Virus record (IMG/VR): IMGVR_UViG_3300032213_003144
Location: 1 to 64,000 of that record
Strand: one strand, 5' to 3'
Length of the DNA: 64,000 bases
From: a virus
How positions within the stretch are numbered: position 1 is the stretch's first letter; each line of letters begins with the position of its first letter. Below, piece after piece: positions 1 to 64,000 of the stretch. The notes beneath the pieces are model-generated. The model saw nothing but the letters and a program-made list of their open reading frames with translations. It did no database searches and was not told the DNA's origin. Made by a program: the position numbers and the translations under genes.

Positions 1-105
1 CCCACCCACCTACCTACCTACCTACCTACCTACCCACCCACCTACCTACCTACCTACCTATCTACCTACCTACCTACCTACCTACCTACCTACCTACCTA
101 CCTCA
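1..105 (+). repeat. (CCTA)n / (CCCA)n tetranucleotide tandem repeat
   Basis: Directly visible: cccacccacctacctacctacc..., about 25 units; the tract may extend beyond the window start. Confidence 0.95.
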
Positions 106-179
106 CCCCATACACACCCCATACACCTCGCATACACATACCCTTTACCAACACCCCACCTAGTAGTACCCTCGCACCT

Positions 180-560
180 ATGAAGGGCACACCTTGTATC
201 CACCACCTATCACCTAGAGCAGACACCATTAGAGGTATCAGGAGACTTCGCCTAATCAACCCACTACACACATACCAACAGGTAGTAGAGGAGTGGCACT
301 ACATAACAACCTTTATGAGTAATGTCTTTAGAGTAATGAGCAAGCAACGCATAGTGAACGACATACTCACACCACAAGTGGATATGAGCGCACTACACAT
401 ACGCACAGAGAAGCAACTAGGTATATACCAGACAGTCGATTACATAAAGACAATGACACCAGAGCAACAACACACAGTAAGTAATGAAATAAAAAGACGA
501 CGCATAAGGGCATACACCACACTCTTACGCACTACCTCAACAAGTGAGTTCTCCAAATGA
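180..560 (+). CDS. hypothetical protein
   Basis: 126-aa ORF overlapping the next gene by ATGA. Confidence 0.6.
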   Translation: MKGTPCIHHLSPRADTIRGIRRLRLINPLHTYQQVVEEWHYITTFMSNVFRVMSKQRIVNDILTPQVDMSALHIRTEKQLGIYQTVDYIKTMTPEQQHTVSNEIKRRRIRAYTTLLRTTSTSEFSK

Positions 561-811
561 GTTCGCATACACACCTACCCAAGTTCGTGATAGCACAGCG
601 CACAGTGTCATATCAGGTAAGTGACCTACTAGCCGATATGAGTAGTGATGAGGTGAGTGTTCTCTCACTTCGTGACCTACTACGCATAGCCAATGAGTTA
701 GCCGTAGTTGAGTTTGGTAGCACGGACTATGTCACCTATACAGATGAAAACGGCATAGACCTAGCGTCAAAGGCGTACTTAGAAGCGTCTTACCCCACAA
801 CCACACCATAA
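557..811 (+). CDS. hypothetical protein
   Basis: 84-aa ORF, translationally coupled to the upstream gene. Confidence 0.65.
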   Translation: MSSHTHLPKFVIAQRTVSYQVSDLLADMSSDEVSVLSLRDLLRIANELAVVEFGSTDYVTYTDENGIDLASKAYLEASYPTTTP

Positions 812-912
812 CCACACAGGGGCAGGGGTAAGACGCCAGAACAGCGTACAGGGGATATCCATATTTCTGGAAAAATGCGTCTAGTCTGATACTCGCCAAC
901 TAGGCTACTGGT

Positions 913-1212
913 ATGACCACACACACATATACAACTACATACAACCAAGAACGAGGTGCTTACCGTAAGGGGGCACTGATACAAGCCAGAGTTATCCCAG
1001 AGCGTATGAGCGCCTACGGAATTCGTACCGAGTGGGCAGTGTCGCTTACCGTAGCCTCACCAACAGGTGACAGTTCAGACTTCATTGACCTACCTATTCC
1101 TTGTCTCTCACTTTCTCAAGCGTGTGATATCGCAGATGACTACAACAGTGGATTATCGCCAGAGTTGGTAGGACACTTTCACGCTTTGTACAGAGAGCAA
1201 GGTGCTTTGTGA
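913..1212 (+). CDS. hypothetical protein (probably leaderless)
   Basis: ATG 6 nt after the TAGGCT -10 of the conserved promoter at 877-906. Confidence 0.7.
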   Translation: MTTHTYTTTYNQERGAYRKGALIQARVIPERMSAYGIRTEWAVSLTVASPTGDSSDFIDLPIPCLSLSQACDIADDYNSGLSPELVGHFHALYREQGAL

Positions 1213-1745
1213 CAGTCGCAAAGAGCGCACGGGTGTACTCGGGTAACCTACTCATACTTGAGAACGCAGTTCGTGTCGCAGGTATGACGAACGATATAAG
1301 TAGAATTGACCTAGCGTTGAGAGGCTTTCTCCCAGAGAAAGTAAAGAGGTCTGCCTATCGTAGAGAGTTAGTCGCAGGTGAGTGGCAAGAGAACACCTCA
1401 ACCTCACACGCAATATCTGACAGTCGGCGCTTGTATCCAGATGAGTGGAGTGATGACCTAGAGGTATTCACTTCCAGATACGAAACCAGACTTTCGTACA
1501 TAATCGGCAGGTGCTACGGTTTCACCTTTGCCAACAACACAGACACACACAACTCATACAGCAGTGAGGTTCTCTCGCTACTAGTGTCCTCACTCAAGAC
1601 ACAGCCAGAAGAAATACATAGTTCTTTCGGTCTCGGTGTTGTTACGGGTAGAGACGACAAGAACAAGAGAAACGAATACCAGAAGCAAGAGAGACTAGAT
1701 ACCCTTGTGTCTATCCACCACCCAGTGATGTCGGACTTTGAGTAA
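1209..1745 (+). CDS. hypothetical protein
   Basis: 178-aa ORF, GTGA overlap with the upstream gene. Confidence 0.65.
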   Translation: MTVAKSARVYSGNLLILENAVRVAGMTNDISRIDLALRGFLPEKVKRSAYRRELVAGEWQENTSTSHAISDSRRLYPDEWSDDLEVFTSRYETRLSYIIGRCYGFTFANNTDTHNSYSSEVLSLLVSSLKTQPEEIHSSFGLGVVTGRDDKNKRNEYQKQERLDTLVSIHHPVMSDFE

Positions 1746-2148
1746 TCTTCGCACTTGTTCTGGGTGTGGAGAGCAGTGTGCTTGTACACAGCAGGAAAAC
1801 TACCCAGATAATGGGTGGGTCTTACCCTTTGATACTTTCGGTTACTACGGGGGCTTTGATGACAATGTTGATGTCCTACTCACTGATGTCCCGAGTAGGC
1901 AATGGGTACTGTGTCACGACTGTGTAGTCAAGTTTCTTACTTTATTTCCTCGCTTACGGGATACTTTCAGCAAAGGTCTACACCTATGCGAGAGCGAGAC
2001 ACCTTGCTGTGAGTGGGCGTGGCGTGGGACTGACAGGTTCGGCGAGTATGAAACCAATGAGAGTGGTGAACTTGTACCTGCCAGTGGAGCGCACTACCAA
2101 GTAGTCGAGAACGGCTTATGGGTAGACGCCAAACAAAACAATGAGTGA
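1738..2148 (+). CDS. Cys-rich putative metal-binding protein
   Basis: CSGC, CHDC and CxxxxxCC motifs. Confidence 0.65.
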   Translation: MSNLRTCSGCGEQCACTQQENYPDNGWVLPFDTFGYYGGFDDNVDVLLTDVPSRQWVLCHDCVVKFLTLFPRLRDTFSKGLHLCESETPCCEWAWRGTDRFGEYETNESGELVPASGAHYQVVENGLWVDAKQNNE

Positions 2149-2341
2149 CCACTACGTAAAGCCGTATCTCTACGACCAGACAGATGATGTCATAGCCAGA
2201 TACGAAGCGATAGCCCTTGAGCGAATAGCGCAGTTAGCGTCAGCAGAGGGTCAGAGCCACTTTGATTATATCCAGACTGCCTTTGACCTTATTCACGCAG
2301 TTGCTAACGAAGTGTGGCTTAGCGAGATTACTTACGAATAG
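2141..2341 (+). CDS. hypothetical protein
   Basis: 66 aa; its TAG stop lies in a variant 13-bp box (GAATAGATAACT). Confidence 0.65.
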   Translation: MSDHYVKPYLYDQTDDVIARYEAIALERIAQLASAEGQSHFDYIQTAFDLIHAVANEVWLSEITYE

Positions 2342-2403
2342 ATAACTTTTTCGAGAAAGCCGGGGCTCCTCACCACCCAACCACAGGTGTATCCAGTTAT
2401 CTA

Positions 2404-2610
2404 TTAGATAACTATTTGTCCGACACTCACTGTGTAAATAATTCCACCCTGAACAATGTAGGCGTATTCCTTTTCAGTTCCTTGATACTCAATGAAGGTT
2501 GCCTCAACCGTTCCAGTTGTGTGTCGTTTTCCTTTTCCGTTATCAGTTATGTATCCGAACGATACGGGTATCTGGACAGTCGTTCCCTGTTTTATTTCTG
2601 TTCTGTTCAT
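2404..2610 (-). CDS. hypothetical protein (small beta-rich)
   Basis: Last gene of a coupled minus-strand operon; stop lies in the 13-bp box. Confidence 0.65.
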   Translation of the reverse strand: MNRTEIKQGTTVQIPVSFGYITDNGKGKRHTTGTVEATFIEYQGTEKEYAYIVQGGIIYTVSVGQIVI

Positions 2611-2810
2611 ATGTATCTCGGCTCACCGTGTGGTGGGCAGTCCTCGTACGGGTTCTCATTACCCTCGTTGTCCTCGCACGAACAAAAGCCGAATAGGGCT
2701 ACTTGTGTTTCGTGTGTGAGTTCAGCCATATCGTCATAAGACGGTGAACCACCGAGTTGGTCAATGACAACACTCCAGAAGTCCACAAATAGTTTCTCTT
2801 GTGTGTTCAT
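2607..2810 (-). CDS. hypothetical protein
   Basis: Coupled to neighbouring genes. Confidence 0.65.
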   Translation of the reverse strand: MNTQEKLFVDFWSVVIDQLGGSPSYDDMAELTHETQVALFGFCSCEDNEGNENPYEDCPPHGEPRYI

Positions 2811-3142
2811 TACTTACAGTCCTCTATCATCTGTCCACCATCAGTTAGGCGAAGTTCACAACTGTTATGGGTAGGTAGGTAGATGGTGTCTCCAATGGTG
2901 AGTGTCGTGCCGTATGTCTTTACAAGCCTGTCCACTGCTTCCATAAAGTTCCCGTCACAATTCATACGGGCTATCCAGTAAAGCGTGTCTCCCTCTTGGA
3001 TTTCTACGGGTGCGCCAGTACAAAAGAACTCTGCGTCTCTCTCTGACTGGTTCTGTATGTATGTAAAACTAACAAGCGATACGAAAATAACCAGAACCGT
3101 AATGAGTACGGCTTTGACTGTTCTATAAGTTGCTTCGTTCAT
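2810..3142 (-). CDS. membrane-anchored LysM-domain protein (YneA/ChiZ-like architecture)
   Basis: N-terminal TM helix, then VEIQEGDTLYWIA...LTIGDTIYLP LysM signature. Confidence 0.75.
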   Translation of the reverse strand: MNEATYRTVKAVLITVLVIFVSLVSFTYIQNQSERDAEFFCTGAPVEIQEGDTLYWIARMNCDGNFMEAVDRLVKTYGTTLTIGDTIYLPTHNSCELRLTDGGQMIEDCK

Positions 3143-3170
3143 TTCTGTTCTCCCTTTGTTGAGTTATCTA

Positions 3171-3392
3171 TTAGTAGTGGTCACGGGTTAGTTGGTCGTG
3201 TACTGCGTCATCTTTCATCTGTTCCTCAAGGCTCGTAATCTTTTGAGTGAGAGACAGGTGTCTGTTGTTTAGACCCTCAAGTTTTTCTGTTTTTGTTTGT
3301 GTGTCTGGGCGTGAGTTCCAGTACACAAGTTCGGACTCTGTCTGGGCGATAGCCAGTAGGCAGATTTCGTAAGTTTTAGTAAGTGTGGTCAT
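3171..3392 (-). CDS. hypothetical coiled-coil protein
   Basis: 73-aa ORF; stop overlaps the 13-bp box. Confidence 0.65.
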   Translation of the reverse strand: MTTLTKTYEICLLAIAQTESELVYWNSRPDTQTKTEKLEGLNNRHLSLTQKITSLEEQMKDDAVHDQLTRDHY

Positions 3393-3651
3393 ATCTATAT
3401 TCTAGGGAACACCTGACAAGAAGTAAAGCATTTGATGAAAGTTCTCACGGGTTGCTAGTTAGCAAGTCTTGCGAATTAGAACTTATCGGAAGCCCCCCGT
3501 GTGATGGCCATAAAAGCACACAGGGGAAGCCCCGGCTTTTCCCCTGTGTGCTTGGGCGTGTGTGAGTTATCTATCAGGGAACTGGCGCACCCTTCGGGCT
3601 TGCCCTCAAAGTGGGGGGGTGGGTTTGGGGAGAGAACTCTCCCCTCGCCCG

Positions 3652-4050
3652 TCAGTAGCCCAAGACATTTTCGGCTGGAGTGCCTTCAGGGATGTACCCT
3701 GCGACCCACTCTCGGTTGAGACCACAGTCTGTCAGGAACTCGGCGAACTCGCTTGCCGATGTGTCACGCCAAGAGCCTGCGAGAGCCTCAACCATGCCGA
3801 ACGCAATCTGTGCGATGTGGAAGTGTGCGTCTCGGGAAATGGTGTCGTTCCAGTCGGACTCGGGTGTGTCCTTCTCCCAAGGGAAACCGCAGCGACCCTC
3901 GGTTGCGTCACGGTAGTCCTCGTAGTCAAGGCTGTCACGGCGCAACGCTTCGGTCTCGTAGTCGTGGTACGGCTCGGACATCAGACGCACCATGCGAGCG
4001 TGCGCCTGAATTGATTTGGCAACAATGGATTTTGCTTCATTGAGGTTCAT
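3652..4050 (-). CDS. hypothetical protein
   Basis: Start re-assigned to MNLNEAK, after an AAGGGA RBS and the promoter at 4081-4110. Confidence 0.7.
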   Translation of the reverse strand: MNLNEAKSIVAKSIQAHARMVRLMSEPYHDYETEALRRDSLDYEDYRDATEGRCGFPWEKDTPESDWNDTISRDAHFHIAQIAFGMVEALAGSWRDTSASEFAEFLTDCGLNREWVAGYIPEGTPAENVLGY

Positions 4051-4340
4051 GGTTTTCCCTTCGGTGTGTGGTGTGACATCAGCGTATCGGAAAGGGTACA
4101 GGCTTGACGAGTTATCTATTAGAGAAGGTCGGGTGCGTTTGAGTTTGGCCACAGAGAAACATCTGGGCTTTTGCGAAACATCTGGGCTTTTTATCGGAAG
4201 CCCCCCGTGACCAGAGCAGGTCAAAACATCGGGAAGCCCCGGCTAAAACTCGAAAAAAAAATGAAAGAAAACTGGCGCACCCAACGAAATGAGTTGGGCT
4301 TGCCCTCGGGGGGGGAGGGCAAGCACCAGTTATCTATTAG

Positions 4341-4691
4341 TCACTCCCAACTGATGAAGCCAGTATCTGGGTCGGTGTAGTTCGGAGCAGAGTGGTCTAC
4401 TGCGACTTCACTGAAACCCATCGGCTCGACACGGTACAACTTCACACCAATTCGGATTTCGTCACCAACACTCAACGCCGTGTGTGTCCGGTACGAAGCG
4501 AGTTGTGGCTCGATTTGTTCCCAGAGACGACCGGTGTACATGTTGGTCGCCATGAAAATCGCCTCGCAGATTGCGTCATGATTTTCCTCTGATGTGTCAA
4601 TGTCTCCGAAAAAGAGCGTGACGCTCGAGTGGAAACGTCCGGCGTCTTTGTCCTCCGGAAAAGCCTTCCAGTAAATCGTTCCTGTGTTCAT
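4341..4691 (-). CDS. YodL-like domain protein
   Basis: C-terminal TALSVGDEI...YRVEPMGF resembles the YodL SLSVxD...GF motif; promoter at 4723-4752. Confidence 0.55.
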   Translation of the reverse strand: MNTGTIYWKAFPEDKDAGRFHSSVTLFFGDIDTSEENHDAICEAIFMATNMYTGRLWEQIEPQLASYRTHTALSVGDEIRIGVKLYRVEPMGFSEVAVDHSAPNYTDPDTGFISWE

Positions 4692-4900
4692 GTGATGTCC
4701 CTTCGTTGTGTGGTGTACCACCACCATATCGGGAGCGTTACAGACTAGCCAGAGTTATCTATTAGTAAATCGAAAAAACGAGAATTTGTTATCGGAAGCC
4801 CCCCATCTGCCACAAAAAACCAGACCTACACAGACAGCCCCGCTCTACCTATAAGCTGTATTAGATAAATCTATCTAGAAGGTAAGTGAGAGGACAGACT

Positions 4901-5923
4901 ATGGCACACGGGTTAGAGATAACAGCAGATGGGGTAGCCCGTATGGCGTACTCCAATAGAGAGATACCGTGGCACAGGCTTGGGGTATCAATGAACGGGT
5001 TGCAGACAGTGGAAGCAATGCTTCAGGCTGCGAAGGCTGACTTCGACGTGGTTACAACACGGGTTGCTGTGTGTGACGATAACGGTGAGCCAATTAGAAA
5101 CCCAGACAATTCGCCAGTGCTCATCAATGACAGTCGCGCGACCGTACGGGTGAACAGCGACGGCACATTTGACGGGCTATCTACGGTTGGAACTCGCTAC
5201 GTAGTCCAACAGAACAAAGAGTGCATGGACTATGCGCTTGCGATAGTCGGCGCTAGCAAGGGTGACGCAGTAGTGGATACCTGTGGCGTTCTGAACGAGG
5301 GGCGTGAGTTTTTCGCCTCGCTCGACTTGGGCTCGCTAATCATTGACCCAATGGGCATAAACGACAGCATTGAGCGTTATCTATTAGTGAGAAACGGGCA
5401 CGACGGCAAGACGCCGATTACCTTCGCAAATACTTCTATTCGTGCCGTATGTAAGAACACGGTAATCGCTGGTATGAAAACTGCGAAGCGTGTGTTTACT
5501 GCTCGTCACACTAGAAACGTTGAGAGCGCAATAGAGCAGGCGAACGAGGTTCTCAATATCTCTAATGTCTGGGCTGCAGAATTTACAAGAACAGCAGAGA
5601 AACTTCTTTCGGTGAAAGTTGCACCTGGAACAAAGATATTCGGCGACGTGCTTGACGCTGTATTTCCTCTGGAGAGTGGCTCTACGTCAAGACAAAAGAA
5701 AAATAGAGATAATGTCTTGTCTCTTGTCAAGGGTGTTTATGAAAGTGACAACAATGCAAAGGGCTATGGGTATAACGGTTGGTCAATGCTGAACGCAATT
5801 GGTGAATACCTAGACCACTACCGAGAAGCAACACCGATAGAAAGAGCATTAGCGTCAATGGATAACAACTCTTGGGTAACTCGAGCCAAGATGATAGCTC
5901 AAGACAAACTCTTGTCAGTATAA
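4901..5923 (+). CDS. DUF932 / phage-plasmid-like protein (TIGR03299 type)
   Basis: PWHRLG, RYVVQQN, YLLVRNGHDG, IRAVCKNT and RHT motifs. Confidence 0.85.
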   Translation: MAHGLEITADGVARMAYSNREIPWHRLGVSMNGLQTVEAMLQAAKADFDVVTTRVAVCDDNGEPIRNPDNSPVLINDSRATVRVNSDGTFDGLSTVGTRYVVQQNKECMDYALAIVGASKGDAVVDTCGVLNEGREFFASLDLGSLIIDPMGINDSIERYLLVRNGHDGKTPITFANTSIRAVCKNTVIAGMKTAKRVFTARHTRNVESAIEQANEVLNISNVWAAEFTRTAEKLLSVKVAPGTKIFGDVLDAVFPLESGSTSRQKKNRDNVLSLVKGVYESDNNAKGYGYNGWSMLNAIGEYLDHYREATPIERALASMDNNSWVTRAKMIAQDKLLSV

Positions 5924-5976
5924 AAAGCATTTTCGGTTGTATCATTTATCTATAACCCCCACGAAGTGAGGCAGTA

Positions 5977-6420
5977 GTGAGCGAAGAACACGACGAAGAA
6001 GCATCGGACTTCCCAGATGACTTCTCTGATGACGCGCCAACTAGAGAAGAACTAGCTATTTGGCTTAGTGAGTTTATGTCGCAGTCGCAAAAAGCAACGG
6101 CAATGTACCGTAACCACTTCTGCAACCTACTAGTCGCAAAGCTTCACTACGAATTCGGCACCGAAGGTATGTGTGAACTGATGATGGCTATCGACAAGAG
6201 GGCTGGATGGGTGTCTGACATAATTATCGAGGACAACGATATTCATGATGTTCTATTCCGTGAATATGGTGTATTCGATAATGAAGCAATAATCAAGGCA
6301 CGGATGAGCAGCCAACTTACCGAAATGAATAAGAAAATATGGAGACTTAGAAAGAAGTACTCCAGACTTATCGCCGAAGAAATAGTCGCTGGCGCTAACG
6401 CCAGACACACAGAAGCGTAA
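5977..6420 (+). CDS. hypothetical protein
   Basis: 147-aa ORF with GAGG RBS. Confidence 0.7.
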   Translation: MSEEHDEEASDFPDDFSDDAPTREELAIWLSEFMSQSQKATAMYRNHFCNLLVAKLHYEFGTEGMCELMMAIDKRAGWVSDIIIEDNDIHDVLFREYGVFDNEAIIKARMSSQLTEMNKKIWRLRKKYSRLIAEEIVAGANARHTEA

Positions 6421-8391
6421 TTACCTCTTAGAGGCTCTCTCCATAAGGTTTAGTATCAACTGAACCGCACCCTCTGTCTCGGCGAACTCTCCGCCTTCTA
6501 CTGCAGCGTTTACAACTGACCTTTTGTTATCTATTAGTGTATAAATGTATTCATCTATGGTTCCGCTGGTCAGCATGTATGTAGCGGTCACAGAACCTTT
6601 CTGCCCGAGACGGTGAAGTCTCGAGTAGGTCTGGTCTACGTCTGCGGGTGTCCAGGGAAGTTCTATGAATAGGCACTCCTCGGATGAAGTTAGGGTGTGT
6701 CCTGTCTTTGCTGCCTGTATGGATAGCACGATTACTGGCGCTTCCTCTACCGATAGCGTCTGGAACTTCCTCTTGTTCTCCTCTACTTCCTCAACCTTCA
6801 TGCCACCCTGGATACGCAGACCGCCAAACTTTCTGGCTAGTTCGTCGACCACGTCTCTGTGGTGAGCAGCAACGACGACTTTCTTTCCATTATCTACTCT
6901 TTCTTGTATCCACTCCATGGCTGCTTCCATCTTGGCTTTAGCAGCAAGTCTCCTAAGGACTGATAGTCGTACGAGGTGTTCGTTCGCTTCTGCTCTAATC
7001 ATTGCTGACATAGCAGCGTTGTACGAAGGTAGTCCTTGCTCTATCGCCAATTGACGGGCTCTCTCTGCGATGTACATCAAGATGTCTTCTTCCGCCTTGA
7101 CGTATTCCTTCATTGCCGGCGCTGAACCGTCTACAACTAGTCGGCTATGTACTACGGGTGGTAACTCTGATAAGACTTGGTCCTTGGTTCTACGTATGTA
7201 GCATGCTCCACGTAGTCGTTCGTTTAGTTCGTCGAGGTGTGAGTTGCCACTTAGGTTCCATTGACCGAACCTGTCTTGATACGCTGCGCAATACCTTCGA
7301 TAGAAGCCCCATAGACCACCGAAGTCCTTCAGCCTTCCGAGTATGTCTAACTGACTTGCGTACTCTGCTGGTCTATTGGTTACGGGTGTTCCAGTTAGAC
7401 ACAGTACGGGTGTATTTTTCTTTGTACTTCTGGCTATCTTGACTGCCGCCTTTGTTCTTTGCGCTGTCGATGTCTTACAGTAATGACTTTCGTCAAATAC
7501 GTACGAGCCATGTTCCATTAGTTGGGACTGCCACGCTTGTATGTTGCTGTACCCAACGACAACGACGTCATAAGAGTTCTCGAGTGGGAAAGACTTTCTA
7601 TTGGTTACTGCGCTCACTCGTCTATGCGGTACCCACTTGGATATCTCGTATGACCAGTTCAGCACAAGGCTTGGTGGACAAACGATTACCGCTGGATAGA
7701 TATCTCCCTCACGTGACGACAGATATTCCAACGTTGCTATTGCTTGTATCGTCTTTCCTAATCCCATCTCGTCTGCGATAAACGTTCGTCTCGCGTTCGC
7801 AGCATAAGCAACTCCAGCTTTCTGGTACGGCAATAGTTCTCCGGTCAAACCGGGGACAACGATGTTGGCGTCTGTCGAGCGAGAAGCTTCTATCAGTGTA
7901 TTTATTTCAGTATTTACTCTTTGTAATATTGCTGTCACGCCGGCGTCTACGGGTACATCGAAACCGTTCGCCCACTCGATTACCTGTGTTATCGATGACA
8001 ATGGTGCGCGCCACGAATATCTATCGCCATCCCAGGACACGGCAGGTATCTTCTTTACCGCTGAAATAATTACTCTTTCGTACGGGAACTTCATGTAAAT
8101 CATTTCATCATGAAGTGATACTCGCTTATCCCCCTGTGACGTAATGCTTTTAGGAGCCTGGAATTTGAGTATGTCCGAAGTTATGTCGAACTCGTATTTG
8201 AGAGCGAACTCTCTGGCCGAAGCAATAGATGTTATTGGTACTCTCCAGATACGTGAGACCTTGTCCCACCTAGCTCCCTCGACACGCTTCATCTCGTTGA
8301 CCTGTTCCTGGTCGTACGGGAAGTCAAAGAGGAGCTCTTTCCCATCCAGATACATCTTCATCAGGGAAGTATATTCCAGATGGGTAACCAC
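6421..8391 (-). CDS. SNF2-family (HARP/SMARCAL1-like) helicase
   Basis: ADEMGLGKT, DESH, LTGTP, RRTKDQVLSELP and SRLHRLGQ motifs; two N-terminal HARP-like repeats (FPY...W.....W). Confidence 0.92.
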   Translation of the reverse strand: MVTHLEYTSLMKMYLDGKELLFDFPYDQEQVNEMKRVEGARWDKVSRIWRVPITSIASAREFALKYEFDITSDILKFQAPKSITSQGDKRVSLHDEMIYMKFPYERVIISAVKKIPAVSWDGDRYSWRAPLSSITQVIEWANGFDVPVDAGVTAILQRVNTEINTLIEASRSTDANIVVPGLTGELLPYQKAGVAYAANARRTFIADEMGLGKTIQAIATLEYLSSREGDIYPAVIVCPPSLVLNWSYEISKWVPHRRVSAVTNRKSFPLENSYDVVVVGYSNIQAWQSQLMEHGSYVFDESHYCKTSTAQRTKAAVKIARSTKKNTPVLCLTGTPVTNRPAEYASQLDILGRLKDFGGLWGFYRRYCAAYQDRFGQWNLSGNSHLDELNERLRGACYIRRTKDQVLSELPPVVHSRLVVDGSAPAMKEYVKAEEDILMYIAERARQLAIEQGLPSYNAAMSAMIRAEANEHLVRLSVLRRLAAKAKMEAAMEWIQERVDNGKKVVVAAHHRDVVDELARKFGGLRIQGGMKVEEVEENKRKFQTLSVEEAPVIVLSIQAAKTGHTLTSSEECLFIELPWTPADVDQTYSRLHRLGQKGSVTATYMLTSGTIDEYIYTLIDNKRSVVNAAVEGGEFAETEGAVQLILNLMERASKR

Positions 8392-8517
8392 TGACGGGCC
8401 ACGTACGAGCAGCCATCGAAGGGAAATAAGATGGTTCCCGTAGTGACCCGTCAGCCACCACGTGAGCCACCCTACAGATGCGGCATCAGACTAGCCACGG
8501 GATATCATGTAGTACCT

Positions 8518-8727
8518 ATGACCCAACCTATGTACTCTCTCTTTAAATGTGTTGTATGTGGTTTACCACTGGACCCGTCTAGCTCTAATTCGGAAAGGCT
8601 GGGCGTTGTCTGGCTTAAGTCAAACGGCAGGACGGTTAACCGGGTTGTAGAGGAACTTCACTCATACAAGCATGACTTCTGTAACGACAAGGGGATGACC
8701 GACTATGTGCAAGATGCGCTTTTCTAG
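8518..8727 (+). CDS. small zinc-finger-like protein
   Basis: CVVCG...HDFC; start uncertain. Confidence 0.5.
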   Translation: MTQPMYSLFKCVVCGLPLDPSSSNSERLGVVWLKSNGRTVNRVVEELHSYKHDFCNDKGMTDYVQDALF

Positions 8728-8984
8728 ACTGGCCGGACGGCTGCGAAACATACGGGCAGTTATCTATTGGAAGAAGAACAGTCTTCTCGCCCCACCATGT
8801 GAGTACTGCATATTCGAAGAGACAAAGATGCCTAATGCGCGTGGCCGGATGAAGTACTACCCGGTTTGGATTACATGTACGAATCCACAATGGGGTGGGC
8901 CGGCAAATGAAGGATGTCAGTGGGGAAACGTTTAAGTTATCGGAAGCCCCCCGTTTCCGGTTAGAGCGGGGCTCCGCCCACTTA

Positions 8985-9155
8985 TTAGAGGCTGTCCTCC
9001 AAGTCATCATAGGCTTCTTGGTCAAGAATAAACTCATTTCCCTTTTCATCAAAGTTTTCGAGCAAGAACATTTCGTGATGAATCGAGCACCAAATGAAGT
9101 CGGTGACTAATCGTGTTTTTCCAATGTCGGAGCAGCGTTCGCAGTAAGTTGTCAT
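8985..9155 (-). CDS. small hypothetical protein (56 aa, not in ORF track)
   Basis: Hand translation MTTYCERCSDIGKTRLVTDFIWCSIHHEMFLL..., directly after the promoter at 9162-9191. Confidence 0.65.
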   Translation of the reverse strand: MTTYCERCSDIGKTRLVTDFIWCSIHHEMFLLENFDEKGNEFILDQEAYDDLEDSL

Positions 9156-9350
9156 GCGGCCATCGTATCACTGAAGGTACAGACTAGCCGAGTTATCTAT
9201 TAGAGAAAGACACCCCGGAATCATTTGCGGCCGTTACGCTTAGTTAGCCAACAAATCCACTCTGGGTTGAAGCCCCGGGGGAAACGGTTGACAACGGGGC
9301 TTCTTTCGCACGATGTTCGGCTCTGAGCACGGGGGGCTTCCGATAACCCA

Positions 9351-9510
9351 CTGGTACTCGGTGGTACTCACTGGGAGACACTGACGAACACTGGCACTCT
9401 GTAGCGCTCTGTAGCGCTCGGTGGTGAACACTCACACTCTGTAGCACTCGGTGGTGAACACTCACACTCTGTAGCGCTCTGTGACGGACACTGGTGGACA
9501 CTGACGCTCG
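9351..9510. repeat. degenerate 10-bp-period tandem array
   Basis: 16 decamers such as gtggtgaaca/ctcacactct/gtagcgctct, with a near-perfect 30-bp duplication. Confidence 0.85.
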
Positions 9511-9583
9511 GTGTATTACTAATAGATAACTATTTACCGTGAGAGTGTGACGCGCAGAACGCGCCACACTCTCTAATAGATAA

Positions 9584-9925
9584 CTATTCGGCTAGTGCTT
9601 TGTGGATGTTGCCGACTAGTTCTTGAGCCTGTGAACCACGACCCAGTGAGCGCGTATTAGTGTCAGCGCCAATTTGATTCGCGAGCCAGTACAAAAACTC
9701 AAGGTTATACACTGCTTTTAGTTCTTGTACTACAGAACCATCATCAGCGAATATCGTTCCCTTGTATGTACCGTCAGACTCATGGGTCTGCACTAATCCT
9801 GCCTCGGTCAATTCACTTAGCGTGAAGTGTGGCGCGTAATACTCGGGATAGAACAAAGTATGTCCGTCTCCGATAATTATTTTTGCTTTTATTGCCTCAC
9901 GTACTTTTTCTTTTGTGATGTTCAT
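9584..9925 (-). CDS. hypothetical protein
   Basis: Start MNITKEK after a GAGGGG RBS. Confidence 0.7.
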   Translation of the reverse strand: MNITKEKVREAIKAKIIIGDGHTLFYPEYYAPHFTLSELTEAGLVQTHESDGTYKGTIFADDGSVVQELKAVYNLEFLYWLANQIGADTNTRSLGRGSQAQELVGNIHKALAE

Positions 9926-9984
9926 ATTTTCCCCTCGCTGGTAGTTATCTATTAGTGAATAAAAGTGTTGGTAATCGTGAGCGA

Positions 9985-10332
9985 CTAAAGCCACTCGGCT
10001 AAATCGCCATCCATAATTTCAGATGGGTCTAGTCCGTGTTGCTCTGCTATCGCATCCCATAAATCTTCTTCGGTGAAATTACCTTCGGGCAAGTAGTCGT
10101 AAAATGTTCCCGTCTTTTCGCGTGGCACGATTAGTTCTACTTCTTCATCAAGCGGAAAAGAATCAAAAGTAGGTTCTGCTAGTTGCTCATCTTCATAACC
10201 CTCTACATCAACAACTAATCCCGTAGCGTCAATCTCAACATCGGAAATTACAGTAGTTGTGTAACCGCCCCACTTATCCACGTACTTGATTCGCATACCT
10301 TCTTTTAGGTCTTGGGCTTTTATGGTTGTCAC
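9985..10332 (-). CDS. hypothetical acidic protein
   Basis: GTG after ACCACAACTAACAAGGGAG leader; promoter at 10366-10395. Confidence 0.65.
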   Translation of the reverse strand: MTTIKAQDLKEGMRIKYVDKWGGYTTTVISDVEIDATGLVVDVEGYEDEQLAEPTFDSFPLDEEVELIVPREKTGTFYDYLPEGNFTEEDLWDAIAEQHGLDPSEIMDGDLAEWL

Positions 10333-10448
10333 TTTTTCTCCCTTGTTAGTTGTGGTCATAATCAAATCGTACTAAGCGCGGTACAAACTAGACGCTCTAG
10401 GAATCCCTTATACAGCATGGTGAATAGTTATCTATTAGTAGATAACGC

Positions 10449-10901
10449 CTAAACCTTATTGCGATAATCCCATACATGAATTAGTGGATACAAAGTACCG
10501 AGACACTCTAAATCTATTTCTTCATTATCTATGTCTGGAGTAGTACAGAACATACTTGCCTTAGCGTCTATCCCGTTATAGTTGTCTGGGTAGTTCTCTC
10601 TTACCGTTGCCACGAAATCATCAAATTGTTTTCTTCCGATATTCGCGAGTAGCGCTAGTTGGCAAGCGAATAAATCTGGCTCGGTAATTTTCGGCATAGT
10701 TAGAGATAGTGTCGCGCGATTATTTCGCTTTTGCTTTTCCCACTCATCACCGAATTGTTCCGTCAATACTTGTTTCACTTCTTTTGATTTTATTCCAAAG
10801 TGTTTTGCGATATCGCACACTGGCACTTCATCAAGAAACATCTCACATATGTATTTATACAATTTGGAATTGAGCGATATCTCGGTCATGGCGTTCCCCA
10901 T
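10449..10901 (-). CDS. hypothetical protein with N-terminal HTH-like segment
   Basis: VCDIAKHFGIKSKEVKQVL. Confidence 0.6.
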   Translation of the reverse strand: MGNAMTEISLNSKLYKYICEMFLDEVPVCDIAKHFGIKSKEVKQVLTEQFGDEWEKQKRNNRATLSLTMPKITEPDLFACQLALLANIGRKQFDDFVATVRENYPDNYNGIDAKASMFCTTPDIDNEEIDLECLGTLYPLIHVWDYRNKV

Positions 10902-10910
10902 AGTTATCTA

Positions 10911-11531
10911 TTAGTAATAGTTATCTATTAGTAGTATTTCGCTTTCACCCCTACGGGTGAAGTAGGCGATAGCGTCATCACGCTTTATGGTTCGCTCTAG
11001 CACGATAGGCTCATCATCATCCAGTGTGAGACGTTCTGAAAACCACTTCGCTCTGCTCGCGTCAAGTGTCCACGAAAATCCATCTTCGTTCTGTCCAGCG
11101 ATACATCCACGATAGACCGTCAGCGTCTCATCTAGTTTTTTGTATTCTTCATATTCTTCTTCGTTCATTATTAGGTGACTGCTCGCTCTGTCTGACTCCA
11201 GTAGTGAGCGCCATACATATTTGTCCTGCCACATATTTTCAGTACCGACACATACGTCACCAAGTAGCGCCCAATACTGCTCATCAGATAGTGAGTCGGC
11301 TATTTCATCAAATGCACTAATGCGATAAGGCTTTTCGTGGAGATAGATATAGGTGCTGTATTCCTTGTTCTCCAGCGCGCGCTCGGTGGCGTTCTTTTTC
11401 TGGACATACATCTCGTTTATCATGCCGATATCAAATAGCCCAATAACGTGAACCAGTGGATGAGATACGCGCTTACCGAATATGTCACACTCGTAAACGT
11501 AATCCTGTAGTTCTTCTAGTAGTTGTTCCAT
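10911..11531 (-). CDS. putative ADP-ribosyltransferase-fold protein (R-S-E type)
   Basis: TLTVYRG, GFSWTLD and RGESEILL motifs in order; start re-assigned to MEQLLEE. Confidence 0.55.
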   Translation of the reverse strand: MEQLLEELQDYVYECDIFGKRVSHPLVHVIGLFDIGMINEMYVQKKNATERALENKEYSTYIYLHEKPYRISAFDEIADSLSDEQYWALLGDVCVGTENMWQDKYVWRSLLESDRASSHLIMNEEEYEEYKKLDETLTVYRGCIAGQNEDGFSWTLDASRAKWFSERLTLDDDEPIVLERTIKRDDAIAYFTRRGESEILLIDNYY

Positions 11532-11755
11532 ATAACCAATGTACCAATTCAGTAACAGAATAGCAAGGGTTATCGGAAGCCCCCCGTGTTCTAGCTCAGA
11601 ACAAATCACCAGAAGCCCCGGCCAAAACGCTGGCGCACCCACCAAAAGAGGTGGGCTTGCCCTCAAAGTGCGGGGCTTGTCCCCCTGTCGAGCGGCTAGT
11701 CTGTACCCGGGTTGGTACGATGTCCGTCTACGGACATCTACCACAAGGAGCACAC

Positions 11756-12061
11756 ATGGAAAAAAGACATCACCCACACGCTGCGGAAATAATCGCAGCA
11801 ATCAAAGCCCTACCCGCTTACAACGACCCGCAAAACCTTTTCGAGTCGGAGCTGCGCGAGTGCTACGAGGACTCCGACTTCATTGAGGACTTCGGCTTTA
11901 ACCACGAAACTGGCAAGCCGAACTCCGTCAAGACGGCTGTGAAATATGTTCTCGAGCGCTGCGAAATTCGGCAAGATGTTTTCGGTTGGATTGTCGAAGA
12001 GGGTGACCGAGAGCGAGAGGCTGCTCACGAGGATTTGCGCAAGGAAATCTTCGGCAGCTGA
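11756..12061 (+). CDS. hypothetical protein
   Basis: AAGGAG RBS; promoter at 11692-11721. Confidence 0.7.
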   Translation: MEKRHHPHAAEIIAAIKALPAYNDPQNLFESELRECYEDSDFIEDFGFNHETGKPNSVKTAVKYVLERCEIRQDVFGWIVEEGDREREAAHEDLRKEIFGS

Positions 12062-12352
12062 ACTCCTCGCGGCGAGTTGCTCACGCACTTCGTGCGTGGG
12101 CTTCTCGCTTGGGAGAGCCCCGGCTCAACACGAAAACCGCGGGGCTTTCCCCTTCGGGGAAGGCTTCGGCGTCACGGGGGGCTTCCGATAACACGGCTGG
12201 CGCACACCTACGGTGTTTGCCCTCAACCTCGCAGGGCTACCTCTAATAGATAACTCTCGGACTAGGACAATCTCTAATAGATAACTAATGGTGGCAAGTC
12301 TGTAAGCGTCTTACTAGGCTTGTAGTACCACTACAACCACAAGGGGGCAAGT

Positions 12353-12838
12353 ATGAGCGAAGTACCAACCAACCGAATAGATGTTGCTGTTGCTTATTTG
12401 GAATTGCATTATCACGCTAATTCTTTCTATGCGAGTTTGTTCTATTCATTTCAGAAAAATGGAACTCTGACCATCAAGCAGATAGAAGCCGTTGAGAAAG
12501 ATATCGCTATTGCTGAATTGCGTGTCAAGTCGGAAGTAAATCCCGTGACTGTTATCGGTATGTACCGAAATGCTGACGGTGTGTTTCGTGTGAAGCAAAG
12601 CAAGGAAAGTGGCAATCTCTACGCTATGCGTCTTGTTCCAGAAGCAACCACCAAGTCAGAACGCTTTACATACGAGCGTGGTGGCATTTATAAACTCACG
12701 GCTGATAATCGTATGACCGTAGAGGAGTGCGCTGAACTTGGCTTGCTGTACTCAATGTGTGTCATCTGTGGCGCAGACCTCACCGACCCAAAGAGCGTTG
12801 CTCGGGGTATGGGTGCTACTTGTGCCAAGAACGTCTAA
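12353..12838 (+). CDS. DUF6011-type zinc-ribbon protein
   Basis: C-terminal CVICGADLTDPKSVARGMGATCAKN. Confidence 0.75.
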   Translation: MSEVPTNRIDVAVAYLELHYHANSFYASLFYSFQKNGTLTIKQIEAVEKDIAIAELRVKSEVNPVTVIGMYRNADGVFRVKQSKESGNLYAMRLVPEATTKSERFTYERGGIYKLTADNRMTVEECAELGLLYSMCVICGADLTDPKSVARGMGATCAKNV

Positions 12839-12868
12839 TCACTAATAGATAACTAGAAAAGGGGAAAA

Positions 12869-13150
12869 ATGAACATCATCACATCAGTATTCATAAGCGC
12901 ATTATTTCTATCCAGTCCGTTATGGCTTGCTGTAATTATCGGAAAACTCAAGTCACGCCGAGAAGCCAAAAAAAACCTAATCCAAGACACGATAGAGAAC
13001 GCTATGCGTCAAGGATACGACTGGGGCTATGAGACGGGCTACCTAGACGCAGAACTAGAAAAAGACCCAAACTACACACCAAGTCCAAGTCCATTTAGTT
13101 ACTGGAACATTGGATATAACCAACCACAACATCAAGGAAGCGAGAAATAA
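12869..13150 (+). CDS. membrane protein
   Basis: N-terminal TM helix; AGGGG RBS. Confidence 0.7.
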   Translation: MNIITSVFISALFLSSPLWLAVIIGKLKSRREAKKNLIQDTIENAMRQGYDWGYETGYLDAELEKDPNYTPSPSPFSYWNIGYNQPQHQGSEK

Positions 13151-13152
13151 TT

Positions 13153-13458
13153 ATGAACACTGAATACGAAACCGATACCTATCAGACCGAGTGCGTTCAT
13201 TGTGAGCGTGAAGCGAACTGGTCTGAAATTGACCCGAACACCGATTATCCATTTGGGTTCATTGAGGACAAGTGGGAGAACCTGTGGTGCGAGGAGTGCT
13301 ACAACGAGGACAGGAAGCAGAGCCGTAGTGGGGGCAATGAGCGTCACTCGTCTATTAGTGACTACTCACATTGGAACGAGGAAGCGTCTATCGTCAAGGC
13401 ACAAGAGGACAGATACTCTGACTACTATGCCGAGCCAAAGGAATATGACGATTACTAG
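13153..13458 (+). CDS. hypothetical protein with two CxxC pairs
   Basis: CVHC and CEEC. Confidence 0.65.
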   Translation: MNTEYETDTYQTECVHCEREANWSEIDPNTDYPFGFIEDKWENLWCEECYNEDRKQSRSGGNERHSSISDYSHWNEEASIVKAQEDRYSDYYAEPKEYDDY

Positions 13459-13514
13459 ACGTAGTCGGATTACGAGTTATCTATTAGTGATGGGGAACTA
13501 TCGCTAGTAGGTAA

Positions 13515-13769
13515 TTAGTTATCTATTGAGAATAGGTGAAGCGAGGTGCTTCGTGCTTCCCTGAATAAATATCCTGCGTCTGTAATCCACTTAGCAAATG
13601 CGTTCACCTCTGTAACAAGTTCGCTCATTGACACACCCCACTCTTTACATTGGTCATCAAAGTTGCCTTCGGCTATATCGCCCCAAACAGCCTCAATGGC
13701 TTGTGCGCCAGTTGTAGCGAGCGTGTAGTAATTCTCTGTAAGTATCAAAATTATTTCTTGTTTATCCAT
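13515..13769 (-). CDS. hypothetical protein
   Basis: 84 aa, preceded by TATGAT; ends in SIDN (13-bp box variant read in frame). Confidence 0.65.
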   Translation of the reverse strand: MDKQEIILILTENYYTLATTGAQAIEAVWGDIAEGNFDDQCKEWGVSMSELVTEVNAFAKWITDAGYLFREARSTSLHLFSIDN

Positions 13770-14064
13770 TTGCTCATCATACCGACACAGAACCTTTGCG
13801 ACTTATCGGAAGCCCCCCGTGTTCAGAGATGCGACAGCCCCACAGGGAAGCCCCGGCAAACACACCCGCCCGCGGGGCTTCTCCCCAGCTCGGCACCTGC
13901 GCGTCACGGGGGGCTCCCGATAACAAGCCCAGACGATTCACAACCTGCCGCGCGCTCTCGCGCTTGCCCACACGCGAACACGGCGCAATCTCTAATAGAT
14001 AACTTGGCAAGCCTGTACCAGCGCTGATATTCTAATAGATAACTACTACGAAGGGAGCAAGGTT

Positions 14065-14373
14065 ATGGGCAGAGTATTTGCAGAGGAATTGAGTAGCGAT
14101 GAGTTTGGTCTAGGTCTATCGGAGTCAATCCGTATTCACCTAGTGAGCAATCACTACCCACCAGTTCCAGCGTCAATGGTGCCAGTGTGCATGCAAGCGA
14201 TTCAGAGTTACAACGAGAATATGAACGGCGATGAGCGCTTGGAATTGCCTAACGGCGTATCGTGGCGAGGCGAGGCAACCGCGCCAGCATGGGCAATCAT
14301 TGAGAGTCACCACCTGCATGCTTGGTGCGATTCAGACGAGGATTACTACGATGAAGAGGGAGACGCGCAATGA
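14065..14373 (+). CDS. hypothetical phage protein
   Basis: AAGGGAG RBS; HLVSNHYPPVP motif. Confidence 0.7.
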   Translation: MGRVFAEELSSDEFGLGLSESIRIHLVSNHYPPVPASMVPVCMQAIQSYNENMNGDERLELPNGVSWRGEATAPAWAIIESHHLHAWCDSDEDYYDEEGDAQ

Positions 14374-14657
14374 GCGATGACACAAGGGTAATCACTTGCC
14401 TGAACGATGGTAATGAGGCAAGCCCATGCGAAGGCGTGGTGGAGTTCCATCCTGCGTTGCCCGTTCGTTGGCACAATTCAGGCGCAATGGTGCAATTCCC
14501 ACGATGCGCGGAGCACTACATGAAGTATTGCGATGCACACGATGAGCGCCAAGCGCGAGACGAACGGCATCGCGCAAGTCTGTACTGCGAACACGGTACT
14601 TACATTGGCGATGCTTGGGGCCCTGACTACTTGTGCGGTCGTTGCGAGTCCGAGTAA
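14370..14657 (+). CDS. Cys/His-rich hypothetical protein
   Basis: CEHG...DYLCGRCE. Confidence 0.65.
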   Translation: MSDDTRVITCLNDGNEASPCEGVVEFHPALPVRWHNSGAMVQFPRCAEHYMKYCDAHDERQARDERHRASLYCEHGTYIGDAWGPDYLCGRCESE

Positions 14658-14962
14658 CGCGAAGTTATCTATTAGTGATTCACGCCGATTCACTGATAGA
14701 TAACTCTGCATCGTGTGGGCAAGCGCGTGAGCGCGCGCCAGCGTTTGTCGAATGGCGTCGGGAGCTCGGTGCGGGGGAAGCCCCGCGGGGAACGGCGCTA
14801 GCCGGGGCTTATCCCCGAGCGATAGGCTCTGTTTGGACACGGGGGGCTTCCGATAACTCTCTGCTGTTTCTTTCTTTCTTTCTTATTCTGTGAGGGTGCT
14901 TGACTTTCTTTCCAGAGTTACCTAACCTAATAGATAACTACTAACCACAAAGGGGATACGCA

Positions 14963-15265
14963 ATGAACGCAAAGGAATTAGAACGACAAGAGAGAATAGA
15001 CGCACATTATCGGGCGTTAGCAAAAAACATTTGGCTATTTGGTCTTGCCAGTGTCATTGTTTCTCTTTTGATTTTTTTCGGTATGTCTAGTCCGTCTTAC
15101 TCTTGCCCTAATATCACGGTCACTGTTCAGCAAGGTGACACGCTTGACGGGATTATTCGTGAACACTGTTCAGGTACTTACACTGACGCACTTGACGATA
15201 TTGTGAGCGAATACGGCACGACTATCTACGCAGGGCAGACCGTCACACTTCCAGACGGTAACTAA
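14963..15265 (+). CDS. membrane-anchored LysM-domain protein (paralog of 2810-3142)
   Basis: TM helix plus VTVQQGDTLDGII...IYAGQTVTLP. Confidence 0.75.
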   Translation: MNAKELERQERIDAHYRALAKNIWLFGLASVIVSLLIFFGMSSPSYSCPNITVTVQQGDTLDGIIREHCSGTYTDALDDIVSEYGTTIYAGQTVTLPDGN

Positions 15266-15344
15266 TAGATAACTATTTGGCTAGTCTGTATCATCACCGA
15301 TAGTCTCACACCTAATAACTACTAGACACAAGGGGCAAAAAATT

Positions 15345-15830
15345 ATGGGTTACACGCATTACACATACCGACCACGCAAGAACGCAGGTTCGGCTTATAT
15401 GTTCGGAAAATTAGCGCTAGACGCTAAGACGATTTGCGATTACGCAAACGCAAACGGAATTCGTATCCGTAACGGCAACGGCGAAGGCGAGCCAGAATTT
15501 ACAGAATTTTATTTTTCTATAAATGGTGACGCTGAAGCCTTTACGAGTGACGGCAGAGACTTAGCCCACGAGAGTTTTTATTGGGCAGGTATTCCGAGCC
15601 AGCCAGAGTGGCGCAAAGATGAGCCAGATTTTTTTGAGTTTTGTAAGACTGCCTACAAGCCCTATGACGCCGTAGTGACGGCAATACTTATTCGGGCTAA
15701 GACTATCTATGGCTCTTGTGTCCGTATCTCATCTGACGGCGAGTGGCAAGAGTGGCAGGCAGGGCGTGAGATGTACGAGGCGATATTTGGCGAGGTTGCC
15801 GAGTGTCCATTTGAGAGGGCGAGCGTATGA
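15345..15830 (+). CDS. conserved hypothetical phage protein
   Basis: MGYTHY...FCKTAYKPYD...SSDG pattern. Confidence 0.75.
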   Translation: MGYTHYTYRPRKNAGSAYMFGKLALDAKTICDYANANGIRIRNGNGEGEPEFTEFYFSINGDAEAFTSDGRDLAHESFYWAGIPSQPEWRKDEPDFFEFCKTAYKPYDAVVTAILIRAKTIYGSCVRISSDGEWQEWQAGREMYEAIFGEVAECPFERASV

Positions 15831-15955
15831 GCGCCGAGCGAACACAAGAGCGAGTGACGCTCTCTAACACTTGCGCCGAGTGTGGGAGAGTGTTTGACTT
15901 GCTAGACGATACAGACGCACAAGAGTACGCCTACGGGCACGACTGCGAGGGCTAA
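15827..15955 (+). CDS. small zinc-binding protein (42 aa, not in ORF track)
   Basis: Hand translation ...CAECGRVFDLLDDTDAQEYAYGHDCEG; ATGA coupling. Confidence 0.6.
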   Translation: MSAERTQERVTLSNTCAECGRVFDLLDDTDAQEYAYGHDCEG

Positions 15956-16304
15956 TGCTTTCGGGTTATCTATTACTAATAGATAACTATTCCACCAATA
16001 CAAATAAAACAAAATCTCGACGCAAGCGCAACGAAGCCCCGCCAACGAAGTTTGACGCGGGGCTTCAACCTGCTCGCACGAACTGGTGTTCGCAAGCATT
16101 ACACGGGGGGCTTCCGATAAGTTTCGCTTTCCTGTGGGTGGGCGCAGGGGGTTTCTTTATTTACTCTTTATTATATTGACGGTGGTGGAAGACCCTTTCC
16201 CTAATAGATAACTATGGGTGTGGCTAGTCTGTACCTTGACTGATACGCTGACATCACTCCCGTTGTACCACCACAACTAGACCCAACTGGAGTGGAGAGA
16301 TAAA

Positions 16305-16733
16305 ATGACTAAGCCCATATCCATCAAAGTCAAGGTGAGTTCGCTCATCTCGGCTTTGGAGAAATCATTGGCAGAACGCAAGAAGCGTTACGAAACGCAA
16401 GAGCAAGAGGAAGCCAAGTTTGAGAAGGCAACAGAGGCGTACAACCTCTCTGTGCTGAAACTCATCAAGGCAGGCAAGGGAAACATTGAGGAAGCCTCAC
16501 GCAACCATTGGCACGACAGAAACAACAAGAACAAGGGAAAAGTTGCTTTTTCCGTAGTCGTTATGTTGCCTGCTGGTGCTTTGCCAAATGAGCCTGAGCG
16601 ACCTGAAAGTTACTCGGAGCGTGAGTACAAGCGAGATAGCGAAGCAATCTCACAAGCAATCCGTGTGCTGAAAATGTCCGAGCAAACAGAAGTCTCGGCA
16701 AGCACATACAAAGGCGTGGCTGAATACCTGTAA
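16305..16733 (+). CDS. hypothetical protein
   Basis: GGAG RBS; promoter at 16220-16249. Confidence 0.75.
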   Translation: MTKPISIKVKVSSLISALEKSLAERKKRYETQEQEEAKFEKATEAYNLSVLKLIKAGKGNIEEASRNHWHDRNNKNKGKVAFSVVVMLPAGALPNEPERPESYSEREYKRDSEAISQAIRVLKMSEQTEVSASTYKGVAEYL

Positions 16734-16754
16734 TCCCCTTCCAGAGAAAAGCCC

Positions 16755-16797
16755 AAAGGGCTGGTGGGCAAATCGCCTGCCAGCCCTTTCTCCATTT
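16755..16797 (+). terminator. stem-loop terminator candidate
   Basis: AAAGGGCTGGTGGGC-loop-GCCTGCCAGCCCTTT after the gene end. Confidence 0.6.
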
Positions 16798-17240
16798 ATC
16801 GGTGAAGTTATCTATAAAAGATATGGCGATTACCTCTAATAGATAACTCTAAACGCACTCCGATACACAGACGCTCGTAGTGTCTCGTTCGCATTACGCA
16901 GTTCGGCAATCTCTCTCTCAAGAGCGTTGAGCCTCTGTCGTGTTGCCAAGAAATCAAACTTATTGGAAGCCACCCGTGATATCGGGACAATGCTGGCAAG
17001 GGAGCCCCGGCTTTGATGCCTTCTCGACGGGGCTTCCTTCGGAGAAGGAACGCCTGCTGACACGGGGGGCTTCCGATAACTCTCGCCTTTGTCGCTCACT
17101 CACACACAGTAGCCCGAACGGGTGTTCGTATGCCCCAAGTCTCTAATAGATAACTGTCAAGGTATGTTGGAAAGTCTGATACTCGGGGTGTAGGGTAGTG
17201 GCTAGCCACAACCCACACCAACTAGAAAGAAGGTAATCAA

Positions 17241-17654
17241 ATGGCTACATCAGCAAGGGCAGTAGAGGCAACAGAGCAATATCTAAAGGCTCTGACACTC
17301 CAAGAGCAAGCCGAGCAAATGCTCGCAGAAGTGAAAGAAACAATGCTCGCCGTCTTTCAGGCAGAGGGCATTACCGAGACAGAAGTGAACGAACTCGTTG
17401 TAAAGGTTTCACCGTCATCACGCCGAAACTTTGACATTGAGAAACTCCGTGAGAAACTCACGCCTGCTCTCTTTCGTAAAGTGACCAAGCCGACAGTAGA
17501 TACACGGGCTTGGGATAGCGCACAGGACAAGGGTGAAATTAGCAAGAAAGTAATCTCAACCTGCGTAGAAGTGACAAGTTTCTTTCGTGTCACCGTCAAG
17601 CCTGCGAAGGGCGCACAGAAGCCAGCCACCAAACAGGTAAGCGAAGTCGCTTAG
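17241..17654 (+). CDS. hypothetical protein (coiled N-terminus, Gam/Gp157-like architecture possible)
   Basis: Helical N-terminus followed by a basic beta region; weak resemblance only. Confidence 0.6.
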   Translation: MATSARAVEATEQYLKALTLQEQAEQMLAEVKETMLAVFQAEGITETEVNELVVKVSPSSRRNFDIEKLREKLTPALFRKVTKPTVDTRAWDSAQDKGEISKKVISTCVEVTSFFRVTVKPAKGAQKPATKQVSEVA

Positions 17655-17732
17655 TCTGTCTAGTCTGTATCGGGGGCGTAAATGCCCCCGATACACTAAT
17701 AGATAACTCCAACTACTAGGAAAGGGGCAGAA

Positions 17733-18152
17733 ATGCCAACAGCATTACTACTAAAGACAACGGGCGAAGTAATCCCGTTAGAACTCACCAACGACAACGA
17801 CCACGAACTAATCCGTGAAAGTGTCGGGGGCTGGTTTGACTGCGTGAGAAATCACGAAAGGCGCATTGTCGGTTATGTTCACGACGAAGGGCTACTCATT
17901 GGACTGCCAGCAAATCCAGTTTCGTCGTTTCTCTTTGACCAAGTTCTCGCAGGTGACTGCGTTATCGTTGGCTCTTTCAGCGAGGCTGGAGAGTATGACG
18001 GAGAGAGCCACGAACTCCCTAAGATGTTTCACTCGGGTCGTTTCGTGGAAATGGCAAGCGAAATGGGCGCAGATATCAAACTCAATGAGAAACTAAACGC
18101 TCTGCTCGCTGGAGTGGACACAAGTTTTACAGTTACCGAGTGGTCTGAATAG
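17733..18152 (+). CDS. DUF3846-like protein
   Basis: VGGWF...DEGLLIGLPAN...LAGDCVIVG. Confidence 0.7.
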   Translation: MPTALLLKTTGEVIPLELTNDNDHELIRESVGGWFDCVRNHERRIVGYVHDEGLLIGLPANPVSSFLFDQVLAGDCVIVGSFSEAGEYDGESHELPKMFHSGRFVEMASEMGADIKLNEKLNALLAGVDTSFTVTEWSE

Positions 18153-18463
18153 TTATCTATGAGAGAGTGGTGCGAAATCCGTGCCACTCTCTCACGGAAG
18201 TATTACTAATAGATAACTCTCTCTAATAGATAACTCCAATTCCGTCAGGGGGAAGCCCCGCTGGAACGGCTTTCTGTCGGGGCTTCCCCCGAAGGGGAAG
18301 GCTTCGGCGCATACGGGGGGCTTCCGATAACTGGCGCACCCTGTCGCTTCGCTTCGGGTTTGCCCACAAGTGAGCCGACTATCCCTAATAGATAACTTGG
18401 TAAGTCTGTACCGTGCCTAGTATGATGAACTTGTAAGTAACCACCAACCACGAAGGGAATACC

Positions 18464-18910
18464 GTGAACATTACAGAGTTAGCCGAGAAAGTAGAAAGCG
18501 AAGTCAATGACAACCTTGGGTTTGACCTAAAGCAAGCCCTACTTGTATCCGTTACAGACGGACTATTTGGAATTGAGTTGTCCGACCCACTCGCACACGG
18601 AGATGTGTACGAACTCATTGAGAGTGACGCTTCATTGGAATTGGCGAAGCGTTCAGCCTTTATCGCAATTGTTACTTGTGGTTGGGCTGCGCCTATCCGT
18701 GCCAATGATGATGATGAAGTAGCACCAAGCCAACACCCTGACCGTAGGCGTGTCCGTCTAGTCGTACTCGCTAGCCGTAGTTCGGTAGCAAGTGTGCTTC
18801 GCTTTAGCGATACACCTGATGAGACAGTTACAGATGAAGGCAAGGCTACGGGTTCGCTCGCAGACGCTATTCTCAAACTGATGGCGCAGAGCGCAAGTCA
18901 CCTGAACTAA
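18464..18910 (+). CDS. hypothetical protein
   Basis: GWAAP...PSQHPDRRRVR; promoter at 18397-18426. Confidence 0.7.
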   Translation: MNITELAEKVESEVNDNLGFDLKQALLVSVTDGLFGIELSDPLAHGDVYELIESDASLELAKRSAFIAIVTCGWAAPIRANDDDEVAPSQHPDRRRVRLVVLASRSSVASVLRFSDTPDETVTDEGKATGSLADAILKLMAQSASHLN

Positions 18911-19149
18911 TAGATAACTCAAACTCTCGCCACGACACTCACCACCCCCCGAGTGTCGTGGCGTTAGTTATCTAATAGATAACTCAAACCAACTCGGCGC
19001 ACTCGGTCGGGGGGAAGCCCCGCCACCAACGCTTTTGGCCGGGGCTTTTTCGAGCTGAAAGCAAGAGCGCAACACGGGGGGCTTCCGATAAGTTGGCAAG
19101 TCTGTACCGTGTCCAGTATGATGACATCACCTAACCACAAGGAGAAAAA

Positions 19150-19452
19150 ATGGAAAATCACCTCACACTCATAAACGGCAGAACATCAGACCTGACTTTC
19201 GCCGAACCAGAAATTGGAGAAATCCTTGAGACTGGCGCAACGATACTCGCCCTCACGAAGCAGACAGAACGAGTTGTTGGAGACAGTTACGCAAGTTGGG
19301 TGACTGTCTGTTACAAGGCTGGAACTGATTACCACCCGTTTGTTGTTTGGACTGTTATCGCTCGCCCAGACGGTTTCTCGGCGCAGACTGGTGACTACGC
19401 TTTCACGCTCACGGAAGCAATGAGTTACTACGAGAGGCGTGGTGGCAAGTGA
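19150..19452 (+). CDS. hypothetical protein
   Basis: AAGGAG RBS; promoter at 19093-19122. Confidence 0.7.
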   Translation: MENHLTLINGRTSDLTFAEPEIGEILETGATILALTKQTERVVGDSYASWVTVCYKAGTDYHPFVVWTVIARPDGFSAQTGDYAFTLTEAMSYYERRGGK

Positions 19453-19715
19453 CCCGTATGTTCACTGAATACATCGGTGGAACGACTGACTGGTTTCAGT
19501 GCCTCTGTGGAAATCAGCCGAATTATGACGGTTTCTATTCGTGCCGAAGCACTGGAGAAATTGTCTCACCAACGCTCTATGGAGAGTGGGACGAAACTAC
19601 CTACCTCTGTGAGCGTTGTAGTCGGATTATCAACGGCAATACACTGGAAGTCATTGGAGTATGTTCAGAGCAAGTCGCTTTCAGCAATTCCAATTTTGAC
19701 TGGAATTCTTACTAA
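19449..19715 (+). CDS. zinc-ribbon-like hypothetical protein
   Basis: CLCGN...GFYSC...CERC. Confidence 0.65.
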   Translation: MTRMFTEYIGGTTDWFQCLCGNQPNYDGFYSCRSTGEIVSPTLYGEWDETTYLCERCSRIINGNTLEVIGVCSEQVAFSNSNFDWNSY

Positions 19716-19736
19716 TAGATAACTGGGAGAACGAAA

Positions 19737-19925
19737 ATGAGCAAAGCAGGCGAGCGAGTGAGGTTCATATCCTCATCAGACCCATACACAAAATTGCGTG
19801 AAGGTGATGAGGGTGTAATTACAAATGTAGATTCACTTGGCACGACACACATCAACTGGGATAGTGGAAGCACTCTCGGGATGATTCAGAGTGAGGGTGA
19901 CTGTTTTGAGATTATCGGGAACTGA
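19737..19925 (+). CDS. DUF4314-like protein
   Basis: GERVRF..DPY....GDEGVITNVDSLGTTHINWDSGSTLG. Confidence 0.75.
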   Translation: MSKAGERVRFISSSDPYTKLREGDEGVITNVDSLGTTHINWDSGSTLGMIQSEGDCFEIIGN

Positions 19926-19928
19926 CTG

Positions 19929-20297
19929 ATGTCTCTAATAGATAACTATTTCACTCGTATTTGGACGTTTCTATCTATCGCCTTTCAGATTCTCGTAGCA
20001 AGAATTCAGGAGAAAAAAGTAATCGGTGGAGAGGGTGAGGTCCATTGGGTTGACCTAACCAAAGAGGAGAGGCAAAACCTTGTAGGCATTTTCCCACACG
20101 GGCATAGTCTCTACTTCTCCATATCGCCAGAGCCAGTCGGTGCGATTTTTGATGACTACGGGATTCCAGATGATGAGGTCTTTCACTACTTCACGGGCAT
20201 ACGAGAGATTCTCAAGCACTCACTCGTAGCGCATGCAGAGGGCTGGCGAATCGCTTCATGCCACCTCGTTTCAGCCAAAGAGGACCTGCTGGATTAA
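19929..20297 (+). CDS. hypothetical protein
   Basis: 122-aa ORF; start uncertain. Confidence 0.55.
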   Translation: MSLIDNYFTRIWTFLSIAFQILVARIQEKKVIGGEGEVHWVDLTKEERQNLVGIFPHGHSLYFSISPEPVGAIFDDYGIPDDEVFHYFTGIREILKHSLVAHAEGWRIASCHLVSAKEDLLD

Positions 20298-20555
20298 CTA
20301 ATAGATAACTCGAATATTTTCTCAAAGAAGCCCCGCGTGCAACAAATGGGGCGGGGCTCCGACCTGACGAAGGCAGGCTCGGTGGACGGGGGGCTTCCGA
20401 TAACCAAGCAGTCACGGGGGGCTTCCGATAAGTCGGGCGCAGAAACTTGTGGGTCACTCTCTAATAGATAACTTTATATGACGGTGGTGGATGAGTTGTC
20501 AAGTCTGTACCTGTGGGGATATAGTGGGTCATACCACAACTACCTAAGGAACGAC

Positions 20556-21287
20556 ATGCCAAACTGGTGCTACCAAAACCTAGAAGTACGAGGACCGTCA
20601 CACGACCTTGATGATTTCATTGACGCTATGCAAGTTACCGAGCCTGACAGTGCAGGTGTTATGCAGACAAGCGTAGAACTGAATCAAATGTGTCCAGTTG
20701 ATGACAGGACATTTGCTTACAAAACAATTACTGATGAAGCAGGCAAAGAAACACTAATCAAGACATACGCAACTCTTAGCGAGAACGGCTTTGACGGATA
20801 CGGACACTGTGTTGAGATTTGGGGTACGAAGTGGGGCGCATGCCATATCGTATGGGATGGAAAAAAGGGAAAATATCCAATACGCATTTACTTTGAGAGT
20901 GCATGGTCACCTGCCTGTGGTCTTATCAAGGCGATATCAAGCAAGTTCCCAACACTCTTATTCGGACTTGAGTTCACAGAGGAAGCAGATTTCTTTGCAG
21001 GCTGTGAGGTGTACCAAAATGGCAAGACCATAGCCGTCCACGACATAGGTTCGGCAGAGTCGGACGAAGCAGACGCTTTCTTAGCAACGATACAGGGCAA
21101 GGCGCAAGCGAGCGAAACAGAAGTGTCCGACACTGACTGGGAAACTTATTATGACCTGTGTTCCCAAGCAAGAGAGATTCGTGATGAGAAATTACTGAAA
21201 GTGTTTGCCAAGTCAATGAACGACTTTGGCAAGTCATACTCATCAAAGCCACCGAAAGGCAAGGTGAAAAATCAAGAACCTTTCTAA
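20556..21287 (+). CDS. DUF1281/Api92-like ferredoxin-fold protein
   Basis: MPNWC, WGTKWG and FESAWSP motifs; start re-assigned to MPNW. Confidence 0.75.
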   Translation: MPNWCYQNLEVRGPSHDLDDFIDAMQVTEPDSAGVMQTSVELNQMCPVDDRTFAYKTITDEAGKETLIKTYATLSENGFDGYGHCVEIWGTKWGACHIVWDGKKGKYPIRIYFESAWSPACGLIKAISSKFPTLLFGLEFTEEADFFAGCEVYQNGKTIAVHDIGSAESDEADAFLATIQGKAQASETEVSDTDWETYYDLCSQAREIRDEKLLKVFAKSMNDFGKSYSSKPPKGKVKNQEPF

Positions 21288-21335
21288 TAGATAACTCAAT
21301 ACCCCCCAAAAAAACAAACAAGCAAAGGAAACAAC

Positions 21336-21557
21336 ATGAGTACCATGATTCAGAAAGAATCCAAGAAAATTGCACTACGACTACTCCGTGAGCGTCAAGA
21401 GCGAGAGTGGTCACAGCAGGAACTTGCCGACAAGGCAGGAATTGACAGAAAAACCGTGAATCGTATTGAGAACCTTCACTTCTCACCGAGCATGGAAACA
21501 TTTCTGCGCCTATGCAATGCAATGAAAGTTCAGGCACACGAAGTACTAAAGGGTTAA
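21336..21557 (+). CDS. XRE-family HTH transcriptional regulator
   Basis: WSQQELADKAGIDRKTVNRIEN....PSMET. Confidence 0.9.
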   Translation: MSTMIQKESKKIALRLLRERQEREWSQQELADKAGIDRKTVNRIENLHFSPSMETFLRLCNAMKVQAHEVLKG

Positions 21558-21676
21558 TTGGTGTTGTGGTGGTCGCTGTGCGACTTTGCATAGCGACCAC
21601 ACTCACTAATAGATAACCTGTCTAGTCTGTACCCTTCCTGATACGATGAAGCCACCACAACCAAAAGGAGTAAGCC

Positions 21677-22354
21677 ATGTCAGAAAATACTGATGATTTC
21701 CGAAACCAAAAAATGTTCTCCGTCTTAGAGGACGCTATGGAACGAGCGATGTACGCAAAGACCGAGATGTGCAAAGATGAACCGATGTCCGACAACCCAC
21801 CGATGTTGCTGGTTGGATACGACAAAAAAAATGTAGAGGAAAAAACACGCCTGACCATTGGTGACGATGATGAAAGTGAAATGCAAATTGGCATGGTTCC
21901 ACTGATTCACAAGGACGATGTTCGTGAGTGCTTGGTGGACGCTATCGGCGCAATTCCAACTCAAAAGTTTGAGTTCTTGATTCTCGCAGTTGAGGGATAC
22001 AAAGACACAATGACAGAAAACGGAGAAATGCCCGAAGGCTGGTCAAGGGGTGACTTGGGCAAAGACTTTAAGGAGAACCCTTTCACGACTGTTAAAGAGG
22101 GCGTAATCGTGAGTGGCGTTGACTGGGAACATGAATACGCAATAAACGGCGCATGCACATACTCCTACGATGACAAGGGCGTTCCACAGTGGGATGAAGT
22201 TATGTGGTCTGAAATTGAGATTTCAGAGGAGACTGGCATGATGACATTTATCATGGCGAGTGCCTGTGAGTTTATGAAAAAGAAAATAATCACAGAATCC
22301 TTCCACGCACTGTTGGAAGCAACACCGAAAAAATCAAAGAAAGACAAGGAGTAA
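21677..22354 (+). CDS. hypothetical protein
   Basis: AAGGAG RBS; promoter at 21618-21647; stop lies in a box variant. Confidence 0.75.
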   Translation: MSENTDDFRNQKMFSVLEDAMERAMYAKTEMCKDEPMSDNPPMLLVGYDKKNVEEKTRLTIGDDDESEMQIGMVPLIHKDDVRECLVDAIGAIPTQKFEFLILAVEGYKDTMTENGEMPEGWSRGDLGKDFKENPFTTVKEGVIVSGVDWEHEYAINGACTYSYDDKGVPQWDEVMWSEIEISEETGMMTFIMASACEFMKKKIITESFHALLEATPKKSKKDKE

Positions 22355-22363
22355 TAGATAACT

Positions 22364-22519
22364 ATGGGTGACGATGTAATCGCACAAGTTACGACACTTG
22401 TTGACAAGGCAATAAACACAATATCGGGCAGAGAGTTGGTAGCGTCAGCCGAAATGGTTGACCTACTACTTGACATCCGACTACTACTACTAGACACAGA
22501 AGCAAAGGAAACAGCATGA
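22364..22519 (+). CDS. small hypothetical protein (51 aa, not in ORF track)
   Basis: MGDDVIAQVTTLVDKAINTISGRELV...; ATGA coupling to the next gene. Confidence 0.6.
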   Translation: MGDDVIAQVTTLVDKAINTISGRELVASAEMVDLLLDIRLLLLDTEAKETA

Positions 22520-22881
22520 CAACGCACCTAACCAACGAGGAACGCATGAACCCGTTCATGTCAGACAACTTTGATGTTGATGACCTGTCACTCATAACAG
22601 AGGCAATAGGTCTATACATTGAGAACGACTCTCGCTTGATGTACAACGCACCACAAGTTATGGAAGTTGCGAAAATCCAAAACGATGATGAGCGTATGCA
22701 GGCTCTCTCGCAACTGAAACCGAAGTTTGAGGGTCAGCCACTATCCGATGAGGAACTGGACCGACTATTACTAATAGATAACTTAGTGCTTGACGCTATG
22801 GGCGTGAAAGAAGCAGAGAGCGAAGTTGACGGAGTTATCTATTCATTGGAAGAACACCTTAAGAAAAATGGAAAGGAGTGA
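22516..22881 (+). CDS. hypothetical protein
   Basis: 121 aa; contains an exact 13-bp box read as LIDN. Confidence 0.7.
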   Translation: MTTHLTNEERMNPFMSDNFDVDDLSLITEAIGLYIENDSRLMYNAPQVMEVAKIQNDDERMQALSQLKPKFEGQPLSDEELDRLLLIDNLVLDAMGVKEAESEVDGVIYSLEEHLKKNGKE

Positions 22882-23157
22882 GTGGCGACACTTCGCCGTT
22901 CGAAGCCCCGCTGCGAGCACAAAAAAAATGAAAAAAATCAAACTTTTCAGAACGTGCGCTGCCACCGCCACCACCACCGCCGCCGCCGGCCGCAGGACTG
23001 TACAAAAAAATCGTTTTATTTGACGGTGGCGGATGAGCCGGTGCGCATTGTAGACCTATGGAAAAATCCAGTTTATAAATAGGTGTATTGCTAGTCTGAT
23101 GCCCGCTCATTACACTGAGTCCATAGATAACTTTTACCCAAGAAAGCAGGGATTACT

Positions 23158-23643
23158 ATGCAGTCAATAACCGAACAATTCGTGAACAGCGTTAATAAGG
23201 AACTATGGGACGAAGCAACCGAGAGGCATAAATCCAAGTTCGCCGTTCCAGCAGATGAGGTTAACTACATAGGAGAAATTGTTCGTGGACTCCATGTACT
23301 AGGGATATGGCAAAGAGAGGGTCAGGCTCGCCCGCCCGAATCTTTCCTGCGGTCTTACTCTGTTCTGGATTTCGTGATTCCTGACCTACTCCAGAAATAT
23401 TTGGGTAAATCTACGGTCTTGTCGCTCGACGAGATAAAGCCAGAAAAACGAGAAAAGAAGTGGGGTGCTTTCATTGAGTGGGCAAAACTTCACGAAGCAG
23501 AACAGTTCACCACCGAACAACTTGTAGAGATATGTGGTTTCTCCTACCCGACCACGCTTGAGTACCTACGGATTTCTCCATACTTCAGGAAAATCAAGAA
23601 GGGTCTTTACGAAGTTATTGACCCCAAGACTCAAGACAAGTAA
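23158..23643 (+). CDS. hypothetical protein with C-terminal winged-helix-like segment
   Basis: FTTEQLVEICGFSYPTTLEYL....FRKIKKGLYEV. Confidence 0.65.
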   Translation: MQSITEQFVNSVNKELWDEATERHKSKFAVPADEVNYIGEIVRGLHVLGIWQREGQARPPESFLRSYSVLDFVIPDLLQKYLGKSTVLSLDEIKPEKREKKWGAFIEWAKLHEAEQFTTEQLVEICGFSYPTTLEYLRISPYFRKIKKGLYEVIDPKTQDK

Positions 23644-24011
23644 TTACTTCTAATAGATAACTTTTTCTCCTTTTTCTTCTTTTCTTAGGAGAGCCCCGGC
23701 CAACTCGCCGACAGGGCGGGGCTTCGCTCGGGGAACGAGCAAGCAGGCACACGGGGGGCTTCCGATAACTCTCTCGGCTGGACGGGGGGCTTCCGATAAC
23801 GCTGGCGCACCCTTCGCTTCGCTCGGGCTTGCCCACGCACCCACCGACTCTCTCTAATAGATAACTCCGAGCGCACCCTTTCTAATAGATAACTCTCTAA
23901 TAGATAACTCGCTACATATATAAATAGTCATAAATAAATGTTGGCTAGTCTGTACCCTTCCCGATACAGTGGGTCTTGCCATACCAACCACAACAAACAA
24001 GGAGAAAGAAA

Positions 24012-24734
24012 ATGGCAGATACAGCAACCAAACTCCCCGAGTGCTGGCAAGCACTAGAGGACACACTCAACGCAGGCATTGACCGTGTGATTCTGTACGG
24101 ACCTTCGGGTATCGGAAAGACTTACGCAGGTCTAACGACTGGCGATGTTGAGGCAGGCGCATACCGACTGGTATGCACAGAGGACATGACCAACATGGAT
24201 GTCACAGGTGGATTCATGCCAAACGGCAAGGGTGGATTCCAATGGCTCAATGGCTCGGCTCTCAAGGCTTGGCAGGGAAATGGGGTCAAGGGTGGTCGGC
24301 TCATCGTGGATGAAGTTGACAAGGCTTCGGGCGATGTGTTCGCAACACTTCTCTCCATGCTTGATTCCCCTGAATCGGCTTCGTATGAACACCCTGAAAA
24401 TGGTGAAATCATCCGACCACTTGCAGGATTCTCTGCAATTATGACAACCAACATTGAGACAATGGGCGAACTCCCTACGGCTCTTGCTGACCGATTCCCA
24501 ATTCGTATCCGTATTGACAAGCCACACCCACAAGCGTTGCTTCGTCTTTCGGCTGACCTTCGTGACTATGCAGTTCGCATGGCTGACGCTGGTGATGACA
24601 GAATCTCACTCCGAGCCTTCATCGCTCTTGACACACTTCGCAAGAGTGTAGGTATGGAACGAGCATGCCAGTTGACCTTCGGGCGCAGGGCAAAGCAGAT
24701 TCTTGACGCTATTGCAGTGGACATGGTGAAATAA
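24012..24734 (+). CDS. MoxR/CbbQ-like AAA+ ATPase
   Basis: Walker A GPSGIGKT, Walker B LIVDEVD, sensor TTN, ALADRF. Confidence 0.88.
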   Translation: MADTATKLPECWQALEDTLNAGIDRVILYGPSGIGKTYAGLTTGDVEAGAYRLVCTEDMTNMDVTGGFMPNGKGGFQWLNGSALKAWQGNGVKGGRLIVDEVDKASGDVFATLLSMLDSPESASYEHPENGEIIRPLAGFSAIMTTNIETMGELPTALADRFPIRIRIDKPHPQALLRLSADLRDYAVRMADAGDDRISLRAFIALDTLRKSVGMERACQLTFGRRAKQILDAIAVDMVK

Positions 24735-24736
24735 CC

Positions 24737-26290
24737 ATGTCACGACACTCAATTCCAACCTCAACCACAGTGGGGAAAGCCTTCCCTACCTCAATAGATA
24801 ACTCCGAGAGGGGGTCGGCTCAAGCAGAGCCGACCCTAATCGGGCGTTCCGACATGGAACATGGTAAGTGGCATGTAGAACACTGCCGAGCAGTGCGAGG
24901 CGAGCCAAAGACAAATGTTCTTAACCGAGTTATGTACGCACCTACCGATGATGATGAAAAGGCTCGGGCAATTCGGGCGCACGAACTCATGCATGCAAAA
25001 GTTTCACCTGCAAATGACATGGACGCTTGGGTGGGTAGGCAAATTGCCTCTGCACAAGCACTCATCGTTACAGAGGAATTGCGTGTCAATTACCTATGCA
25101 CCAAAGCAGGGTTTGACATGTCTCATCTCGCTGACGGAAGTGAAACGGCAGACGGAGAGCGCATGGGTGCAACGAAAGACTGGGCTGGTTGTGTCGCTAC
25201 AGCAGTGGCAACAGCAGGAACAGGTGCAAACAAATTATTCCTCAATGGAGTTCGCAGGCACAACCGAGAGTGGGGAGAAATCCTTCTCAAGATATCGAAA
25301 AGAGCAGTGAAAGAAATCAAGAAAGCCGATAAAGAACGGAATCTCGCAAGCACAGAAGCAGACGGGAACACTGGTCTATCGCCTATTGGTTTCGCTCACA
25401 CAGAACGAATTGCCGAGTGGGTGGACAGGCTCGCCATGTTCCCACCACCACCCGAGCCACCAAAAAAAGCGAAAAAAGCAGGTGACTCCAAGTCGGGTGA
25501 GGGTGACTCTCCAATAGATAACTCCTCTAGTGAAGTTGCCCACAGCAATAAAGGCAAATCGGAGACAGGAAACAAGGAAGGTAATCCTGACCTTGACAAA
25601 ATCACTCCAACGGAAGCGACTAGAGGAATACCTCGTTGGGGAGAACTCCGAATTGAGCGTTGCCCAATGCCAAAATACAGCAAGGGTCATATCGGTAAGA
25701 AGCGAATTGCAACGAACATGGGTCGCAGACCACGCCGTATGCACCGTCTATTGACCGACCCCTCAATGCGAGTGTTTGACCGTACCGTTCGTGGTAGTGG
25801 TGGCATGGTAATTCTTGACGCAAGTGGGTCAATGTCTTTCACCGAGAATCAAATTGCTGAAATCTTGGAACATGCACCTGGCGCAACTATCGCCATGTAC
25901 ACCGACAAAGGCAACGAAGGAACGAACATGTTCATTGTTGCTGACAAAGGTCGCATGGTTGAGCAACTACCTGACTACGGATACGGCAACGGAGTTGACT
26001 TCCCTGCCATTGAGTGGGGCGTGAAAAACAAAGCGCAAAAGAACTCGCCTTTAGTGTGGGTTACTGATGGTGGAGTGTGTGGACATAATGACGGGTTTCA
26101 CGGAGTACTGTCTATGCAGTGCCTCACCTACGCTCGTAAGAACAAATACATAATTGTTCCCCACGCAGACGAAGCCATAAAGCAACTGAAACAACTATCC
26201 AGTGGTGGCAAGGCTCGTAGCGTTTATCCAGCCATGTTCAGGCAAGTGTGGCGAGAAGCAAACGGTAACGAACTCCCATACTCTGAATAG
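24737..26290 (+). CDS. HExxH metallopeptidase-like plus VWA domain protein
   Basis: RAHELMH...EE in the N-terminal half; MIDAS DASGS and VTDG in the C-terminal half. Confidence 0.75.
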   Translation: MSRHSIPTSTTVGKAFPTSIDNSERGSAQAEPTLIGRSDMEHGKWHVEHCRAVRGEPKTNVLNRVMYAPTDDDEKARAIRAHELMHAKVSPANDMDAWVGRQIASAQALIVTEELRVNYLCTKAGFDMSHLADGSETADGERMGATKDWAGCVATAVATAGTGANKLFLNGVRRHNREWGEILLKISKRAVKEIKKADKERNLASTEADGNTGLSPIGFAHTERIAEWVDRLAMFPPPPEPPKKAKKAGDSKSGEGDSPIDNSSSEVAHSNKGKSETGNKEGNPDLDKITPTEATRGIPRWGELRIERCPMPKYSKGHIGKKRIATNMGRRPRRMHRLLTDPSMRVFDRTVRGSGGMVILDASGSMSFTENQIAEILEHAPGATIAMYTDKGNEGTNMFIVADKGRMVEQLPDYGYGNGVDFPAIEWGVKNKAQKNSPLVWVTDGGVCGHNDGFHGVLSMQCLTYARKNKYIIVPHADEAIKQLKQLSSGGKARSVYPAMFRQVWREANGNELPYSE

Positions 26291-26420
26291 ATAACTTCTC
26301 GCCTACCGAGTTCCCACCAGTTCTCGGTAGGCAGAGTAAGCAACTACCCACCTGTTCGGCTTTCTCCTTTCAGGTGGGTAGTTCGCTATCCCCTAATAGA
26401 TAACTAAGAAAGAGGAAAAA

Positions 26421-26636
26421 ATGAGTGACAACGAAACACTTGATGAATCACTAGAGAACCTGCAAGACAGTCTGCAACATGCAATTCACATACTGCAAGG
26501 GATTCTTGATGATATTGAGGACAATGGATACACCCAACAGCAAGCGACACTGGATTACGAAAACATAGTGTGGAACGAAGGCATTGACTTTATGAGTGCA
26601 TTAGAATCGTTTGCATTATTCTCTCCAGCAAAATAG
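26421..26636 (+). CDS. hypothetical protein
   Basis: GAGG RBS. Confidence 0.65.
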   Translation: MSDNETLDESLENLQDSLQHAIHILQGILDDIEDNGYTQQQATLDYENIVWNEGIDFMSALESFALFSPAK

Positions 26637-26679
26637 TTCCAGCAACCTCTAATAGATAACTCTAAGAAAAGAGAAAAAA

Positions 26680-26982
26680 ATGAAAATCAAAAAGAAAAAG
26701 AAAGAGAAGCCGAGCAAATTAAGAAAGCAGATAAATGAACACCTAGAGTCAATGGGTGAGAACGCATTACTCATGGACGGGTTTGATGAAGCACTCATTG
26801 GATTCTCTCAACGAATAAATGAGCCTTTATTGGCAGTTTATTCGTGGGAGAAAATGATGACAGTGTGCATTGAGCGTGACGGTATGGACGATGAGGAAGC
26901 AGAGGAGTACATCAGTTACAACTGCATTGGTGCATGGGTAGGCGAGCAGACACCGATTATTGTTATGCCAGTTCTTTACTAA
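26680..26982 (+). CDS. conserved hypothetical phage protein
   Basis: DGFDEALIG...AVY...EEAEEYISYN.IGAWVGEQTP. Confidence 0.75.
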   Translation: MKIKKKKKEKPSKLRKQINEHLESMGENALLMDGFDEALIGFSQRINEPLLAVYSWEKMMTVCIERDGMDDEEAEEYISYNCIGAWVGEQTPIIVMPVLY

Positions 26983-27007
26983 TAGATAACTAACGAAAGC
27001 GAAAACT

Positions 27008-27298
27008 ATGAACTATGAAGTTATCTATTATGTACTATTCGTGACCCTATTGGGAATCGCATTACACGCACACACACTCACGCTCGTTCGCTTGATGAGA
27101 CACCGTGTACCAGTTGTATCTCTAATAGATAACTCTCTAACGCTCTACGCTCTCCCTAGAGGACGCTACGACAGAACCAATGGCTCGCTCTATCGTGCGT
27201 ACAAGGACGAACAGGGCAGACACAGCGAGAGCCTGTGGGAACGACAACGCCCACGAAACGACTTCGGCACTTCGCAACACTCTGGTCACGCCGAGTAA
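27008..27298 (+). CDS. putative membrane protein
   Basis: N-terminal hydrophobic helix; contains the last exact 13-bp box. Confidence 0.5.
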   Translation: MNYEVIYYVLFVTLLGIALHAHTLTLVRLMRHRVPVVSLIDNSLTLYALPRGRYDRTNGSLYRAYKDEQGRHSESLWERQRPRNDFGTSQHSGHAE

Positions 27299-27521
27299 AG
27301 AAAGCGAATAAATCACAGAAATTGCCACGAAGCCGAAGGAAGCCCCGCCGAAAACGGATTTGCGCGGGGCCTCTTCTCGAGAGCTGACAACCATTGAAGA
27401 ATATTTAGAAAATTGATTTAATTCTCTTCTTGATGATTTACCGGACGGAGGAGGGGGTCTCATGAAAATTCCTTTTCTTATATGACGGTGGTGGATGACT
27501 CTGGCGGACTGGGTTCTTTAA

Positions 27522-27896
27522 TTAGAAATCTTCATTTTTTCTAATTATTTGATGGACCCGCTGCCGGCTCAAATCAAATACATCTGCGATTTCCCTCAGG
27601 GACTTACCGGCTGCACGCATTTGATGAATTTCTGAATTTCTGCTTATGTCTGTGGCAGGACCAGGCTTGAATGGACCCCACTGCCAATTTGGAATTTCTT
27701 GAATTTTTCTTACCCGGTCATCGGACAATTGGTTTTTGCGATATCGCTGTCTGATGTAACCGACCCATGCACCTAAAGAAATATGATTTTCTTGAATTTT
27801 TTCAGTGTGCGCAGCGGGAATCTGGGAATTGCCTTCTCGCTCAATGTATTGGGTGAGAGCTTGGATATAAGTGCTAAAGCGTGTGTTGTTGTCCAT
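27522..27896 (-). CDS. helicase-associated (HA) domain plus C-terminal HTH DNA-binding protein
   Basis: YIEREGNSQIP...LGAWVGYIRQRYRKNQLS..R...IPNWQW, then GKSLREIADVFDLSRQRVHQI. Confidence 0.75.
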   Translation of the reverse strand: MDNNTRFSTYIQALTQYIEREGNSQIPAAHTEKIQENHISLGAWVGYIRQRYRKNQLSDDRVRKIQEIPNWQWGPFKPGPATDISRNSEIHQMRAAGKSLREIADVFDLSRQRVHQIIRKNEDF

Positions 27897-28079
27897 GCCG
27901 ATAACAATAGACGAACAAGTGTTCGCCCTTGACACTTCCCCCATAAGAGGTACAAATATATTTATTTTATAGGTTGACATTTAAAAGCTCAGTAGATAGA
28001 GTTATTGGGGACCCAGAGACCGCTTTAAAAGCACAGTATTCTGAGTATCTATTGACAATCGGACCGTGGAGGATGACCT

Positions 28080-28316
28080 ATGGGTAGACGGGTAACTGTT
28101 GATATAACCGTCACTTTTGATGAGGACAATGACATCATCCTTGGGTTTGATGAGAATGAGCCGATGACCGACCAATCCCTGATGGACTGGGCACGAGACA
28201 CCTTTATAGATGACATCCATGATTTGGTTAAATTTAACCAAGTACTGGCAGCCACTCGAGTGACTCTTCATAAAAATGGGATTTTCCCTCATGAGCATCC
28301 GGCCGCGGTCGAGTAG
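28080..28316 (+). CDS. hypothetical protein
   Basis: GGAGG RBS. Confidence 0.65.
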   Translation: MGRRVTVDITVTFDEDNDIILGFDENEPMTDQSLMDWARDTFIDDIHDLVKFNQVLAATRVTLHKNGIFPHEHPAAVE

Positions 28317-28641
28317 AAAAAACGGTTTTTTTAACAAATTTCTTGCTCCTGGTCAAACGTTCGTCGGGTTCGGATGGCTGGGGGTGGGAATTCAACTAAA
28401 GGTACTGGAGGTACTGGGATGCAGGAATACCTATTAAGAGAAAAAGAACAAAAAGCCAGCATCGTTCTGGCAATGCGTTTGGCACAATCCGTGAAATTAC
28501 GACATGGAGACGACGCCGTGGATTTCCTCTCTGGGGTCATCCTTGAGCTCTCCAATCCCGAGGATGTTTTTGAACTTATTTGCAAAATTGAAAATAGCTG
28601 ACTCAAAAGACACGTGGACGAAAGTTAGGTAGATTCTGTAC

Positions 28642-29097
28642 ATGGAAGAAAAAAACAATAAATACCAGCAAGTATCCGGCAGCAATGCATTTGAAGAAAT
28701 GCTAAAAAAAGAACAAATGAAGCCAGAGCTCATCGAAGAGGTAATGGAGAAAATCGCCGAAACCTCTGAAGAGGTCCATAACATTATTTTCGTTTTTACG
28801 GATAATGATGTGGCCGTCACGGGTGTGCATGTTCCTAGGTCAGCGCTCAATGGCGAAGACGGCCCGGTCATATTTAAGAATTCTAAAGAAAATTCATTAA
28901 CTGCAGCATTCTCGCGGGAGTACATTGAAGAGAGAATCCTCAGGGCTGATGAAGTGGGAGAGAGAGCGGGGCTCGGCAGCGTTATCGCCGACCAGGTCTG
29001 GATTTCCGAGTTGGAAAAAATAGTTGAAGAGGTTAGAATGAAAATCGAAACGACCCCTCCCAGGAGCTGGGACGAACTACTAGACGAGGGTAAATAA
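28642..29097 (+). CDS. hypothetical protein
   Basis: 151-aa ORF coupled to the next gene. Confidence 0.7.
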   Translation: MEEKNNKYQQVSGSNAFEEMLKKEQMKPELIEEVMEKIAETSEEVHNIIFVFTDNDVAVTGVHVPRSALNGEDGPVIFKNSKENSLTAAFSREYIEERILRADEVGERAGLGSVIADQVWISELEKIVEEVRMKIETTPPRSWDELLDEGK

Positions 29098-29789
29098 TGT
29101 TGACGGTGGTGGATGAGCTCGGCAATGACGGACCACGTTGGTGGCAAGAGGCTGCCAAGGTTGTGGTTTGTGAGATTTTTAACGATAACTCCCTCGAGAA
29201 GGTAATCCATCACCTGGATTGCCTCGAAGAGGAATTCCAAGAAATGCGAAAAAATGAAGAAAAAGTTATCTATGCCGCCGGCCAGGTATCTCGAGAATCT
29301 CAAAAATTTCTATCGTCTCACTTCGATGGGATGCTCAATAACTTTAAGTTCTTTACTTCTGATGGTCCTTATTGGGTTGATGAATGGCGTCAGCTCGGAT
29401 GTCTAGCTGCGGCTGCGGGAATCAAAAATGGCAATTTTTTAGCAATATCTGAAGACCTGGCTGCCGGCCGCGCGCACCCAGAAAATGAGAAAAAATCAAG
29501 GAACTCCGCGTCAGCTGAATTCGATAGCTGGATGGTGCGCGACTCAATCCTCGAGACATTAGTCAAAAAACAAAAAGATTACGGTCATGAGAATATCTCA
29601 AGGTTCGGTCGATATGGACTACTCGTCCGCACGCACGACAAGCTAGCTCGATTAATTAATCTACAAAAAACAAAAAACAATCCAGAGAACGAATCAGTAA
29701 CAGACACGTATACTGACATCGTCGGCTACTCCGCAATCGGCATGATGCTCGAGCGCGGATGGTTCGGGTTACCGCTAATCGATTACTAG
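29097..29789 (+). CDS. protein with C-terminal DUF1599/Nmad1-like nucleotide-modification-associated domain
   Basis: KKQKDYG...GLLVR.HDKLARL.NL...ESV.DT..DIVGY. Confidence 0.7.
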   Translation: MLTVVDELGNDGPRWWQEAAKVVVCEIFNDNSLEKVIHHLDCLEEEFQEMRKNEEKVIYAAGQVSRESQKFLSSHFDGMLNNFKFFTSDGPYWVDEWRQLGCLAAAAGIKNGNFLAISEDLAAGRAHPENEKKSRNSASAEFDSWMVRDSILETLVKKQKDYGHENISRFGRYGLLVRTHDKLARLINLQKTKNNPENESVTDTYTDIVGYSAIGMMLERGWFGLPLIDY

Positions 29790-29818
29790 ACATACAAAAA
29801 GAAAGACATACTAGACAC

Positions 29819-30211
29819 ATGAATTATCATGACGGTGGTGGAAGACGCGCATTACAGCTCGGCTGTTTGTTGGCTGTTGAAGTTATTGGCTCATCTTCTA
29901 TATATTCTATTTTGGAAAATCATTCTTTTGCTGATGGTCTCTGGTGGTCATTCATGACCTTTACTACTGTTGGCTATGGTGACCAGTTCCCATCAACGAT
30001 GGTTGGGCGGATGGCTGGGATGGTTCTTGTCGCAACAGCTGTATTCGTAATACTGCCAACGATAACTGCAGTAATTGCAACGAGAATAATTGGAGATAAA
30101 GATAAGTTTACGCACGAGGAACAAGAAGAAATAAAAGACTCGCTGCGTCGAATAGATTCAAAAATATCCAGATATCAAGCAATCAGGAGTAAGGAAGATA
30201 CATGGGCATAG
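29819..30211 (+). CDS. KcsA-like two-TM potassium channel
   Basis: DGLWWSFMTFTTVGYGD.FP.T..GR selectivity filter flanked by hydrophobic helices. Confidence 0.88.
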   Translation: MNYHDGGGRRALQLGCLLAVEVIGSSSIYSILENHSFADGLWWSFMTFTTVGYGDQFPSTMVGRMAGMVLVATAVFVILPTITAVIATRIIGDKDKFTHEEQEEIKDSLRRIDSKISRYQAIRSKEDTWA

Positions 30212-30399
30212 TTCTTGGAACAATCATCTATAAAGCCGGCAAACGCCGCGCTAATAAACAAAGAGACAAAGAAGAGAAAGCTCAAAGAGAGTACGACAAC
30301 TGGGGCAGCCACGACTCAACCAGCGCAATGCATCAGTACTACAATGGGCACGACGGCGAAGACACGTCAGCCATGGAGGAGTACTATGCAAATCGATAA
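30202..30399 (+). CDS. hypothetical protein
   Basis: AAGGA RBS. Confidence 0.55.
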   Translation: MGIVLGTIIYKAGKRRANKQRDKEEKAQREYDNWGSHDSTSAMHQYYNGHDGEDTSAMEEYYANR

Positions 30400-30640
30400 C
30401 CCTGAAGAAGAAGACGCCATCGAGCAGCGCGCAGAATTCGAGAAAAATGCGATTCTCGACCAGGAGGACCAGATGCAATACAAAATGGAGAATTCTGTAG
30501 AGAACAAGAAACCCGATTACCTGGGAGAGCTGGTCACCAAGATTGGCGCATCCGGTGCTGCAGCTAACAAAATATTCGAAAATTTAGGAATTGCCTACAA
30601 TTGCATTCAGCTCCCTGAGGAGGAAGACGATGAGTTTTAA
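30386..30640 (+). CDS. acidic hypothetical protein
   Basis: GGAGGAG RBS before MQIDNPEE. Confidence 0.6.
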   Translation: MQIDNPEEEDAIEQRAEFEKNAILDQEDQMQYKMENSVENKKPDYLGELVTKIGASGAAANKIFENLGIAYNCIQLPEEEDDEF

Positions 30641-31031
30641 ACTTCTTTTTTTACATATTTTGTTCCTGGCCATCTGGTCCCTCGACTCCAGGTTTCTGGA
30701 AAAGAAGAGAATCTGGCGGCGGTACCAAAGAAATGTGAATAATCAGGAGCGCGCGCATCGACATGAGCTTGCGCGTATCAACTCTACGTACGTAGACCTG
30801 ACACACCACGTGACGCTGCGGCCGGCAAAGAGTGCAGAAAAAGAGAATTTTTACGACGTCCAAAACGACCTCTGGCCGGATTTGGCAAAAATGAAAGAAA
30901 ACAGGAAAAAATGGGCGTACGATGCCGGCCCAAAGTTTGGGTATACCAAGGCTAAGCGCGACGCGTTCTACACGCAGATGCGCATCAACCGCTGGGGCTG
31001 GGGTACAAGCGAGGCCGGCAAGTTCAAGTAA
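30630..31031 (+). CDS. putative membrane protein
   Basis: GAGGAGG RBS; N-terminal hydrophobic helix. Confidence 0.6.
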   Translation: MSFKLLFLHILFLAIWSLDSRFLEKKRIWRRYQRNVNNQERAHRHELARINSTYVDLTHHVTLRPAKSAEKENFYDVQNDLWPDLAKMKENRKKWAYDAGPKFGYTKAKRDAFYTQMRINRWGWGTSEAGKFK

Positions 31032-31569
31032 AAGGTAGCCCGGGGGAATCAACACCACCTACCACAACGGAGACTCAACCCCGGGCCGTGCTTCTTCAGC
31101 GATTGGGGAACTGTGCCGAAGGAAGCCCCGCTACCATAGCACTTTCTTTTATTGAAAAGTGCAAGTATTTGTTTTTATTTAATCGCCGGCTCGAGCTCCC
31201 GGAAAAAATAAAATTTTTCCAGAAAAACCCCTCTACCCGGTTGACGGTGGTGGATGACCCTGCTATGGTGACAACCCATCTAGCCCAATAGGTCTAGGTA
31301 TCAATGTGACGTCACAATCGCTGAAATCTACACGCTTAAAAACACTTTCCAGAAACGGAAGGTCTAGCTGAGGACGCCCACGATTAGTTGGTACAAAATC
31401 AAAGGTTTTCCCCCAGACCCCCTTTCCAAAGGGGGCTTCTTCTTTAACTTACTACGTTCTTTCTTTACGTAGTTATTAATGTTCTAGTTAACGAAATTAA
31501 TCCTTTCGTAAGGTTGAAAAAACAAAAACCGTTTTACCATTTTTGGTACTTACTTTTTCTTTTTTAACA

Positions 31570-31598
31570 TTGACAGTTTCAGATTTCACGGATAGGAT
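31570..31598 (+). promoter_or_regulatory. sigma70/SigA-type promoter, leaderless
   Basis: TTGACA-N17-TAGGAT, 7 nt before the ATG at 31606. Confidence 0.65.
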
Positions 31599-31605
31599 TC
31601 ACCCC

Positions 31606-31974
31606 ATGGGGAAGCGCGGTCAATCCGAACACAACAAGTCAAAGACAGCTGCAGCTAAAGAAATACCAAAAGCACAAAAGCTAGAGATATTCGATTTCTG
31701 GAAACTTACGTTCAATAAGTCTCGAGTGAGCATGGACGTCAACAGGGAGAACGCACTTGGGTGGGCTATCTATACCTACGGCCTAGAAGCCTGCAGGCAT
31801 GCCATCCTGGGTTGCGCGTCGTCAGCCTTCCATATGGGCCAGAACAAAGCCGGCAAGACATACAACGGGATAGACTTAATCTTCAGAGACGCTGAACATG
31901 TCGAGATGTTCCTAGAGCGCTATGACAAGTCGATAGATACAAGCGCGCGAGATGAATGGATTAATAATGGATAA
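31606..31974 (+). CDS. replication-initiator C-terminal-like protein
   Basis: IFDFWK...AI.G....FHMGQN...Y..IDLIFR pattern; located just upstream of a helicase loader. Confidence 0.55.
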   Translation: MGKRGQSEHNKSKTAAAKEIPKAQKLEIFDFWKLTFNKSRVSMDVNRENALGWAIYTYGLEACRHAILGCASSAFHMGQNKAGKTYNGIDLIFRDAEHVEMFLERYDKSIDTSARDEWINNG

Positions 31975-32449
31975 AGCTGAATTAGCCAACCTAGTTGACC
32001 AGGTCTTCGCCACGTATAACCAAGAGCTTCCATTGGATGACAAGAGCCGCGTACAGCTCATCTATAAGTCCTGGTACGACTTACTCCATGACCTCAGCTA
32101 CGCAGACTGTAAGGAGACCTTCCTCATTCTGGCTACCACCTCCACCTTTATGCCCAAGGCAGGGGAGATAAGACGTTCCACAATTAATAGGCATACAAAA
32201 ATAGGGGAAACAGATGAACCCATTATTGCTTGGGGTAAATTCCAACGGATAATGGAAGACGCTAACGCAGGTGTGATGAATCAGCAGGAGCTCCAAGAGG
32301 CCCTCATACTCACAGTGCGCAAGCTAGGGTCTGCCGGCGCAGGGATGCATACCAATGGGGACCGAGAACACTTCATCCGGGTATATGAAAAGACTGTGAT
32401 AGAAATAGAAGGAGAGAAATATAAAGTCCCTCTCCGAATTGAGGAATAA
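31967..32449 (+). CDS. replicative helicase loader/inhibitor (SPP1 G39P-like)
   Basis: ATY...WYDLLHDLSY.D......A....FMPKAGEIR. Confidence 0.65.
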   Translation: MDKAELANLVDQVFATYNQELPLDDKSRVQLIYKSWYDLLHDLSYADCKETFLILATTSTFMPKAGEIRRSTINRHTKIGETDEPIIAWGKFQRIMEDANAGVMNQQELQEALILTVRKLGSAGAGMHTNGDREHFIRVYEKTVIEIEGEKYKVPLRIEE

Positions 32450-32599
32450 ATGTTTGGCTTTTCTATTTGGCAATTATTGTTGCTTATTCTTTCGTCTTCT
32501 TTTATAGGGTCAGTTGCATACTCTCATAAAAGTTTCCTACATAAAGTGACCCTAATTGGGTTAGTAGTAGTTGCAATGAGGACATTCATCCTGAACTAA
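32450..32599 (+). CDS. small membrane protein (49 aa, not in ORF track)
   Basis: MFGFSIWQLLLLILSSSFIG...; GAGG RBS. Confidence 0.5.
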   Translation: MFGFSIWQLLLLILSSSFIGSVAYSHKSFLHKVTLIGLVVVAMRTFILN

Positions 32600-32608
32600 A
32601 TTCTGGGT

Positions 32609-32776
32609 ATGAAACGTAACCCAGGCCGGCCAGTTGTAATCCCAGAGAAGCCAGTAGTAACGCTTACACTCAGGGTTACAAGAGAGTTCAAACAGAAACT
32701 AATCAACCAATCATCAGCTGTTGATTTGACGCTCACCGCCTATATCCAGGCTTTGGTAGAGCGCGATGGGGCGTAA
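32609..32776 (+). CDS. ribbon-helix-helix DNA-binding protein (55 aa, not in ORF track)
   Basis: GRP....KPVVTLTLRVTREFKQKL......DLTLTAYIQALVER. Confidence 0.65.
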   Translation: MKRNPGRPVVIPEKPVVTLTLRVTREFKQKLINQSSAVDLTLTAYIQALVERDGA

Positions 32777-33110
32777 GGCCAGCAAGACAAAATACACAGA
32801 TAGATGGACAGGAATAACTCTCCGTCTAAAGGGTGATGTAAAAAATCAAATACTAGAAGCTGCAAATAAAAAAGGAATATCTGTAAATCAGTTTGTTCTT
32901 TATGCAGTATGGGATTTCATTCAGAACGAAAAGGGAATCCCTTCGCCCGGAAATGCGCAGTTTGCTCTGCCGACAGTGCAGGAAGAAGTGCTTGCGTATC
33001 TGCGCGGGGAAACATTAATGAAACCGTGCGGAAAAAAAGATTGCCAACAAATAATTACCCAATTAAATGAGATGGATTTTTGTGGTACTTGTAATCTCCG
33101 AATTTTGTAA
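32766..33110 (+). CDS. ribbon-helix-helix protein with C-terminal Cys cluster
   Basis: ITLRLKGDVKNQILEAANKKGISVNQFV; PCGKKDC...CGTC. Confidence 0.7.
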   Translation: MGRKASKTKYTDRWTGITLRLKGDVKNQILEAANKKGISVNQFVLYAVWDFIQNEKGIPSPGNAQFALPTVQEEVLAYLRGETLMKPCGKKDCQQIITQLNEMDFCGTCNLRIL

Positions 33111-33187
33111 GTGGTACATACAAGACTAGAAAAAAATTGAAAAACAAACGCGCGCGCAAACTTTTTGCCCTTTTTTTGCCTTTCTTT

Positions 33188-33535
33188 TCATCCTCCCCAC
33201 ATCTGTGCCAGTGTAGGTCTAGTAGGTTTTATCTTCCTTCTTCTTTGTTCTGCCGCTAGTTGTCGACTCGTCAACCCGGCCCAGACACCATGCATATCGG
33301 CAGGTGGAAACTCCAGTGCGTACTTCAAACACTCCCTGCGAACTGGGCATGACTTACAGATAGCTCTTGCCTGTGCAATGTAGGTAATGTCCTTATGTTG
33401 TTTAGGAAACATTAGTTCTGTCTTTCCTTTGCACCCTGCTAGTTTGAACCAGTCTTTTCTTTCTATATACAAAGACACAACAGGTGTGGAATCTTTTTTA
33501 TCCAATTCTTTTTGGGTAATTTTATTACTAGTCAC
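33188..33535 (-). CDS. whiB: WhiB-family transcription factor
   Basis: Four Cys (C..ICKSCPVRRECL) and GVWAG turn, basic C-terminus. Confidence 0.92.
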   Translation of the reverse strand: MTSNKITQKELDKKDSTPVVSLYIERKDWFKLAGCKGKTELMFPKQHKDITYIAQARAICKSCPVRRECLKYALEFPPADMHGVWAGLTSRQLAAEQRRRKIKPTRPTLAQMWGG

Positions 33536-33644
33536 TTGCTAAAGTCTCCTAAAAAGAGAGCATTCTTACTCCCTATAGGTAATTACTACTATGTAATTAC
33601 TGAAACTCAGTGTCAAGTGGTTTTAGGTATTTGGTAGGTGTGTT

Positions 33645-33878
33645 ATGCTTTCTTTTATGGATAACTTATACGCACAGGACAAGAAGACAATCCTTATGTA
33701 TGAACAGGAAGCGCTTAACTTTCTTATGGAGGGGAAGCAAATAACCCATGACGACATTGAGACAACCATTGAACAAAGCTCTAAGTACTCACTAGTACAG
33801 ATGACTGCCAACAACATGTTCCACACCAATAAGAGGCTTACCTGGAGTGATGTAGAGAACAAGAGAAGTACTCAGTAG
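33645..33878 (+). CDS. hypothetical protein
   Basis: 77-aa ORF. Confidence 0.45.
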   Translation: MLSFMDNLYAQDKKTILMYEQEALNFLMEGKQITHDDIETTIEQSSKYSLVQMTANNMFHTNKRLTWSDVENKRSTQ

Positions 33879-34153
33879 TGTTTCTCTCCCCTAGTGTTAT
33901 TCTCCCTATGTAGGGGTAGGTAACTAAGAGGGATTTAAGAACGTGGATGCTTTAAAATAGCGGCGCGATGTTTTCGGCCTTATTCAGTCCTCGTCTTGTT
34001 TAGTGTTGATTAGGTCTGAATCTTCAGATTCACCCATCTCAAAAAAAAGACCGAGCGCGACTATCACCATGATGATAACAGTGCCGATAATTGGGAAAAT
34101 CCATACTGGGCTCATGTTCTAAGAATACCAATATTTCTTTATTTACAAGTTAT

Positions 34154-34774
34154 CTATTTGGTTTTTTCTTGTCCCTGTACCAGTGTGTGGTACGGAGCAC
34201 CCGTGTATGGGTCGCACTTTGCTGCAATGGACATAGCCTTTATTGCTATCTTTCTTGCAATAGCTACTGTTAGCTTTCCTTTTGGCTGTATGGCAGAGAG
34301 GGCTCCTATGGCGTATTGAGCCCCAGTGCCCACAGCAAAGACTCCGCTGGAATCAGAAATCCATGAGTAATCACCGTCAATGATGTATATCGCTCCATTG
34401 ATAGCCATTACCACCGTAGATGAGTGCTCGGCTATATGAGTCTTGGAGCCATTCTCTGGTAATGCATAACCGTGTGATTCAAAGCATTCCCTTAAACTTG
34501 GGATAAATTTAGCTGTAACAAAGTGGTCAAGCTTCTTCCCTCGTAAAGTTGGTGTTGGATTCGGCGGCGTGAATGCATGATGCAGGATGTTTATTGCTCT
34601 TAAGTCGCCGGCGGCTCCAAGGATAAATCTGCCGTTTAGACCGATTTTCCCATTTGATTCTCTGAGGCTTGCTATCTGTGAAATGAGACCTTCATCGTCG
34701 TCCAGTGTTGATATGCGCGAGTCTGCGGTAATAACGCAAAACCCATCACCCTGGATGCCGATAATCGTTGTCAC
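34154..34774 (-). CDS. proteasome-beta/HslV-like Ntn hydrolase
   Basis: N-terminal (M)TTIIG, ADSRI, K, GAAGD, AVGTGAQYAIG, D.YTG. Confidence 0.85.
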   Translation of the reverse strand: MTTIIGIQGDGFCVITADSRISTLDDDEGLISQIASLRESNGKIGLNGRFILGAAGDLRAINILHHAFTPPNPTPTLRGKKLDHFVTAKFIPSLRECFESHGYALPENGSKTHIAEHSSTVVMAINGAIYIIDGDYSWISDSSGVFAVGTGAQYAIGALSAIQPKGKLTVAIARKIAIKAMSIAAKCDPYTGAPYHTLVQGQEKTK

Positions 34775-35010
34775 TAGTCAGAGCCTTCCTCGGTATTCTT
34801 TTCTTCTTTGTTTCTATTTGCTTCCTCTAGAAGCGTAGACATAGCCTCGTAAGGGTCGAAACTATCACTTGATTTCTCCATAAATTCAAGTGTTGTTTTA
34901 CTTAATCCATAGAGCCATTCTCCGTCATTGGTTATACCCATAACTTCGATAAGACCTGCTTCCCTCAGAAAGTCGAGGTCTTGGATGATTGCTTCATTCC
35001 ATTCTTCGCT
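34774..35010 (-). CDS. hypothetical protein
   Basis: LREAGLIEVMGI...GEWLY; start approximate. Confidence 0.55.
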   Translation of the reverse strand, partial: SEEWNEAIIQDLDFLREAGLIEVMGITNDGEWLYGLSKTTLEFMEKSSDSFDPYEAMSTLLEEANRNKEEKNTEEGSD

Positions 35011-36224
35011 CATGCTCTGTATTCTTCTCCCCTGAATATCCCGTGTCCGCTGTAAATCCACATTGGTTCATAGAAGAATTCTTCTCCGCCGACACCAATT
35101 GGCTGGTATGTAACTACTCCGAGACCCTGTTGCCAGTTCTCCGCGCCCTGTAGTAATGGTCTGCCGAATTCATCCGCGCCAGACTTTACTGATGGGACTG
35201 CTCCGTCAATCCTACATAAGCAACCAGGACTTGCGGCCATGATTGTTCTTGGCCCCTTGTCTGTTCTCCTTGTTCTATAGGCATACTCGTTTCTGTGGAT
35301 ATGCCCGTAGATGACTGATATACGCTCGTTGTCCAGATACTTCTTCGTGGTCGAGTTATTTGATACGACCTTGTCGCCGTGTACAACCATGAGGTTTGTA
35401 TTGATGTAGTGGGCAGATTCTGGATATCCAGGCAGGTAATCAACCCCGAAATCATCCATTCTGCATAAATACGGAACGGTCATTACCGGCCATTCTGGGC
35501 GAAGCTCTCCTGGTTTAATCCCTCTGGTTATTCCGAATGCTGCTTCTGCGTTTGTTTGTATATACCGAGGTAGTCGCGCTTCGTGGTTTCCAGCAATCCA
35601 GGTGATTTTGGCTCGTGGGGCCGCTTCTCTGAGCTGGGCACATAGGTGGGTAGCTCTGTCGATTGCAGCCTGGGCCAGCATCTTAAATGGAGCCGCTGTT
35701 AGATATTTGCCAAATTCTGCAAAATCTAGGTTATCCCCGACCATTACAACCTGGTTAGGGTTCAATTTTTCGATAACTTTCAAAGCCACCGAGATTGCTT
35801 GCTCGTCGTGAATCGGTTCCATCTCGAAAGAATCAAGCGATTTACGGTAGTGACCTATCTGTATATCAGGTACGATTACAGCGGTCTCCCACCCAGTTGG
35901 CTTACTTACTTTTGTCTTTGTCTTTTGTACTTGTATTTTTGGTCCCTGAGATATGACTGGCCACTTTGGACCAGACTCCCATGTAGGTGAAATCCTTATG
36001 GCTGTTGTGGTTGAGGATTTCGGTTTTCCGTCTTTATCTGTTGTTGTTCTATGACTCAGACTTATCGACGCATCCGCGATGTCTTCAACAGGGATTCCCT
36101 TTTCTTTCAGAACGTCCGCAATATCCCCAAGAATCTTCTTTTTTGCAATAGCTGAATCGCTTTCTGCTTTTAAGGTTTTTAGCCGTGAAGCGAGATTGCC
36201 GTTCGGTGTCTTCTTATTTACCAT
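35010..36224 (-). CDS. calcineurin-like metallophosphoesterase
   Basis: PDIQ, GDNLD, GNHE, HGD and GHIH motifs. Confidence 0.85.
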   Translation of the reverse strand: MVNKKTPNGNLASRLKTLKAESDSAIAKKKILGDIADVLKEKGIPVEDIADASISLSHRTTTDKDGKPKSSTTTAIRISPTWESGPKWPVISQGPKIQVQKTKTKVSKPTGWETAVIVPDIQIGHYRKSLDSFEMEPIHDEQAISVALKVIEKLNPNQVVMVGDNLDFAEFGKYLTAAPFKMLAQAAIDRATHLCAQLREAAPRAKITWIAGNHEARLPRYIQTNAEAAFGITRGIKPGELRPEWPVMTVPYLCRMDDFGVDYLPGYPESAHYINTNLMVVHGDKVVSNNSTTKKYLDNERISVIYGHIHRNEYAYRTRRTDKGPRTIMAASPGCLCRIDGAVPSVKSGADEFGRPLLQGAENWQQGLGVVTYQPIGVGGEEFFYEPMWIYSGHGIFRGEEYRA

Positions 36225-36507
36225 TTTTTGCTCCTAGCTGGTTGTGAAGGCAGCAGGTTTTTGCAGCTTCTGGGTCCTTGAGGCAGGTATTCCTTTTTTC
36301 TCCAAGAAATTCCCTACCTATAGAAATTCCTTCGCTATTTAATGTTCTTACTAATGACATGGTTGTAATGTTGCTTTTCAATACTTGGAGCAAGGCGTCC
36401 GCCGTGTCTTCGTCCAGGCCGGCAACTATCCGTCCAAGCTTGCAGTCCTGTCGTGAATTCTGTGTCTCCAATAGTTTCCCCAACGCGTCTTTTAACATGA
36501 GTTCCAC
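36214..36507 (-). CDS. hypothetical protein
   Basis: Coupled upstream of the phosphoesterase. Confidence 0.65.
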   Translation of the reverse strand: MELMLKDALGKLLETQNSRQDCKLGRIVAGLDEDTADALLQVLKSNITTMSLVRTLNSEGISIGREFLGEKRNTCLKDPEAAKTCCLHNQLGAKNGK

Positions 36508-36644
36508 CTGCTAACCTTTCGTTATATGGCCGGTCTTCCGATAGCGACTACGCAAGATATCCCAGTATCTATTAGTACTGAGGCCCCCAATGTCGTCAGT
36601 ACTGATAGTACACCATCTAGTTACATGCGTGTGGTTATGTCGTC

Positions 36645-37085
36645 ATGAAAAATCAAAACTCAGAAAAAATAAAAAAAGCCCTCGAAGAGGCCATCCAGGA
36701 TAGTTCCTCAAATGGGGCCGATGCTGTTGAGCGAATACTCCGGACGCTAGACCAACAAAAAATAGTCAGATATCACAACGATGGGGACGTCAATCTTCTG
36801 TCCACATCTGGGAGGGTTTTGGTCTCGCTTATCGAGGACCCAACAATGACGATTAGGGCGATAGCGACATATCTTGGTTTGAGCGAAACAATGATTGATA
36901 AAACCGTTAAATCATTGATGAATGCAGGGCTGATTACAAAGACAAAAGTCAATCGACAAAATGTCTACAAATTAAATAAAAAAATTATTAATCAGCAGCT
37001 TGATATACGTCAGTTTTTACGCGCTATCAGTGAATTAAATGTTGAGAATATCCAGGAAGAGATAGGAAATTCGGACCCGTTCTAG
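36645..37085 (+). CDS. MarR-like winged-helix regulator
   Basis: PTMTIRAIATYLGLSETMIDKTVKSLMNAGLITK. Confidence 0.8.
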   Translation: MKNQNSEKIKKALEEAIQDSSSNGADAVERILRTLDQQKIVRYHNDGDVNLLSTSGRVLVSLIEDPTMTIRAIATYLGLSETMIDKTVKSLMNAGLITKTKVNRQNVYKLNKKIINQQLDIRQFLRAISELNVENIQEEIGNSDPF

Positions 37086-37097
37086 TAAATTACTGCC

Positions 37098-37544
37098 ATG
37101 GAAAATTGTAGAAACTCAAAGAGCCCTATAACTTTCTACGGAAGTGGTGCTTACGCGCTTCTTTGTTTTGGTAAGAGCGCTAGAAACGCGTTTTCGTCAA
37201 AGACTGCGGCAGATGTGCTCGCAGGTAAGTTTAGGGGTCCCAGTGACGTCCGTATCACGGCTAAACGGCTAGCAGAGTATGGACTGCTTAACGAGGTGTC
37301 TCACAATATGTGGATACTCACGCAACTCGGGGATGATTCCATATATGAGATAGCAGAAAACTTTAGGAGCCTGAGGGCGAGGAAGCTTGGCAAGACCTAC
37401 GTTGAAACAAAACTCAGGGAAATCAGGCTTGGTGCTTCATCTTCTATTGATGATTTCATGGACGACGAAATCCTTGAAGAGATGTATATCAAAACTCTGG
37501 ACGCAACAAAGAAAAAATCCTCAAAGAGAAAGCCAAGGCCTTAG
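37098..37544 (+). CDS. hypothetical protein (wHTH-like)
   Basis: AKRLAEYGLL....WILTQLG. Confidence 0.6.
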   Translation: MENCRNSKSPITFYGSGAYALLCFGKSARNAFSSKTAADVLAGKFRGPSDVRITAKRLAEYGLLNEVSHNMWILTQLGDDSIYEIAENFRSLRARKLGKTYVETKLREIRLGASSSIDDFMDDEILEEMYIKTLDATKKKSSKRKPRP

Positions 37545-37879
37545 TCGCGGCTAACTAGCCAGGCCTGAAATATCTCGTCATTCAACGGCATAAACCAAAG
37601 TTGTGAAGCATCTGGGTTCTTCATGTCACCAACAAGCGTCCAGCAAATTTCTAGTTCTTTATCGGCGTAGCACATGCCACCGTTACACTCCATCCCATAG
37701 CGGGTTATAAACCATCTAACGATACATTCGTTGTCTTCTGTCTTGCATTCTCCGGAGTCCTGATGGGGGCATAATATCTCTGAAACTTCTAGTTCCGACT
37801 TGTTTATCCGCAAGACTATTTTGTGTTTATCGTTATGCCAAATCTGTTCTGTTTCTGATTGCTTTTTTGACATCATCAC
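37541..37879 (-). CDS. hypothetical protein
   Basis: Cys-containing ORF; start approximate. Confidence 0.6.
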   Translation of the reverse strand: MMMSKKQSETEQIWHNDKHKIVLRINKSELEVSEILCPHQDSGECKTEDNECIVRWFITRYGMECNGGMCYADKELEICWTLVGDMKNPDASQLWFMPLNDEIFQAWLVSRD

Positions 37880-37985
37880 CTTTGGATAAATTACAAAATC
37901 TATGTACAACTTTAAGCATTGTGGTGCAACAAAAAGGTATCACAAAAACGAGCGAAAATACAGCAAGGCCCTTTGTCTGTAACTA

Positions 37986-38315
37986 TTAAACAGTTTTTGC
38001 TAGGAGTCTTTCATCTATATCTAGAAGAACTTGGGCCCACTTATCGTCATAATTCCGTGAGAATAATGAAACCTCACCTCGAAGTTTTTCAGTTAGGCCC
38101 TTTTCGCATAGTTCCAAGAACATCTCAAAAAATGCTTCACTGTTGGTTCTAAGGTGAACTGTTTTTTGAGTGAGTGGATTGTTGATGTATACGTAGTCAG
38201 CATTGAATAGTGGGGTGATTATGTTGTAGTTCGAGTGCATTGCTGACTGTATTGCTATCTCTTCTGGAGACCGCTTATCGACAATTGCCACTTTCTTCTT
38301 TACTGGTCGGCTCAT
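37986..38315 (-). CDS. hypothetical protein
   Basis: Coupled minus-strand ORF. Confidence 0.65.
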   Translation of the reverse strand: MSRPVKKKVAIVDKRSPEEIAIQSAMHSNYNIITPLFNADYVYINNPLTQKTVHLRTNSEAFFEMFLELCEKGLTEKLRGEVSLFSRNYDDKWAQVLLDIDERLLAKTV

Positions 38316-38569
38316 CTTTTGTTCTTTTTCTTCTTTTCATAATGGCTCGGCTTGAATAAATCGACCCACTCATGTTCCCCAATGTGATTGTCTAGCTTTT
38401 GCGATATGGTATCAACGTCATCATCAATGCCTCTTATGTCTTCGCGTATGGCGTTTAGTGTCTCTTTGACAACCCCATGGTCTTTTATGTTTTCTCGTCG
38501 ACCTTTTTCAATAAGTAAAGCGAGCACACTGAATGCTCCAGTTACTGCGGCTGCCCAGACAATCTCCAT
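38312..38569 (-). CDS. lysis-associated membrane protein (holin-like)
   Basis: N-terminal TM plus coiled coil, directly after the endolysin. Confidence 0.6.
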   Translation of the reverse strand: MEIVWAAAVTGAFSVLALLIEKGRRENIKDHGVVKETLNAIREDIRGIDDDVDTISQKLDNHIGEHEWVDLFKPSHYEKKKKNKR

Positions 38570-39318
38570 TAGAGGCCAAGCAATTCTTTTACTTTTGGAC
38601 CAACCACAGAGTCTGCTGCAAGCTTGTTCGCAACCTTAAATGCTTTTATTGCTGCGTCTGTTGCTGCGTCTTTCTGACCGTTGATTTCACCCTTATAGAA
38701 CCCCTTAGCCTTCAGGGCCTCTTGTAGAGCTTTGTGGTCGCTTGCTGCTGGTACCGCACTTGCAGCAGCCACCGGTGCGGCACCACCAATGAATGCCATA
38801 ACGGCTGGTGTTGGCTTGTCGCCAGTAACTAGACGAATGTGCCATGGCTCGCTTGGAACAACTTCCCAACTGAAACCAAAATCTTTAACGTTTGCGATGA
38901 GCCAGTTCAATCTCTTTGGCTCTGACGCGCTAGAAATATCAATGGCCAAACCGAGATTATGGTTCGACTTACCCGGTGTCGCCAGCATGGCCATACCTTT
39001 TTTCAGGTACCAGGTTTTTCCTTCAAACGTCTTCGTGCTTGTTCCTGCAACTGGTTCCAAAACGTAGCGCTGCTTGAAGCCCGCCAGTTGGCTCTCGTAT
39101 GTGCGATACAAATCGCCGGAACTCGTGGGTTTAAGTTCGACTCCATCTGCTTTGGCTTTTGCGACCATTGCGTTCCAAGCGTCTGCGGCTCGGTGGTGGA
39201 GTTTTCCTCCGGTTGGTATTGCTCTGAGCAATGATTCAGGCAGTTTTCCAGGCGTAACTCCTTTTAGGTCAGCGGGCATAATCATTGGAACAATATAATC
39301 CCAGGCAACTTTACTCAT
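38569..39318 (-). CDS. endolysin: M15 (VanY-like) peptidase plus peptidoglycan-binding domain
   Basis: YRTYESQ, ATPGKSNHNLGLAID and EPWH motifs; C-terminal LQEALKAKGFYKG.I.G..T..AIKAFK. Confidence 0.85.
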   Translation of the reverse strand: MSKVAWDYIVPMIMPADLKGVTPGKLPESLLRAIPTGGKLHHRAADAWNAMVAKAKADGVELKPTSSGDLYRTYESQLAGFKQRYVLEPVAGTSTKTFEGKTWYLKKGMAMLATPGKSNHNLGLAIDISSASEPKRLNWLIANVKDFGFSWEVVPSEPWHIRLVTGDKPTPAVMAFIGGAAPVAAASAVPAASDHKALQEALKAKGFYKGEINGQKDAATDAAIKAFKVANKLAADSVVGPKVKELLGL

Positions 39319-39402
39319 GTTAAGAAATCTCCAGAGTTAGGAGCGCATATATTCGGCGCTAATAGATTTTACAACATGAATACACTAATCATTGTGTACT
39401 AA

Positions 39403-42400
39403 CTAATCAGAGTCAGGTTCTTTCATGTGTAGATACATGGAACCAGCAAACGCGAGCAAGGTTCCCCAGAGGGCAATTTGTTGCGTTAGTCCAGAAAGAG
39501 TGAAGTACATGACCGTTGCACCGGCAAGTGTGAACCCAGATGCCATAATTCCGTAAACAAACTTTCTTGTAAAGTTCTTCCAGTCCATAACTCTCACTCC
39601 ATCCTCATATTTGTAAATAGATATCCGCTTAATCCAATCTGGGCCTTCGCCTTCGATTGCTCCACCCTCTTCTGTCTCTTCTTCTTCTCTCCGAGCCGCG
39701 ACATCTTGTCGTGGTGCAGAAGGTGCAGAAGGTCCAGGGGTTGGTATTCCACCAGCAGCAGTAGCAAGAGCCACAGTACTGGTCACCAAGTTTACCGCAA
39801 TTACACTTCGTCTCGTACCAACATCTATAGAAGAACCGAGTGCGACATACGTATCGAACACGCCGGCGAACACATTTATCTCTTCTTCAAATGATTCCTT
39901 TACATCGGTTGGTGCGTCGGTGAGTGCTTCTGAAATTGCGGCACCAGCTTCTTCTGAAACCTCAGCAACAACAATTGCGTTAAACACTGCGGATGCTTGT
40001 TCTCCGTCAATGCTTTCAAGAACCTTGGCGCTTGTTGCAAGTTCGGTTGCTTGACCCGACTCAATTCCACCCTCTTGCTCAATCACCAATGTGACGACTT
40101 GTGCAACTTGCTCACCCGTAATCGTGTCTGATTCAAGGACATCCACGATGACTCTGACTGATTCGGCATTCAGTTCGCCATCTAATACAGCGGTAAAAGT
40201 TTCAATCAAAACCTCAGTGCTTACTTCTTCATCAAAGACTGCGCCAAGAGCAGCGCCTAGATTCTCTGCGGTTAGACCGTCCTTCAACACATCAACGATG
40301 AGGTCAATGGTTTCTGCATCCGATAGGTCGCTGTCAAAAACATTGTCAAATACCGCTTCTGCTTCTGACGCGCTCAAGTTTGTTTCAAGCAAGTCTCCAA
40401 GCACTGTCTTGGTGTCCTCAACGGAAATGTCTTCGTCAAATACTGCACCCATGACTTTTGATATGTCTGCACCACTTGCTGGACCATCAAAGATTGAACT
40501 GAGTGCGGAAACCATGGCTTCTGGGGATGTTGTTTCTGAGAATGCGGCATCAAGAACTTTGTCAAACTCTTTGTCGCTAAGGTCGGCACCAAGCATTGTT
40601 GTTAGTGCTTCAGTGAAAACTTCACTAGAGACATCTTCCGAGAAAACTGCATCAAGAACTTTTGTGAATTCTTTATCGGTCAAGTCTGCCTCTAGGAAAG
40701 AATCAATAACGGCACCAACATCTGCGCCGGGTTCTTCAAGTGAACCAAGGGCCGCGTCTACCACTGCGTCAAACTGTTTTGGTGTTAAGTCGGCATCAAG
40801 GAGTCCATCAAGTACGGCAGTCACTTCTTCCGATGATGCATCTGGGGTGAAGGCATTATCCAAAATACCTGCAAGGTCACCTGTGGATATTGCTTCTCCT
40901 GCATCTGGGAGGGTAACCTCATCTGATGGAATTATTACTACTACCGTTTCGGGTTCTGTTCCAACTGGTGGAATTACTATTCCTGGCAGTGCGGTTTCTG
41001 GTTCTGTTCCTACGGGAAGCGTCACCGTTGTGGATTCTGTTTCAGGCTCTGGCAATTGCGGCAGTGGCACTGTTGTATCGTCTGGGGGAGTCACGACGAC
41101 AGGAGAGACGCTTGTACTGGTCGTCCCAGTATCAACAGGTGGAATAATAACAACAACTGGCGGTACATAAACGGTAGTTGTAGTTGTAGTTGGAACAGTA
41201 GTGGTAGTCGTAGTACTGGTAGTACTGGTTGTACTGGTTGTAGTAGTAGAAGAAGTAGTTGTAGTGGTTGTGGTAATTGTGTTACCAGACTCCGCATACC
41301 CAGAGCCCGAGAAATTGTTTGTGTTGGCAGAAGTATTACCAAATGTATTTCCACTGGCTGTAGAGAACGAGTTCGCACTTACTCCGTTGTATACCGAAGA
41401 GCCGGTATTCCAATTGTTGGCAAACTGAATAGCAGTCGTATTGCCATTGAATGTATTACCTGAAACCGTTTGGTTGCCAGCACCAACCGCCCAACCCGTC
41501 GGAATCCATGAAGAGAAATACACGCCTGTACCATTTGAAGTAAATGTTGAGTTAGTTACCTGCTGACGGTTAAGACCGCCTAGTTCTGCACCAACCTGTG
41601 TGTTGCTAATAAATTGGGTGTTGTTTATTTTGAAGAATCTTTCTCCAGATATTCCATAAGTATTATTAGAAAAAACCGAATCATAAACATATGTGCGGTT
41701 TGTGTAATCGGAATCCGTTTGGCTTAAAGCCGATGGCGTCGAACCATAGTCTCCAGCAATACCGACATATAGATAATCAAATGTTGTATCCGTGAGGGTA
41801 GAGACAGAACCTCCTCCATTATTAAACACGGCAGAGCCTGCTGTCATTCCCGTGAAGCGAACATCGGTTGCAGAGAAGGTGCCTGCACCGTTATTCACAA
41901 GACCGCCGTTTGTGGCTTGCCCTTTTTTTAGTGTCATGTCCGAAATCGTCAACGACTTACCAGATGAGATATTGAATGGGCGATACAAATTGTTGCCATC
42001 AATAATGGTGGAAGTTAAACCAGCACCAGTGATTGTCAAGTTGTCCGAAATTGCAGGCAGAGCAGAAGTAAGCGTGATTGTTCCGGTGTTGCCTGAAGCA
42101 AAAGTAATGGTATTAATAGTGGCTGAAGCGTTCGCCGTAGTAATAGCCCAACGCAAAGAGCCCGAGCCCGAAGTATCTAAAAGATTTGTAACAATGACAG
42201 ATGTTGGGGCAGGAACCGTGATGGACGCAGCCGAGTTTGCCGTTAGTGACCCAATTGAGTTTGTTTTAGTTACGCGGACTCGTATTTGTTTCGCAACATC
42301 ATCTGAACCAACCGCATATGTTGAGGATGTTGCGCCAGATATATTTGTCCAAGTACACGAAGAAGGAGTACAGGATTGCCACTGATAGGTTGTCGCAGTT

Positions 42401-43578
42401 ACAGCAGACCCACCGTCACCCCAAGTTCCATCAACTGCGGTCAGAGTTTCCCCATAAGCAACAGTTCCAGACATTGATGTTCCACCAGATGTTGTTGGAG
42501 CCGTAGACCCTGCAAGGAGAGTAAACGACCGACTTACCGTGGCTGCTGCTACATATGAGTTATTAGAAGCACTATTCGTGGAGATGGTGCAAGTTCCTGT
42601 TTGACTAGCCAACACCGTCACTGTTGCAGTTGAAGTTCCACCGCTATCTGTTGATGAACCAACGGTGCACTTGTTTGTAGTGCTGGATGTAAAAGTAACC
42701 GACAACCCAGAAGTAGCAGTGGCTGAGACAGTAAATGTTTGGTTTGATGAAGATGTAACTATGTCGGCAGGCTGAGCAAAAGTAATACTGTTTGCGCTGG
42801 CTACGGATATTGCTGAGTCAATATACATTGACGCACCAAGGGCTTGACCGCCAGTTGCATCATAGGAACCATTCACAAACCTGAATCTGTAATAACCAGT
42901 AGATGGAACTATTCCGCTAGAAGTGACCCATGATTGGTTTTGCCCACGTCCGTATGAAACCAAAGTTGAGGTAGCACTAGAGCCATAGTCGTATGTGTTT
43001 CCACTTGCCGAAACCTGAACCAAGTATCCGTATGCTTCGTAGTCGTCACCACCACCAGCTGCGGCCCAGTCAAAAGAAATTGATTGATTCGCTGTGGCGG
43101 GAAACGGCTGGGTCCATATTTCTGGTCCAAACGCCGAACCGTATGTTCCATGATTATTACAAGTATTGGCATAGGAAATAACGCCAGAAGAGAAGAGACG
43201 AATTACTCCACTACGTCCGCCATATGCTTCTCCTGTAGATGTTGAGTAGGACAAGTTCTGGGTAGTCGCTTCTTGGCCTTCGTACAACTGCTGTTCTCGC
43301 GTGTAGTTCTTGTCGGTTACATAGGAATATGAACTATTGGAGGTGGCATCGGTGCCAGTCATTGTGTATGGCCCAATCCCTTGCTTGCCTAGAACCGCAC
43401 ATTGGGTTCGGCTTGCCAATGAACCTAGGGTTACCTTTGCTGCCGCAGTTGACTCAAAAACAGGCGACAATGCCTTAACTGGCGAAGAGAAGCCAAAAAT
43501 CGATACCAGTAAGAGGAATACCGAAGGCACAGCCATGATGGCTGCGGGTTTATTAATCCGGCGACGCCGTACGAACAT
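39403..43578 (-). CDS. large exported, membrane-anchored multi-domain protein
   Basis: Signal peptide, Ig-like and beta-helix segments (SGSLRWAI motif), Thr/Pro linker, acidic helical repeats, two C-terminal TM helices. Confidence 0.8.
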   Translation of the reverse strand: MFVRRRRINKPAAIMAVPSVFLLLVSIFGFSSPVKALSPVFESTAAAKVTLGSLASRTQCAVLGKQGIGPYTMTGTDATSNSSYSYVTDKNYTREQQLYEGQEATTQNLSYSTSTGEAYGGRSGVIRLFSSGVISYANTCNNHGTYGSAFGPEIWTQPFPATANQSISFDWAAAGGGDDYEAYGYLVQVSASGNTYDYGSSATSTLVSYGRGQNQSWVTSSGIVPSTGYYRFRFVNGSYDATGGQALGASMYIDSAISVASANSITFAQPADIVTSSSNQTFTVSATATSGLSVTFTSSTTNKCTVGSSTDSGGTSTATVTVLASQTGTCTISTNSASNNSYVAAATVSRSFTLLAGSTAPTTSGGTSMSGTVAYGETLTAVDGTWGDGGSAVTATTYQWQSCTPSSCTWTNISGATSSTYAVGSDDVAKQIRVRVTKTNSIGSLTANSAASITVPAPTSVIVTNLLDTSGSGSLRWAITTANASATINTITFASGNTGTITLTSALPAISDNLTITGAGLTSTIIDGNNLYRPFNISSGKSLTISDMTLKKGQATNGGLVNNGAGTFSATDVRFTGMTAGSAVFNNGGGSVSTLTDTTFDYLYVGIAGDYGSTPSALSQTDSDYTNRTYVYDSVFSNNTYGISGERFFKINNTQFISNTQVGAELGGLNRQQVTNSTFTSNGTGVYFSSWIPTGWAVGAGNQTVSGNTFNGNTTAIQFANNWNTGSSVYNGVSANSFSTASGNTFGNTSANTNNFSGSGYAESGNTITTTTTTTSSTTTTSTTSTTSTTTTTTVPTTTTTTVYVPPVVVIIPPVDTGTTSTSVSPVVVTPPDDTTVPLPQLPEPETESTTVTLPVGTEPETALPGIVIPPVGTEPETVVVIIPSDEVTLPDAGEAISTGDLAGILDNAFTPDASSEEVTAVLDGLLDADLTPKQFDAVVDAALGSLEEPGADVGAVIDSFLEADLTDKEFTKVLDAVFSEDVSSEVFTEALTTMLGADLSDKEFDKVLDAAFSETTSPEAMVSALSSIFDGPASGADISKVMGAVFDEDISVEDTKTVLGDLLETNLSASEAEAVFDNVFDSDLSDAETIDLIVDVLKDGLTAENLGAALGAVFDEEVSTEVLIETFTAVLDGELNAESVRVIVDVLESDTITGEQVAQVVTLVIEQEGGIESGQATELATSAKVLESIDGEQASAVFNAIVVAEVSEEAGAAISEALTDAPTDVKESFEEEINVFAGVFDTYVALGSSIDVGTRRSVIAVNLVTSTVALATAAGGIPTPGPSAPSAPRQDVAARREEEETEEGGAIEGEGPDWIKRISIYKYEDGVRVMDWKNFTRKFVYGIMASGFTLAGATVMYFTLSGLTQQIALWGTLLAFAGSMYLHMKEPDSD

Positions 43579-43659
43579 GGGGCCTCCTTAAAAAAGACCT
43601 CCAATTCTACCATTTAGAAATTATTCAACTGATGAATTTTCGTGATGTAATATGTTGGT

Positions 43660-44538
43660 ATGGCGTACAACAAATTTGAGACAATTCTCCCTATGTCCAT
43701 ATACGACATATCCCTGCAGTCTGCCAATGGCAAAGATAGCGATATTCTGTCAATCAGGAAAGGGAAAGTCACGCTTATATTCAATGTCGCTGCAGGATGT
43801 GGGAACATCCCACAGCACTCAGTTATTGAAGAGCTAAATCAAAAATACAAGAACGAAGATGACTTTGGGATAATTGCTGTAGTTGTTGATGACTTCACCT
43901 GCCACGGATACCCAGAATTCCAAGACGGGATTAAGAAGTACATCGAAGTAAATAATCTAGAACTAACCCCAGGTCAAGTGTCCCAGAAATATGCCGTCGA
44001 CCACTTCGGCGTTACTTATGATTTTTCGGAGTTGACAAACGGAAGATACGACAAGCACAGGTATGACCCAAGTTTCGTGCCCGGTTTAGTAAAAGAACAA
44101 GAACAGCACACCCTTTGGCATTACCTTACTGGAGCACATGAAGCCGACTTAAACGAAAATGGAGTTCCATATCACGACGAAGAAGTCCCATGGTCTGACA
44201 TCGAGCCAATAGACACCTGGGGCAAGAAGACGTTTACGCCACTAAGGGGAAATTTTGAAAAGTTTTTAATTGATAGAACTGGGACAAAAGTTAAAAGATA
44301 TGCAAACGGATTCCTGCTTGGGGAAAGGGACTATATCGGTGCAACATTTCCCTGGGTTGAAGAAAAATATCAAGAAAACGGTAAGAGGGATTGGAATCCA
44401 GTTAATACCAAAAAAGAAAATCAGGAACCAACTCCAAAAGGCCAGAAAACAAGCTGGCCCACAAAAGAGCAGAGAATGGGTATGGACGTTTCGCTTAAAT
44501 CAATTAGCGAAGATATCGATGAGTATTTAGGAAAATAA
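43660..44538 (+). CDS. glutathione peroxidase-like protein
   Basis: KGKVTLIFNVAAGCG..PQ...EL..KY and NFEKFLIDR.G motifs. Confidence 0.75.
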   Translation: MAYNKFETILPMSIYDISLQSANGKDSDILSIRKGKVTLIFNVAAGCGNIPQHSVIEELNQKYKNEDDFGIIAVVVDDFTCHGYPEFQDGIKKYIEVNNLELTPGQVSQKYAVDHFGVTYDFSELTNGRYDKHRYDPSFVPGLVKEQEQHTLWHYLTGAHEADLNENGVPYHDEEVPWSDIEPIDTWGKKTFTPLRGNFEKFLIDRTGTKVKRYANGFLLGERDYIGATFPWVEEKYQENGKRDWNPVNTKKENQEPTPKGQKTSWPTKEQRMGMDVSLKSISEDIDEYLGK

Positions 44539-44547
44539 ACTAAAGTT

Positions 44548-45420
44548 TTAATTATTTTTAAAATAACTAACAGACCTGCTTATTCCTTCTTCAAGAGTTA
44601 TCTTGGGGGTGTAGAAAGACAACATCTTCGTAGGGTCGCAAACGCGATATTGAACGCCTTCCGGTGCTTCAATTATTCTTTCGAACTCAGGAGAATAACC
44701 GCATTCATTTGCCACCAAAGTTGCTAAGTCATTAAATGAAGTAACTCGTCCAAGCCCTAAATTCACTGGACCCTGTATGTCTTGTCGAACGGCTTCTAGT
44801 GTTGCAGCGACCACATCTTCCATATGTATGAAGTCTCTAACCTGATTTCCTGAACCCCAAATCTTGAACGGATTTGCTTTTTCAACACCACGCTTAATAA
44901 ACGATGGGAAAGGATAATCCAGCGATTGGTCCTCTCCGTATCCAGAAAACGGACGGAACACATGGACTCTTAGTCCTTCTTTTTCTGCATAACCAGCGAG
45001 CATCTCTCCGGTGAGTTTTGCCCAACCGTATGTGTAGTCGGGGGATTGAATATTATTTAAGTCAATATCCGACTCAGTGAGATGGTGGGTAGAACCATAA
45101 TCTTGCAATTTGATTGGATAGGCAGCCGAAGAAGAGTAATAAATAATCCTTCCTGGTTTTGTTCTCAGCGCCCACTGAAATAGCTCAGAATCAATCGCTA
45201 GGTCGACTGCAACCGATAATGGCTCACCCTCAATTGTTGCTCTTCCCCCAACTATTGCGGCCAAATGAACCACTAGGTCAAAGTTAGTTTCGTCTGTTGC
45301 AAAAAATTTACGGGCGTCTATTCCGTTTTTTATATCCAAGCCCGTTATGTCGTGACCATCAAGTGCTTTGTGGAAATATCCCCCCACAAAACCAGCGTCG
45401 CCAGTGATAAGAATTTTCAT
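44548..45420 (-). CDS. NAD-dependent epimerase/dehydratase
   Basis: ITGDAGFVG, HLAA, YGWAK, GSGNQVRDFIH. Confidence 0.9.
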   Translation of the reverse strand: MKILITGDAGFVGGYFHKALDGHDITGLDIKNGIDARKFFATDETNFDLVVHLAAIVGGRATIEGEPLSVAVDLAIDSELFQWALRTKPGRIIYYSSSAAYPIKLQDYGSTHHLTESDIDLNNIQSPDYTYGWAKLTGEMLAGYAEKEGLRVHVFRPFSGYGEDQSLDYPFPSFIKRGVEKANPFKIWGSGNQVRDFIHMEDVVAATLEAVRQDIQGPVNLGLGRVTSFNDLATLVANECGYSPEFERIIEAPEGVQYRVCDPTKMLSFYTPKITLEEGISRSVSYFKNN

Positions 45421-46004
45421 GAGTTTAAAGACTCACATAATGCTACTTGGAACATGCCAGGCGTTTCGTGGCTGACAACTTTCCATCCATTCGATTCAAG
45501 CATTCGAGCGTATCCTTCGACGTCCCATGCCCAAGTATGATATCCATAGTGGGCATCAATGGTTTCCGTCCACGGAGAACTAGCAATTAGATACTTGCTT
45601 TTTTTACTAACCATATCGACGAACTGATGTGGTCCTACTAGATGCTCAATCATTTCTGTTGCAATAGCAATATCTGCCCAGTCAATTTGGTCAAATACAT
45701 TTCCATAACGAACGTCTTGATTTCTATCTACCGCTCCAGCAACGTTCGATGGTTGCAAATCATAACCCCATTTTTGAGCTTTGGGAATTTCTGTTAGCAG
45801 CGACAAAAGACCACCGTCACCAGCACCCAGGTCAACAACTGTCAGGTCTGACGACCACACAGACATAGCAAATCGTGCTGCGGTATCCAAACGAGGTCGG
45901 TGCATTTCTTGGTCAACGTGAGGCGCAATCTCCCGGTCTAAATACCATTCTGCAGTGCAATACTCAGGAATTACATCTAATGGGAAAAGTCTGTCTTCTC
46001 TCAT
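45417..46004 (-). CDS. class I SAM-dependent methyltransferase
   Basis: VVDLGAGDG, EMIEHL. Confidence 0.8.
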   Translation of the reverse strand: MREDRLFPLDVIPEYCTAEWYLDREIAPHVDQEMHRPRLDTAARFAMSVWSSDLTVVDLGAGDGGLLSLLTEIPKAQKWGYDLQPSNVAGAVDRNQDVRYGNVFDQIDWADIAIATEMIEHLVGPHQFVDMVSKKSKYLIASSPWTETIDAHYGYHTWAWDVEGYARMLESNGWKVVSHETPGMFQVALCESLNS

Positions 46005-46669
46005 TTTATGTTTCTTAGTTTTTGTAAGTCATCTTGTAGTTGGGTGGCAACATAATTGTGAAATGTTATTTCATCAGCACCCCATACCTCTGGGCTGTTT
46101 GCTTCGGTATACGTGTTATCTGAAAGTGCTTTTTGAAAATTAGGATGCACGTGTTCAATAATCACATCATTAAAATATGTGATGTTTGTTCCACGCCCAA
46201 GCTCCATCCAGAAGTTGTCTAAGAATAAGTGGATGCTTCCCGGAACGCATATGTACCCCAGGGTGTTGACAATATTGGATGTCATTGCGACTGACGTAGC
46301 CAACCCAGCGCCGTGAGCAAGGTCGTTGCCGTAAACCACCCCCACCTTGAGTCTGTCTAATTCGTTAATAAAAGTCTCATCCCACCCTTTAGTGCGAGGC
46401 AGGTGGTCATCCCCCATGAACCCAATATTTCGTGAAGTTGCTGCTATTTCTGGAGCAACAACATTAAGAGTGCCGCCAATTCTGATGCGCGGTCCGACTA
46501 GTATGTCAATATTGGGGATAGAAAGATAGTCGTCAAGTTTCGAGTCGTCATCATCAACGAGTACAAGTAGACGCGTATTGCGTGTGGTTGTCGTACCCCA
46601 TGCGTCTATTAAGCGAATTATGTTTTCAGGTCGTCCACGAGATGGGACGAGTATGGTCATTTCAGACAT
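46001..46669 (-). CDS. glycosyltransferase (GT-A/GT2-like)
   Basis: ILVPSRGRP, VDDDD, MGDDH. Confidence 0.8.
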   Translation of the reverse strand: MSEMTILVPSRGRPENIIRLIDAWGTTTTRNTRLLVLVDDDDSKLDDYLSIPNIDILVGPRIRIGGTLNVVAPEIAATSRNIGFMGDDHLPRTKGWDETFINELDRLKVGVVYGNDLAHGAGLATSVAMTSNIVNTLGYICVPGSIHLFLDNFWMELGRGTNITYFNDVIIEHVHPNFQKALSDNTYTEANSPEVWGADEITFHNYVATQLQDDLQKLRNIK

Positions 46670-46702
46670 TTTAATCCTTGCTCTAATGATTCTATTAACA
46701 TT

Positions 46703-47284
46703 TTACCAGCGACCTGGCAACCCGGACGTATTTGCGTGGTGATGATACCAATTCCATGTTGTGTCAGGAATTGCTAAAAATTTACCGCCAGCATCATAAA
46801 TACTTTTCCAAAATGGAAAATCTTGAATTCCCCAAGCGCCTATATTGCCTTCTTCTGGCATAAACACGGCTTTTGAATCTAAAATTAATGAACGGCGAAC
46901 AATACAAGTAATGGGAAAAATGTGGGGGTCATTTACATCCCATTGACGACCTTTGTGCATAGGGAACGGGTCAGAGCCTCCGATGACATCAAACCAACCC
47001 CACACGACATCCGCCTGATGCTCATTCGCCCTGGTGAGCAAGGTTCCAACATGATGAGGCTGAAACTCATCGTCATCGTCCAAAAAAGCAATCCATTCGC
47101 TATTTGCCATCCTTGTGGCATTGTTTCGGTTTTCCCACGCACCTGCTTTTTTTGTGTCGACCGAAATACAAATTTCGGATACAGGATGTGTTTGTTTTAA
47201 AACGCTTGGAAATGCACGAGTGGTCAACAAATCAGAACGTGTAGGGATGGATGGTATACAAACGGAAACTGTATCCAAAATCAC
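46703..47284 (-). CDS. glycosyltransferase family 2
   Basis: VSVCIPS, RN.A, WIAFLDDDD. Confidence 0.85.
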   Translation of the reverse strand: MILDTVSVCIPSIPTRSDLLTTRAFPSVLKQTHPVSEICISVDTKKAGAWENRNNATRMANSEWIAFLDDDDEFQPHHVGTLLTRANEHQADVVWGWFDVIGGSDPFPMHKGRQWDVNDPHIFPITCIVRRSLILDSKAVFMPEEGNIGAWGIQDFPFWKSIYDAGGKFLAIPDTTWNWYHHHANTSGLPGRW

Positions 47285-48372
47285 AATTTCTCCAATATAA
47301 ATTTGAACGTTGCATCCCAGTCATCGCCTCTCGCGTTCATGTTAAATTTTTCTAACAACCTTCTGTTTTCATGCATCTCGTCAATTCTCATTTGATGATT
47401 CATCAATTCATCTAGGTGATAAATCCATTCTTCGTCAGTTTTTGCCAATCTTCCTATCCCTTTGGACGCAAGCAGCTCGTATTCTGGAGAATAAGAAGTT
47501 ACGAAAGGTACGCCAGCAGCTGCATATTCAAGACCTTTTATAAAAGATTTAGCATGATTGAATTCAATGTTATTTAATGGAATAATTCCTATATCGATTG
47601 GTGTTAGTAATCCCGGATATGATTCTATTGGAGCCATAGGAGTTGAATTAAAACGTGATTTTTCTATACCAAGAAGTTCGCAAGCAGATGGTGCTGTGGG
47701 TGAGTGGCCGGAGTGGTGAAAGTATGTTCCTCTAGATTTTATGTAATCACCCATAAATCCAGAAAGCTGTTCAAGGTCATTCGAGCGCCAGTGTGTTGCC
47801 CCAACCCAGCCTATATTCGGTTTTTTTTGGTAACGAATATTTTTTATTTTATATCTATCGGAATCAATTCCATTCCTGACCATAAACACATTGTTTCTTT
47901 TTTTCCCATAGTAATCAAAAAGAAATGGTGTTGAAGTTATTACGGCATCAGCCTGCATGATTATTTGAGCGTATATTTCCCTGTTGTTGTCGGGATTTTC
48001 TTTGGGGTCTGTTGCCTTGAATGCTCTATTGGTTTCGGACAACCCATCAAACCAGTCGTCTATATCAACTACTAGCTTTTGTCCCATTGCTTGAGCAAGT
48101 GGCATTTTTTCGAGTACCTCACGCTGCATGAGGAGTTTGAAAACAATTATGTCCCAGCCATGAACTGATTGTGAGTCCGCCAGAACCATGCCAAAACCCC
48201 TATCGTCGCTAAATCCAGGGAATCCCACAGCAGTAAACCATCCACGCTTGTTGAGTTCATGAGATGGGAGGGTGCACCTGTAGTAGCAACAGCCATTTGG
48301 CTGGAGCGGGTCTGTACCCCAGGCCCAATCGTGAGTCATGAAACCAATAGTTGGCTTTTGAGGTTTCTTCAT
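47281..48372 (-). CDS. glycosyltransferase (GT-B/GT4-like)
   Basis: DIDDW, NGID, IGWVG, DIGIIPL..FN.AKS.IK.LEYAAAGVP. Confidence 0.85.
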   Translation of the reverse strand: MKKPQKPTIGFMTHDWAWGTDPLQPNGCCYYRCTLPSHELNKRGWFTAVGFPGFSDDRGFGMVLADSQSVHGWDIIVFKLLMQREVLEKMPLAQAMGQKLVVDIDDWFDGLSETNRAFKATDPKENPDNNREIYAQIIMQADAVITSTPFLFDYYGKKRNNVFMVRNGIDSDRYKIKNIRYQKKPNIGWVGATHWRSNDLEQLSGFMGDYIKSRGTYFHHSGHSPTAPSACELLGIEKSRFNSTPMAPIESYPGLLTPIDIGIIPLNNIEFNHAKSFIKGLEYAAAGVPFVTSYSPEYELLASKGIGRLAKTDEEWIYHLDELMNHQMRIDEMHENRRLLEKFNMNARGDDWDATFKFILEKL

Positions 48373-48475
48373 AAGTCTGAAATGCTATATCACTTAACTC
48401 ACACGCGCAATCAAGTGATTTTACAAAAAACACTGTGATAATATATAAACACCCAACCAAAAAAATGGAGTAAAC

Positions 48476-48691
48476 ATGAGCACAAAGTTTATTAAGGACA
48501 TTGCAGAAAGAGCAGTAAAGACATTCGTTCAGGCCTATCTAGCCGCATGGGTTGTTGCTGGTTCTGATTTCGATGCACTTACCGACATGGCAAATGTAAA
48601 AATTGGAGTTGTTGCTGTGGCTGCATCAATTGCCATGAGCATGGGTCTAAAGAATGTTGGTCCAAACAAGGATTCTGCTTCAGCTATTTGA
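48476..48691 (+). CDS. holin (r1t-like)
   Basis: AERAVKTFVQA and two TM segments. Confidence 0.75.
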   Translation: MSTKFIKDIAERAVKTFVQAYLAAWVVAGSDFDALTDMANVKIGVVAVAASIAMSMGLKNVGPNKDSASAI

Positions 48692-48757
48692 AATACTGCC
48701 TTTCTTGGCGGCGTTCCTAATCTACAATTTCTATGTCGTTAGTGAGGAGCGCGCGCC

Positions 48758-49138
48758 ATGAGGGCAGGTAAGTACGATATGACATGTGAGCAAGGGACCA
48801 CGTTTATACGAACCCTCGCCGTACTTCAACCAGACCTTGAAAATGACCCAACTGGCGAGACTTTCGAGATTATGGACCTCACTGGTTATACCGCAAGAAT
48901 GCAGGTCAGAAGAACAATTGAGAACACCAGCAAGATGCTTGAGCTGACCACAGCAAATGGCTCCCTAGACGTCACCTTCCAGGACCAGTCAAACGTTATT
49001 AGAATTTTCTTACCAGCTGAAGTAACGGCGAGTGTCAGTACGAGTGGTGTTTACGACCTTGAGCTAATCAACCAAGGTGGAGAAGTCTCGCGACTTGTAG
49101 AAGGAAATTTTATAGTTGTTCCTGAGGTGACACGATGA
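48758..49138 (+). CDS. virion structural protein (tail/baseplate-associated)
   Basis: EQGTTF...DLTGYTARMQVR...YDLEL....V.RLVEG...V.PEVTR. Confidence 0.7.
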   Translation: MRAGKYDMTCEQGTTFIRTLAVLQPDLENDPTGETFEIMDLTGYTARMQVRRTIENTSKMLELTTANGSLDVTFQDQSNVIRIFLPAEVTASVSTSGVYDLELINQGGEVSRLVEGNFIVVPEVTR

Positions 49139-49413
49139 GTGATGTCCCAAACCGCGTAATAATTGACCAAGATGTTCCTAACAGAGTATTAATTCAGACC
49201 GGAACTGCCGGTGCAAATACAAGAAGACACATCCACACTCAGGCCTCAGTTTCCAATGAATGGACAGTAACCCACTCACTTGGAGGCAAACCACAGGTAA
49301 CCGTTGTTGATAGTTCGGATACCTGTGTCTTTGGTGAGGTAATATATATAAGCAATTCACAGCTAAAGGTGTTGTTCTCGTCACCTTTTTCGGGATTTGC
49401 CTACTTAACATAA
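49135..49413 (+). CDS. small virion protein
   Basis: W.VTHSLG..PQVTVVDS...F..PFSG.AYL. Confidence 0.7.
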   Translation: MSDVPNRVIIDQDVPNRVLIQTGTAGANTRRHIHTQASVSNEWTVTHSLGGKPQVTVVDSSDTCVFGEVIYISNSQLKVLFSSPFSGFAYLT

Positions 49414-49423
49414 GGCAGGACTA

Positions 49424-50707
49424 ATGGCTCAAAAGTTTCTAACAAATATAGACCTAGTAAATAACCAGATTCTTAACGCCCGGTTTGAGTCTGTTTCGTC
49501 GGACCCAGGCTCGAATCTGTTTGAGGGTCGCCTCATCTACAACACCACAACGGACACAATTAAGGCTTACGCAAATGGCGCATGGCGCTCCATGCCACAC
49601 ACCATCACTTCCGGTGGAGCGAATACTGCCGGGATAACAATCGGTGAACTCAACGGAACAGTTACCCTCACTCTTAACCTCGCCACCGCTTCATCAGTCG
49701 GTTTGCTGACTGCAGCGCATTTTACAGACCTTAATACATCGACCAGCGCAGCAACTGGCTCCACTCTTGTAAAAAGAGACGCAAGCGGCAATATTTCGGT
49801 TGCTACCCCAACAGAATCGTCACACGCTGCAACCAAGGGCTATGTGGACGCTGCTCGTTCTGGCTTGGATGTCAAGGATTCCGTAAGGGTTGCCACAACA
49901 GCGGCAATCAATATCTCCTCAGACCTTCAGAACGGTGACGCAATAGATGGGGTGACCCTTGCAACTGGAGACAGGGTTCTTGTTAAGAACCAAAGTTCTG
50001 GTGCAGAAAACGGTATTTATGTTGTAGTTGCTACTGGCGTTGCATCACGTTCAACCGATGCTGATACTTCTGCTGAAGTCACAAGCGGAATGTTCACCTT
50101 TGTTACAGAAGGTTCAACAAACGCTGATAGTGGTTGGGTCCTCTCAACAAATGACACAATTACCCTTGGAACAACAGCATTAACTTTTGCACAATTCTCG
50201 GGAGCTGGTCAAATTACGGCTGGTGCTGGTTTAACAAAATCAGGAAACACGATTGATGCTGTTGGGACTGCAGACAGAATAACCGTAAACGCCGACAGCA
50301 TAGATATCGCTTCAACCTACGTTGGTCAATCAACCATTACCACCCTCGGCACGGTAACTACCGGCACATGGAGCGCGAGCACCATTGCAATCGCTAAGGG
50401 CGGTACAAACGCAACCACTGAGTCTGGTGCTCGAACCAATCTTGCTGCAGGCGGAACTCAGGGTGCTGGTGTAACTGCCCCTGTTCTTTCAAGAAAAGTT
50501 GCGCTAACAATTGGTGATGCCTCTTCTGCAACATTTACAGTGACGCATGGTTTTAATACCAGAGATGTGCAAGTTGAAATATACGAAGCAGCAAGTCCGT
50601 ACGCATCTGTTATTTGTGATGTCGAGAGAACGACAGTGGATGCTGTGACTATCAGCTTTGCTACCGCTCCAGGTTCTGGAGCATATAGGGTTGTTGTAAC
50701 AGGTTAA
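49424..50707 (+). CDS. tail fibre / decoration-like structural protein
   Basis: HAATKGYVD, GDRVLVKNQ...ENGIY, FAQFSGAG motifs. Confidence 0.75.
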   Translation: MAQKFLTNIDLVNNQILNARFESVSSDPGSNLFEGRLIYNTTTDTIKAYANGAWRSMPHTITSGGANTAGITIGELNGTVTLTLNLATASSVGLLTAAHFTDLNTSTSAATGSTLVKRDASGNISVATPTESSHAATKGYVDAARSGLDVKDSVRVATTAAINISSDLQNGDAIDGVTLATGDRVLVKNQSSGAENGIYVVVATGVASRSTDADTSAEVTSGMFTFVTEGSTNADSGWVLSTNDTITLGTTALTFAQFSGAGQITAGAGLTKSGNTIDAVGTADRITVNADSIDIASTYVGQSTITTLGTVTTGTWSASTIAIAKGGTNATTESGARTNLAAGGTQGAGVTAPVLSRKVALTIGDASSATFTVTHGFNTRDVQVEIYEAASPYASVICDVERTTVDAVTISFATAPGSGAYRVVVTG

Positions 50708-50760
50708 CCATAGTGCCTTGAGGGGTGCGAACGATTTAGAAAACAGTTGAGGCTGTATTC

Positions 50761-53757
50761 ATGACGAAATTCATAGGCACCCCGTTACGCGGGATAGAGT
50801 TTGCTAACCCAGGTGATGAAGCAATCTCGTCGCGCGTTAGTGGAGATACTCAGCCAAGGCTTCGCATTGATGCAGGCGGAAGAATAACTTGGTCTGATGG
50901 AACAAACTCTGGGGATACGGTACTTTTTCGTTCTAGTGCAAACGCGCTAACTACATACGACTCACTTACCGCCAGCGCAGGATTAATAACACTTACTACT
51001 AATGGCATACCTAGCCAGTCGCTACCCAACGGTGCGATAGCAATCGACACGACTAATCATGTATTTTATTTCCGTTCCAATAATGAATGGTTAGAAGTAA
51101 GCGGTGGGGCGACTGTAACAGTTGATGACTCTCCTCCATTGGCACCAGAGATAGGTGACCTTTGGTATAGCTCGCTAGAGCTTGAGTTATTTATTTACTA
51201 TTCGAATGCTTGGATTCAGTTAACAGATGCACAGGGCGGAGTACAAGAACTCTATGAACTTTCAGATGTTTTAATTGATAACCCAGTTTATGGTCAATCA
51301 CTCATGTACAACGGAACAGAGTGGGAAAATGATTTCATCACAGTGGCTCAGTCATTGGCTACAGCTCGAGCAATATCCCTAAGCGGGGATATGTCTGGTT
51401 CTGCAGCATTTGATGGTTCGCAAAATATATCGATATCTGCAACAATTCAGCCAAACTCAGTTGCACTTGGAACGGACACAACTGGAAGTTACGTCCAATC
51501 TTTAGTAGCCGGAACTGGAGTTACTCTTTCAAATAATTCCGGTGAGTCAGCAACGCCAACAATTGCGATAGGACAAGCTGTTGGGACTAGTGCTTCTGTT
51601 TCTTTTGCACATGTTGCAACAGACTCGCTGAATGTCGTCAACAATGTTATTGGCACTGGAAATATAACCCTTTCACCGAATGTGAGCTCCTATGTAATTG
51701 GTGATACTGGCCCAGCTGGCGGAAAAATATTTATAACACCATCCACATCTGGCAATACGACTGGAAAATACTTTGAAGCTGCCCCAGTTGCTGCTCAAGT
51801 ATTAAGAAAGTGGGCGACAGACACAGACCCAGGAATCGGCCTCGGCAACGCAGCGACTACAGTATCTGGTGCTGACGGAATAGTTATTGGAACTGGTCAA
51901 CAGAACACTGCAGACATTGTTGCCCAAACAGGTAACGTGGCTGCAACTTCTGCCGCTGTCTATTGTGATGAATACACCTACGGAGGTTTTTCAGATTGGT
52001 TCTTGCCATCGAAGGATGAATTGAATGAACTATATCTCAACCAAGTTGTTATTGGTGGATTTATATCCTCGTACTACTCCAGTTCGTCCGAAGTTTCTAA
52101 TGAAGCTTTTTGGTTTCAAAGCTTCATTGATGGAAACCCAAACACTCCATACAAAAATAACGCGTACTACATACGTCCTGTTCGGTCGTTTGTTGCACCA
52201 GCTCCAGCCGGAATAATCACTGGAAACCTGACTGGTAACGTAACCGGCAATGTAACTGGAAACTCATCCACTGCGACAACACTTCAAACAGCACGAACAA
52301 TTTCTCTTTCTGGTGATGTTTCTGGTTCTGTTTCGTTTAACGGTTCCGCAAATGCAACTATTTCTACAGCAATTCAGCCAAACAGCGTCGCACTTGGTAC
52401 AGACACCACTGGCAACTACATGTCGGCCCTTACTCAGGGCACCGGTGTAACAATTACACACACCCCCAGTGAAGGCTCTAACGCAACAATTGCAATTGGA
52501 CAAGCAGTAGGAACAAGCGCATCTGTAACGTTTGCAAATGTAACAGTAACCGGAGACCTAATTGTTTCTGGCACAACAACTTCAATAAATACTGAAACAC
52601 TTACCGTTGATGACAATATCATCGTTCTCAATAACAATGCCACCGGCGCGCCTAGTCAAAACTCCGGGATTGAAGTCGAGCGCGGCTCATCAGCGAATGT
52701 TGCGCTTCGCTGGAACGAGACCTCAGATAAATGGGAATTGACAAACGACGGGTCATCCTATGCAGATATAGCCACAGAAACATATGCGGCATCTCTGACT
52801 CCAGCAACCCTTAATGATATTGGCGACGTAACAATTACATCTGCTTCTTCGGGTCAGTTCCTGAAGTGGGATAGCACGGCATGGGTTAATGATGCTATTG
52901 ATTTAGGCACAGATACAACTGGCAACTACATGTCGGACCTGACCCAAGGAACTGGTGTGACAATCACCCATACACCAGGCGAAGGTTCAAATGCAACCAT
53001 TGCTATCGGTCAGGCCGTAGGAACTTCTTCTTCAGTTCAGTTTGCCGCAGTCACTGCACCGGTAATTGGAAACGCATCAACGGCTACCACTCTTCAAACA
53101 GCTCGCACGATAACGCTTGGCGGTGACCTTGGTGGTTCGGTATCGTTCAATGGTTCTTCTGATGTGACGCTTACAGCAACTGTTGCGGCTAATTCAGTTG
53201 CTCTTGGTACAGATACGACCGGTAACTACATGTCGGACCTGACACAGGGAACTGGCGTAACAATAACCCACACTCCAGGTGAAGGTTCAAATGCGACCAT
53301 CGCAATTGGTCAAGCGGTCGGGACAAGTGCATCTGTAACTTTTGCAAACGTAACCGCAACTGGAAATGTTGCAATTTCTGGAAGAATAGACAAAACAACC
53401 GTAAGAGAATCTGTTGCAGATGTATCCGTTTCTGCAAGCGTTGTTACGGCAGACTATTCAACTGGTGATATTTTCTATGTTGGAACTGCTCCCGCAAGCA
53501 ACTTCACGGTGAATCTTACAAATGCCCCAACTGATAATGGCAAAGCAATTACCGTTGTAATTTTTGTTACACAAGGAGCGACTGGGTATATTCCGAACGT
53601 AGTCCAAGTAGCTGGTTCTGCGCAAACAATCAAATGGGCAAACGGCGCTGCACCAACACCAACATCATCTGCTGGGAAAATAGATATATTCTCGTTTACG
53701 TTTGTTCGTCGAAGTTCTGCATGGACTGTATTCGGAAGCTCAAACCTAGGTTACTAG
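50761..53757 (+). CDS. long tail fibre-like protein with internal repeats and a DUF1566 (Lcl/C-type lectin-like) domain
   Basis: Repeated NSVALGTDTTGNY..GTGVTITH..IAIGQAVGTS blocks; GFSDWFLPSKDEL...YYIRPVRSF. Confidence 0.8.
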   Translation: MTKFIGTPLRGIEFANPGDEAISSRVSGDTQPRLRIDAGGRITWSDGTNSGDTVLFRSSANALTTYDSLTASAGLITLTTNGIPSQSLPNGAIAIDTTNHVFYFRSNNEWLEVSGGATVTVDDSPPLAPEIGDLWYSSLELELFIYYSNAWIQLTDAQGGVQELYELSDVLIDNPVYGQSLMYNGTEWENDFITVAQSLATARAISLSGDMSGSAAFDGSQNISISATIQPNSVALGTDTTGSYVQSLVAGTGVTLSNNSGESATPTIAIGQAVGTSASVSFAHVATDSLNVVNNVIGTGNITLSPNVSSYVIGDTGPAGGKIFITPSTSGNTTGKYFEAAPVAAQVLRKWATDTDPGIGLGNAATTVSGADGIVIGTGQQNTADIVAQTGNVAATSAAVYCDEYTYGGFSDWFLPSKDELNELYLNQVVIGGFISSYYSSSSEVSNEAFWFQSFIDGNPNTPYKNNAYYIRPVRSFVAPAPAGIITGNLTGNVTGNVTGNSSTATTLQTARTISLSGDVSGSVSFNGSANATISTAIQPNSVALGTDTTGNYMSALTQGTGVTITHTPSEGSNATIAIGQAVGTSASVTFANVTVTGDLIVSGTTTSINTETLTVDDNIIVLNNNATGAPSQNSGIEVERGSSANVALRWNETSDKWELTNDGSSYADIATETYAASLTPATLNDIGDVTITSASSGQFLKWDSTAWVNDAIDLGTDTTGNYMSDLTQGTGVTITHTPGEGSNATIAIGQAVGTSSSVQFAAVTAPVIGNASTATTLQTARTITLGGDLGGSVSFNGSSDVTLTATVAANSVALGTDTTGNYMSDLTQGTGVTITHTPGEGSNATIAIGQAVGTSASVTFANVTATGNVAISGRIDKTTVRESVADVSVSASVVTADYSTGDIFYVGTAPASNFTVNLTNAPTDNGKAITVVIFVTQGATGYIPNVVQVAGSAQTIKWANGAAPTPTSSAGKIDIFSFTFVRRSSAWTVFGSSNLGY

Positions 53758-53758
53758 G

Positions 53759-54838
53759 ATGCCTTTCATATCATCAATTTCAGCGAGGCAATCTGGATTG
53801 CTGTTTGCAAACGCAGCAAAATTGATTGCTCCATTATTTGGCTCTTCAACGGGGACTTCGGGCGGTTTCACTTTTTCAATTTCAAACTACGATGCTTCTC
53901 TGACATATTCATTCTCGGCCACCAATAGCGGTAGCGCTACCCAGTCTGCCGGTTTAGTAACTGTCACTGGACTCGGTAGTGCTATTACTTCTACTGTCAC
54001 TGTGACGGTAAACAAAAATGGTTGGCTTACGAATTCCTCAAGCACAACTGGAACTGCTCTTACTCAATACACGACTGAGTTTACATTGCTCGGTGGAGGT
54101 GGTTCTGAAGCCGGTGGTGCTGGCGCAATGGCTAATGGGTCATATAGATTCTATGGAGGGAACTCCTATACCGTTACTGTTGGTGCTGGCGGAACGGGGA
54201 ACGGAAAAGGCAACCAATCTGTTCTTGGAGTACTTGAAGCTGCTCCTGGTGGTGGGCGAGACCAAACTGGCGGCGGCTCTTCGCAGGGAGGAAATACTGC
54301 ATTTAACGAAAACACCATAAGTGGTGGTGACATTGTCGGAACAGTTGTATTCTACTCTAACGCAGGCGGAGCGTATGGCTCAGGTGCTGACTACAACGTT
54401 GGTCATAATGGAATCGGCGGTGGCGGAGGAGCAGGGGGAAATGGTAGCGCTGGTTATGAGGAACAGGGAGGAAACGGCGGAGCTGGTAGAGCAGACATTC
54501 TTGGTACATTAAGAGGCGGAGGAGGTGGAGGTCACTCGCACCTAAACGGTGGAGGCACATCCAAGCCTTCAGGTGGGAGCGGCGGCGGCGGAGCTGGAAC
54601 AAATTACAACTTTGGTTGTGACACATCTAGTGCTGGAGCAGCTAACTACGGAGCAGGCGGTGGTTCAAACTGGGGCGAATGCGGTGGTTCGAATGCTGGT
54701 GGCTCAGGAATCGTTATAATTAGGTATACAGGACCCACCTTGGCATCAATAAGTGCTGGATTGGTCTATTCGCTTTCGTCTTCGGGAAGCATTAGGACAT
54801 ACACATTTACAGGCGGAACAGGAACGATTACTTTCTAA
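53759..54838 (+). CDS. glycine-rich virion protein
   Basis: GGGGGAGG repeats, GGSGIVIIRY. Confidence 0.75.
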   Translation: MPFISSISARQSGLLFANAAKLIAPLFGSSTGTSGGFTFSISNYDASLTYSFSATNSGSATQSAGLVTVTGLGSAITSTVTVTVNKNGWLTNSSSTTGTALTQYTTEFTLLGGGGSEAGGAGAMANGSYRFYGGNSYTVTVGAGGTGNGKGNQSVLGVLEAAPGGGRDQTGGGSSQGGNTAFNENTISGGDIVGTVVFYSNAGGAYGSGADYNVGHNGIGGGGGAGGNGSAGYEEQGGNGGAGRADILGTLRGGGGGGHSHLNGGGTSKPSGGSGGGGAGTNYNFGCDTSSAGAANYGAGGGSNWGECGGSNAGGSGIVIIRYTGPTLASISAGLVYSLSSSGSIRTYTFTGGTGTITF

Positions 54839-55182
54839 TGGCACATTACGCATTCTTGGATGAAAACAACATTGTCACCGAAGTAATTGTCGGTCGCAAC
54901 GAAGACGAAGTAGTTGACGGAATCTCCGACTGGGAGGAGTACTACGGTTCTCTGCGTGGTCAGAGATGTTTAAGGACTTCTTACAACCACAATATAAGGA
55001 AACAGTTTGCGGGTATTGGCTTTAGTTACAACGAAGAAAGAGACATCTTTATCGCCAACCAGCCATATCCTTCGTGGGTTTTAGATGAAGATTTTGACTG
55101 GGTCCCACCAATCCCGTATCCGTCAAGTGATAGGGGATGTGCTCACTGGAATGAAGAAATAGGTAACTGGGACATTTATTAA
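54838..55182 (+). CDS. conserved phage protein (fibre-associated)
   Basis: MAHYAFLDENNIV..TSYN..IRK.FAGIG..Y....D.FI..QPYPSW. Confidence 0.75.
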   Translation: MAHYAFLDENNIVTEVIVGRNEDEVVDGISDWEEYYGSLRGQRCLRTSYNHNIRKQFAGIGFSYNEERDIFIANQPYPSWVLDEDFDWVPPIPYPSSDRGCAHWNEEIGNWDIY

Positions 55183-55220
55183 ATTATAGTAAGTTTAGAC
55201 CAAGACAATAAAGGAGTAAA

Positions 55221-55439
55221 ATGAGCATTTCAACACCAAAGGACCTTACTGGAAATCCAACTTTTATTTATGTAGTCGATGGAGAAGTTGTAGAGATACA
55301 GGTGCTTGAGCCGATACCTTTCAATGAAAGAAGAATTTCCTACCTATCATCGGACCCAAAAATATATGTTCTACCTGGTGGCTACCCAGCCAACCCAAAT
55401 GCACTTCCAAAACCTGGTTCCGCTTACGCCCCAGAATAA
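55221..55439 (+). CDS. hypothetical protein
   Basis: AAGGAG RBS. Confidence 0.7.
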   Translation: MSISTPKDLTGNPTFIYVVDGEVVEIQVLEPIPFNERRISYLSSDPKIYVLPGGYPANPNALPKPGSAYAPE

Positions 55440-55482
55440 AAATTTTGAAGATAATGTATAAAAGATTGAAAGTAAGTCGACC

Positions 55483-55725
55483 ATGACCATTAAGACCTGG
55501 AACTATGACGACGACCTGATTCAGCTTATTTCGGAGAAATATCACATCAGCGGCAAATCAGGTGCACAAGCAATGATTGATGCTTGGACGGATATTCGAG
55601 ACGGAAAGCTGATTGAGATATGTATGGAACTCAATATTCCAGAACCACTTGGTTTGATTCACGGATTGAACACCTTTTCGAAAAAGCTGATGGAAAACGA
55701 GAGACTAGAGACAATTAAAGACTAA
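55483..55725 (+). CDS. hypothetical protein
   Basis: 80-aa ORF. Confidence 0.6.
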   Translation: MTIKTWNYDDDLIQLISEKYHISGKSGAQAMIDAWTDIRDGKLIEICMELNIPEPLGLIHGLNTFSKKLMENERLETIKD

Positions 55726-55744
55726 AATATGCGATAATAAGCAC

Positions 55745-55927
55745 ATGCCAATTGCGTTTCCTGCTTCCCCGTCAACGAATGATGAGTTTTCTATCGCTGG
55801 GAAATCCTGGAGCTGGAATGGGTTCCGATGGCAGAGGTTTAAGTCTGCGATAATTGACGGCGGGTTTGCCAATATTGAAATAAGTCTAGGCAACAATGCA
55901 GAGGTCGCTGATGGAGGTGGTGCTTAA
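55745..55927 (+). CDS. small virion-associated protein
   Basis: FPASPS.ND....GKSWSWNG.RW motif, shared with the N-terminus of 61896. Confidence 0.7.
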   Translation: MPIAFPASPSTNDEFSIAGKSWSWNGFRWQRFKSAIIDGGFANIEISLGNNAEVADGGGA

Positions 55928-58815
55928 TGGCTTATAAGAAGATTCTATTTCGCCGAGACACGGCTGCCGCATGGACATCAGCAAACCCAATTCTTTCTGC
56001 GGGAGAAATAGGACTTGAGTCAGACACCGGGAAAATAAAGCTTGGCAACGGTTCTACGGCCTGGAACTCGCTTACTTATTTCTACGGCTCACTACAGAAT
56101 GCAAACTATGTCCAGTCCTTGGTGGCTGGCACTGGTTTGACAATAACCGGCAACTCTGGTTCTGCGGCCACCCCAACAATCTCGCTTCCTCAATCCGTGG
56201 CTACATCGGCTTCGCCAACCTTTGCTCAAGTTTTGGTTTCAAATCTCCCAAGCGCTGATTCACATGTAGCGACAAAAGCCTACGTAGATGGAATTGCCTC
56301 TTCAATAAACTGGCACGATTTTGTCGTATACGCAACGGCAGCAATTCTTCCTGGTAGTCCAACTTACAGTAATGGCACAAGCGGTGTTGGCGCAACGCTA
56401 ACTGCTACATCAAATGCGCGTCTAATAGTAGATGGACAGAATGCATCTACAGGAAATAGAATCCTTGTCAAAACCCAAGCCGACGCTAAACAAAACGGCA
56501 TCTACGCTGTCACCGCTCAGGGAAGTGTTTCAACTCCATATGTTCTCACAAGAGCTACCGATTTTGACTCTGGTTCAGCCTATGGAAACATAAATGCTGG
56601 CGATGCAATGTATGTTGGTTTTGGTAGCACAAACCAAAGCCAAGCTTTTTTGGTTACAAGTTTTGGAACAGGAACCAACCGAGCCCACATTATTGGTACT
56701 GACGATATTACGTTTACTCAATTTTCCGGTACTGCGACAGTTACTGCCGGCACCGGAATTACAAAAACAGGAAACACTCTTTCGATTGGGCAAAATGTTG
56801 CAACCAGTGCAAGCGTTTCATTTGCTGCGGTAAATGCATATTTAAACGGTGTAGCCGCTAAAGCAGCAGTTCTTGAAACGGCAAGAATGATTGGTGGTCA
56901 GTCATTTGATGGTTCGGCCAATATAGCTATTGGTACATCAGACATAACCGGATTAACCGTAACTGCATCTGAATTAAATAAATTATTCAACGTTGCCACA
57001 ACATCGGCACAGCTTGACTATTTAAACACGGCAAGCGCAAACGTTCAGGTTCAATTAAACGACAAAGCGCCACTATATAATCCAATTTTTACCAATAACA
57101 TCACAGCAACCGGTCAGGGTTACTTCAATCTTGTAGGCAACGTGACTGGAAATGTTTTTGGAAATCTGAGCGGCAATGTAACCGGAAGCGTAGATGGAAG
57201 CACGTCAGGGACACATACTGGCCCTGTTGTAGGAAACGTAACTGGAAACATAACTGGAAGTTCTGGAACCGTCACATCAATTGGGACACACGCAATTGGT
57301 GAACTGTCCAATGTTTCTGCTTCGGTAGCAAGTACTGGGGAGTTCTTGAAGTGGGATGGATTTGAGTGGGTACCAGCTGACCTTATTACTGGTTCAAAGG
57401 CTTCAGGAAAATTCATTAAATGGAATGGCTCTAACTGGGTAGCTGACGTAATTGACCTCAATGCCGATACGGACGGAAACTTTGTAGCTTCCATAAATGC
57501 TGGTACTGGCGTAAGTCTTACAAACGGAACAGCTGCCGAATCCGGGAACCCGACAATAAATATTGGCCAAGCAATTGGTACAACTGATTCTCCATCATTT
57601 GCAAACCTAAGTCTTGGAAATGCACAGGTCAATGCAACAGGTCTTGCCTACAGCAGCGGAACAGGTCTTGCAACCGTGACCGCAGTTGGTCATGGTTTGG
57701 CTGTTGGTGCAAGAATCACAGTTACTGGTGCAACCCAAACTGACTACAACGGAACATTCTCTATATATTCTGTTCCAAACTCTTCAACATTCACATATCA
57801 ACCACTTGTTGGTCCTGGTGCGGCAATTGCATCTGGCTCATACTTGGTTTATGTTGGCGGAGCAATAACACTTGAAGGCTCAACAGACGACGCTTTTGAG
57901 ACAACAATAGTCGCAGTAAACCCAACCGCTGACAGAATAATTTCCCTTCCAAATGCCACAACTCAATTGGTTGGAACAGATACAACCGACACGCTGACAA
58001 ACAAAACTCTCACAAGTCCAACCATTACGGGTATATCTCCAGTAATCACACTTGCTGGAGATTTGAGTGGTTCGGCAACATTGACTAATCTTGGAAACGC
58101 AACACTAACCGCCACAATTGCCGCAGACTCTGTTGCTCTTGGAACCGACACGACTGGTAGTTATGTAGCCAACCTTGTAGAGGGTACTGGTGTAACCATT
58201 ACAGCCAACTCAGGGGAGGGTGCAACCCCAACCATTGCAATTGGGCAGGCAGTCGGAACCTCTTCCTCTGTAAGTTTTAATACAATTACAGTGGCAAACT
58301 TGGTCGTCACCGGAAGTCAGACCTCAACAAGTCAGGCAAACTTGAACGTTGCCGACAGCATAATTACTCTTAACTCAAATGTAACTGGGTCTCCAACACT
58401 TAACGCTGGAGTGGTTGTTGAGCGTGGAACATCTGCAAATGTTGATATTCGATGGAATGAATCTTTGGATAGATGGGAAGCCACAAACGACGGCTCAACC
58501 TATGGAGTAATTGGTCAAGGCGCCAAGATGACCATAAGCGACACCCCTCCTTCTAGTCCTGTTAATGGTGACTTCTGGTTTGAGTCCGACTCAGCAATCA
58601 CTTTTGTTTACTACGATTCCTACTGGATTGAAATTGGTGCATCGGGAATTGGAGCAATAATTAGCTCCACTTCGCCATCAAACCCAGCAAACGGCCAGAT
58701 TTGGTTCAGAAATACAACCAGCGAAACGTTTGTTTATTATGACGGAAACTGGGTTAATGTGGGCGGAAGTAGCTCTGGCAGCAATGAAATTGCGTCTATC
58801 ATGGGAGCGTATTAA
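55927..58815 (+). CDS. tail fibre protein with Mtd-N/hyaluronidase-N-like N-terminus
   Basis: RRDTAAAWTSANPILSAGEIGLESDTGKIKLGNG..AWNSL; shares repeat modules with 49424 and 50761. Confidence 0.8.
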   Translation: MAYKKILFRRDTAAAWTSANPILSAGEIGLESDTGKIKLGNGSTAWNSLTYFYGSLQNANYVQSLVAGTGLTITGNSGSAATPTISLPQSVATSASPTFAQVLVSNLPSADSHVATKAYVDGIASSINWHDFVVYATAAILPGSPTYSNGTSGVGATLTATSNARLIVDGQNASTGNRILVKTQADAKQNGIYAVTAQGSVSTPYVLTRATDFDSGSAYGNINAGDAMYVGFGSTNQSQAFLVTSFGTGTNRAHIIGTDDITFTQFSGTATVTAGTGITKTGNTLSIGQNVATSASVSFAAVNAYLNGVAAKAAVLETARMIGGQSFDGSANIAIGTSDITGLTVTASELNKLFNVATTSAQLDYLNTASANVQVQLNDKAPLYNPIFTNNITATGQGYFNLVGNVTGNVFGNLSGNVTGSVDGSTSGTHTGPVVGNVTGNITGSSGTVTSIGTHAIGELSNVSASVASTGEFLKWDGFEWVPADLITGSKASGKFIKWNGSNWVADVIDLNADTDGNFVASINAGTGVSLTNGTAAESGNPTINIGQAIGTTDSPSFANLSLGNAQVNATGLAYSSGTGLATVTAVGHGLAVGARITVTGATQTDYNGTFSIYSVPNSSTFTYQPLVGPGAAIASGSYLVYVGGAITLEGSTDDAFETTIVAVNPTADRIISLPNATTQLVGTDTTDTLTNKTLTSPTITGISPVITLAGDLSGSATLTNLGNATLTATIAADSVALGTDTTGSYVANLVEGTGVTITANSGEGATPTIAIGQAVGTSSSVSFNTITVANLVVTGSQTSTSQANLNVADSIITLNSNVTGSPTLNAGVVVERGTSANVDIRWNESLDRWEATNDGSTYGVIGQGAKMTISDTPPSSPVNGDFWFESDSAITFVYYDSYWIEIGASGIGAIISSTSPSNPANGQIWFRNTTSETFVYYDGNWVNVGGSSSGSNEIASIMGAY

Positions 58816-58831
58816 ATGACTGGAGTAATCA

Positions 58832-59137
58832 ATGGCTAATACAGCTAAAACACTTTTTAGGGGGGCGGCAACGACCAATACGGGTACAACCCTGTATACG
58901 GTTCCAGCCCTAACAACAGCTGTTGTCACCAACGTAATAGTCACCAACACATCGTCGACCGATGGTACGTTTACCCTTGCCCTAAACGGTACCGCACTTA
59001 CATCAACCCTAACCATTACTGGCAAGGGTATTTTTACTCTCGATTTGCGCCAAGTTCTTACAGCAACACAAACAATTACTGGTGGGGCGAATGCCACAAG
59101 TATTAACTTCCACATTGCTGGAATGGAGATTGTATAA
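58832..59137 (+). CDS. virion structural protein
   Basis: TTLYTVP....VTN...G.EI pattern. Confidence 0.7.
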   Translation: MANTAKTLFRGAATTNTGTTLYTVPALTTAVVTNVIVTNTSSTDGTFTLALNGTALTSTLTITGKGIFTLDLRQVLTATQTITGGANATSINFHIAGMEIV

Positions 59138-61893
59138 TGGCATCTAATCAGATTCCTGCTGGTCTTACCCCAATAACCCCTGAAGAAGTTCTTTTTGACC
59201 CAGTACAAAAATTAAGAGTTTCTACGCCCCAGGCGTTGATTGACACCGACTTTGAATACGGTACACAGATTTCAAAATGGGAAAACCTCATCACGGTAAA
59301 CAATAGACCGTTCATCTATGACACGGCTGCGCCTATTACCGGCATTACCGCAATTACGATGAGTACATCGTCGAGAACTGTAACAGTATCGCTGCCGAGC
59401 ACTACGGGTATCGCAGTTGGAACACCAATTTCAGTAAGAGACACATTCTTGGCTATTGCCAATGGTAACTACATTGTTGAAGCAGTATCTTCAAACGTTT
59501 CATTTTCGTACACTGCAAAAGCTGTGAACACTGGAACTGTCACATCAATTCTTGACTCCAATAAGACGGTTCTTTATACAGGCGCTCTTTTTACCGGTGC
59601 GGCAATCGGTGGAGCGCCAACGGTTTCGTACGTATCAAACGCAGTAACCGTAACCACAACGGTTCCTCATGGTCTTTCAATTGGCAACGAGGTTGCTATT
59701 ACTGGTGTAACAACAACAGGAACAAACCCTCCAAACGGTTCAAACTTTGTTGCAAGAATCATAAGCGCAACACAGTTTGTTGTTTATGTCCCAGCAACCC
59801 CAACTGGAACATTGACATCTACTTCTGCAGCTGTGTACACATGTCCATCTGGGCTGTTCTTGCATAGACCATTTGACGGCGGTGTTATTTTCACCAACAA
59901 CGGAACATCCAACTACGAGTCAGCGGTTCGACAGACACGTCGTTACTTCCGTTATCAGTCAGGTAAGGGCATTCAGATGTCGTCCGGAACACTGCTCAAG
60001 CCAGACTTGCAACTTGACTCCTTGACATATGCTTCAGGAACAAACTTGGTTACTGTTCAGACAAAGGAAAAGCACAACCTTTACCCAGGTTCAACAATCG
60101 TTGTTTACGGCGCAACAGAAACTGGGTACAACGGAACATTTGTTGTTTACACGATTACTGGTTACAACACCTTTACCTATACCCCAGACTCAACACCGTC
60201 TGCTGCAACAGCTTCTGGTCCGTATTACATAACCGTTTCAAACTGGTATGGAAACGTAAACAGAATCGGTCTATTTGACCAGCAGAACGGTGTATTCTTT
60301 GAGTACGACGGACAAACATTGTGGGCGGTAAAACGTTCATCTACTTTCCAAATTTCAGGAAAAGTGTCAGTTACCTCTGGCGGATGCACGGTTACGCAAA
60401 CAAACGCTGCGTTTCCAACAAGATTCTCAAAGCAACTAGGAATCGGTGACAATATCGTACTAAGAGGTATGTCGTATAGAATTATCGATATTGCAAGCGA
60501 TACATCAATGACCATAAGCCCTGCATTCCGTGGAGCAACATCTGATTACGTTGTTTGTTCAAGAACTGTTGATACAAAAGTTCCACAGTCAGAGTGGAAT
60601 CTTGACAAGTTTGACGGAACGGGTTCTTCTGGTTACAACGTTGACCTTTCAAAGATGCAAATGTTCTACATTGACTACTCTTGGTATGGAGCTGGCTTCA
60701 TCCGTTGGGGCATGCGTGCAACAAACGGAAAAGTAACTTACTGCCACAAGGTTGTGAACAACAACATCAACTCTGAAGCGTACATGCGTTCGGGAAACCT
60801 ACCTGCGCGCTACGAGACAACAGCTCAGCCTCCATTTACAAACTTGGCTGCGTCATTGTCAAACGTTGCAACATCAATGACAGTTGGAAGCACAACAGGG
60901 TTTCCAACAGCTGGAACTCTTGCAATTTTCAATACGGCAACCGGATACGAGTACGTTAACTACACCGGAAAAACAGCAACAACGTTCACTGGATTAACGC
61001 GTCAGCAAACAGGAAACTCATCTCTTGCGATTACGATTGCAGCCAACTCCAACGACGGAACAGTTTCTTCTGCTGCTGGACTCCAGGTCGGTCAGCGCGT
61101 TAACGGAACAGACGTTCCGGACGGAACCTTCATTCAAGCACTTAGCGGAACAAATATCAAGCTGAGTGCCGCAGTAACTGCAGCAAACCCAACTGTAAAC
61201 GTAACCCCAATGGGAACAAATGCCGCTTTGTCTTGGACATACTCAGCAACCAATCCAATTGGTGTTGAACTTGCATTCCCGACATACGCACCATCCATTT
61301 CTCACTGGGGCACATCAGCAATCATGGACGGAAGATACGACGATGATAAATCACTCGTGTTTACGTATGGTTCGGCGACTTCTGTAGTTGTAAACGCTGC
61401 AGCAACAAACTGTTTGCTCGCAATCAGGGTCTCTCCATCAGCGGATAACGGTACGTCTGCAGTATTTGGTGCCCGCGAACTCATCAACAGAATGCAGTTG
61501 GTTCTCAGAAACCTGGATATCACCACGACTACGGCTTCATCAAACCTCTTGGTTACAGTTGTTCTTAACGGAACTCCGTCTACCGGAGCAACTTGGGTCA
61601 AGCCATACACGGTGACATCTTCACTCGCACAGATAGCAGACTACGGTAGCTCCACGGTTACGTTAACTGGTGGTGAAATTACTGGTGGTTTCTTCGTGGG
61701 AACTGGTGCAAACTCGATTGACCTTTCTGCGGTTCGCGACCTTGGCAACTCGGTCTTGGGCGGTGGAACAACATTGAGCAGTCAGGCAATCTACCCAGAT
61801 GGTCCAGATACAGTTCACATTCTTGTACGTAACCTTGGTGCTGCTGCAGCAACAGTGTTTGCCCGTCTTTCATGGACTGAAGCACAGGCCTAA
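59137..61893 (+). CDS. large beta-rich virion structural protein
   Basis: LRVSTPQALIDTDFEYG, RQTRRYFRYQSGKG, IDYSWYGAG; repeated TV.T..HGL..G..V.I.G modules. Confidence 0.75.
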   Translation: MASNQIPAGLTPITPEEVLFDPVQKLRVSTPQALIDTDFEYGTQISKWENLITVNNRPFIYDTAAPITGITAITMSTSSRTVTVSLPSTTGIAVGTPISVRDTFLAIANGNYIVEAVSSNVSFSYTAKAVNTGTVTSILDSNKTVLYTGALFTGAAIGGAPTVSYVSNAVTVTTTVPHGLSIGNEVAITGVTTTGTNPPNGSNFVARIISATQFVVYVPATPTGTLTSTSAAVYTCPSGLFLHRPFDGGVIFTNNGTSNYESAVRQTRRYFRYQSGKGIQMSSGTLLKPDLQLDSLTYASGTNLVTVQTKEKHNLYPGSTIVVYGATETGYNGTFVVYTITGYNTFTYTPDSTPSAATASGPYYITVSNWYGNVNRIGLFDQQNGVFFEYDGQTLWAVKRSSTFQISGKVSVTSGGCTVTQTNAAFPTRFSKQLGIGDNIVLRGMSYRIIDIASDTSMTISPAFRGATSDYVVCSRTVDTKVPQSEWNLDKFDGTGSSGYNVDLSKMQMFYIDYSWYGAGFIRWGMRATNGKVTYCHKVVNNNINSEAYMRSGNLPARYETTAQPPFTNLAASLSNVATSMTVGSTTGFPTAGTLAIFNTATGYEYVNYTGKTATTFTGLTRQQTGNSSLAITIAANSNDGTVSSAAGLQVGQRVNGTDVPDGTFIQALSGTNIKLSAAVTAANPTVNVTPMGTNAALSWTYSATNPIGVELAFPTYAPSISHWGTSAIMDGRYDDDKSLVFTYGSATSVVVNAAATNCLLAIRVSPSADNGTSAVFGARELINRMQLVLRNLDITTTTASSNLLVTVVLNGTPSTGATWVKPYTVTSSLAQIADYGSSTVTLTGGEITGGFFVGTGANSIDLSAVRDLGNSVLGGGTTLSSQAIYPDGPDTVHILVRNLGAAAATVFARLSWTEAQA

Positions 61894-61895
61894 AT

Positions 61896-62672
61896 ATGCC
61901 AAGTATTGATTTTCCAGCAGGAGCAGCATCAGGGGACCAGCACACAAGCGCCGGCAAGACCTGGACATACAACGGCTCCGGTTGGGTTTTGGTAACGATT
62001 CCAACCGCAATGTTTACTGCTAGTTCTGTCACTGGTACGGCATTGCAAGATGGAACAGTAACTTTGGCAAAAATTGCCTCAGCAACAGCCGGACAAGCTA
62101 TTGTCTACAACTCGTCAAACGTTCCAACAGCAACAACCGTCACAGGAGACGTAACAATTTCTAGTGCTGGCGTTACGGCAATAGCATCTGGCGTGATAGT
62201 CAATGCAGATATCAACGCTTCCGCCGCAATTACTAATACCAAGATTGCTGGGACAGCAGTAACTCTTGCGGATTCTGGAACGGTTACCTCAGCAATGATT
62301 GCTGACTCAACAATAGTTGACGGAGATATAAGTTCATCTGCAGATATTGCTCGCGGAAAGATTGCAGACCTAATCACAAATGCCCAAGGTGCTTCGTATA
62401 CCCTCGTTCTTGCCGACAAAAACAAAGTTGTAGAAATGAATGTTGCTGTAGCAAATAATTTAAGCGTCCCATCAAACACGACTGTTGCATTTCCTATTGG
62501 CACACAAATAATTGTTATCCAAACAGGGGCAGGACAAACAACACTTCTTGGTGATTCTGGCGTAACCATAAATGGAACACCAGGAACAAAACTCCGCGCC
62601 CAGTGGTCTGGCGTGACCCTTATCAAACGAGCGACTAATACGTGGGTTGCACTAGGCGACCTATCGGCATAA
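61896..62672 (+). CDS. virion fibre-like protein
   Basis: VT..KIA-type repeats; C-terminal YTLVLAD...FPIGTQI...W..GDL domain. Confidence 0.7.
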   Translation: MPSIDFPAGAASGDQHTSAGKTWTYNGSGWVLVTIPTAMFTASSVTGTALQDGTVTLAKIASATAGQAIVYNSSNVPTATTVTGDVTISSAGVTAIASGVIVNADINASAAITNTKIAGTAVTLADSGTVTSAMIADSTIVDGDISSSADIARGKIADLITNAQGASYTLVLADKNKVVEMNVAVANNLSVPSNTTVAFPIGTQIIVIQTGAGQTTLLGDSGVTINGTPGTKLRAQWSGVTLIKRATNTWVALGDLSA

Positions 62673-62675
62673 ACC

Positions 62676-63401
62676 ATGGTTGCACTAAAAGACGTTGGAG
62701 GTAAGGAACCAGGCGCACCAATAAATGTGACCGCCACAAATGGTGCTACTGGAAACGCTATTGTTTCTTTCACTCCAAATGGAACCGGAAAAGGAACCCC
62801 CACATTTCAGGTTCTTTCAAGTGCTGGACACACAGCATCCGGCGCATCTAGCCCCATCACCGTTACCGGCCTAACTGGCGGAACAAGCTATACGTATCAG
62901 GTTAGGTGTGTTTCTAACGGCATCACCGGTCCGTATTCATTGCCGTCGGGAAGTGTTACTTCTGGTTTGGCACCAGGCGCGCCAACTGGTGTTACTGCAA
63001 CGGCAGGCAACGCATTGGCAACAGTTGCATACACTGCTGGTGCCGCTGGAACAACTGCTTCAACATTTACAGCCACCTCAACACCGGGCAGCTTTACTGG
63101 GGTTGGCGCATCTCCGATAACGGTCAGCGGTTTGGCAAACGGAACCCCTTACACATTTACGGTTACCGCATCAAACAGTTTTGGCTCAGCAATATCGGCT
63201 GCATCAAACTCCGTAACTCCAGTAGCGCCCCCATACTTTCCTCCTTACTTCCCACCCTTTTTCCCACCGTTCTTCCCTCCGTTCTTTCCTCCATTCTTTC
63301 CACCGTTCTTCCCTCCATTCTTTCCGCCATTTTTCCCTCCATTCTTCCCTCCATTCTTCCCTCCTTTCTTCCCGCCAGGTTTTGGTCCAGGTTTCAAATA
63401 G
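62676..63401 (+). CDS. two fibronectin-type-III domains plus (PPYF)2(PPFF)10 tail
   Basis: PGAP..V.AT.GN...V.GL..GT.YT..V repeats; Pro/Phe tail. Confidence 0.85.
   Translation: MVALKDVGGKEPGAPINVTATNGATGNAIVSFTPNGTGKGTPTFQVLSSAGHTASGASSPITVTGLTGGTSYTYQVRCVSNGITGPYSLPSGSVTSGLAPGAPTGVTATAGNALATVAYTAGAAGTTASTFTATSTPGSFTGVGASPITVSGLANGTPYTFTVTASNSFGSAISAASNSVTPVAPPYFPPYFPPFFPPFFPPFFPPFFPPFFPPFFPPFFPPFFPPFFPPFFPPGFGPGFK
63228..63383 (+). repeat. 12-nt coding repeat encoding PP(F/Y/G)F x13
   Basis: Direct translation; synonymous codons vary between units. Confidence 0.95.
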
Positions 63402-63415
63402 AAACAAAATAAAAA

Positions 63416-64000
63416 ATGAATTACCGAGAACTGGTTTTTGATTTAGAAAGCCTGCCGTCTGCCGACCCATCAAATATAGTCATCAAAGAAAATTTTATAA
63501 GCATAGAACACCTTGCAGAAATAATGGATTACTGTAAATCTGCAGAGTACTGGGAGTCAAGAAGTCCACTAGGTTCTGACAGTATTCATATGCCAGAATT
63601 CATTCGAAAGAATTCTCCAAAAGTGTTCTCAATCATGCAGCAATACGTGGATAACGTTCAGTATGAAGTTGAATATAAATTTGGTAGGAAACTTGAAAAA
63701 ACACAACCAGGAATACGAAAATGGTATCCAGGCGAGTATCAGGATTTGCATGCTGATGGAGAGACTTCTAGTGGGTGGCCTGGATATAACTACATCGTAG
63801 ATTACGGGTCAATAATTTATTTGAACGAAGAGTACGAAGGCGGAGAGCTATTTTTCCCAAAATATGACCTATGTATTAAACCAAATCCAGGAACTCTGGT
63901 TTTCTTCCCATCAACAAACATGTATGCTCACGGCGTTACGGAAATTATGGATGGGGTAAGGTACACATCCCCACATTTTTGGACACCAGTAAAGCACAGG
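63416..64000 (+). CDS. 2OG-Fe(II) oxygenase, prolyl-4-hydroxylase-like (runs off the window)
   Basis: Hand translation: HAD (HxD), IIYLNEEYEGGELFFP, PGTLVFFPS, HGV, GVRY. Confidence 0.85.
   Translation, partial: MNYRELVFDLESLPSADPSNIVIKENFISIEHLAEIMDYCKSAEYWESRSPLGSDSIHMPEFIRKNSPKVFSIMQQYVDNVQYEVEYKFGRKLEKTQPGIRKWYPGEYQDLHADGETSSGWPGYNYIVDYGSIIYLNEEYEGGELFFPKYDLCIKPNPGTLVFFPSTNMYAHGVTEIMDGVRYTSPHFWTPVKHR

Follow-up and report, generated by a model that had tools for sequence, protein, structure and literature searches.

About 25 kb of small genes in this phage are laid out as short units bounded by a few recurring DNA signals, and all of these motifs are restricted to one arm of the 170,425-bp virus record. 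We consider it likely that the modules are regulatory cassettes that double as recombination substrates, and we lean toward reading the 13-bp box among them as an operator or roadblock site for a protein.

Recurring Signals and Their Order

Within the window (the whole 64,000-nt stretch analyzed), the 13-bp box CTAATAGATAACT has 59 matches with at most one mismatch against 0.07 expected, 58 of them between 2.3 and 27.1 kb. The whole record holds 46 exact copies, 45 at 2,395–27,134 and one at 169,766. The GC element ACGGGGGGCTTCCGATAA was found in 19 copies at 3,483–23,799 (0.02 expected), with an extra copy at 169,688; the CTGGCGCACCC motif was found in 7 (0.72 expected) and the promoter motif AGTCTG-N12-TANNNT in 15 (0.49 expected), all below 24 kb, a count that rises to 17 if AGCCTG is permitted. 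Rather than being spread evenly over the genome without relation to genes, the motifs occupy one arm and are tied to gene starts and ends. The counts against expectation, together with the order of the motifs, confirm the original prediction of a repeated motif system in ~25 kb of this gene region. Its further statement that three of the motifs stop by ~27.4 kb holds as to confinement to one arm, but the arm runs on across the record ends, with copies at 169.7 kb.

Seventeen of the 19 GC elements face a co-oriented gene start 34–546 nt away, and the full predicted order (GC element, sometimes CTGGCGCACCC, one to three boxes, promoter, gene) is present for 12 of the 19. A C/A-rich leader (C+A fraction 0.6–0.88), a ribosome-binding site, and a start codon follow 12 of 17 promoters, as had also been proposed. 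The fixed place assigned to CTGGCGCACCC did not hold up: it does not flip with unit orientation, and in minus-strand units it is found on the plus strand, at the opposite flank of the GC element.

The box follows the strand of the nearest gene in 48 of 58 cases (p = 2e-7), and only 9 of the 58 fall within coding sequence in a region that is 75% coding (p = 3e-21). In line with the claim that a box closes most units, 15 lie on a stop codon or ≤10 nt past it, and 8 of these supply the stop itself, always as TAA at box positions 2–4. Fifteen boxes lie 12–45 nt upstream of a co-oriented start codon, and in at least 13 gaps, a box separates a stop codon from the ribosome-binding site that follows; boxes lie anywhere from 0 to ∼40 nt from the start codon and have no Shine–Dalgarno core. 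About 12 are placed just upstream of promoters, six of them at exactly 5 nt, and one comes after a divergent spacer that is not transcribed. Some boxes stand alone and others form tandem arrays or inverted pairs with no fixed spacing; 10 are oppositely oriented, some forming exact palindromic doublets, and many have no gene to drive, lying past a unit’s last gene, before hairpins, or as inverted pairs flanking hairpins. Motifs arrive as blocks (box, promoter, and leader), and copies are nearly identical within the genome.

The composite GC element consists of an imperfect inverted repeat with a variable loop, GAAGCCCCG-N17-CGGGGCTTC, and a third arm copy inside an 18-mer, 36–39 nt (once 48 nt) after the repeat. 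A terminator role for it is weak, because most copies have no U tract, because it also occurs between divergent units that nothing should transcribe into, and because its folding exceeds that of shuffled sequences only by a modest margin (z = −0.8 to −2.6). In the putative promoters, AGTCTGTACC is probably not a −35 element but a conserved block in the spacer that separates a −35-like element, TGGCW, from the −10 region (GATAYGMT). T4 middle promoters have a MotA box at −30, and the AGTCTG block, 12 nt upstream of the TANNNT −10, shares this geometry; unlike in T4, the −35-like TGGCW lies directly upstream of the block, with a spacing of 18 nt, and an ordinary promoter whose spacer is conserved explains the arrangement equally well. 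The host-type promoter differs between clades, and a box-less relative shows a promoter of like design with a different spacer block, which bears on the T4 parallel as well.

Units of the Arm

The left part is mostly on the minus strand. The first unit (2395–3500) runs from a GC element at 3483–3500 through four genes (3392–3171, 3142–2810, 2810–2607, and 2610–2404), with a box at 3162–3174 in the gap between the stop of gene 1 and the start of gene 2 and a palindromic double box at its end (2395–2413); relatives R1 and R2 have additional box-bounded genes inserted at 2810. The second minus-strand unit (3565–4208) has a GC element (4191–4208), box (4110–4122), promoter (4081–4104), gene (4050–3652), CTGGCGCACCC (3582–3592), and closing box (3565–3577). 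The third, also minus (4245–4819), is a complete cassette: GC element 4789–4806, box 4753–4765, promoter 4723–4746, gene 4691–4341, box 4328–4340, and a hairpin with CTGGCGCACCC at 4272–4282. A conserved plus-strand core gene follows (DUF932, 345 aa, 4862–5923), preceded by the palindrome TAGATAAATCTATCT at 4862–4876. The minus-strand unit of the SNF2-type helicase (6421–8954; core helicase gene 8391–6421) carries a GC element at 8937–8954, a box variant at 8758–8770, and a promoter at 8469–8492. A short minus-strand unit (8985–9203) has a box at 9191–9203, a promoter 5 nt downstream of it (9162–9185), and a leaderless gene (9155–8985) that starts 6 nt past the −10. An “empty” plus-strand cassette without a gene (9269–9585) combines an inverted repeat (9269–9303), a GC element (9329–9346), an array of ∼10-bp repeats, and boxes at 9519–9531 and 9573–9585; it is not alignable in R2. 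The next minus-strand unit (9584–11587; GC element 11570–11587) has four genes (11531–10911, 10889–10449, 10332–9985, and 9925–9584) and boxes in every gap (10919, 10902, 10426, and 9943).

From 11698 on, most units are on the plus strand, beginning with a promoter (11698–11721) and gene (11756–12061) at 11698–12061. Unit 12140–13458 (plus) has a GC element (12174–12191), CTGGCGCACAC (12197–12207), boxes at 12243 and 12274, a promoter (12297–12320), and genes at 12353–12838, 12869–13150, and 13153–13458, with a box at 12842. Its minus-strand neighbor (13475–13820) has a GC element at 13803–13820, a nonmotif promoter, a gene at 13769–13515, and a box past the stop (13475–13487). This divergent unit shares an inverted repeat (13847–13881) with plus-strand unit 13847–14705, which has a GC element (13906–13923), box 13992, promoter (14010–14033), box 14032 at the predicted transcript start, genes at 14065–14373 and 14370–14657, and an inverted box pair (14663/14693). 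In plus-strand unit 14777–15274, an inverted repeat, a GC element (14839–14856), and a box (14927–14939) precede a LysM-domain gene (14963–15265) whose stop codon lies inside box 15262–15274. Two further plus-strand units overlap. The first (15283–16179) comprises a promoter (15283–15306) and genes at 15345–15830, 15827–15955, and 15955–16179; the second (16033–16848) comprises an inverted repeat (16033–16066), GC element (16103–16120), polar motif (16177–16189), box 16201, promoter (16226–16249), gene (16305–16733), and box 16836. Plus-strand unit 16960–18235 opens with a degenerate reverse GC element (16960–16977), an inverted repeat (17001–17036), and a GC element (17062–17079), followed by box 17143, promoter 17173–17196, and genes at 17241–17654 and 17733–18152, with box 17696 between the genes and boxes at 18151 (minus), 18206, and 18223.

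The stretch 18252–18984 (plus) is a complete single-gene cassette: inverted repeat, GC element (18313–18330), CTGGCGCACCC (18331–18341), box 18385, promoter (18403–18426), gene (18464–18910) with its stop in box 18907, then a hairpin and a palindromic double box (18966–18984). In plus-strand unit 19014–20310, an inverted repeat and GC element (19074–19091) are followed 7 nt on by the promoter (19099–19122) and genes at 19150–19452, 19449–19715, 19737–19925, and 19929–20297, with boxes at 19712 (stop), 19935, and 20298. Plus-strand unit 20327–21618 has an inverted repeat, two GC elements (20386 and 20414), box 20461, a polar motif (20479), and a promoter (20502–20525); its genes are p269 (269 aa; start given as 20478 or 20556, end 21287, stop in box 21284) and an XRE gene (21336–21557), with box 21606 after it. 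Also on the plus strand, unit 21624–23082 has a promoter (21624–21647) and genes at 21677–22354, 22364–22519, 22516–22881, and 22882–23082, where box 22351 supplies a stop and abuts the next start, and unit 23093–23662 has a promoter (23093–23116), gene (23158–23643), and box 23650. The last unit (23717–27134, plus) has two GC elements (23751 and 23782), CTGGCGCACCC (23802), three tandem boxes (23854, 23882, and 23897), a promoter (23947–23970), an AAA ATPase gene (24012–24734), a gene at 24737–26290, and small genes with boxes at 26393, 26649, 26979, and 27122 between them. A terminal GAAGCCCCG/CGGGGCTTC inverted repeat (27339–27373) stands where the plus-strand units meet minus-strand genes, and at the edge of the box arm in each lineage lies a minus-strand gene (27522–27980) whose 152-aa product combines an HA domain with a sigma-region-4-like helix-turn-helix. 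This protein was rejected as box-specific, since box-less relatives have it too.

Constraint and Rearrangement in Relatives

Using the SNF2-type helicase as query, we obtained 352 related loci. Across 13 close relatives, motif identity is 95–100%, whereas neighboring intergenic DNA is 71–86% identical; in the aligned relatives, the flanks range from 71% in R3, the most distant, to 86% in R2, against 95–100% for box columns. The motifs are thus under much stronger constraint than their surroundings, although homogenization of copies instead of selection could be a partial cause of their high identity.

Relatives at 68–72% helicase identity lack CTAATAGATAACT, and each has its own box variant (AGGTAGATAAGTC, ACTAGATAAGT, GGTGTAGGTAAGT, GTAATAGATAAGTC, and GAGAGTAGATAACT) around the common core TAGATAA[G/C]T. 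Copies of the variant run to 40–80 in each of these relatives, with ∼20–40 per 22-kb locus and 42–70 per whole record, and are confined to this same arm, one of 25–35 kb. In five lineages, boxes occupy orthologous positions in each lineage’s own sequence, as in the gap between the p269 stop and the XRE start, and in all five, 2–4 tandem boxes 2–15 nt apart lie upstream of the AAA ATPase, before an ordinary promoter. Within a lineage, all copies have changed jointly to the new variant with positions kept, and the box-to-promoter spacing varies by lineage (fused, 5 nt, or 6–10 nt). A trans-acting, phage-encoded reader would be expected to produce such lineage-by-lineage shifts in box sequence.

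Comparison of cassette content and order showed that relatives shuffle genes between kept signals: when close relatives are compared, whole units have moved to another place, are inserted or deleted, or turn up inverted, and the junctions fall within the composite GC element or at boxes. Segment 18278–18995 adjoins 11.7–12.2 kb and is absent at the 18-kb site in all relatives covering both sites, and the empty site of cassette 18252–18984 is a hybrid composite element. L017, L021, and L027 (R2) lack the third unit (4245–4819) as one block, and the junction falls within the composite GC element. In L025 and L028, segment 12240–13530 is inverted with boxes at its ends, and 12953–13132 is missing. 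Alignment breakpoints lie ≤15 nt from a motif in 18 of 33 cases versus 17% of positions, an enrichment inseparable from a plain intergenic preference because nearly all motif positions are intergenic. Junctions fall at varying points within a repeat of ∼90 nt, as homologous exchange predicts.

Encoded Proteins

The XRE gene encodes a 73-aa helix-turn-helix protein (Pfam HTH_3, E = 1e-13) whose nearest solved structures are HipB, SinR, CylR2, and C.BclI. It is present in all six box-bearing lineages tested (G000, G001, G002, G004, G005, and G006) and absent by protein search from four box-less lineages (G007, a complete record, G008, G009, and G011), in which the flanking markers are present; a Pfam family search gave the same absence in G007 and G008. 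It is the only recognizable DNA-binding protein whose occurrence tracks the box, and it is a tentative candidate for the reader. Several other genes show the same pattern, and since box-bearing lineages form one clade, the link may reflect a single evolutionary event. The recognition helix is invariant, like the box core, which leaves the lineage-specific 5′ half of the box unexplained. Small XRE proteins usually bind palindromes as dimers, and the asymmetric box without a fixed partner is at odds with this.

Neither a tyrosine nor a serine recombinase is encoded in the complete record, nor is any integrase or resolvase; recombination must therefore be general. No sigma-70-type sigma factor was found in the phage. 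Two WhiB genes suggest that the host is probably an actinobacterium. Because the nearest large-terminase and helicase matches are in phage groups other than T4-type, the phage is not T4-like.

Discussion

Our overall reading, somewhat favored on the present evidence, is of regulatory cassettes with a box operator or roadblock in an accessory arm. Both readings offered by the original prediction gain support and are not mutually exclusive: a coordinated regulon from motif constraint, orthologous box positions in five lineages, and lineage-specific box sequences, and an exchange scaffold from units moved, inserted, lost, and inverted in close relatives. A dedicated recombination system, in contrast, gains no support, there being no encoded tyrosine or serine recombinase to serve it.

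An unlikely alternative is that RNA polymerase in some phage-directed form uses the box as a promoter element, such as a middle-class promoter with a phage factor, with transcripts starting a few bases downstream. Parallels would be the T4 late promoter, a single 8-bp element, and the lineage-specific promoters of phage-encoded polymerases. The 15 boxes upstream of start codons, an orientation that tracks genes, and the resemblance of the core GATAA[G/C]T to the unit-promoter −10 region would suit this, as would lineage-specific sequence, typical of phage-specific transcription; here even the host-type promoter varies by clade. However, many boxes have no gene to drive, arrays of 2–4 precede an ordinary promoter in all five lineages, the final T of the −10 hexamer is missing, and a sigma-70-type factor was not found. 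We also think it improbable that the box acts in RNA, as a cleavage site between early cistrons or as a translation signal upstream of the ribosome-binding site. Its strand specificity, co-orientation with genes, and position in at least 13 gaps would fit, and start-associated sequence (SAS) motifs are likewise 13 bp, asymmetric, and limited to the nonstructural arm (PMC3203893). Against this stand the ∼12 boxes just upstream of promoters, which need not be transcribed, the box after a divergent spacer, the lack of a Shine–Dalgarno core, the variable start-codon distance, and the 10 oppositely oriented boxes with their palindromic doublets.

That the motifs are sites of a dedicated integron-like site-specific recombination capturing and moving cassettes, with regulation secondary, is very doubtful, even though the whole units that move, invert, and drop out have boxes or composite elements at their ends, eight genes terminate precisely at a box’s stop codon as if joined there, and the composite element resembles attC in its imperfect repeat and variable loop. 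The missing recombinase counts against it, as do cassettes with their own promoters, junctions at differing points in the ∼90-nt repeat, and box positions kept at orthologous core genes across lineages, which point to regulation. Equally remote is the notion that the repeats are functionless, either left over from repeated duplication of a single ancestral unit or small selfish elements, with gene conversion keeping the copies similar. Blocks could spread by duplication, and copies are nearly identical within the genome, but the excess of motif over intergenic identity between genomes, the joint change of lineage copies at kept positions, and the strong avoidance of coding sequence speak against it.

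The original prediction knew of no described system with this layout, but analogues exist, and by comparison with them the arrangement appears to be a richer version of those in T4-type phages and mycobacteriophages. Promoter-early stem-loop cassettes (PeSLs) of T4-type phages, for which promoter activity, terminator activity, and mini-circles have been shown (Arbiol et al. 2010, PMC2839356; Comeau et al. 2014, PMC4122927), are likewise ∼100-bp composite intergenic elements pairing a host-type early promoter with a G/C-rich stem-loop (here predicted); dozens of copies are concentrated in the variable regions, ahead of small genes with no known function. In both, the elements flank the indels and replacements that distinguish close relatives, which fits homologous exchange between copies. 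Unlike PeSL carriers, this phage is not T4-like and uses another promoter consensus; beyond PeSLs, it has the 18-mer with the third stem-arm copy, CTGGCGCACCC, the C/A-rich leader, and, most notably, a separate box of 13 bp.

The box itself recalls the stoperators/operators of Cluster A mycobacteriophages L5, Bxb1, and TipsytheTRex (PMC9283540, PMC6550527). Both are 13-bp, asymmetric, present in >20 copies at promoters and in short intergenic gaps, often overlap stops, are oriented with transcription, vary in sequence by phage lineage, and occur in actinobacterial phages (here suggested by the two WhiB genes). Stoperators, however, extend across whole ∼50-kb temperate genomes and serve lysogenic silencing, whereas the 58 boxes here share a single arm of a 170-kb phage that lacks an integrase. 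Among solved structures, the XRE protein had no match to a mycobacteriophage repressor, and at 73 aa, it is too short for the two-domain, 183-residue stoperator repressor architecture. SAS and extended SAS (ESAS) elements of Cluster K mycobacteriophages (PMC3203893) share with the box a 13-bp asymmetric repeat in one orientation near gene starts in the nonstructural arm only, which sometimes holds the upstream gene’s stop codon, and inverted repeats with a variable spacer upstream. SAS, however, lie 3–7 bp from start codons and include the ribosome-binding core AGGAG, which the box lacks; the box lies 0–40 nt from starts and also upstream of promoters and past last genes.

Under the regulatory-cassette reading, the region would be the variable early/accessory arm of an uncultured contractile-tailed phage of ∼170 kb, in which regulatory modules that can be reused bracket each of ∼22 short transcription units. 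At the unit head, the GC-rich inverted repeat with its third arm copy in the 18-mer probably insulates or terminates transcription; next would come a promoter for host RNA polymerase, in which a conserved block separates the −35-like part from the −10, and then the C/A-rich leader and ribosome-binding site. Modules repeated ∼20–60 times offer homology for the phage’s general recombination, by which a whole unit could be cut out, added, relocated, or flipped with its genes left intact, as for PeSLs. The asymmetric box would be the docking site of a sequence-specific phage protein, and its geometry (lineage-varying spacing, arrays, and inverted pairs) looks operator-like, not activator-like. Beside the −35 or on the transcript start, it may serve as an operator; between cistrons or just past stops, it may block the elongating polymerase, as L5 stoperators do. 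If this is true, one early protein could damp or shut off the whole arm through the boxes.

Results

The five motif classes of the original prediction are real and occur far above chance, as scans of the window and of the whole record showed. The box, a 13-bp motif (CTAATAGATAACT), had 59 matches in the window at up to one mismatch against 0.07 expected; the GC element, an 18-mer, had 19 copies against 0.02; CTGGCGCACCC had seven against 0.72; and AGTCTG-N12-TANNNT had 15 against 0.49. Genome-wide there were 46 exact boxes, 45 of them at 2,395-27,134 (the putative early-gene arm) and one at 169,766. With a twentieth GC element at 169,688, this means that the arm crosses the arbitrary ends of the record. 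Short repeats of the CCCAGAGG and CCACCCC types abound in this far end (169,600-169,950), where the GC element and the box are single copies, and the sequence there probably runs on into the start of the window.

Each 18-mer is preceded by an inverted repeat, GAAGCCCCG-N17-CGGGGCTTC, and contains a third copy of the repeat arm 36-39 nt further on (once 48 nt). Between divergent units this composite element is symmetrical, for example at 13803/13906 and 16960/17062. RNA folding predicted that arm 1 pairs alternatively with arm 2 or arm 3, and given these alternatives and weak z-scores, folding does not tell a terminator from an attenuator or a DNA site. The promoter consensus is TGGCW-AGTCTGTACC-N6-GATAYGMT, and 12 of the 17 promoters run into a C/A-rich leader with AAGGRG and then a start codon. 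Seventeen of the 19 GC elements face a co-oriented gene start 34-546 nt away; the remaining two, one in an “empty” cassette (9329) and one a degenerate copy (16960), are orphans. The predicted order of GC element, optional CTGGCGCACCC, one to three boxes, promoter and gene was found at 12 of the 19 GC elements. Its least regular part was CTGGCGCACCC, which had been expected to keep this order on its own strand but in minus-strand units lies on the plus strand, on the other side of the GC element. CTGGCGCACCC heads an element of ∼45 nt (..TCGCTTCGCT..GCTTGCCCAC..) at 23802-23850, 18331-18380, and 12197-12240, and a similar sequence lies upstream of the ATPase boxes in a related lineage (G005).

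At three minus-strand starts (3392, 9155, and 13769), translation seems to begin 6-7 nt past a −10-like hexamer, with neither leader nor ribosome-binding site; leaderless and leadered units thus appear to coexist in the arm. Separately, an array of degenerate ∼10-bp repeats (e.g., CTCTGTAGCGCT and GGTGGTGAACACTCACA) at 9347-9518 follows a complete GC element. This array is gene-free, is closed by two boxes, and is not alignable in one of the close relatives (R2); it may serve as an origin or as a site where proteins are loaded.

The 170,425-bp virus record, whose first 64 kb form the window, is rated complete. Genes for a tail sheath, large terminase, portal, ribonucleotide reductase, and primase in the window identify a contractile-tailed phage. 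A megablast search with 8 kb of the region matched no cultured phage, and Microcystis phage Ma-LMM01 is not similar at the nucleotide level; the best terminase and helicase matches, to Gordonia, Arthrobacter, and archaeal phages, reach only 31-44% identity. Two WhiB-family genes score above the Pfam cut-off, one at 33260-33451 of the window (minus strand), whose product has a basic C-terminal tail, and one at 151964-152185 of the genome (plus strand). Mainly from these genes, together with the apparently leaderless starts here and ∼40 leaderless promoter units in a relative, we infer that the host is an actinobacterium. Most arm genes have no family match. A search for Sigma70_r2 gave no match, and no sigma-70-type sigma factor was found. 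The 918-aa virion protein at 59137-61893 shares 44-45% full-length identity with a structural protein of T4-like Synechococcus cyanophages, to which this phage is otherwise unrelated, a sequence resemblance that suggests module exchange among aquatic phage groups.

The box is asymmetric and is not its own reverse complement. The region is 75% coding, yet just 9 of the 58 boxes fall within coding sequence (P = 3e-21), and 48 of the 58 are on the same strand as the gene nearest to them (P = 2e-7). Fifteen boxes are at a stop codon or within 10 nt after it, eight of which provide the stop codon itself, at the same offset each time; 15 are within 45 nt upstream of a start codon; and 12 are within 40 nt upstream of a promoter, six at exactly 5 nt. 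Inverted box pairs with fixed geometry, the sign of a dimer site, were found in none of the lineages.

A sixth motif, TGACGGTGGTGGA[A/T]GA, has seven copies in the window (16177, 20479, 23021, 27483, 29101, 29830, and 31242), all on the plus strand even beside genes that run the other way, and reaches past the box arm to 31 kb. Four other lineages have five to nine copies in their arms, in many cases immediately upstream of box and promoter, and the motif also occurs in a relative that carries no boxes (G007). That its strand polarity does not follow the genes suggests a signal for replication, packaging, or recombination.

A scan of public viral contigs with the 18-mer recovered 20 loci on 13 contigs, all of which carry boxes at ∼2 per kilobase as well as the promoter and are broadly collinear with the window at 67-97% identity. 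Where these contigs align with the window, identity is 95-100% in box columns and 88-100% in the promoter block; in the intergenic flanks it is 86% for an intermediate relative and 71% for the most distant. Against this collinear background, units differ in place, presence, or orientation. The single-gene unit at 18278-18995 adjoins 11.7-12.2 kb in every relative covering that site, and none of the relatives covering the 18.3-kb site has it there; the empty site is a hybrid whose left half resembles the composite element at 18.25 kb and whose right half resembles that at 19.0 kb. Three relatives lack the unit at 4245-4819 as a whole, the junction falling within a composite element, and two relatives have extra box-bounded genes at 2810. 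In two relatives the segment 12240-13530 is inverted; one of its ends coincides with the boxes at 12243/12274, and the other falls ∼45 nt past the box at 13475, which has the opposite orientation. Overall, 18 of 33 breakpoints lie within 15 nt of a motif, a zone that takes in 17% of positions (P = 1e-6 relative to the whole region), but motifs fill so much of the intergenic DNA that this test does not separate breakpoints at motifs from breakpoints between genes, and against intergenic DNA alone the enrichment was uninformative.

The SNF2-type core helicase gene (8391-6421, minus strand), used as query, returned 352 related loci; the longest of their contigs reaches 158 kb, and several contigs have terminal repeats. 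In lineages whose helicase is 68-72% identical, neither CTAATAGATAACT nor the 18-mer occurs. Each of these lineages instead has an over-represented box of its own (AGGTAGATAAGTC, ACTAGATAAGT, GGTGTAGGTAAGT, GTAATAGATAAGTC, GAGAGTAGATAACT, or AATAAAGATAGC), with a common core TAGATAA[G/C]T or a near variant, in 42-70 copies per whole record, confined to one arm of 25-35 kb. Gene order is kept for ∼20 arm genes across five lineages, and boxes occupy the same places beside conserved genes in each lineage’s own sequence. In all five, a single box separates the stop of a 269-aa gene (20478-21287) from the start of a small XRE gene, and two to four tandem boxes lie upstream of the promoter of an AAA ATPase gene (24012-24734, plus strand). 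Depending on the lineage, the box is fused to the promoter block or stands 5 nt or 6-10 nt away from it, and the GAGCCCCG/CGGGGCTC hairpin arm is present throughout.

No box was found in lineages at 65% helicase identity or below. The box-less complete record G007 (C1:108001-146000) has ∼40 near-identical units made of the GAGCCCCG hairpin and TTGTCGG-N4-GGGGTGGG-N6-TAAGGT, with the start codon 6-7 nt past the −10, and this leaderless promoter cassette stands before almost every early gene. The general design thus combines a hairpin with a host-type promoter whose spacer block is conserved; the box, the leader, and multigene units were added to it in one sub-clade.

That dozens of copies have changed in concert while holding their positions is expected if a trans-acting reader co-evolves with them, and it mirrors Cluster A mycobacteriophages, in which stoperators and repressors diverge (PMC6550527). 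We found two DNA-binding proteins in or beside the arm: a 73-aa helix-turn-helix protein, XRE (21336-21557, plus strand; HTH_3, E = 1e-13), and a 152-aa HA protein with a sigma-region-4-like part (27522-27980, minus strand). Both are conserved in the box-bearing lineages tested, with invariant recognition helices; in XRE only the N-terminal part varies, and the box motif diverges by lineage. The XRE gene is present in six box-bearing records and absent from four box-less records that have the markers on both sides of its expected position, as judged by protein search in all four, by Pfam family search in G007 and G008, and by tblastn in G007. This pattern tracks the box and is suggestive, but it is a weak link, since all box-bearing lineages belong to a single clade and XRE is only one of several genes distributed in this way. 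The best solved relatives of XRE are HipB, SinR, and CylR2, with no mycobacteriophage repressor in the list. Small XRE proteins of this kind usually bind palindromes; the boxes, by contrast, show no fixed pairing.

Other candidates for the reader were rejected. The HA protein is equally present in box-less relatives, its helix unchanged, and so is not box-specific. The two XRE neighbors (20478-21287 and 21677-22354), one of them a DUF1281/Api92-like protein, are both acidic and have no DNA-binding domain, and none of the other core early proteins belongs to a DNA-binding family. A palindrome, TAGATAAATCTATCT, lies at 4862-4876, ∼20 nt upstream of a DUF932 gene, in the same position in five box-bearing lineages. 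It persists with two changes in G007, which lacks both box and XRE; it is therefore not an XRE operator and is probably an operator for another factor.

Discussion

The observation behind the original prediction holds and extends to a large uncultured clade. We do not agree that no described system shares this layout, as two known kinds are comparable, and the arm varies them without adding a new category. One is the promoter-early stem-loop cassettes (PeSLs) of T4-type phages, composite elements of ∼100 bp combining early promoter and stem-loop, which number ∼50 per genome in variable regions, recombine to delete, insert, and move small genes, and give rise during infection to excised mini-circles by recombination of flanking elements (PMC2839356, PMC4122927). 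Judged by sequence, the likeness is threefold: the inverted repeat and 18-mer are followed by a promoter with leader in 12 of 19 units; motif copies are restricted to 2.3-27.1 kb and 169.7 kb, among mostly family-less genes; and the junctions of one translocation, one block deletion, insertions, and one inversion fall within composite elements or at boxes. However, the present phage lies outside the T4 group, and its promoter differs from the T4 early consensus.

The other kind is the stoperators of Cluster A mycobacteriophages, 13-bp asymmetric repressor sites that occur more than 20 times per genome at promoters and in short intergenic gaps, are oriented with transcription, and block elongation (PMC9283540). 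The box resembles them in its asymmetry and length, its 58 copies, its placement at promoters and in short intergenic gaps, and its orientation. In contrast to stoperators, which are spread genome-wide in temperate phages, boxes are confined to one arm of a large phage without an integrase. Moreover, the Cluster A repressor joins an N-terminal helix-turn-helix to a C-terminal stoperator domain; the sole candidate here is the single-domain XRE, and no recognizable two-domain repressor was found among the DNA-binding proteins in or beside the arm.

We read the arm as a putative PeSL-like promoter/hairpin cassette system with an added operator or stoperator-like box. Other functions can be proposed for the box, and each fits fewer of the contexts in which it occurs. 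With lower probability, it may be a phage-specific promoter or an RNA-level signal. Translation-linked SAS elements of Cluster K mycobacteriophages lie 3-7 bp upstream of the start codon and contain a ribosome-binding core (PMC3203893). The box lacks AGGAG, lies 0-40 nt from starts, and has many copies not beside a start; without such a core or a fixed distance, it is not a SAS. A functionless repeat likewise accounts for fewer contexts, as does a dedicated recombination site. Integron cassettes are promoterless, end in attC, and are moved by an integrase of the tyrosine recombinase family; the units here have their own promoters, and neither a Phage_integrase nor a Resolvase match was found in the complete 170,425-bp record. 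No dedicated recombinase was found there. The interpretation in the original prediction is partly supported: the regulon and the exchange scaffold both receive support, and a dedicated recombination system does not.

A more specific reading, which we consider unlikely, is that this large lytic phage has a silencing circuit of the stoperator type, made up of the box and the small XRE, which would switch the arm off at the early-to-middle transition. One early protein would coat 60-80 oriented sites and shut down the whole 25-35 kb arm. If so, the lineage-specific box “dialects” would prevent cross-regulation among co-infecting relatives and would also set which phages can swap cassettes, tying regulation to modular exchange. 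The stoperator principle would then extend from temperate 50-kb siphoviruses to a widespread uncultured clade of 150-170 kb phages.

Outside T4, the timing and rapid turnover of the many small early genes of large lytic phages are poorly understood. This clade, with 352 related loci in public viral contigs, has an unusually explicit cis-code of five to six motif classes in fixed order, and the shift of one motif, the box, in concert over 40-80 copies between lineages is a natural experiment for finding its reader by covariation. For annotation of these uncultured genomes, the motifs show exactly where transcription units and exchangeable modules begin and end, and the clade allows a link of regulation to cassette exchange to be tested. 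Should the box turn out to be a roadblock operator, the stoperator principle would not be peculiar to temperate mycobacteriophages.

Follow-up and report, generated by a model that had tools for sequence, protein, structure and literature searches.

Stoperators of the L5 type are asymmetric 13-bp sites present in many copies and in one orientation relative to transcription (PMC9283540; PMC6550527). They occupy promoters and the short gaps between genes (PMC9283540; PMC6550527), and such mixed contexts are the published pattern for operators together with stoperators (PMC9283540). A comparable arrangement is found in an uncultivated phage of ~170 kb from a lake, of which a window of 64,000 nucleotides was analysed (positions 1 to 64,000 of IMG/VR record IMGVR_UViG_3300032213_003144). 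Its box, CTAATAGATAACT, is likewise 13 bp long, asymmetric, polar, abundant and placed between genes and at promoters, and the parallels extend to lineage-specific variants of the motif and to sites that are under strong purifying constraint. Unlike the genome-wide sites of Cluster A phages, however, those described here are confined to one 28-kb block, and the phage is apparently a lytic 170-kb myovirus. No homologue of the L5 repressor gp71 is detectable in the phage; neither a tyrosine nor a serine integrase was found in it, and a role in lysogenic immunity is therefore not supported. The first-pass annotation had proposed an analogous stoperator system: the site anatomy fits, but the lack of a gp71 homologue and of an integrase and the confinement to one block place the box outside the Cluster A system.

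In an apparently lytic phage, what is the role of such sites? There is perhaps an even chance that the box, a strand-asymmetric site, acts in cis as a polar operator that blocks early transcription and is read by a phage factor acting in trans. The reader would be sequence-specific, with a specificity that shifts between phage lineages, and would most likely be a protein on double-stranded DNA. Once bound, a box would halt RNA polymerase that arrives from upstream, the promoter next to it would be repressed or insulated, and the whole ~28-kb block of small early-type genes would be shut off, or split into units, as one regulon. This mode of action would resemble the repressor/stoperator system of the Cluster A mycobacteriophages. 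We infer the protein nature of the reader, its action on DNA and the transcription block from the sequence evidence.

Copy number and confinement

The window holds 45 exact copies of CTAATAGATAACT (0.00 expected, 100 shuffles), in agreement with the first-pass estimate of about 45, and 66 copies when up to two mismatches are tolerated (1.47 expected). The whole genome of 170,425 bp holds 46, the sole exact copy beyond the window being at 169,766 (+). All 46 sit in one block of small early-type genes, ~28.6 kb long, which spans the two ends of the record (169.7 to 27.1 kb); its part in the window is 2335-27134, and on the left it reaches as far as the copy at 169,766. One 1-mismatch copy lies outside the block (34148-34160, -) and contains the stop of 34154-34774 (-). 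The same single-block confinement is seen in the relatives G001, G002, G006, G008 and G009. The information content of the box amounts to 13-14 bp, and its flanks are not conserved. In genes outside the block, the 7-mer core occurs in sense 35 times against 31 expected; it is not avoided, and there is thus no sign of harm from stray sites, which weighs against the polar-operator reading.

Orientation

Gene direction in the block changes at ~11.6 kb, from minus-strand genes on the left to plus-strand genes on the right, and the strand of the box flips with it at this divergent point (of the window's exact copies, 33 are plus and 12 minus). A strand test upheld the earlier claim that the boxes run with transcription: 45 of the 46 exact copies point the same way as a confident gene next to them. 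Orientation tracks local transcription and not a global axis. This is illustrated by an isolated minus-strand gene in the plus-strand region (13515-13769), whose boxes are minus-oriented: a 2-mismatch copy at its stop (13517-13529, -) and an exact copy 27 nt downstream (13475-13487, -), which follows that gene and not its plus-strand surroundings. Only two of the 46 lie deep inside genes, although deep interior makes up 68% of the block; the other 44 are outside gene interiors. The single exact copy that breaks the orientation rule, 14663-14675 (-), is the inverted partner of a 1-mismatch copy (14693-14705, +; then a GC element).

Tandem junctions in five genomes carry 163 co-oriented and 39 anti-oriented boxes. 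In G002 and G006 anti-oriented copies are more numerous, many of them in inverted pairs 30-38 bp apart, which again weighs against the polar-operator reading. Boxes per junction are most frequent where genes converge (1.18), followed by tandem (0.78) and divergent (0.51) junctions. The first genes flanking the divergent point (starts 11531 and 11756) have promoters and no upstream box, while boxes are found on both strands where genes converge (2335/2395), so that transcription always meets a box.

Placement relative to genes and promoters

Boxes are sited at gene 3' ends, between cistrons, just upstream of -35 elements and over predicted transcript starts, and nearly all of the intervals that separate the block's small genes bear one. 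Among 59 copies with up to one mismatch, 12 precede a promoter, 12 a Shine-Dalgarno (SD) sequence and start codon and 15 a hairpin, while a stop codon is contained in 10; there is no one fixed context.

Where the box holds the stop, this is usually a TAA at box positions 2-4 followed by an in-frame TAG. Five exact copies had been said to supply stop codons, and they do so: 15262-15274 (+; gene 14963-15265; promoter-like motif at +8), 18907-18919 (+; 18464-18910; then a hairpin), 19712-19724 (+; the upstream ORF ends at TAA, box positions 9-11, with start 19737 12 nt on), 21284-21296 (+; 20556-21287; an XRE gene 39 nt on) and 26979-26991 (+; 26680-26982; inverted 1-mismatch partner 27019-27031, -). 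The same holds for the two variants named with them, 22351-22363 (+; one mismatch; 21677-22354; next ATG directly after) and 26284-26296 (+; two mismatches; 24737-26290; then a hairpin). Additional sites of this kind are the exact copies 2395-2407 (-; 2404-2610, -), 3162-3174 (-; 3171-3392, -; start of 2810-3142 (-) 19 nt on) and 10902-10914 (-; 10911-11531, -; next start 12 nt on), and the 1-mismatch copy 2335-2347 (+; 2141-2341), at a convergent junction. Other exact copies closely follow a stop: 4328-4340 (-; immediately 3' of 4341-4691 (-), then a GC element), 10426-10438 (-; 10 nt past 10449-10889, -), 12842-12854 (+; stop 3 nt before, next start 14 nt after), 19935-19947 (+; 9 nt past 19737-19925), 20298-20310 (+; directly 3' of 19929-20297, then a GC element), 23650-23662 (+; 6 nt past 23158-23643, then a GC element) and 26649-26661 (+; stop 12 nt before, start 26680 18 nt after). 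The last exact box, 27122-27134 (+), is at the block boundary, where the convergent gene 27137-27463 (-) ends 2 nt away. Two exact copies lie in open frames: 10919-10931 (-), through which the C-terminus of 10911-11531 (-) reads in its one open frame, and 22771-22783 (+; inverted partner 22833, -), within ORF 22516-22881 in its one open frame.

The block has ~15 host-type promoters. Promoter-abutting boxes end 5-6 nt ahead of a conserved AGYCTGTA spacer motif, and the four reported to abut the -35 region are confirmed: 13992-14004 (+; +5), 18385-18397 (+; +5), 4753-4765 (-; +6) and 9191-9203 (-; +5). To these can be added the exact copy 4110-4122 (-; +5) and the 1-mismatch copy 21606-21618 (+; +5, promoter-like motif of 21677-22354). 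Exact copies lie somewhat further from promoters at 12243-12255 (+; behind a GC element, the first of two), 12274-12286 (+; motif 10 nt on), 16201-16213 (+; between GACGGTGGTGGAAGA and a motif at +12) and 20461-20473 (+; behind GC elements, followed by GACGGTGGTGG and a promoter at +28). At 14032-14044 (+) an exact box sits directly 3' of the -10 hexamer of the promoter that follows box 13992, the predicted transcript start falls inside it and the start codon (14065) is 20 nt on. Exact box 17696-17708 (+) lies right behind a -10 (GATACA), 24 nt ahead of start 17733, and 14927-14939 (+) is overlapped by a -10-like TAACCT with TTGACT 17 nt upstream and start 14963 23 nt on. Further exact copies ahead of starts are 9943-9955 (-; 17 nt from the SD-led start of 9584-9925, -), 17143-17155 (+; behind a GC element, 85 nt from start 17241) and 26393-26405 (+; behind a hairpin, 15 nt from start 26421).

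This placement also bears on the rather unlikely possibility that the box acts in early transcripts as CUAAUAGAUAACU, a target at which a sequence-specific phage RNA-binding protein or endoribonuclease, in the manner of T4 RegB/RegA, or a small antisense RNA, would process, destabilise or translationally silence early mRNAs. Such a signal needs the sense orientation that is observed; 12 copies directly precede the SD, 12-24 nt ahead of a start codon, many are intercistronic or overlap stop codons, and hairpins could form from inverted pairs. However, 12 copies lie upstream of a promoter -35, and 14032, 17696 and 14927 are cut by predicted transcript starts; at these sites the local transcript would not include the box in full. 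Linear specificity of 11-13 nt is unusual for protein-only RNases, a genome search found no anti-box outside the block that might encode a guide RNA, and there are no Rfam family matches. The palindromic double sites, with their 10-bp core spacing, also fit DNA binding better.

Paired sites and hairpins

These double sites are formed by overlapping inverted copies, 2395(-)/2401-2413(+) at the convergent junction and 18966-18978(-)/18972-18984(+), the latter followed by a GC element. Each comprises two TAGATAACT cores at a spacing of 10 bp, which argues for the geometry of a protein on DNA. The copies 2401 and 18966 have one mismatch, forced in 2401 by the palindromic overlap with 2395. Both pairs had been noticed in the first pass, as had 15964(-)/15976; all three stand, exact copy 15976-15988 (+) adjoining its inverted variant and preceding a GC element. 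The exact copy 16836-16848 (+) likewise has an inverted partner, the variant 16806 (-). The tandem arrays listed there also held up: 10902/10919 with a 17-bp period, 18206-18218/18223-18235 (both exact, +, 17 bp; the first behind a hairpin, the second before a GC element), and the triple array of exact plus-strand copies 23854-23866, 23882-23894 and 23897-23909 upstream of the AAA/p517 operon promoter, with a promoter-like motif at +37 from the third.

A strong hairpin lies within 75 nt downstream of ~15 copies and upstream of 21. One hairpin is bracketed by 18206 (+) and the 1-mismatch copy 18151-18163 (-), another by the exact copies 9519-9531 (+; upstream flank) and 9573-9585 (+; downstream flank), in a cassette that runs opposite to the minus-strand genes around it; the 1-mismatch copy CTGATAGATAACT (3565-3577, -) flanks a GC element. 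The block shows no excess of canonical U-tract terminators (15 against 16.9 expected), so another means of ending transcripts would be useful. Could the box itself be part of a factor-independent terminator, the AT-rich sequence giving A/U tracts around GC hairpins, in a host without long U runs in its terminators? The hairpin counts, the box/hairpin/inverted-box layouts at 18907-18978 and 2335-2407, and a motif of the relative G003, CCGACAAatc, which directly precedes hairpins ~40 times, are in its favour. It is nevertheless hardly probable at all: hairpins are no commoner beside boxes than between genes of the block in general (one was present in 85 of 200 randomly placed intergenic control windows), many boxes of the class before SD sequences and starts have no hairpin nearby, and an A/U tract requires neither an exact 13-bp sequence nor its concerted change between lineages.

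Variation among relatives

The polar box is a family trait, which goes beyond the earlier observation in a single genome. Relatives bear 40-119 copies of their own variant in the corresponding block, among them ACTAGATAAGT, GGTAGATAAGT, AGTAGATAAGT and GGTGTAGGTAAGT; at least 10 lineage-specific variants have an R-G-R-T-A-A core in common. Within relatives, box positions are 99-100% identical, while flanking intergenic DNA is 76-92% and coding DNA 75-95% identical. The flanks diverge freely around a fixed 13 bp, a sign that the site itself is under selection. Positions are also retained when the letters change. G006 (AGTAGATAA) and G008 (GTGTAGGTAA) both have a box at 23 orthologous junctions, only one has it at 7 and neither at 18 (Fisher p = 7e-8), and box number and orientation at shared junctions largely match. 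It is always ahead of the conserved AAA/p517 operon that the arrays are largest (three boxes in G000, four in G001, five in G006, four in G008). Because the same positions carry rewritten letters, a phage factor probably reads the box and controls early genes. Variants, constraint and shared junctions together point to a trans-acting reader with evolving specificity.

The variation takes a particular form, the 5' part of the box differing between lineages and the TAGATAA-S-T part being conserved. Variable and conserved halves of this kind resemble the T7/T3/SP6 promoter families, and the box could serve an unrecognised phage RNA polymerase or sigma-like factor as its promoter or initiator, with specificity set by the variable half and the AT-rich 3' half melting in T7-type style. 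The high conservation of the box, its orientation, its intergenic position and its restriction to one gene block would fit, as would the many copies 12-40 nt ahead of start codons. We regard this as very improbable. Neither a T7-type RNA polymerase nor a sigma-70 region 2 was found in the phage, and three giant proteins gave no polymerase match, although the control of one of these searches was uninformative. Boxes at convergent 3' ends (2335/2395, 27122, 13475/13517) would fire antisense into their neighbours, the first genes of the divergent units have host-type promoters and no box, hairpins often follow immediately, and no initiating bases are conserved after the box. Gaps of 12 nt from box to ATG would moreover leave little or no leader.

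Published precedent for modular shuffling comes from T4-like phages, where such a role was suggested for the PeSL cassettes (PMC2839356; PMC4122927). The box might likewise serve mainly as recombination microhomology in the shuffling of small genes, kept identical by gene conversion among repeated regulatory cassettes and with no dedicated reader. The block, with its repeated promoter and GC-hairpin cassettes, resembles a hyperplastic region of small orphan genes, boxes are often direct repeats around hairpins or promoters, and a 676-bp cassette (18330-19006) missing in the close relatives L110, L111 and L113 has its junction within a repeated unit of box and GC element. That junction, however, falls in the ~90-bp GC element and not in the box, and 13 bp is short for homologous exchange. 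Gene conversion alone fails on the strict orientation, the absence from divergent starts and the conserved positions with concerted sequence change, and the fixed 13 bp amid diverging flanks indicates selection at the level of the site, which leaves this account improbable.

Candidate readers and the GC element

If the box is a polar operator, which protein might read it? The first-pass annotation had named an XRE-type helix-turn-helix (HTH) protein of 73 aa (21336-21557, +), an HA plus HTH protein (27522-27980, -), RHH proteins (32609/32766) and a MarR-like protein (36645). Their DNA-reading regions are constant between box lineages, and all four protein types are also found in relatives that lack the box; none is therefore a good candidate. 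The recognition helix of the XRE protein is the same across box types and the protein occurs in lineages without a high-copy box, and the HTH of the HA-HTH protein is invariant in all lineages, box-less ones included. wHTH146, WhiB, RHH p55 and HicB-like p114 were rejected as well, being invariant with box type and present in the box-less genomes G003 and G010. Among the candidates compared, p148 (37098-37544, +), a predicted MarR/PadR-like winged helix, is the only DNA-binding-fold protein restricted to box-bearing genomes. It evolves fast (28-32% identity), but its putative recognition helix differs between G007 and G008, which have one box type in common.

A binding protein common to the box and the GC element had also been suggested. 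The end of the GC element, ...GGCTTCCGATAA(C/G), occurs in 18 copies, all in the block, and has only GATAAC in common with the box. The one further support for the suggestion beyond this 6-bp identity is a box-like siting at two promoters (19080 and 11576), where CCGATAA(C/G) takes the place of the box just upstream of the -35.

Number, confinement and orientation of the box

The 13-mer CTAATAGATAACT, hereafter the box, is present in 45 exact copies in the window, matching the count of about 45 in the first-pass annotation, and in none in shuffled sequence. Copies with up to two mismatches number 66 against 1.5 expected. The whole record, a 170,425-bp IMG/VR virus genome rated complete by CheckV of which the window is the first 64 kb, holds 46 exact boxes, the sole copy beyond the window being at 169,766. 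All of them lie within one block of approximately 28.6 kb that runs across the record ends, at a density of 1.6 sites per kb, and the same confinement to one block is seen in relatives. The genes of this block are termed early from their content and from host-type promoters. When the copies are aligned in register, 13-14 positions are informative, the flanks are not conserved and the site is not palindromic. The 7-mer core is not avoided outside the block (35 observed vs. 31 expected).

Genes were predicted by our own codon-model call, in which start codons are approximate. On these predictions, 44 of the 46 exact boxes lie outside deep gene interiors, though such interiors make up 68% of the block, and all but one (45/46) are co-oriented with a neighboring gene, bearing out the earlier proposal that the box runs with transcription. 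Box strand flips together with gene strand at the divergent point near 11.6 kb, and at the 3′ end of a lone minus-strand gene amid plus-strand genes (13515-13769) the boxes likewise point in the minus direction. A replication-polar signal of the Chi or KOPS type is thereby excluded, since orientation follows single local genes and coding DNA is avoided.

At the convergent junction 2341/2404, boxes are found on both strands. Across five genomes, convergent junctions carry 1.18 boxes each, tandem junctions 0.78 and divergent junctions 0.51, and of the boxes at tandem junctions 163 are co-oriented and 39 anti-oriented. The first genes of the divergent units (starts 11531 and 11756) have promoters and no box. 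Could the box itself be a promoter for a phage-specific polymerase, of the T7-type, N4 or early phiKZ kind? These junctions contradict such a role: boxes at the 3′ ends of convergent genes would fire antisense, and with the first genes of the divergent units lacking them, the sites do not each head a transcription unit. Nor was a phage polymerase or sigma factor found, there being no match to PF00940 (T7-type) or PF04542 (sigma-70 region 2) and no polymerase module in the three giant proteins of the phage by Pfam, PHROGs or PDB sequence search, though a very divergent enzyme might escape such searches. At 2395/2401 and 18966/18972 the boxes form palindromic double sites whose cores are spaced by 10 bp, an arrangement that suggests a protein on DNA.

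Local contexts of the box

Context classes were drawn from the 59 copies with at most one mismatch. Many boxes stand at gene 3′ ends, before promoters or before hairpins: 10 copies hold the stop codon of the upstream gene (usually TAA, then an in-frame TAG), 12 are just upstream of a conserved host-type promoter motif and 15 are followed by a strong hairpin. A further 12 lie 12-24 nt before an SD-led start codon and five are inside ORFs. In six promoter-proximal boxes the distance from the box end to the AGYCTGTA spacer motif is exactly 5-6 nt. The boxes at 14032, 17696, and 14927 directly follow a -10 hexamer and so contain the predicted start of the transcript. A MotA-like reading, with the box at -30 and a fixed -10 downstream, was rejected because no positions downstream of the box are conserved. 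Hairpins next to boxes do not exceed the intergenic background, a generic promoter and terminator scan gave no enrichment, canonical U-tract terminators are not enriched in the block and Rfam returned no match. An RNA-level role of the box is possible, but this is a poorer fit with the copies upstream of promoters.

A partial parallel is offered by the start-associated sequences (SAS/ESAS) of Cluster K mycobacteriophages, which are also 13-bp asymmetric repeats in one orientation; their place is 3-7 bp ahead of start codons, and the SD core is part of them (PMC3203893). Like SAS, the box is limited to the non-structural part of an actinophage genome and sometimes includes the stop codon of the upstream gene. 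Unlike SAS, only 12 of 59 boxes lie within 30 nt of a start, the shortest gaps to the ATG are 12-24 nt, and the SD is separate and never inside the box.

Box variants in related phages

Relatives bear their own high-copy box variant in the syntenic block. Among related metagenomic viral genomes, ACTAGATAAGT is found in G001 (42 copies), GGTAGATAAG in G002 (60 copies), ggAGTAGATAAgTc with core GTAGATAA in G006 (119 copies) and GGTGTAGGTAAgTc with core GTAGGTAA in G008 (80 copies); further relatives carry AATAGATAAGT, aGAGTAGATAAcT, GGTGGGATAAC, GGGGATAAGT, and AAGGATAATGTA. AGTAGATAAGT and GGTGTAGGTAAGT are heterologous box types, those of the relatives G006, G007, and G008. An R-G-R-T-A-A core is common to all variants, and within a genome almost all copies are of that genome's own type. 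No such box is present in the more distant lineage G010. The lineage G003 (L225/L226) is without a TAGATAA box and has instead a different composite motif, cttag-N-CCCACCC-N-CCGACAAatc, in about 40 co-oriented copies before hairpins at approximately 109-126 kb of its record, each followed directly by a GC hairpin with GCCCCG. In G003 this motif may fulfill the function of the box.

In relatives that share the box of the window, box positions are 99-100% identical, compared with 76-92% for the intergenic surroundings and 75-95% for coding DNA. Where the boxes differ, as between G006 and G008, orthologous junctions can be compared: 23 are boxed in both genomes and 18 in neither, while seven have boxes in G006 alone and no junction has them in G008 alone (Fisher p = 7e-8). 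Box numbers and orientations at the shared junctions largely agree, and some inverted pairs keep their spacer while both arms have switched. As the junctions are shared despite different boxes, the positions are inherited and the letters were rewritten in concert. Such rewriting would be expected if a trans-acting reader changed its specificity and the sites followed, and is hard to explain by independent cassette insertion.

Other elements of the block

The promoter-like family TTGnCw-AGYCTGTAcc-N6-8-(TG)nTAnnnT has a conserved spacer, and all 15 credible copies lie within the block and are co-oriented with genes: at 4104, 4746, and 9185 on the minus strand and at 11698, 12297, 14010, 14577, 15283, 16226, 17662, 18403, 19099, 20502, 21624, and 23947 on the plus strand. 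The same promoter role is taken by TTGATAAATCTGCTG in G001 and TTTGGAAATTTGGTAT in G010. The GC element, ...GGCTTCCGATAA(C/G), has 18 copies, all in the block (3494-23788 of the window and 169694 of the genome); in the form ...ACGGGGGGCTTCCGATAA(C/G) it is co-oriented with genes and usually sits between two boxes. Its GATAA(C/G) end at 19080 and 11576 is just upstream of the -35 region, the place held by the box at other promoters. The order within intergenic cassettes is box, GC element, box, promoter, CCACCACAACC leader and SD.

One 676-bp cassette, 18330-19006, comprises a box, a promoter, the gene 18464-18910, a box, a hairpin and a double box. It is missing from the close relatives L110, L111, and L113, with the junction in a repeat of about 90 bp made up of box and GC element. 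Other indel breakpoints are 13-170 bp from boxes, and 18330-19006 is the one clear repeat-bounded case. The orientation rule and the site-specific constraint speak against a pure role in recombination, yet repeated cassettes bound at least one gene-cassette indel. The indel also recalls the PeSL cassettes (early promoter plus stem-loop) of T4-like phages (PMC2839356, PMC4122927), where regulatory cassettes are likewise repeated among small variable early genes, a sigma-70-type promoter is combined with a G/C-rich stem-loop and cassettes bound indels (PMC2839356). Signals for the host RNA polymerase suffice to explain PeSL, without a phage-specific reader. The box, by contrast, is neither promoter nor stem-loop. 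It is a third kind of element, more abundant than these two, with an exact 13-bp sequence, a strict orientation and concerted change between lineages.

The largest box array always precedes an operon of an AAA ATPase and a 517-aa partner, with three boxes in the genome under study, four in G001, five in G006, and four in G008. At 24012-26290 the CobS/MoxR-like AAA ATPase (83-86% identical across lineages) adjoins the 517-aa protein. The intergenic cassette 9204-9583 runs opposite to its minus-strand neighbors and contains a plus-strand GC element, a 30-bp tandem repeat (x2.6, 9407-9483) and a hairpin with a plus-strand box on either side; the cassette could represent a short transcription unit on the plus strand or a non-coding RNA. 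The motif (T)GACGGTGGTGGAAGA, at 16178, 20480, 27484, 29102, 29831, and 31243 and always on the plus strand, is common to all lineages of the clade, including the box-less ones, where it is often the top repeat.

The phage and its host

The record encodes tail sheath and portal proteins of a myovirus, a ribonucleotide reductase, a primase and three giant proteins. A WhiB-family gene at 33188-33535 (minus strand), the product of which is 72-83% identical across seven relatives compared, supports an actinobacterial host. No GenBank phage matches the record at the nucleotide level; the nearest GenBank portal has 44% identity and the AAA ATPase finds no matches other than distant CobS-like genes, and there is thus no cultured relative. 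Relatives are numerous among metagenomic viral contigs, and the clade apparently consists of large, lytic phages of uncultivated freshwater Actinobacteria. Neither a tyrosine integrase (PF00589) nor a serine recombinase (PF00239) is present in the complete record, so this 170-kb myovirus is probably lytic, though it may be capable of extrachromosomal lysogeny.

Search for a candidate reader of the box

Which protein might recognize the box? The XRE (21336), HA-HTH (27522, minus strand), RHH and MarR proteins had been put forward as candidates, but none of them now appears suited to be the specific reader: their DNA-reading parts are invariant, and all are present in the box-less G003 and G010. 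The recognition helix of XRE is invariant across box types and the protein also occurs in lineages without a high-copy box; that of HA-HTH is equally invariant and the protein occurs in all lineages. In the MarR/TrmB-like wHTH146 (36645), RHH p55, HicB-like p114, and WhiB the DNA-reading parts are constant across box types, and HicB-like p114 and WhiB are likewise present in the two box-less genomes. For HA-HTH (27522-27980, minus strand), with its invariant HTH, a plausible partner would be the (T)GACGGTGGTGGAAGA motif.

Two proteins are restricted to box-bearing genomes. The first, p225 (21677-22354), is acidic (pI about 4.5) and has a confident alpha/beta fold prediction (pLDDT 82) with no PDB match and no DNA-binding motif; its restriction to box-bearing lineages may just reflect phylogeny. 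The second, p148 (37098-37544), a possible candidate, evolves fast and is predicted to fold as a MarR/PadR-like winged helix (pLDDT 78; Foldseek E about 1e-2, probability about 1), but G007 and G008, which share one box, differ in its putative recognition helix. In a three-genome contrast, proteins were sought that are more alike between G007 and G008 (same box) than to G006 (different box). The outliers were small orphan proteins of acidic character, a basic protein of 226 aa from the virion region and parts of a giant cargo protein. The contrast had little power and isolated no candidate reader, since the genomes are mosaic, with an identity of only about 80% between them. No protein co-varying with box variants was found between lineages. 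A homolog of the repressor gp71 of mycobacteriophage L5 was not detected by tblastn and phmmer in six genomes and five predicted proteomes of the clade (best E 0.19-0.23).

A proposed polar operator with stoperator-like anatomy

Stoperator-type control, in which many oriented sites stop elongating RNA polymerase, is to our knowledge confined to one temperate mycobacteriophage group. In these Cluster A phages, exemplified by L5 gp71, Bxb1 gp69, and the TipsytheTRex repressor, up to about 30 sites are spread over a 50-kb genome and motifs differ between lineages (PMC9283540, PMC6550527). The box resembles them as a 13-bp asymmetric site in tens of copies, mostly in one orientation relative to transcription, placed in short intergenic spaces and at promoters, with lineage-specific variants and an actinobacterial host (here by the WhiB gene). 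It differs in its unrelated sequence, in its restriction to a 28-kb block of a 170-kb genome and in reaching 119 sites in relatives. Cluster A sites occur in both genome arms, whereas the box is genome-wide neither here nor in relatives, and the phage is probably lytic, without an integrase and without a detectable gp71-like repressor (N-terminal HTH plus stoperator domain). The analogy proposed in the first-pass annotation stands for site anatomy, orientation and placement. Repressor family, temperate lifestyle and genome-wide spread are not shared; the relation is an analogy of mechanism and not membership.

From sequence, the box fits best as a polar operator read on DNA. The box occurs at the points that transcription reaches from upstream and also beside or on top of promoters, in fixed orientation and at no set distance from any other signal. 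The published description of Cluster A operators plus stoperators matches its arrangement (PMC9283540, PMC6550527). Occupancy would likely lead to shut-off or insulation of the early block, and as canonical U-tract terminators are not enriched, stops at boxes would be useful. Polar DNA-bound terminators are also exemplified by mTERF and TTF-I/Reb1, in which a protein on an asymmetric site arrests RNA polymerase in an orientation-dependent manner at the ends of transcription units. The mechanism proposed for the box would be the same, by analogy only; those proteins are eukaryotic or organellar.

A further reading, which we regard as rather improbable, is that the boxes and a fast-evolving putative reader form a switchable specificity code for the early block of a lytic phage, that is, a polar DNA-bound stop providing heteroimmunity without lysogeny. 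Under such a code each lineage would shut down early genes of its own kind only, and competition between co-infecting relatives would be what drives sister lineages to rewrite 50-120 sites in concert. The reader might be no conventional repressor and could arrive with the DNA as part of injected cargo polyproteins. We know of no description of a polar DNA-bound transcription stop of this kind in bacteria outside Cluster A prophages.

The box presents stoperator-like anatomy with a site density two- to fourfold higher than in that group, in a large, apparently lytic phage clade and without a related repressor. Lineages in which as many as about 120 sites were rewritten in concert at unchanged positions offer a ready-made data set on how a regulator and its whole site regulon change specificity jointly, and for finding the reader. 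Should the stops prove orientation-dependent, boxes and reader would make compact, orthogonal transcription insulators for Actinobacteria.

Further features of the record

The very start of the record (4-138) consists of (ACCT)25 followed by CACCCCATACA repeats, and CCACCCC-rich sequence is also found near 169,780; together these may mark an assembly break or a physical end. Proteins of 998 and 962 aa are encoded at 50761-53757 (Lcl_C domain) and 55927-58815 (Mtd_N domain), the latter being the major tropism determinant type known from diversity-generating retroelements. Of the giant proteins, one of 2583 aa combines a DnaQ-like exonuclease with a ParB C-terminal-like stretch, and another of 2699 aa (genome 126945-135044; L004:2945-11041) includes a domain with a match to a small alarmone synthetase (PDB 8vx3, E = 3e-14).

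Follow-up and report, generated by a model that had tools for sequence, protein, structure and literature searches.

The early-gene block of an uncultured phage of 170,425 bp carries a repeated module of 90-120 bp, composed of an invariant palindrome, spacers of fixed length and free sequence, and a flanking G-rich box (box B). The reading that we favor, with a probability of about 0.5, is that this palindrome-box unit is a protein-bound module of control and boundary, acting at the DNA level upstream of the promoters of early cassettes. It draws on the architecture of the module, its invariance, its length constraints, the absence of an RNA signal, its promoter context, and the enrichment of synteny breakpoints around it. 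From these we infer that a protein binds the module, and likewise infer what kind of protein it may be and the sign of the regulation.

Architecture of the module in the early-gene block

The window analyzed here is a stretch of 64,000 nucleotides of the genome, which was rated complete by CheckV. The phage belongs to a family of myoviruses of roughly 150-170 kb, whose module-carrying members probably have actinobacteria as hosts. It is not T4-like, and its capsid protein is less than 50% identical to the counterparts in Brevibacterium and Gordonia phages. The early block spans 2.3-27.4 kb, and all the module copies found there are intergenic. Since a twentieth copy of box B lies at position 169688, the block wraps round the ends of the contig.

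The palindrome, AGCCCCG-N16-18-CGGGGC(T), occurs 11 times in the window (0.01 expected by chance), as reported in the initial annotation, with starts at 9271, 12116, 13849, 14779, 16035, 17003, 18254, 19016, 20329, 23692, and 27341. The loop between the arms is mostly 17 nt long, also in agreement with that report (7 of the 11 copies; 16 nt in 2 and 18 nt in 2). Box B, ACGGGGGGCTTCCGATAA, is a contiguous invariant block of 18 bp, sometimes in tandem. It has 20 copies in the genome, every one inside the early-gene block, intergenic, and oriented like the downstream gene. When up to 2 mismatches were allowed, 19 copies were found in the window. The tail of the box is a variant of a 13-mer present in 60 copies, which had previously been missed. 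The spacer from CGGGGCT to box B measures 27 nt for the boxes at 9329, 12174, 17062, 19074, 20386, and 23751, 26 nt at 13906, 28 nt at 18313, and 29 nt at 14839, with a single outlier of 38 nt at 16103. All these distances match those given before, as does the full symmetry of the units at 13803-13923 and 16960-17079, whose left spacers are 28 and 25 nt, respectively. The modules of the window are as follows.

13803-13923 (unstranded): fully symmetric module, with box B(-) at 13803-13820, palindrome at 13849-13879, and box B(+) at 13906-13923, between divergent genes 13515-13769(-) and 14065-14373(+)
16960-17079 (unstranded): second symmetric module, with a degenerate box B(-) at 16960-16977, palindrome at 17003-17034 (18-nt loop), and box B(+) at 17062-17079
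9271-9346 (+): palindrome 9271-9301, 27-nt spacer, and box B 9329-9346, facing ~250 nt without any gene
12116-12191 (+): palindrome, 27-nt spacer, and box B, 5' of gene 12353-12838
14779-14856 (+): palindrome, 29-nt spacer, and box B, 5' of gene 14963-15265
16035-16120 (+): palindrome (16-nt loop), 38-nt spacer, and box B, in the second length mode, 5' of gene 16305-16733
18254-18330 (+): palindrome, 28-nt spacer, and box B, at the left edge of mobile cassette 18278-18974
19016-19128 (+): palindrome, 27-nt spacer, and box B 19074-19091, at the right edge of mobile cassette 18278-18974
20329-20431 (+): palindrome (16-nt loop), 27-nt spacer, and two tandem copies of box B (20386 and 20414)
23692-23799 (+): palindrome (18-nt loop), 27-nt spacer, and two tandem copies of box B (23751 and 23782)
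27341-27370 (unstranded): lone palindrome without box, in the convergent gap closing the early block
3483-3537 (-): box B(-) 3483-3500 with the proximal half-site only (AGCCGGGGCT, minus strand), 27 nt upstream of the box
4191-4244 (-): box B(-) with proximal half-site at 26 nt, at the edge of cassette 4244-4820
4789-4845 (-): box B(-), ATGGGGGG variant, with half-site at 29 nt
8937-8975 (-): box B(-) with an atypical AGCCCCGC word nearby, the half-site being absent from the usual distance
11570-11625 (-): box B(-) with proximal half-site at 26 nt

The minus-arm copies at 3483, 4191, 4789, and 11570 have only the half-site proximal to the box, at 26-29 nt. The description of the spacers as free in sequence is mostly right, except for a weak, one-sided AAAC(G) motif in about half of the loops; some spacers contain a GGCTCTG-like word or a small hairpin. 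The sites had also been placed on one face of the double-stranded DNA. This is not supported by the centre-to-centre distances, of ~23-24 bp from arm to arm and 35-37 bp from arm to box, which are not whole helical turns. The palindrome lacks the short loop and the U-tract that, with a G+C-rich stem, define an intrinsic (rho-independent) terminator: its loop of 16-18 nt is unstructured, its flanks are TTC or TCC, and it has no T-run.

Conservation across relatives and tests for RNA structure

The initial annotation had missed that the module is family-wide. Divergent relatives, with helicases 59-72% identical, carry 5-14 copies with invariant arms, confined to one block per genome, and the control pattern gave 0-1 matches. 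Across the family, perfect arms were found in 77 of the 81 boxed units, and compensated changes in none. In five divergent genomes, the offset from arm to G-tract is 28-32 for 43 flanks, 33-37 for 3, 38-42 for 10, and 43-46 for none, and the loops measure 16-20 nt in 55 cases, 21-24 nt in none, and 25-27 nt in 6. Spacer and loop both show a second mode ~10 nt above the main one, for which the test on the offsets is modest (10 of the 13 offsets of the 33-42 range in its upper half; binomial on the five-genome counts, p~0.05). The two loop modes recur in the wider family set, with a few loops at 23-24. A box is always present on the gene-proximal side and may be absent from the distal side; dyad symmetry is seen in many units. 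Unlike the arms, which do not vary, the tail of the box changes from lineage to lineage together with the high-copy 13-mer of that lineage.

Invariant arms are compatible with a hairpin too and cannot by themselves exclude one. Two distant lineages, one in which both arms have changed together (L125, AGCCCAG/CTGGGCT) and one in which they are everted (L116), are explained by a hairpin at least as easily as by a protein site. A conserved RNA fold across the spacers, the alternative against which the initial annotation had set its claim, was nevertheless not found by folding, strand, covariation, or Rfam tests. The loops are not more structured than shuffled sequences (mean z of +0.15), with sense equal to antisense (p = 0.91). 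The spacers fold with a mean z of -0.5, and hairpins are present in only about half of the units. RNAalifold recovered the invariant stem only, with a covariation term of +0.2, and covariation of the stem extensions was no better than in shuffles, their mismatches showing no strand bias (49:43 for G-T vs A-C). Rfam 15 gave no match at E<=1 on either strand of positions 2000-28000.

These tests bear on the possibility that the module is a cis-acting RNA element of read-through transcripts, whose hairpin and linear box would be bound by an RNA-binding protein, as in a processing site or a nut-like antitermination site. As a perfect palindrome, the arms would yield an identical stem whichever strand is transcribed, the order of hairpin and conserved linear box is reminiscent of the nut sites of lambda, and one spacer hairpin carries a compensatory change (CCTG/CAGG to ACTG/CAGT, in L029). 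Yet there is no strand bias, no covariation, no overall structure in loops or spacers, and no Rfam match, and no transcript would cover the copies in divergent promoter regions, which makes such an element very improbable.

Promoters, cassette boundaries, and a possible mechanism

Perfect copies lie between divergent promoters at 13803-13923 in the window and at position 7108 of L065 (genome G001), and no mapped promoter would transcribe either of them. In L065, the gene-side box continues directly into a sigma-A-like promoter, with the TAGATA of the 13-mer at the -35 position, followed by AGTCTG(A/T)ACC and TGGTAnnnT. The centre of the palindrome is therefore near -91. This fusion is common in L065, and in the phage studied here it was found for 2 of the 20 copies of box B, at 19074-19091 (promoter TTGGCA-N18-TATGAT) and at 13803(-) (TCGCAA-N17-TATGAT). 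The other copies are 25-165 bp away from the nearest sigma-A-like promoter, so in this genome the phasing is from palindrome to box and not from palindrome to RNA polymerase. The early proteins encoded at 2.8-27.3 kb have no recognizable DNA-binding domain except one XRE-type HTH. A conserved HA+HTH protein is also encoded in relative G006, which has only 2 palindromes.

The main rival to our reading is a composite cassette of terminator and promoter, of the type of the promoter-early stem-loops (PeSLs) of T4-type phages (Arbiol et al. 2010, PMC2839356; Comeau et al. 2014, PMC4122927). The palindrome would form an RNA hairpin terminating or insulating transcription of the upstream cassette, in either direction, and box B would be a promoter or part of one, read by a host RNA polymerase modified by a phage factor or by an unrecognized phage polymerase. 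The constant spacer lengths would go back to an ancestral cassette shared by the copies, with gene conversion maintaining them. The module does lie between small early ORFs, where the indels and replacements between close relatives fall, and the stem-loops of RB49 and phi1 are also of the form G(n)-loop-C(n). Stem energies are predicted at -11 to -20 kcal/mol. For four copies in the window, the palindrome is the first hairpin met past a stop codon, and the convergent gap at the end of the early block, where one would expect a terminator, holds the lone palindrome at 27341. Moreover, box B is invariant over 18 bp, co-oriented with the genes, and sometimes tandem, with a lineage-variable tail like those of phage-specific promoters. 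However, loops of 16-18 nt without a T-run are unlike those of intrinsic terminators, and this phage has ordinary hairpins, with short loops and variable sequence, at many of its gene ends. A plain hairpin would drift, whereas the arms have remained invariant, without compensated variants, over 59-72% protein divergence. There is nothing to terminate at the copies between divergent promoters. On the promoter side, reading of the window sequences revealed no -10-like element at a fixed distance past box B, separate sigma-A-like promoters are present, and neither a T7-like RNA polymerase nor a sigma-70 region 2 domain was found in the genome. Finally, descent alone would not predict that offsets are sparse at 33-37 nt and form a second mode at 38-42 nt. 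We consider this explanation rather unlikely.

Among close relatives, 13 of the 37 synteny breakpoints are within 40 bp of a module versus 9.6% expected (p = 2e-5), an enrichment that had been missed and that may be inflated by the tendency of HSP ends to adjoin conserved blocks. Three explicit cassette events were identified between close relatives. Cassette 4244-4820 is missing from three relatives, and relative L035 has an extra 719-bp cassette at the 4789-4845 site, with box B at each end. In relatives, inverted boxes flank each one-gene cassette. As judged from these genome comparisons, the modules serve as crossover points where cassettes are gained, lost, and moved, because identical conserved blocks flank every cassette.

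Cassettes moved, lost, or inserted exactly at modules, and one-gene cassettes flanked by inverted boxes, could also denote sites of site-specific recombination for cassette exchange, similar to integron attC or resolvase res, with arms and boxes as core and accessory sites. A fixed-spacing multi-box layout is typical of res and att sites, and the initial annotation had proposed recombinase core and arm sites, together with a genome-wide search for a recombinase. That search revealed neither tyrosine (PF00589) nor serine (PF00239) recombinase domains in the complete genome, even though control domains matched in 14 of 14 and 12 of 14 genomes, and no integrase was found in this large phage. Homologous or microhomology recombination between identical 18-bp and 7-bp blocks explains the crossovers equally, and expression control is the role suggested by the polarity toward the gene-proximal side and by the fusion to promoters. 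Recombinase sites thus have little credibility.

The proposal of a multi-subunit protein-DNA complex, rather than an RNA structure, is partly supported: even between deeply diverged genomes, lengths are constrained where sequences are not, a second mode lies ~10 nt up, no conserved RNA fold was found, and copies are found between divergent promoters. Its one-face geometry and its recombinase sites are not supported. In a protein-bound control and boundary module, a sequence-specific protein, probably a dimer, would bind the arms AGCCCCG and CGGGGCT without reading the 16-18 bp between them, and a second contact would be made at the G-rich box, 27+/-2 bp off or one helical turn further. The tail of the box, a lineage variant of the 13-mer, would abut or overlap the -35 region of a sigma-A-type promoter, and the resulting complex would activate, silence, or insulate the cassette promoter(s) in one or both directions. 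More tentatively, the dyad unit of 120 bp (box, N28, arm, N17, arm, N28, box) might be a helically phased nucleoprotein assembly site and a hallmark of the family, where a conserved factor would read the arms and a lineage-specific factor the 13-mer tail, both together switching or insulating all early cassettes and defining the units of exchange. If true, this complex would constitute a regulatory "cassette grammar" without a characterized counterpart.

Comparison with known systems

The early regions of large phages consist mostly of small genes of unknown function, and their switching and shuffling are poorly understood outside T4. The module is a precise conserved landmark, with invariant arms and a measurable geometry, in which the gaps are either of the fixed standard length or longer by about one helical turn. 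In many uncultured members of the family, every early cassette is marked by it. It could be used as bait for a candidate regulator, by DNA pull-down, DAP-seq, or footprinting, and as an annotation aid to delimit early cassettes in metagenomic phage genomes.

The p4 protein of phi29, whose fold has no known relatives, binds as a dimer to a long site between divergent phage promoters, CTTTTT-N15-AAAATG, of which it reads the ends only (PMC3100819). The module resembles the p4 sites of the A2c, A2b, and A3 promoters in its inverted 6-7-mers with a fixed long spacer (15 bp for p4 vs 17 bp for the module) of largely unread sequence and in having several sites between divergent promoters; in both, the target promoters would have a -35 element that is poor or occluded. 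Its layout of 7-N16-18-7, with a centre near -91 in L065 and a copy between divergent promoters at 13803-13923, is that of a p4-type operator. In contrast, the arms of the module are G/C-rich, the A-tract dependence of p4 binding was not seen, and there are 11-20 copies per genome versus 4 p4 sites.

The SAS/ESAS elements of Cluster K mycobacteriophages (Pope et al. 2011, PMC3203893), the function of which is still unknown (PMC12699233), are also found in actinobacterial phages and also combine an asymmetric 13-bp motif, present in many copies just 5' of start codons, with an inverted repeat that lies upstream of some of these copies. However, the arms of ESAS are imperfect, 17 bp long, separated by 4-13 bp, and directly next to SAS, whereas those of the module are perfect, 7 bp long, 16-18 bp apart, and at a 27-bp spacer from the box. 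The ribosome-binding site is within SAS and outside the 13-mer. Like the stoperators of Cluster A mycobacteriophages (PMC9283540, PMC6550527), this 13-mer is an asymmetric 13-bp site with tens of copies, which lie in short gaps between genes, frequently overlap stop codons, are oriented with transcription, and differ in sequence between lineages. Stoperators differ in having no palindrome partner, and the phage here is large and has no integrase that we could find.

With the PeSLs, the module shares short conserved composite motifs flanking the small early ORFs of a plastic region, an inverted repeat with G/C arms upstream of a promoter, and the coincidence of the motif with indels and replacements between close relatives. 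It differs from them in its invariant 7-mer arms separated by 16-18 nt, where the PeSL loop is short, and in its extra 18-bp box at a fixed 27+/-2 nt or ~10 nt more. The stem-loop of PeSLs is followed at once by a sigma-70-type -35 N17 -10 promoter, whereas the sigma-A-like promoter of the module is separate and often 25-165 bp further, with fusion in 2 of 20 window copies and commonly in L065. Many units of the module are also dyad-symmetric, in a phage that is not T4-like. After the PeSLs of T4-type phages, the module would be a second and independent case in which regulatory repeats form the joints at which gene modules are exchanged.

Early-gene block and its palindrome-box units

The phage genome (G000; 170,425 bp, rated complete by CheckV), of which the window is the first 64 kb, is that of a myovirus encoding portal, sheath, and major head proteins. 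Its capsid protein shares under 50% identity with the capsid proteins of Brevibacterium and Gordonia phages; a DNA comparison with the phage collection gave no match to a close cultured relative. The two WhiB-family genes listed here point to a probable actinobacterial host.

Window 33260-33451, minus strand: WhiB-family gene, above the Pfam cut-off
G000 151964-152185, plus strand: WhiB-family gene, above the Pfam cut-off
G000 114047-125131, plus strand: polyvalent head protein of 3694 aa, with N-terminal prohead protease, ArdC, zincin metallopeptidase, and UvrD-type helicase

Some 50 small genes, arranged as two divergent arms, occupy the region from 2.3 to 27.4 kb. Read in gene direction, a typical intergenic region runs from the stop codon through a 13-mer, often a short-loop hairpin, the palindrome, the 27-nt spacer, box B, sometimes a CTGGCGCACC...GGGCTTGCCC hairpin, and again the 13-mer to a sigma-A-like promoter, followed by a Shine-Dalgarno sequence and ATG. 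Pattern scans of the window reproduced the copy numbers and positions given in the initial annotation. The palindrome AGCCCCG-N14-20-CGGGGC has 11 sites (0.01 expected; each is read on both strands); seven have loops of 17 nt, and loops of 16 and 18 nt occur twice each. GGGGGCTTCCGATAA has 19 sites at ≤2 mismatches (0.05 expected). Across the genome, box B (ACGGGGGGCTTCCGATAA) occurs 20 times, 19 of them at 3.4-23.8 kb and one at 169,688, which places the early block across the ends of the contig. The box sequence joins two elements of the region, a copy of the palindrome half-site (GGGGCTTCC) and, after it, the 13-mer core GATAA. The fixed spacing between CGGGGCT and box B was also recovered (27 nt in six cases; 26, 28, and 29 nt once each; 38 nt at 16103), as was the full symmetry of two units. 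Units of the minus-strand arm (3.4-11.6 kb) have just the half-site nearest the box, 26-29 nt from it.

13803-13923: first dyad-symmetric unit
16960-17079: second dyad-symmetric unit
27341: lone palindrome, in a convergent gap

The element is thus real, strongly constrained, and, as described below for its relatives, family-wide. The centre-to-centre distances (about 23-24 bp and 35-37 bp) do not correspond to whole helical turns and thus give no support to the proposal that its boxes lie on one face of the DNA. A dyad-symmetric motif at the loop centre was rejected as an artefact of symmetrising; oriented loops show a one-sided AAAC motif.

The 13-mer CTAATAGATAACT has 60 genome copies at ≤1 mismatch, of which 59 lie within the early block or next to it; the remaining one is at 34148. 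It often lies over stop codons, and it stands 12-25 nt ahead of the start codon of many genes, or immediately before a -35 element; inverted pairs flank gene-end hairpins. In these respects it resembles stoperators or start-associated sequences. The sigma-A-like promoters (TTGGCTAGTCTGTACC-N7-GATAcgaT, about 17 copies) have an unusually conserved spacer and are followed by ACCACAAC, the Shine-Dalgarno sequence, and ATG. In the CTGGCGCACC-(variable apical stem)-GGGCTTGCCC hairpins, the apical stem shows compensatory changes (CCCAAC/GTTGGG vs CCCACC/GGTGGG); in one orientation a T-run follows, as in a terminator, and in the other the hairpin comes directly after box B.

Window 2335-27134 and 34148, and G000 169766: 13-mer CTAATAGATAACT, oriented with the genes
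Window 4104, 4746, 9185, 10389, 11698, 12297, 14010: sigma-A-like promoters
Window 15283, 16226, 18403, 19099, 20502, 21624, 23947: further sigma-A-like promoters
Window 3582-3606, 4272-4306, 11630-11663, 12197-12222, 18331-18365, 23802-23834, 14717-14745: CTGGCGCACC/GGGCTTGCCC hairpins

At 19074 and 13803 (minus strand), box B replaces the 13-mer directly upstream of -35. In the window, box B and promoter are usually 25-165 bp apart, with hairpins and 13-mers inserted between them, so the phasing is from palindrome to box and not from palindrome to polymerase. A tighter arrangement was found in L065, a sequence of the related phage genome G001, where the gene-side box runs straight into the promoter: the TAGATA of the 13-mer occupies the expected -35 position and is followed by AGTCTG(A/T)ACC, six bases, and TGGTAnnnT. 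With this fusion, the G-tract falls at about -39 to -48 and the centre of the palindrome at about -91. Reading of the sequences discarded box B as a sigma-70-type promoter, for want of a downstream -10 at constant distance and of any -35 upstream; sigma-54 and ECF-type readings, whether of the box or of the loop sequence GGAAC, were discarded likewise because the spacings do not fit.

Three further observations concern the same region or the whole genome. The plus-strand box B at 9329 faces a gene-free stretch of about 250 nt (window 9347-9585), which ends in a strong hairpin between two 13-mers, is convergent with the minus-strand gene 9584-9925, and may represent an empty cassette or give rise to a short non-coding transcript. 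The repeated word TAT(A/C)(T)TGACGGTGGTGGA(A/T)GA, at about 16172, 20476, 27473, and 29812, reaches past the early block. A genome-wide 12-mer count placed the (ACCT)n/(AGGT)n tetranucleotide repeat among the commonest words in G000 (about 15 copies).

Conservation of arms and geometry in related phages

An exact-pattern scan recovered close relatives with many copies of the module. Their unique palindrome-box units number 49 and fall into 24 sequence families; all loops are 16-18 nt, and spacers are 25-29 nt apart from a few of 15 or 37-38 nt. When the early SNF2 helicase was used as a protein query, 352 loci were recovered; many of the loci retained match it at no more than 59-72% identity. 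In four of the related genomes (G001-G004), GCCCCG-N14-20-CGGGGC occurs 5-14 times per genome, always in one block of about 6-19 kb, versus 0-1 matches for a control pattern. The arms are perfect in 77 of the 81 boxed units, and compensated changes were found in none. About 28 nt from the palindrome stands (A/T)CGGGG(G/T), with a tail like the lineage's own high-copy 13-mer (GGTAGATAAGTC, ACTAGATAAGT, GAGTAGATAACT, GGTGTAGGTAAGT; the lineage variants also include AAAGGATAATGTAA and AATAAAGATAGC). Among the relatives, a box always stands on the gene-proximal side, whereas one on the distal side may be missing.

Across five divergent genomes, the offset between the end of the arm and the G-tract was 28-32 in 43 cases, 33-37 in 3, 38-42 in 10, and 43-46 in none; a broader, more redundant set gave the same picture. 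Loops in these genomes measured 16-20 nt (n = 55), 21-24 nt (n = 0), or 25-27 nt (n = 6), and the wider family set had the same two modes with a few at 23-24. Each gap thus shows a second length mode, longer than the main one by roughly a helical turn, a pattern of modest statistical weight: 10 of the 13 offsets in the 33-42 range fall in its upper half (P of about 0.05 by our binomial reckoning). Two distant relatives carry altered arms. In L125, both arms changed together (AGCCCAG-N27-CTGGGCT at 6558, 9052, 9497, and 12443). L116 (293-7628) has everted arms, GGGGCTTC-N22-25-GAAGCCCC, followed downstream by a promoter and a repeated word that are its own. Such variants could reflect either a hairpin or a co-evolving dimer.

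Probable DNA-level role and candidate reader proteins

The initial annotation held that a conserved RNA fold across the spacers would speak against a protein-DNA complex; we found no such fold, strand bias, or covariation. Loops had no structure beyond that of shuffled loops (mean z +0.15), and their sense and antisense folding energies were alike (P = 0.91). Spacers formed hairpins in only about half of the units (mean z -0.5). RNAalifold on 24 family representatives returned the invariant stem only, with a covariation term of +0.2, and covariation in the outward stem extension was no better than in shuffles (172-249/500 trials). This extension is a purine-rich left flank facing a pyrimidine-rich right flank, with G-T and A-C mismatches balanced (49:43). 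Rfam gave no match. The sequence comparisons thus gave negative results for a loop-internal hairpin, for strand bias, and for covariation of the stem extension, and they favour a DNA-level role. The invariant arms hold no covariation information, and a hairpin may form all the same: in four window units the palindrome is the first hairpin to follow a stop codon, and the copy at 27341 lies where convergent genes meet.

The main rival is a terminator-promoter cassette like the promoter-early stem-loops (PeSLs) of T4-type phages, which we consider less likely than our main reading. Against it, and in favour of a DNA-level role, perfect copies lie between divergent promoters with no mapped promoter reading through them (window 13803-13923; L065 7108).

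A Pfam scan of 30 early proteins revealed no DNA-binding domain. Three candidate readers were confirmed by Pfam:

21336-21557: XRE HTH protein
27522-27980, minus strand: protein with HA domain and C-terminal HTH, beside the last palindrome
36645-37085: MarR-like protein

Across five divergent lineages, the XRE and HA+HTH proteins each keep an identical recognition helix, the HA+HTH stretch GKSLREIAD.FDLSRQRVHQI being the same in five lineages whose helicases are 59-72% identical. Invariant helices would fit an invariant target, and in neither protein do they track the variation of the lineage 13-mer. The HA+HTH protein also occurs in the complete relative G006, which has only two palindromes, and none of the three candidates is assignable to the module. 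As for polymerases, an N4-like virion RNA polymerase with hairpin promoters was discarded because the 3694-aa protein is the polyvalent protein; the other giant proteins gave no polymerase match. A T7-like RNA polymerase or phage sigma factor was also set aside (PF00940 and PF04542 absent), the PF00940 result being weak, as its controls could not have given a signal. The polyvalent protein carries, in addition, a weak sigma-70 region 4-like HTH match.

Cassette exchange and known systems

Units also mark places where relatives differ in gene content. Five relatives carry the cassette 18278-18974 (gene 18464-18910) between the units at 11.6 kb and 12.1 kb, and three others lack it at the 18330|19006 junction. 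The cassette 4244-4820 is absent from three relatives, and at box B 4789 one relative carries an additional cassette of 719 bp, bounded by the box on either side. Breakpoints fell within 40 bp of a unit in 13 of 37 distinct cases (9.6% expected; P = 2e-5), a count to be read knowing that HSP ends naturally adjoin conserved blocks. The search for a recombinase elsewhere, suggested in the initial annotation, found no tyrosine or serine type encoded in the genome, which makes homologous or microhomology recombination the simpler route.

We read the module as a protein-bound upstream and boundary element of early promoters that doubles as a joint for cassette exchange, and give this reading about even odds (roughly 0.5). 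Three known systems come near it. PeSLs share its place and evolutionary behaviour, including cassette exchange in T4-type phages (PMC2839356, PMC4122927). The sites of phi29 p4, a dimer binding inverted arms across a long spacer, have the same geometry (PMC3100819). The third comes from Cluster K phages, which infect actinobacteria: in their SAS/ESAS repeats, of still unknown function, an inverted repeat lies upstream of a 13-mer (PMC3203893, PMC12699233). The module belongs to none of these three, though they are its closest counterparts.
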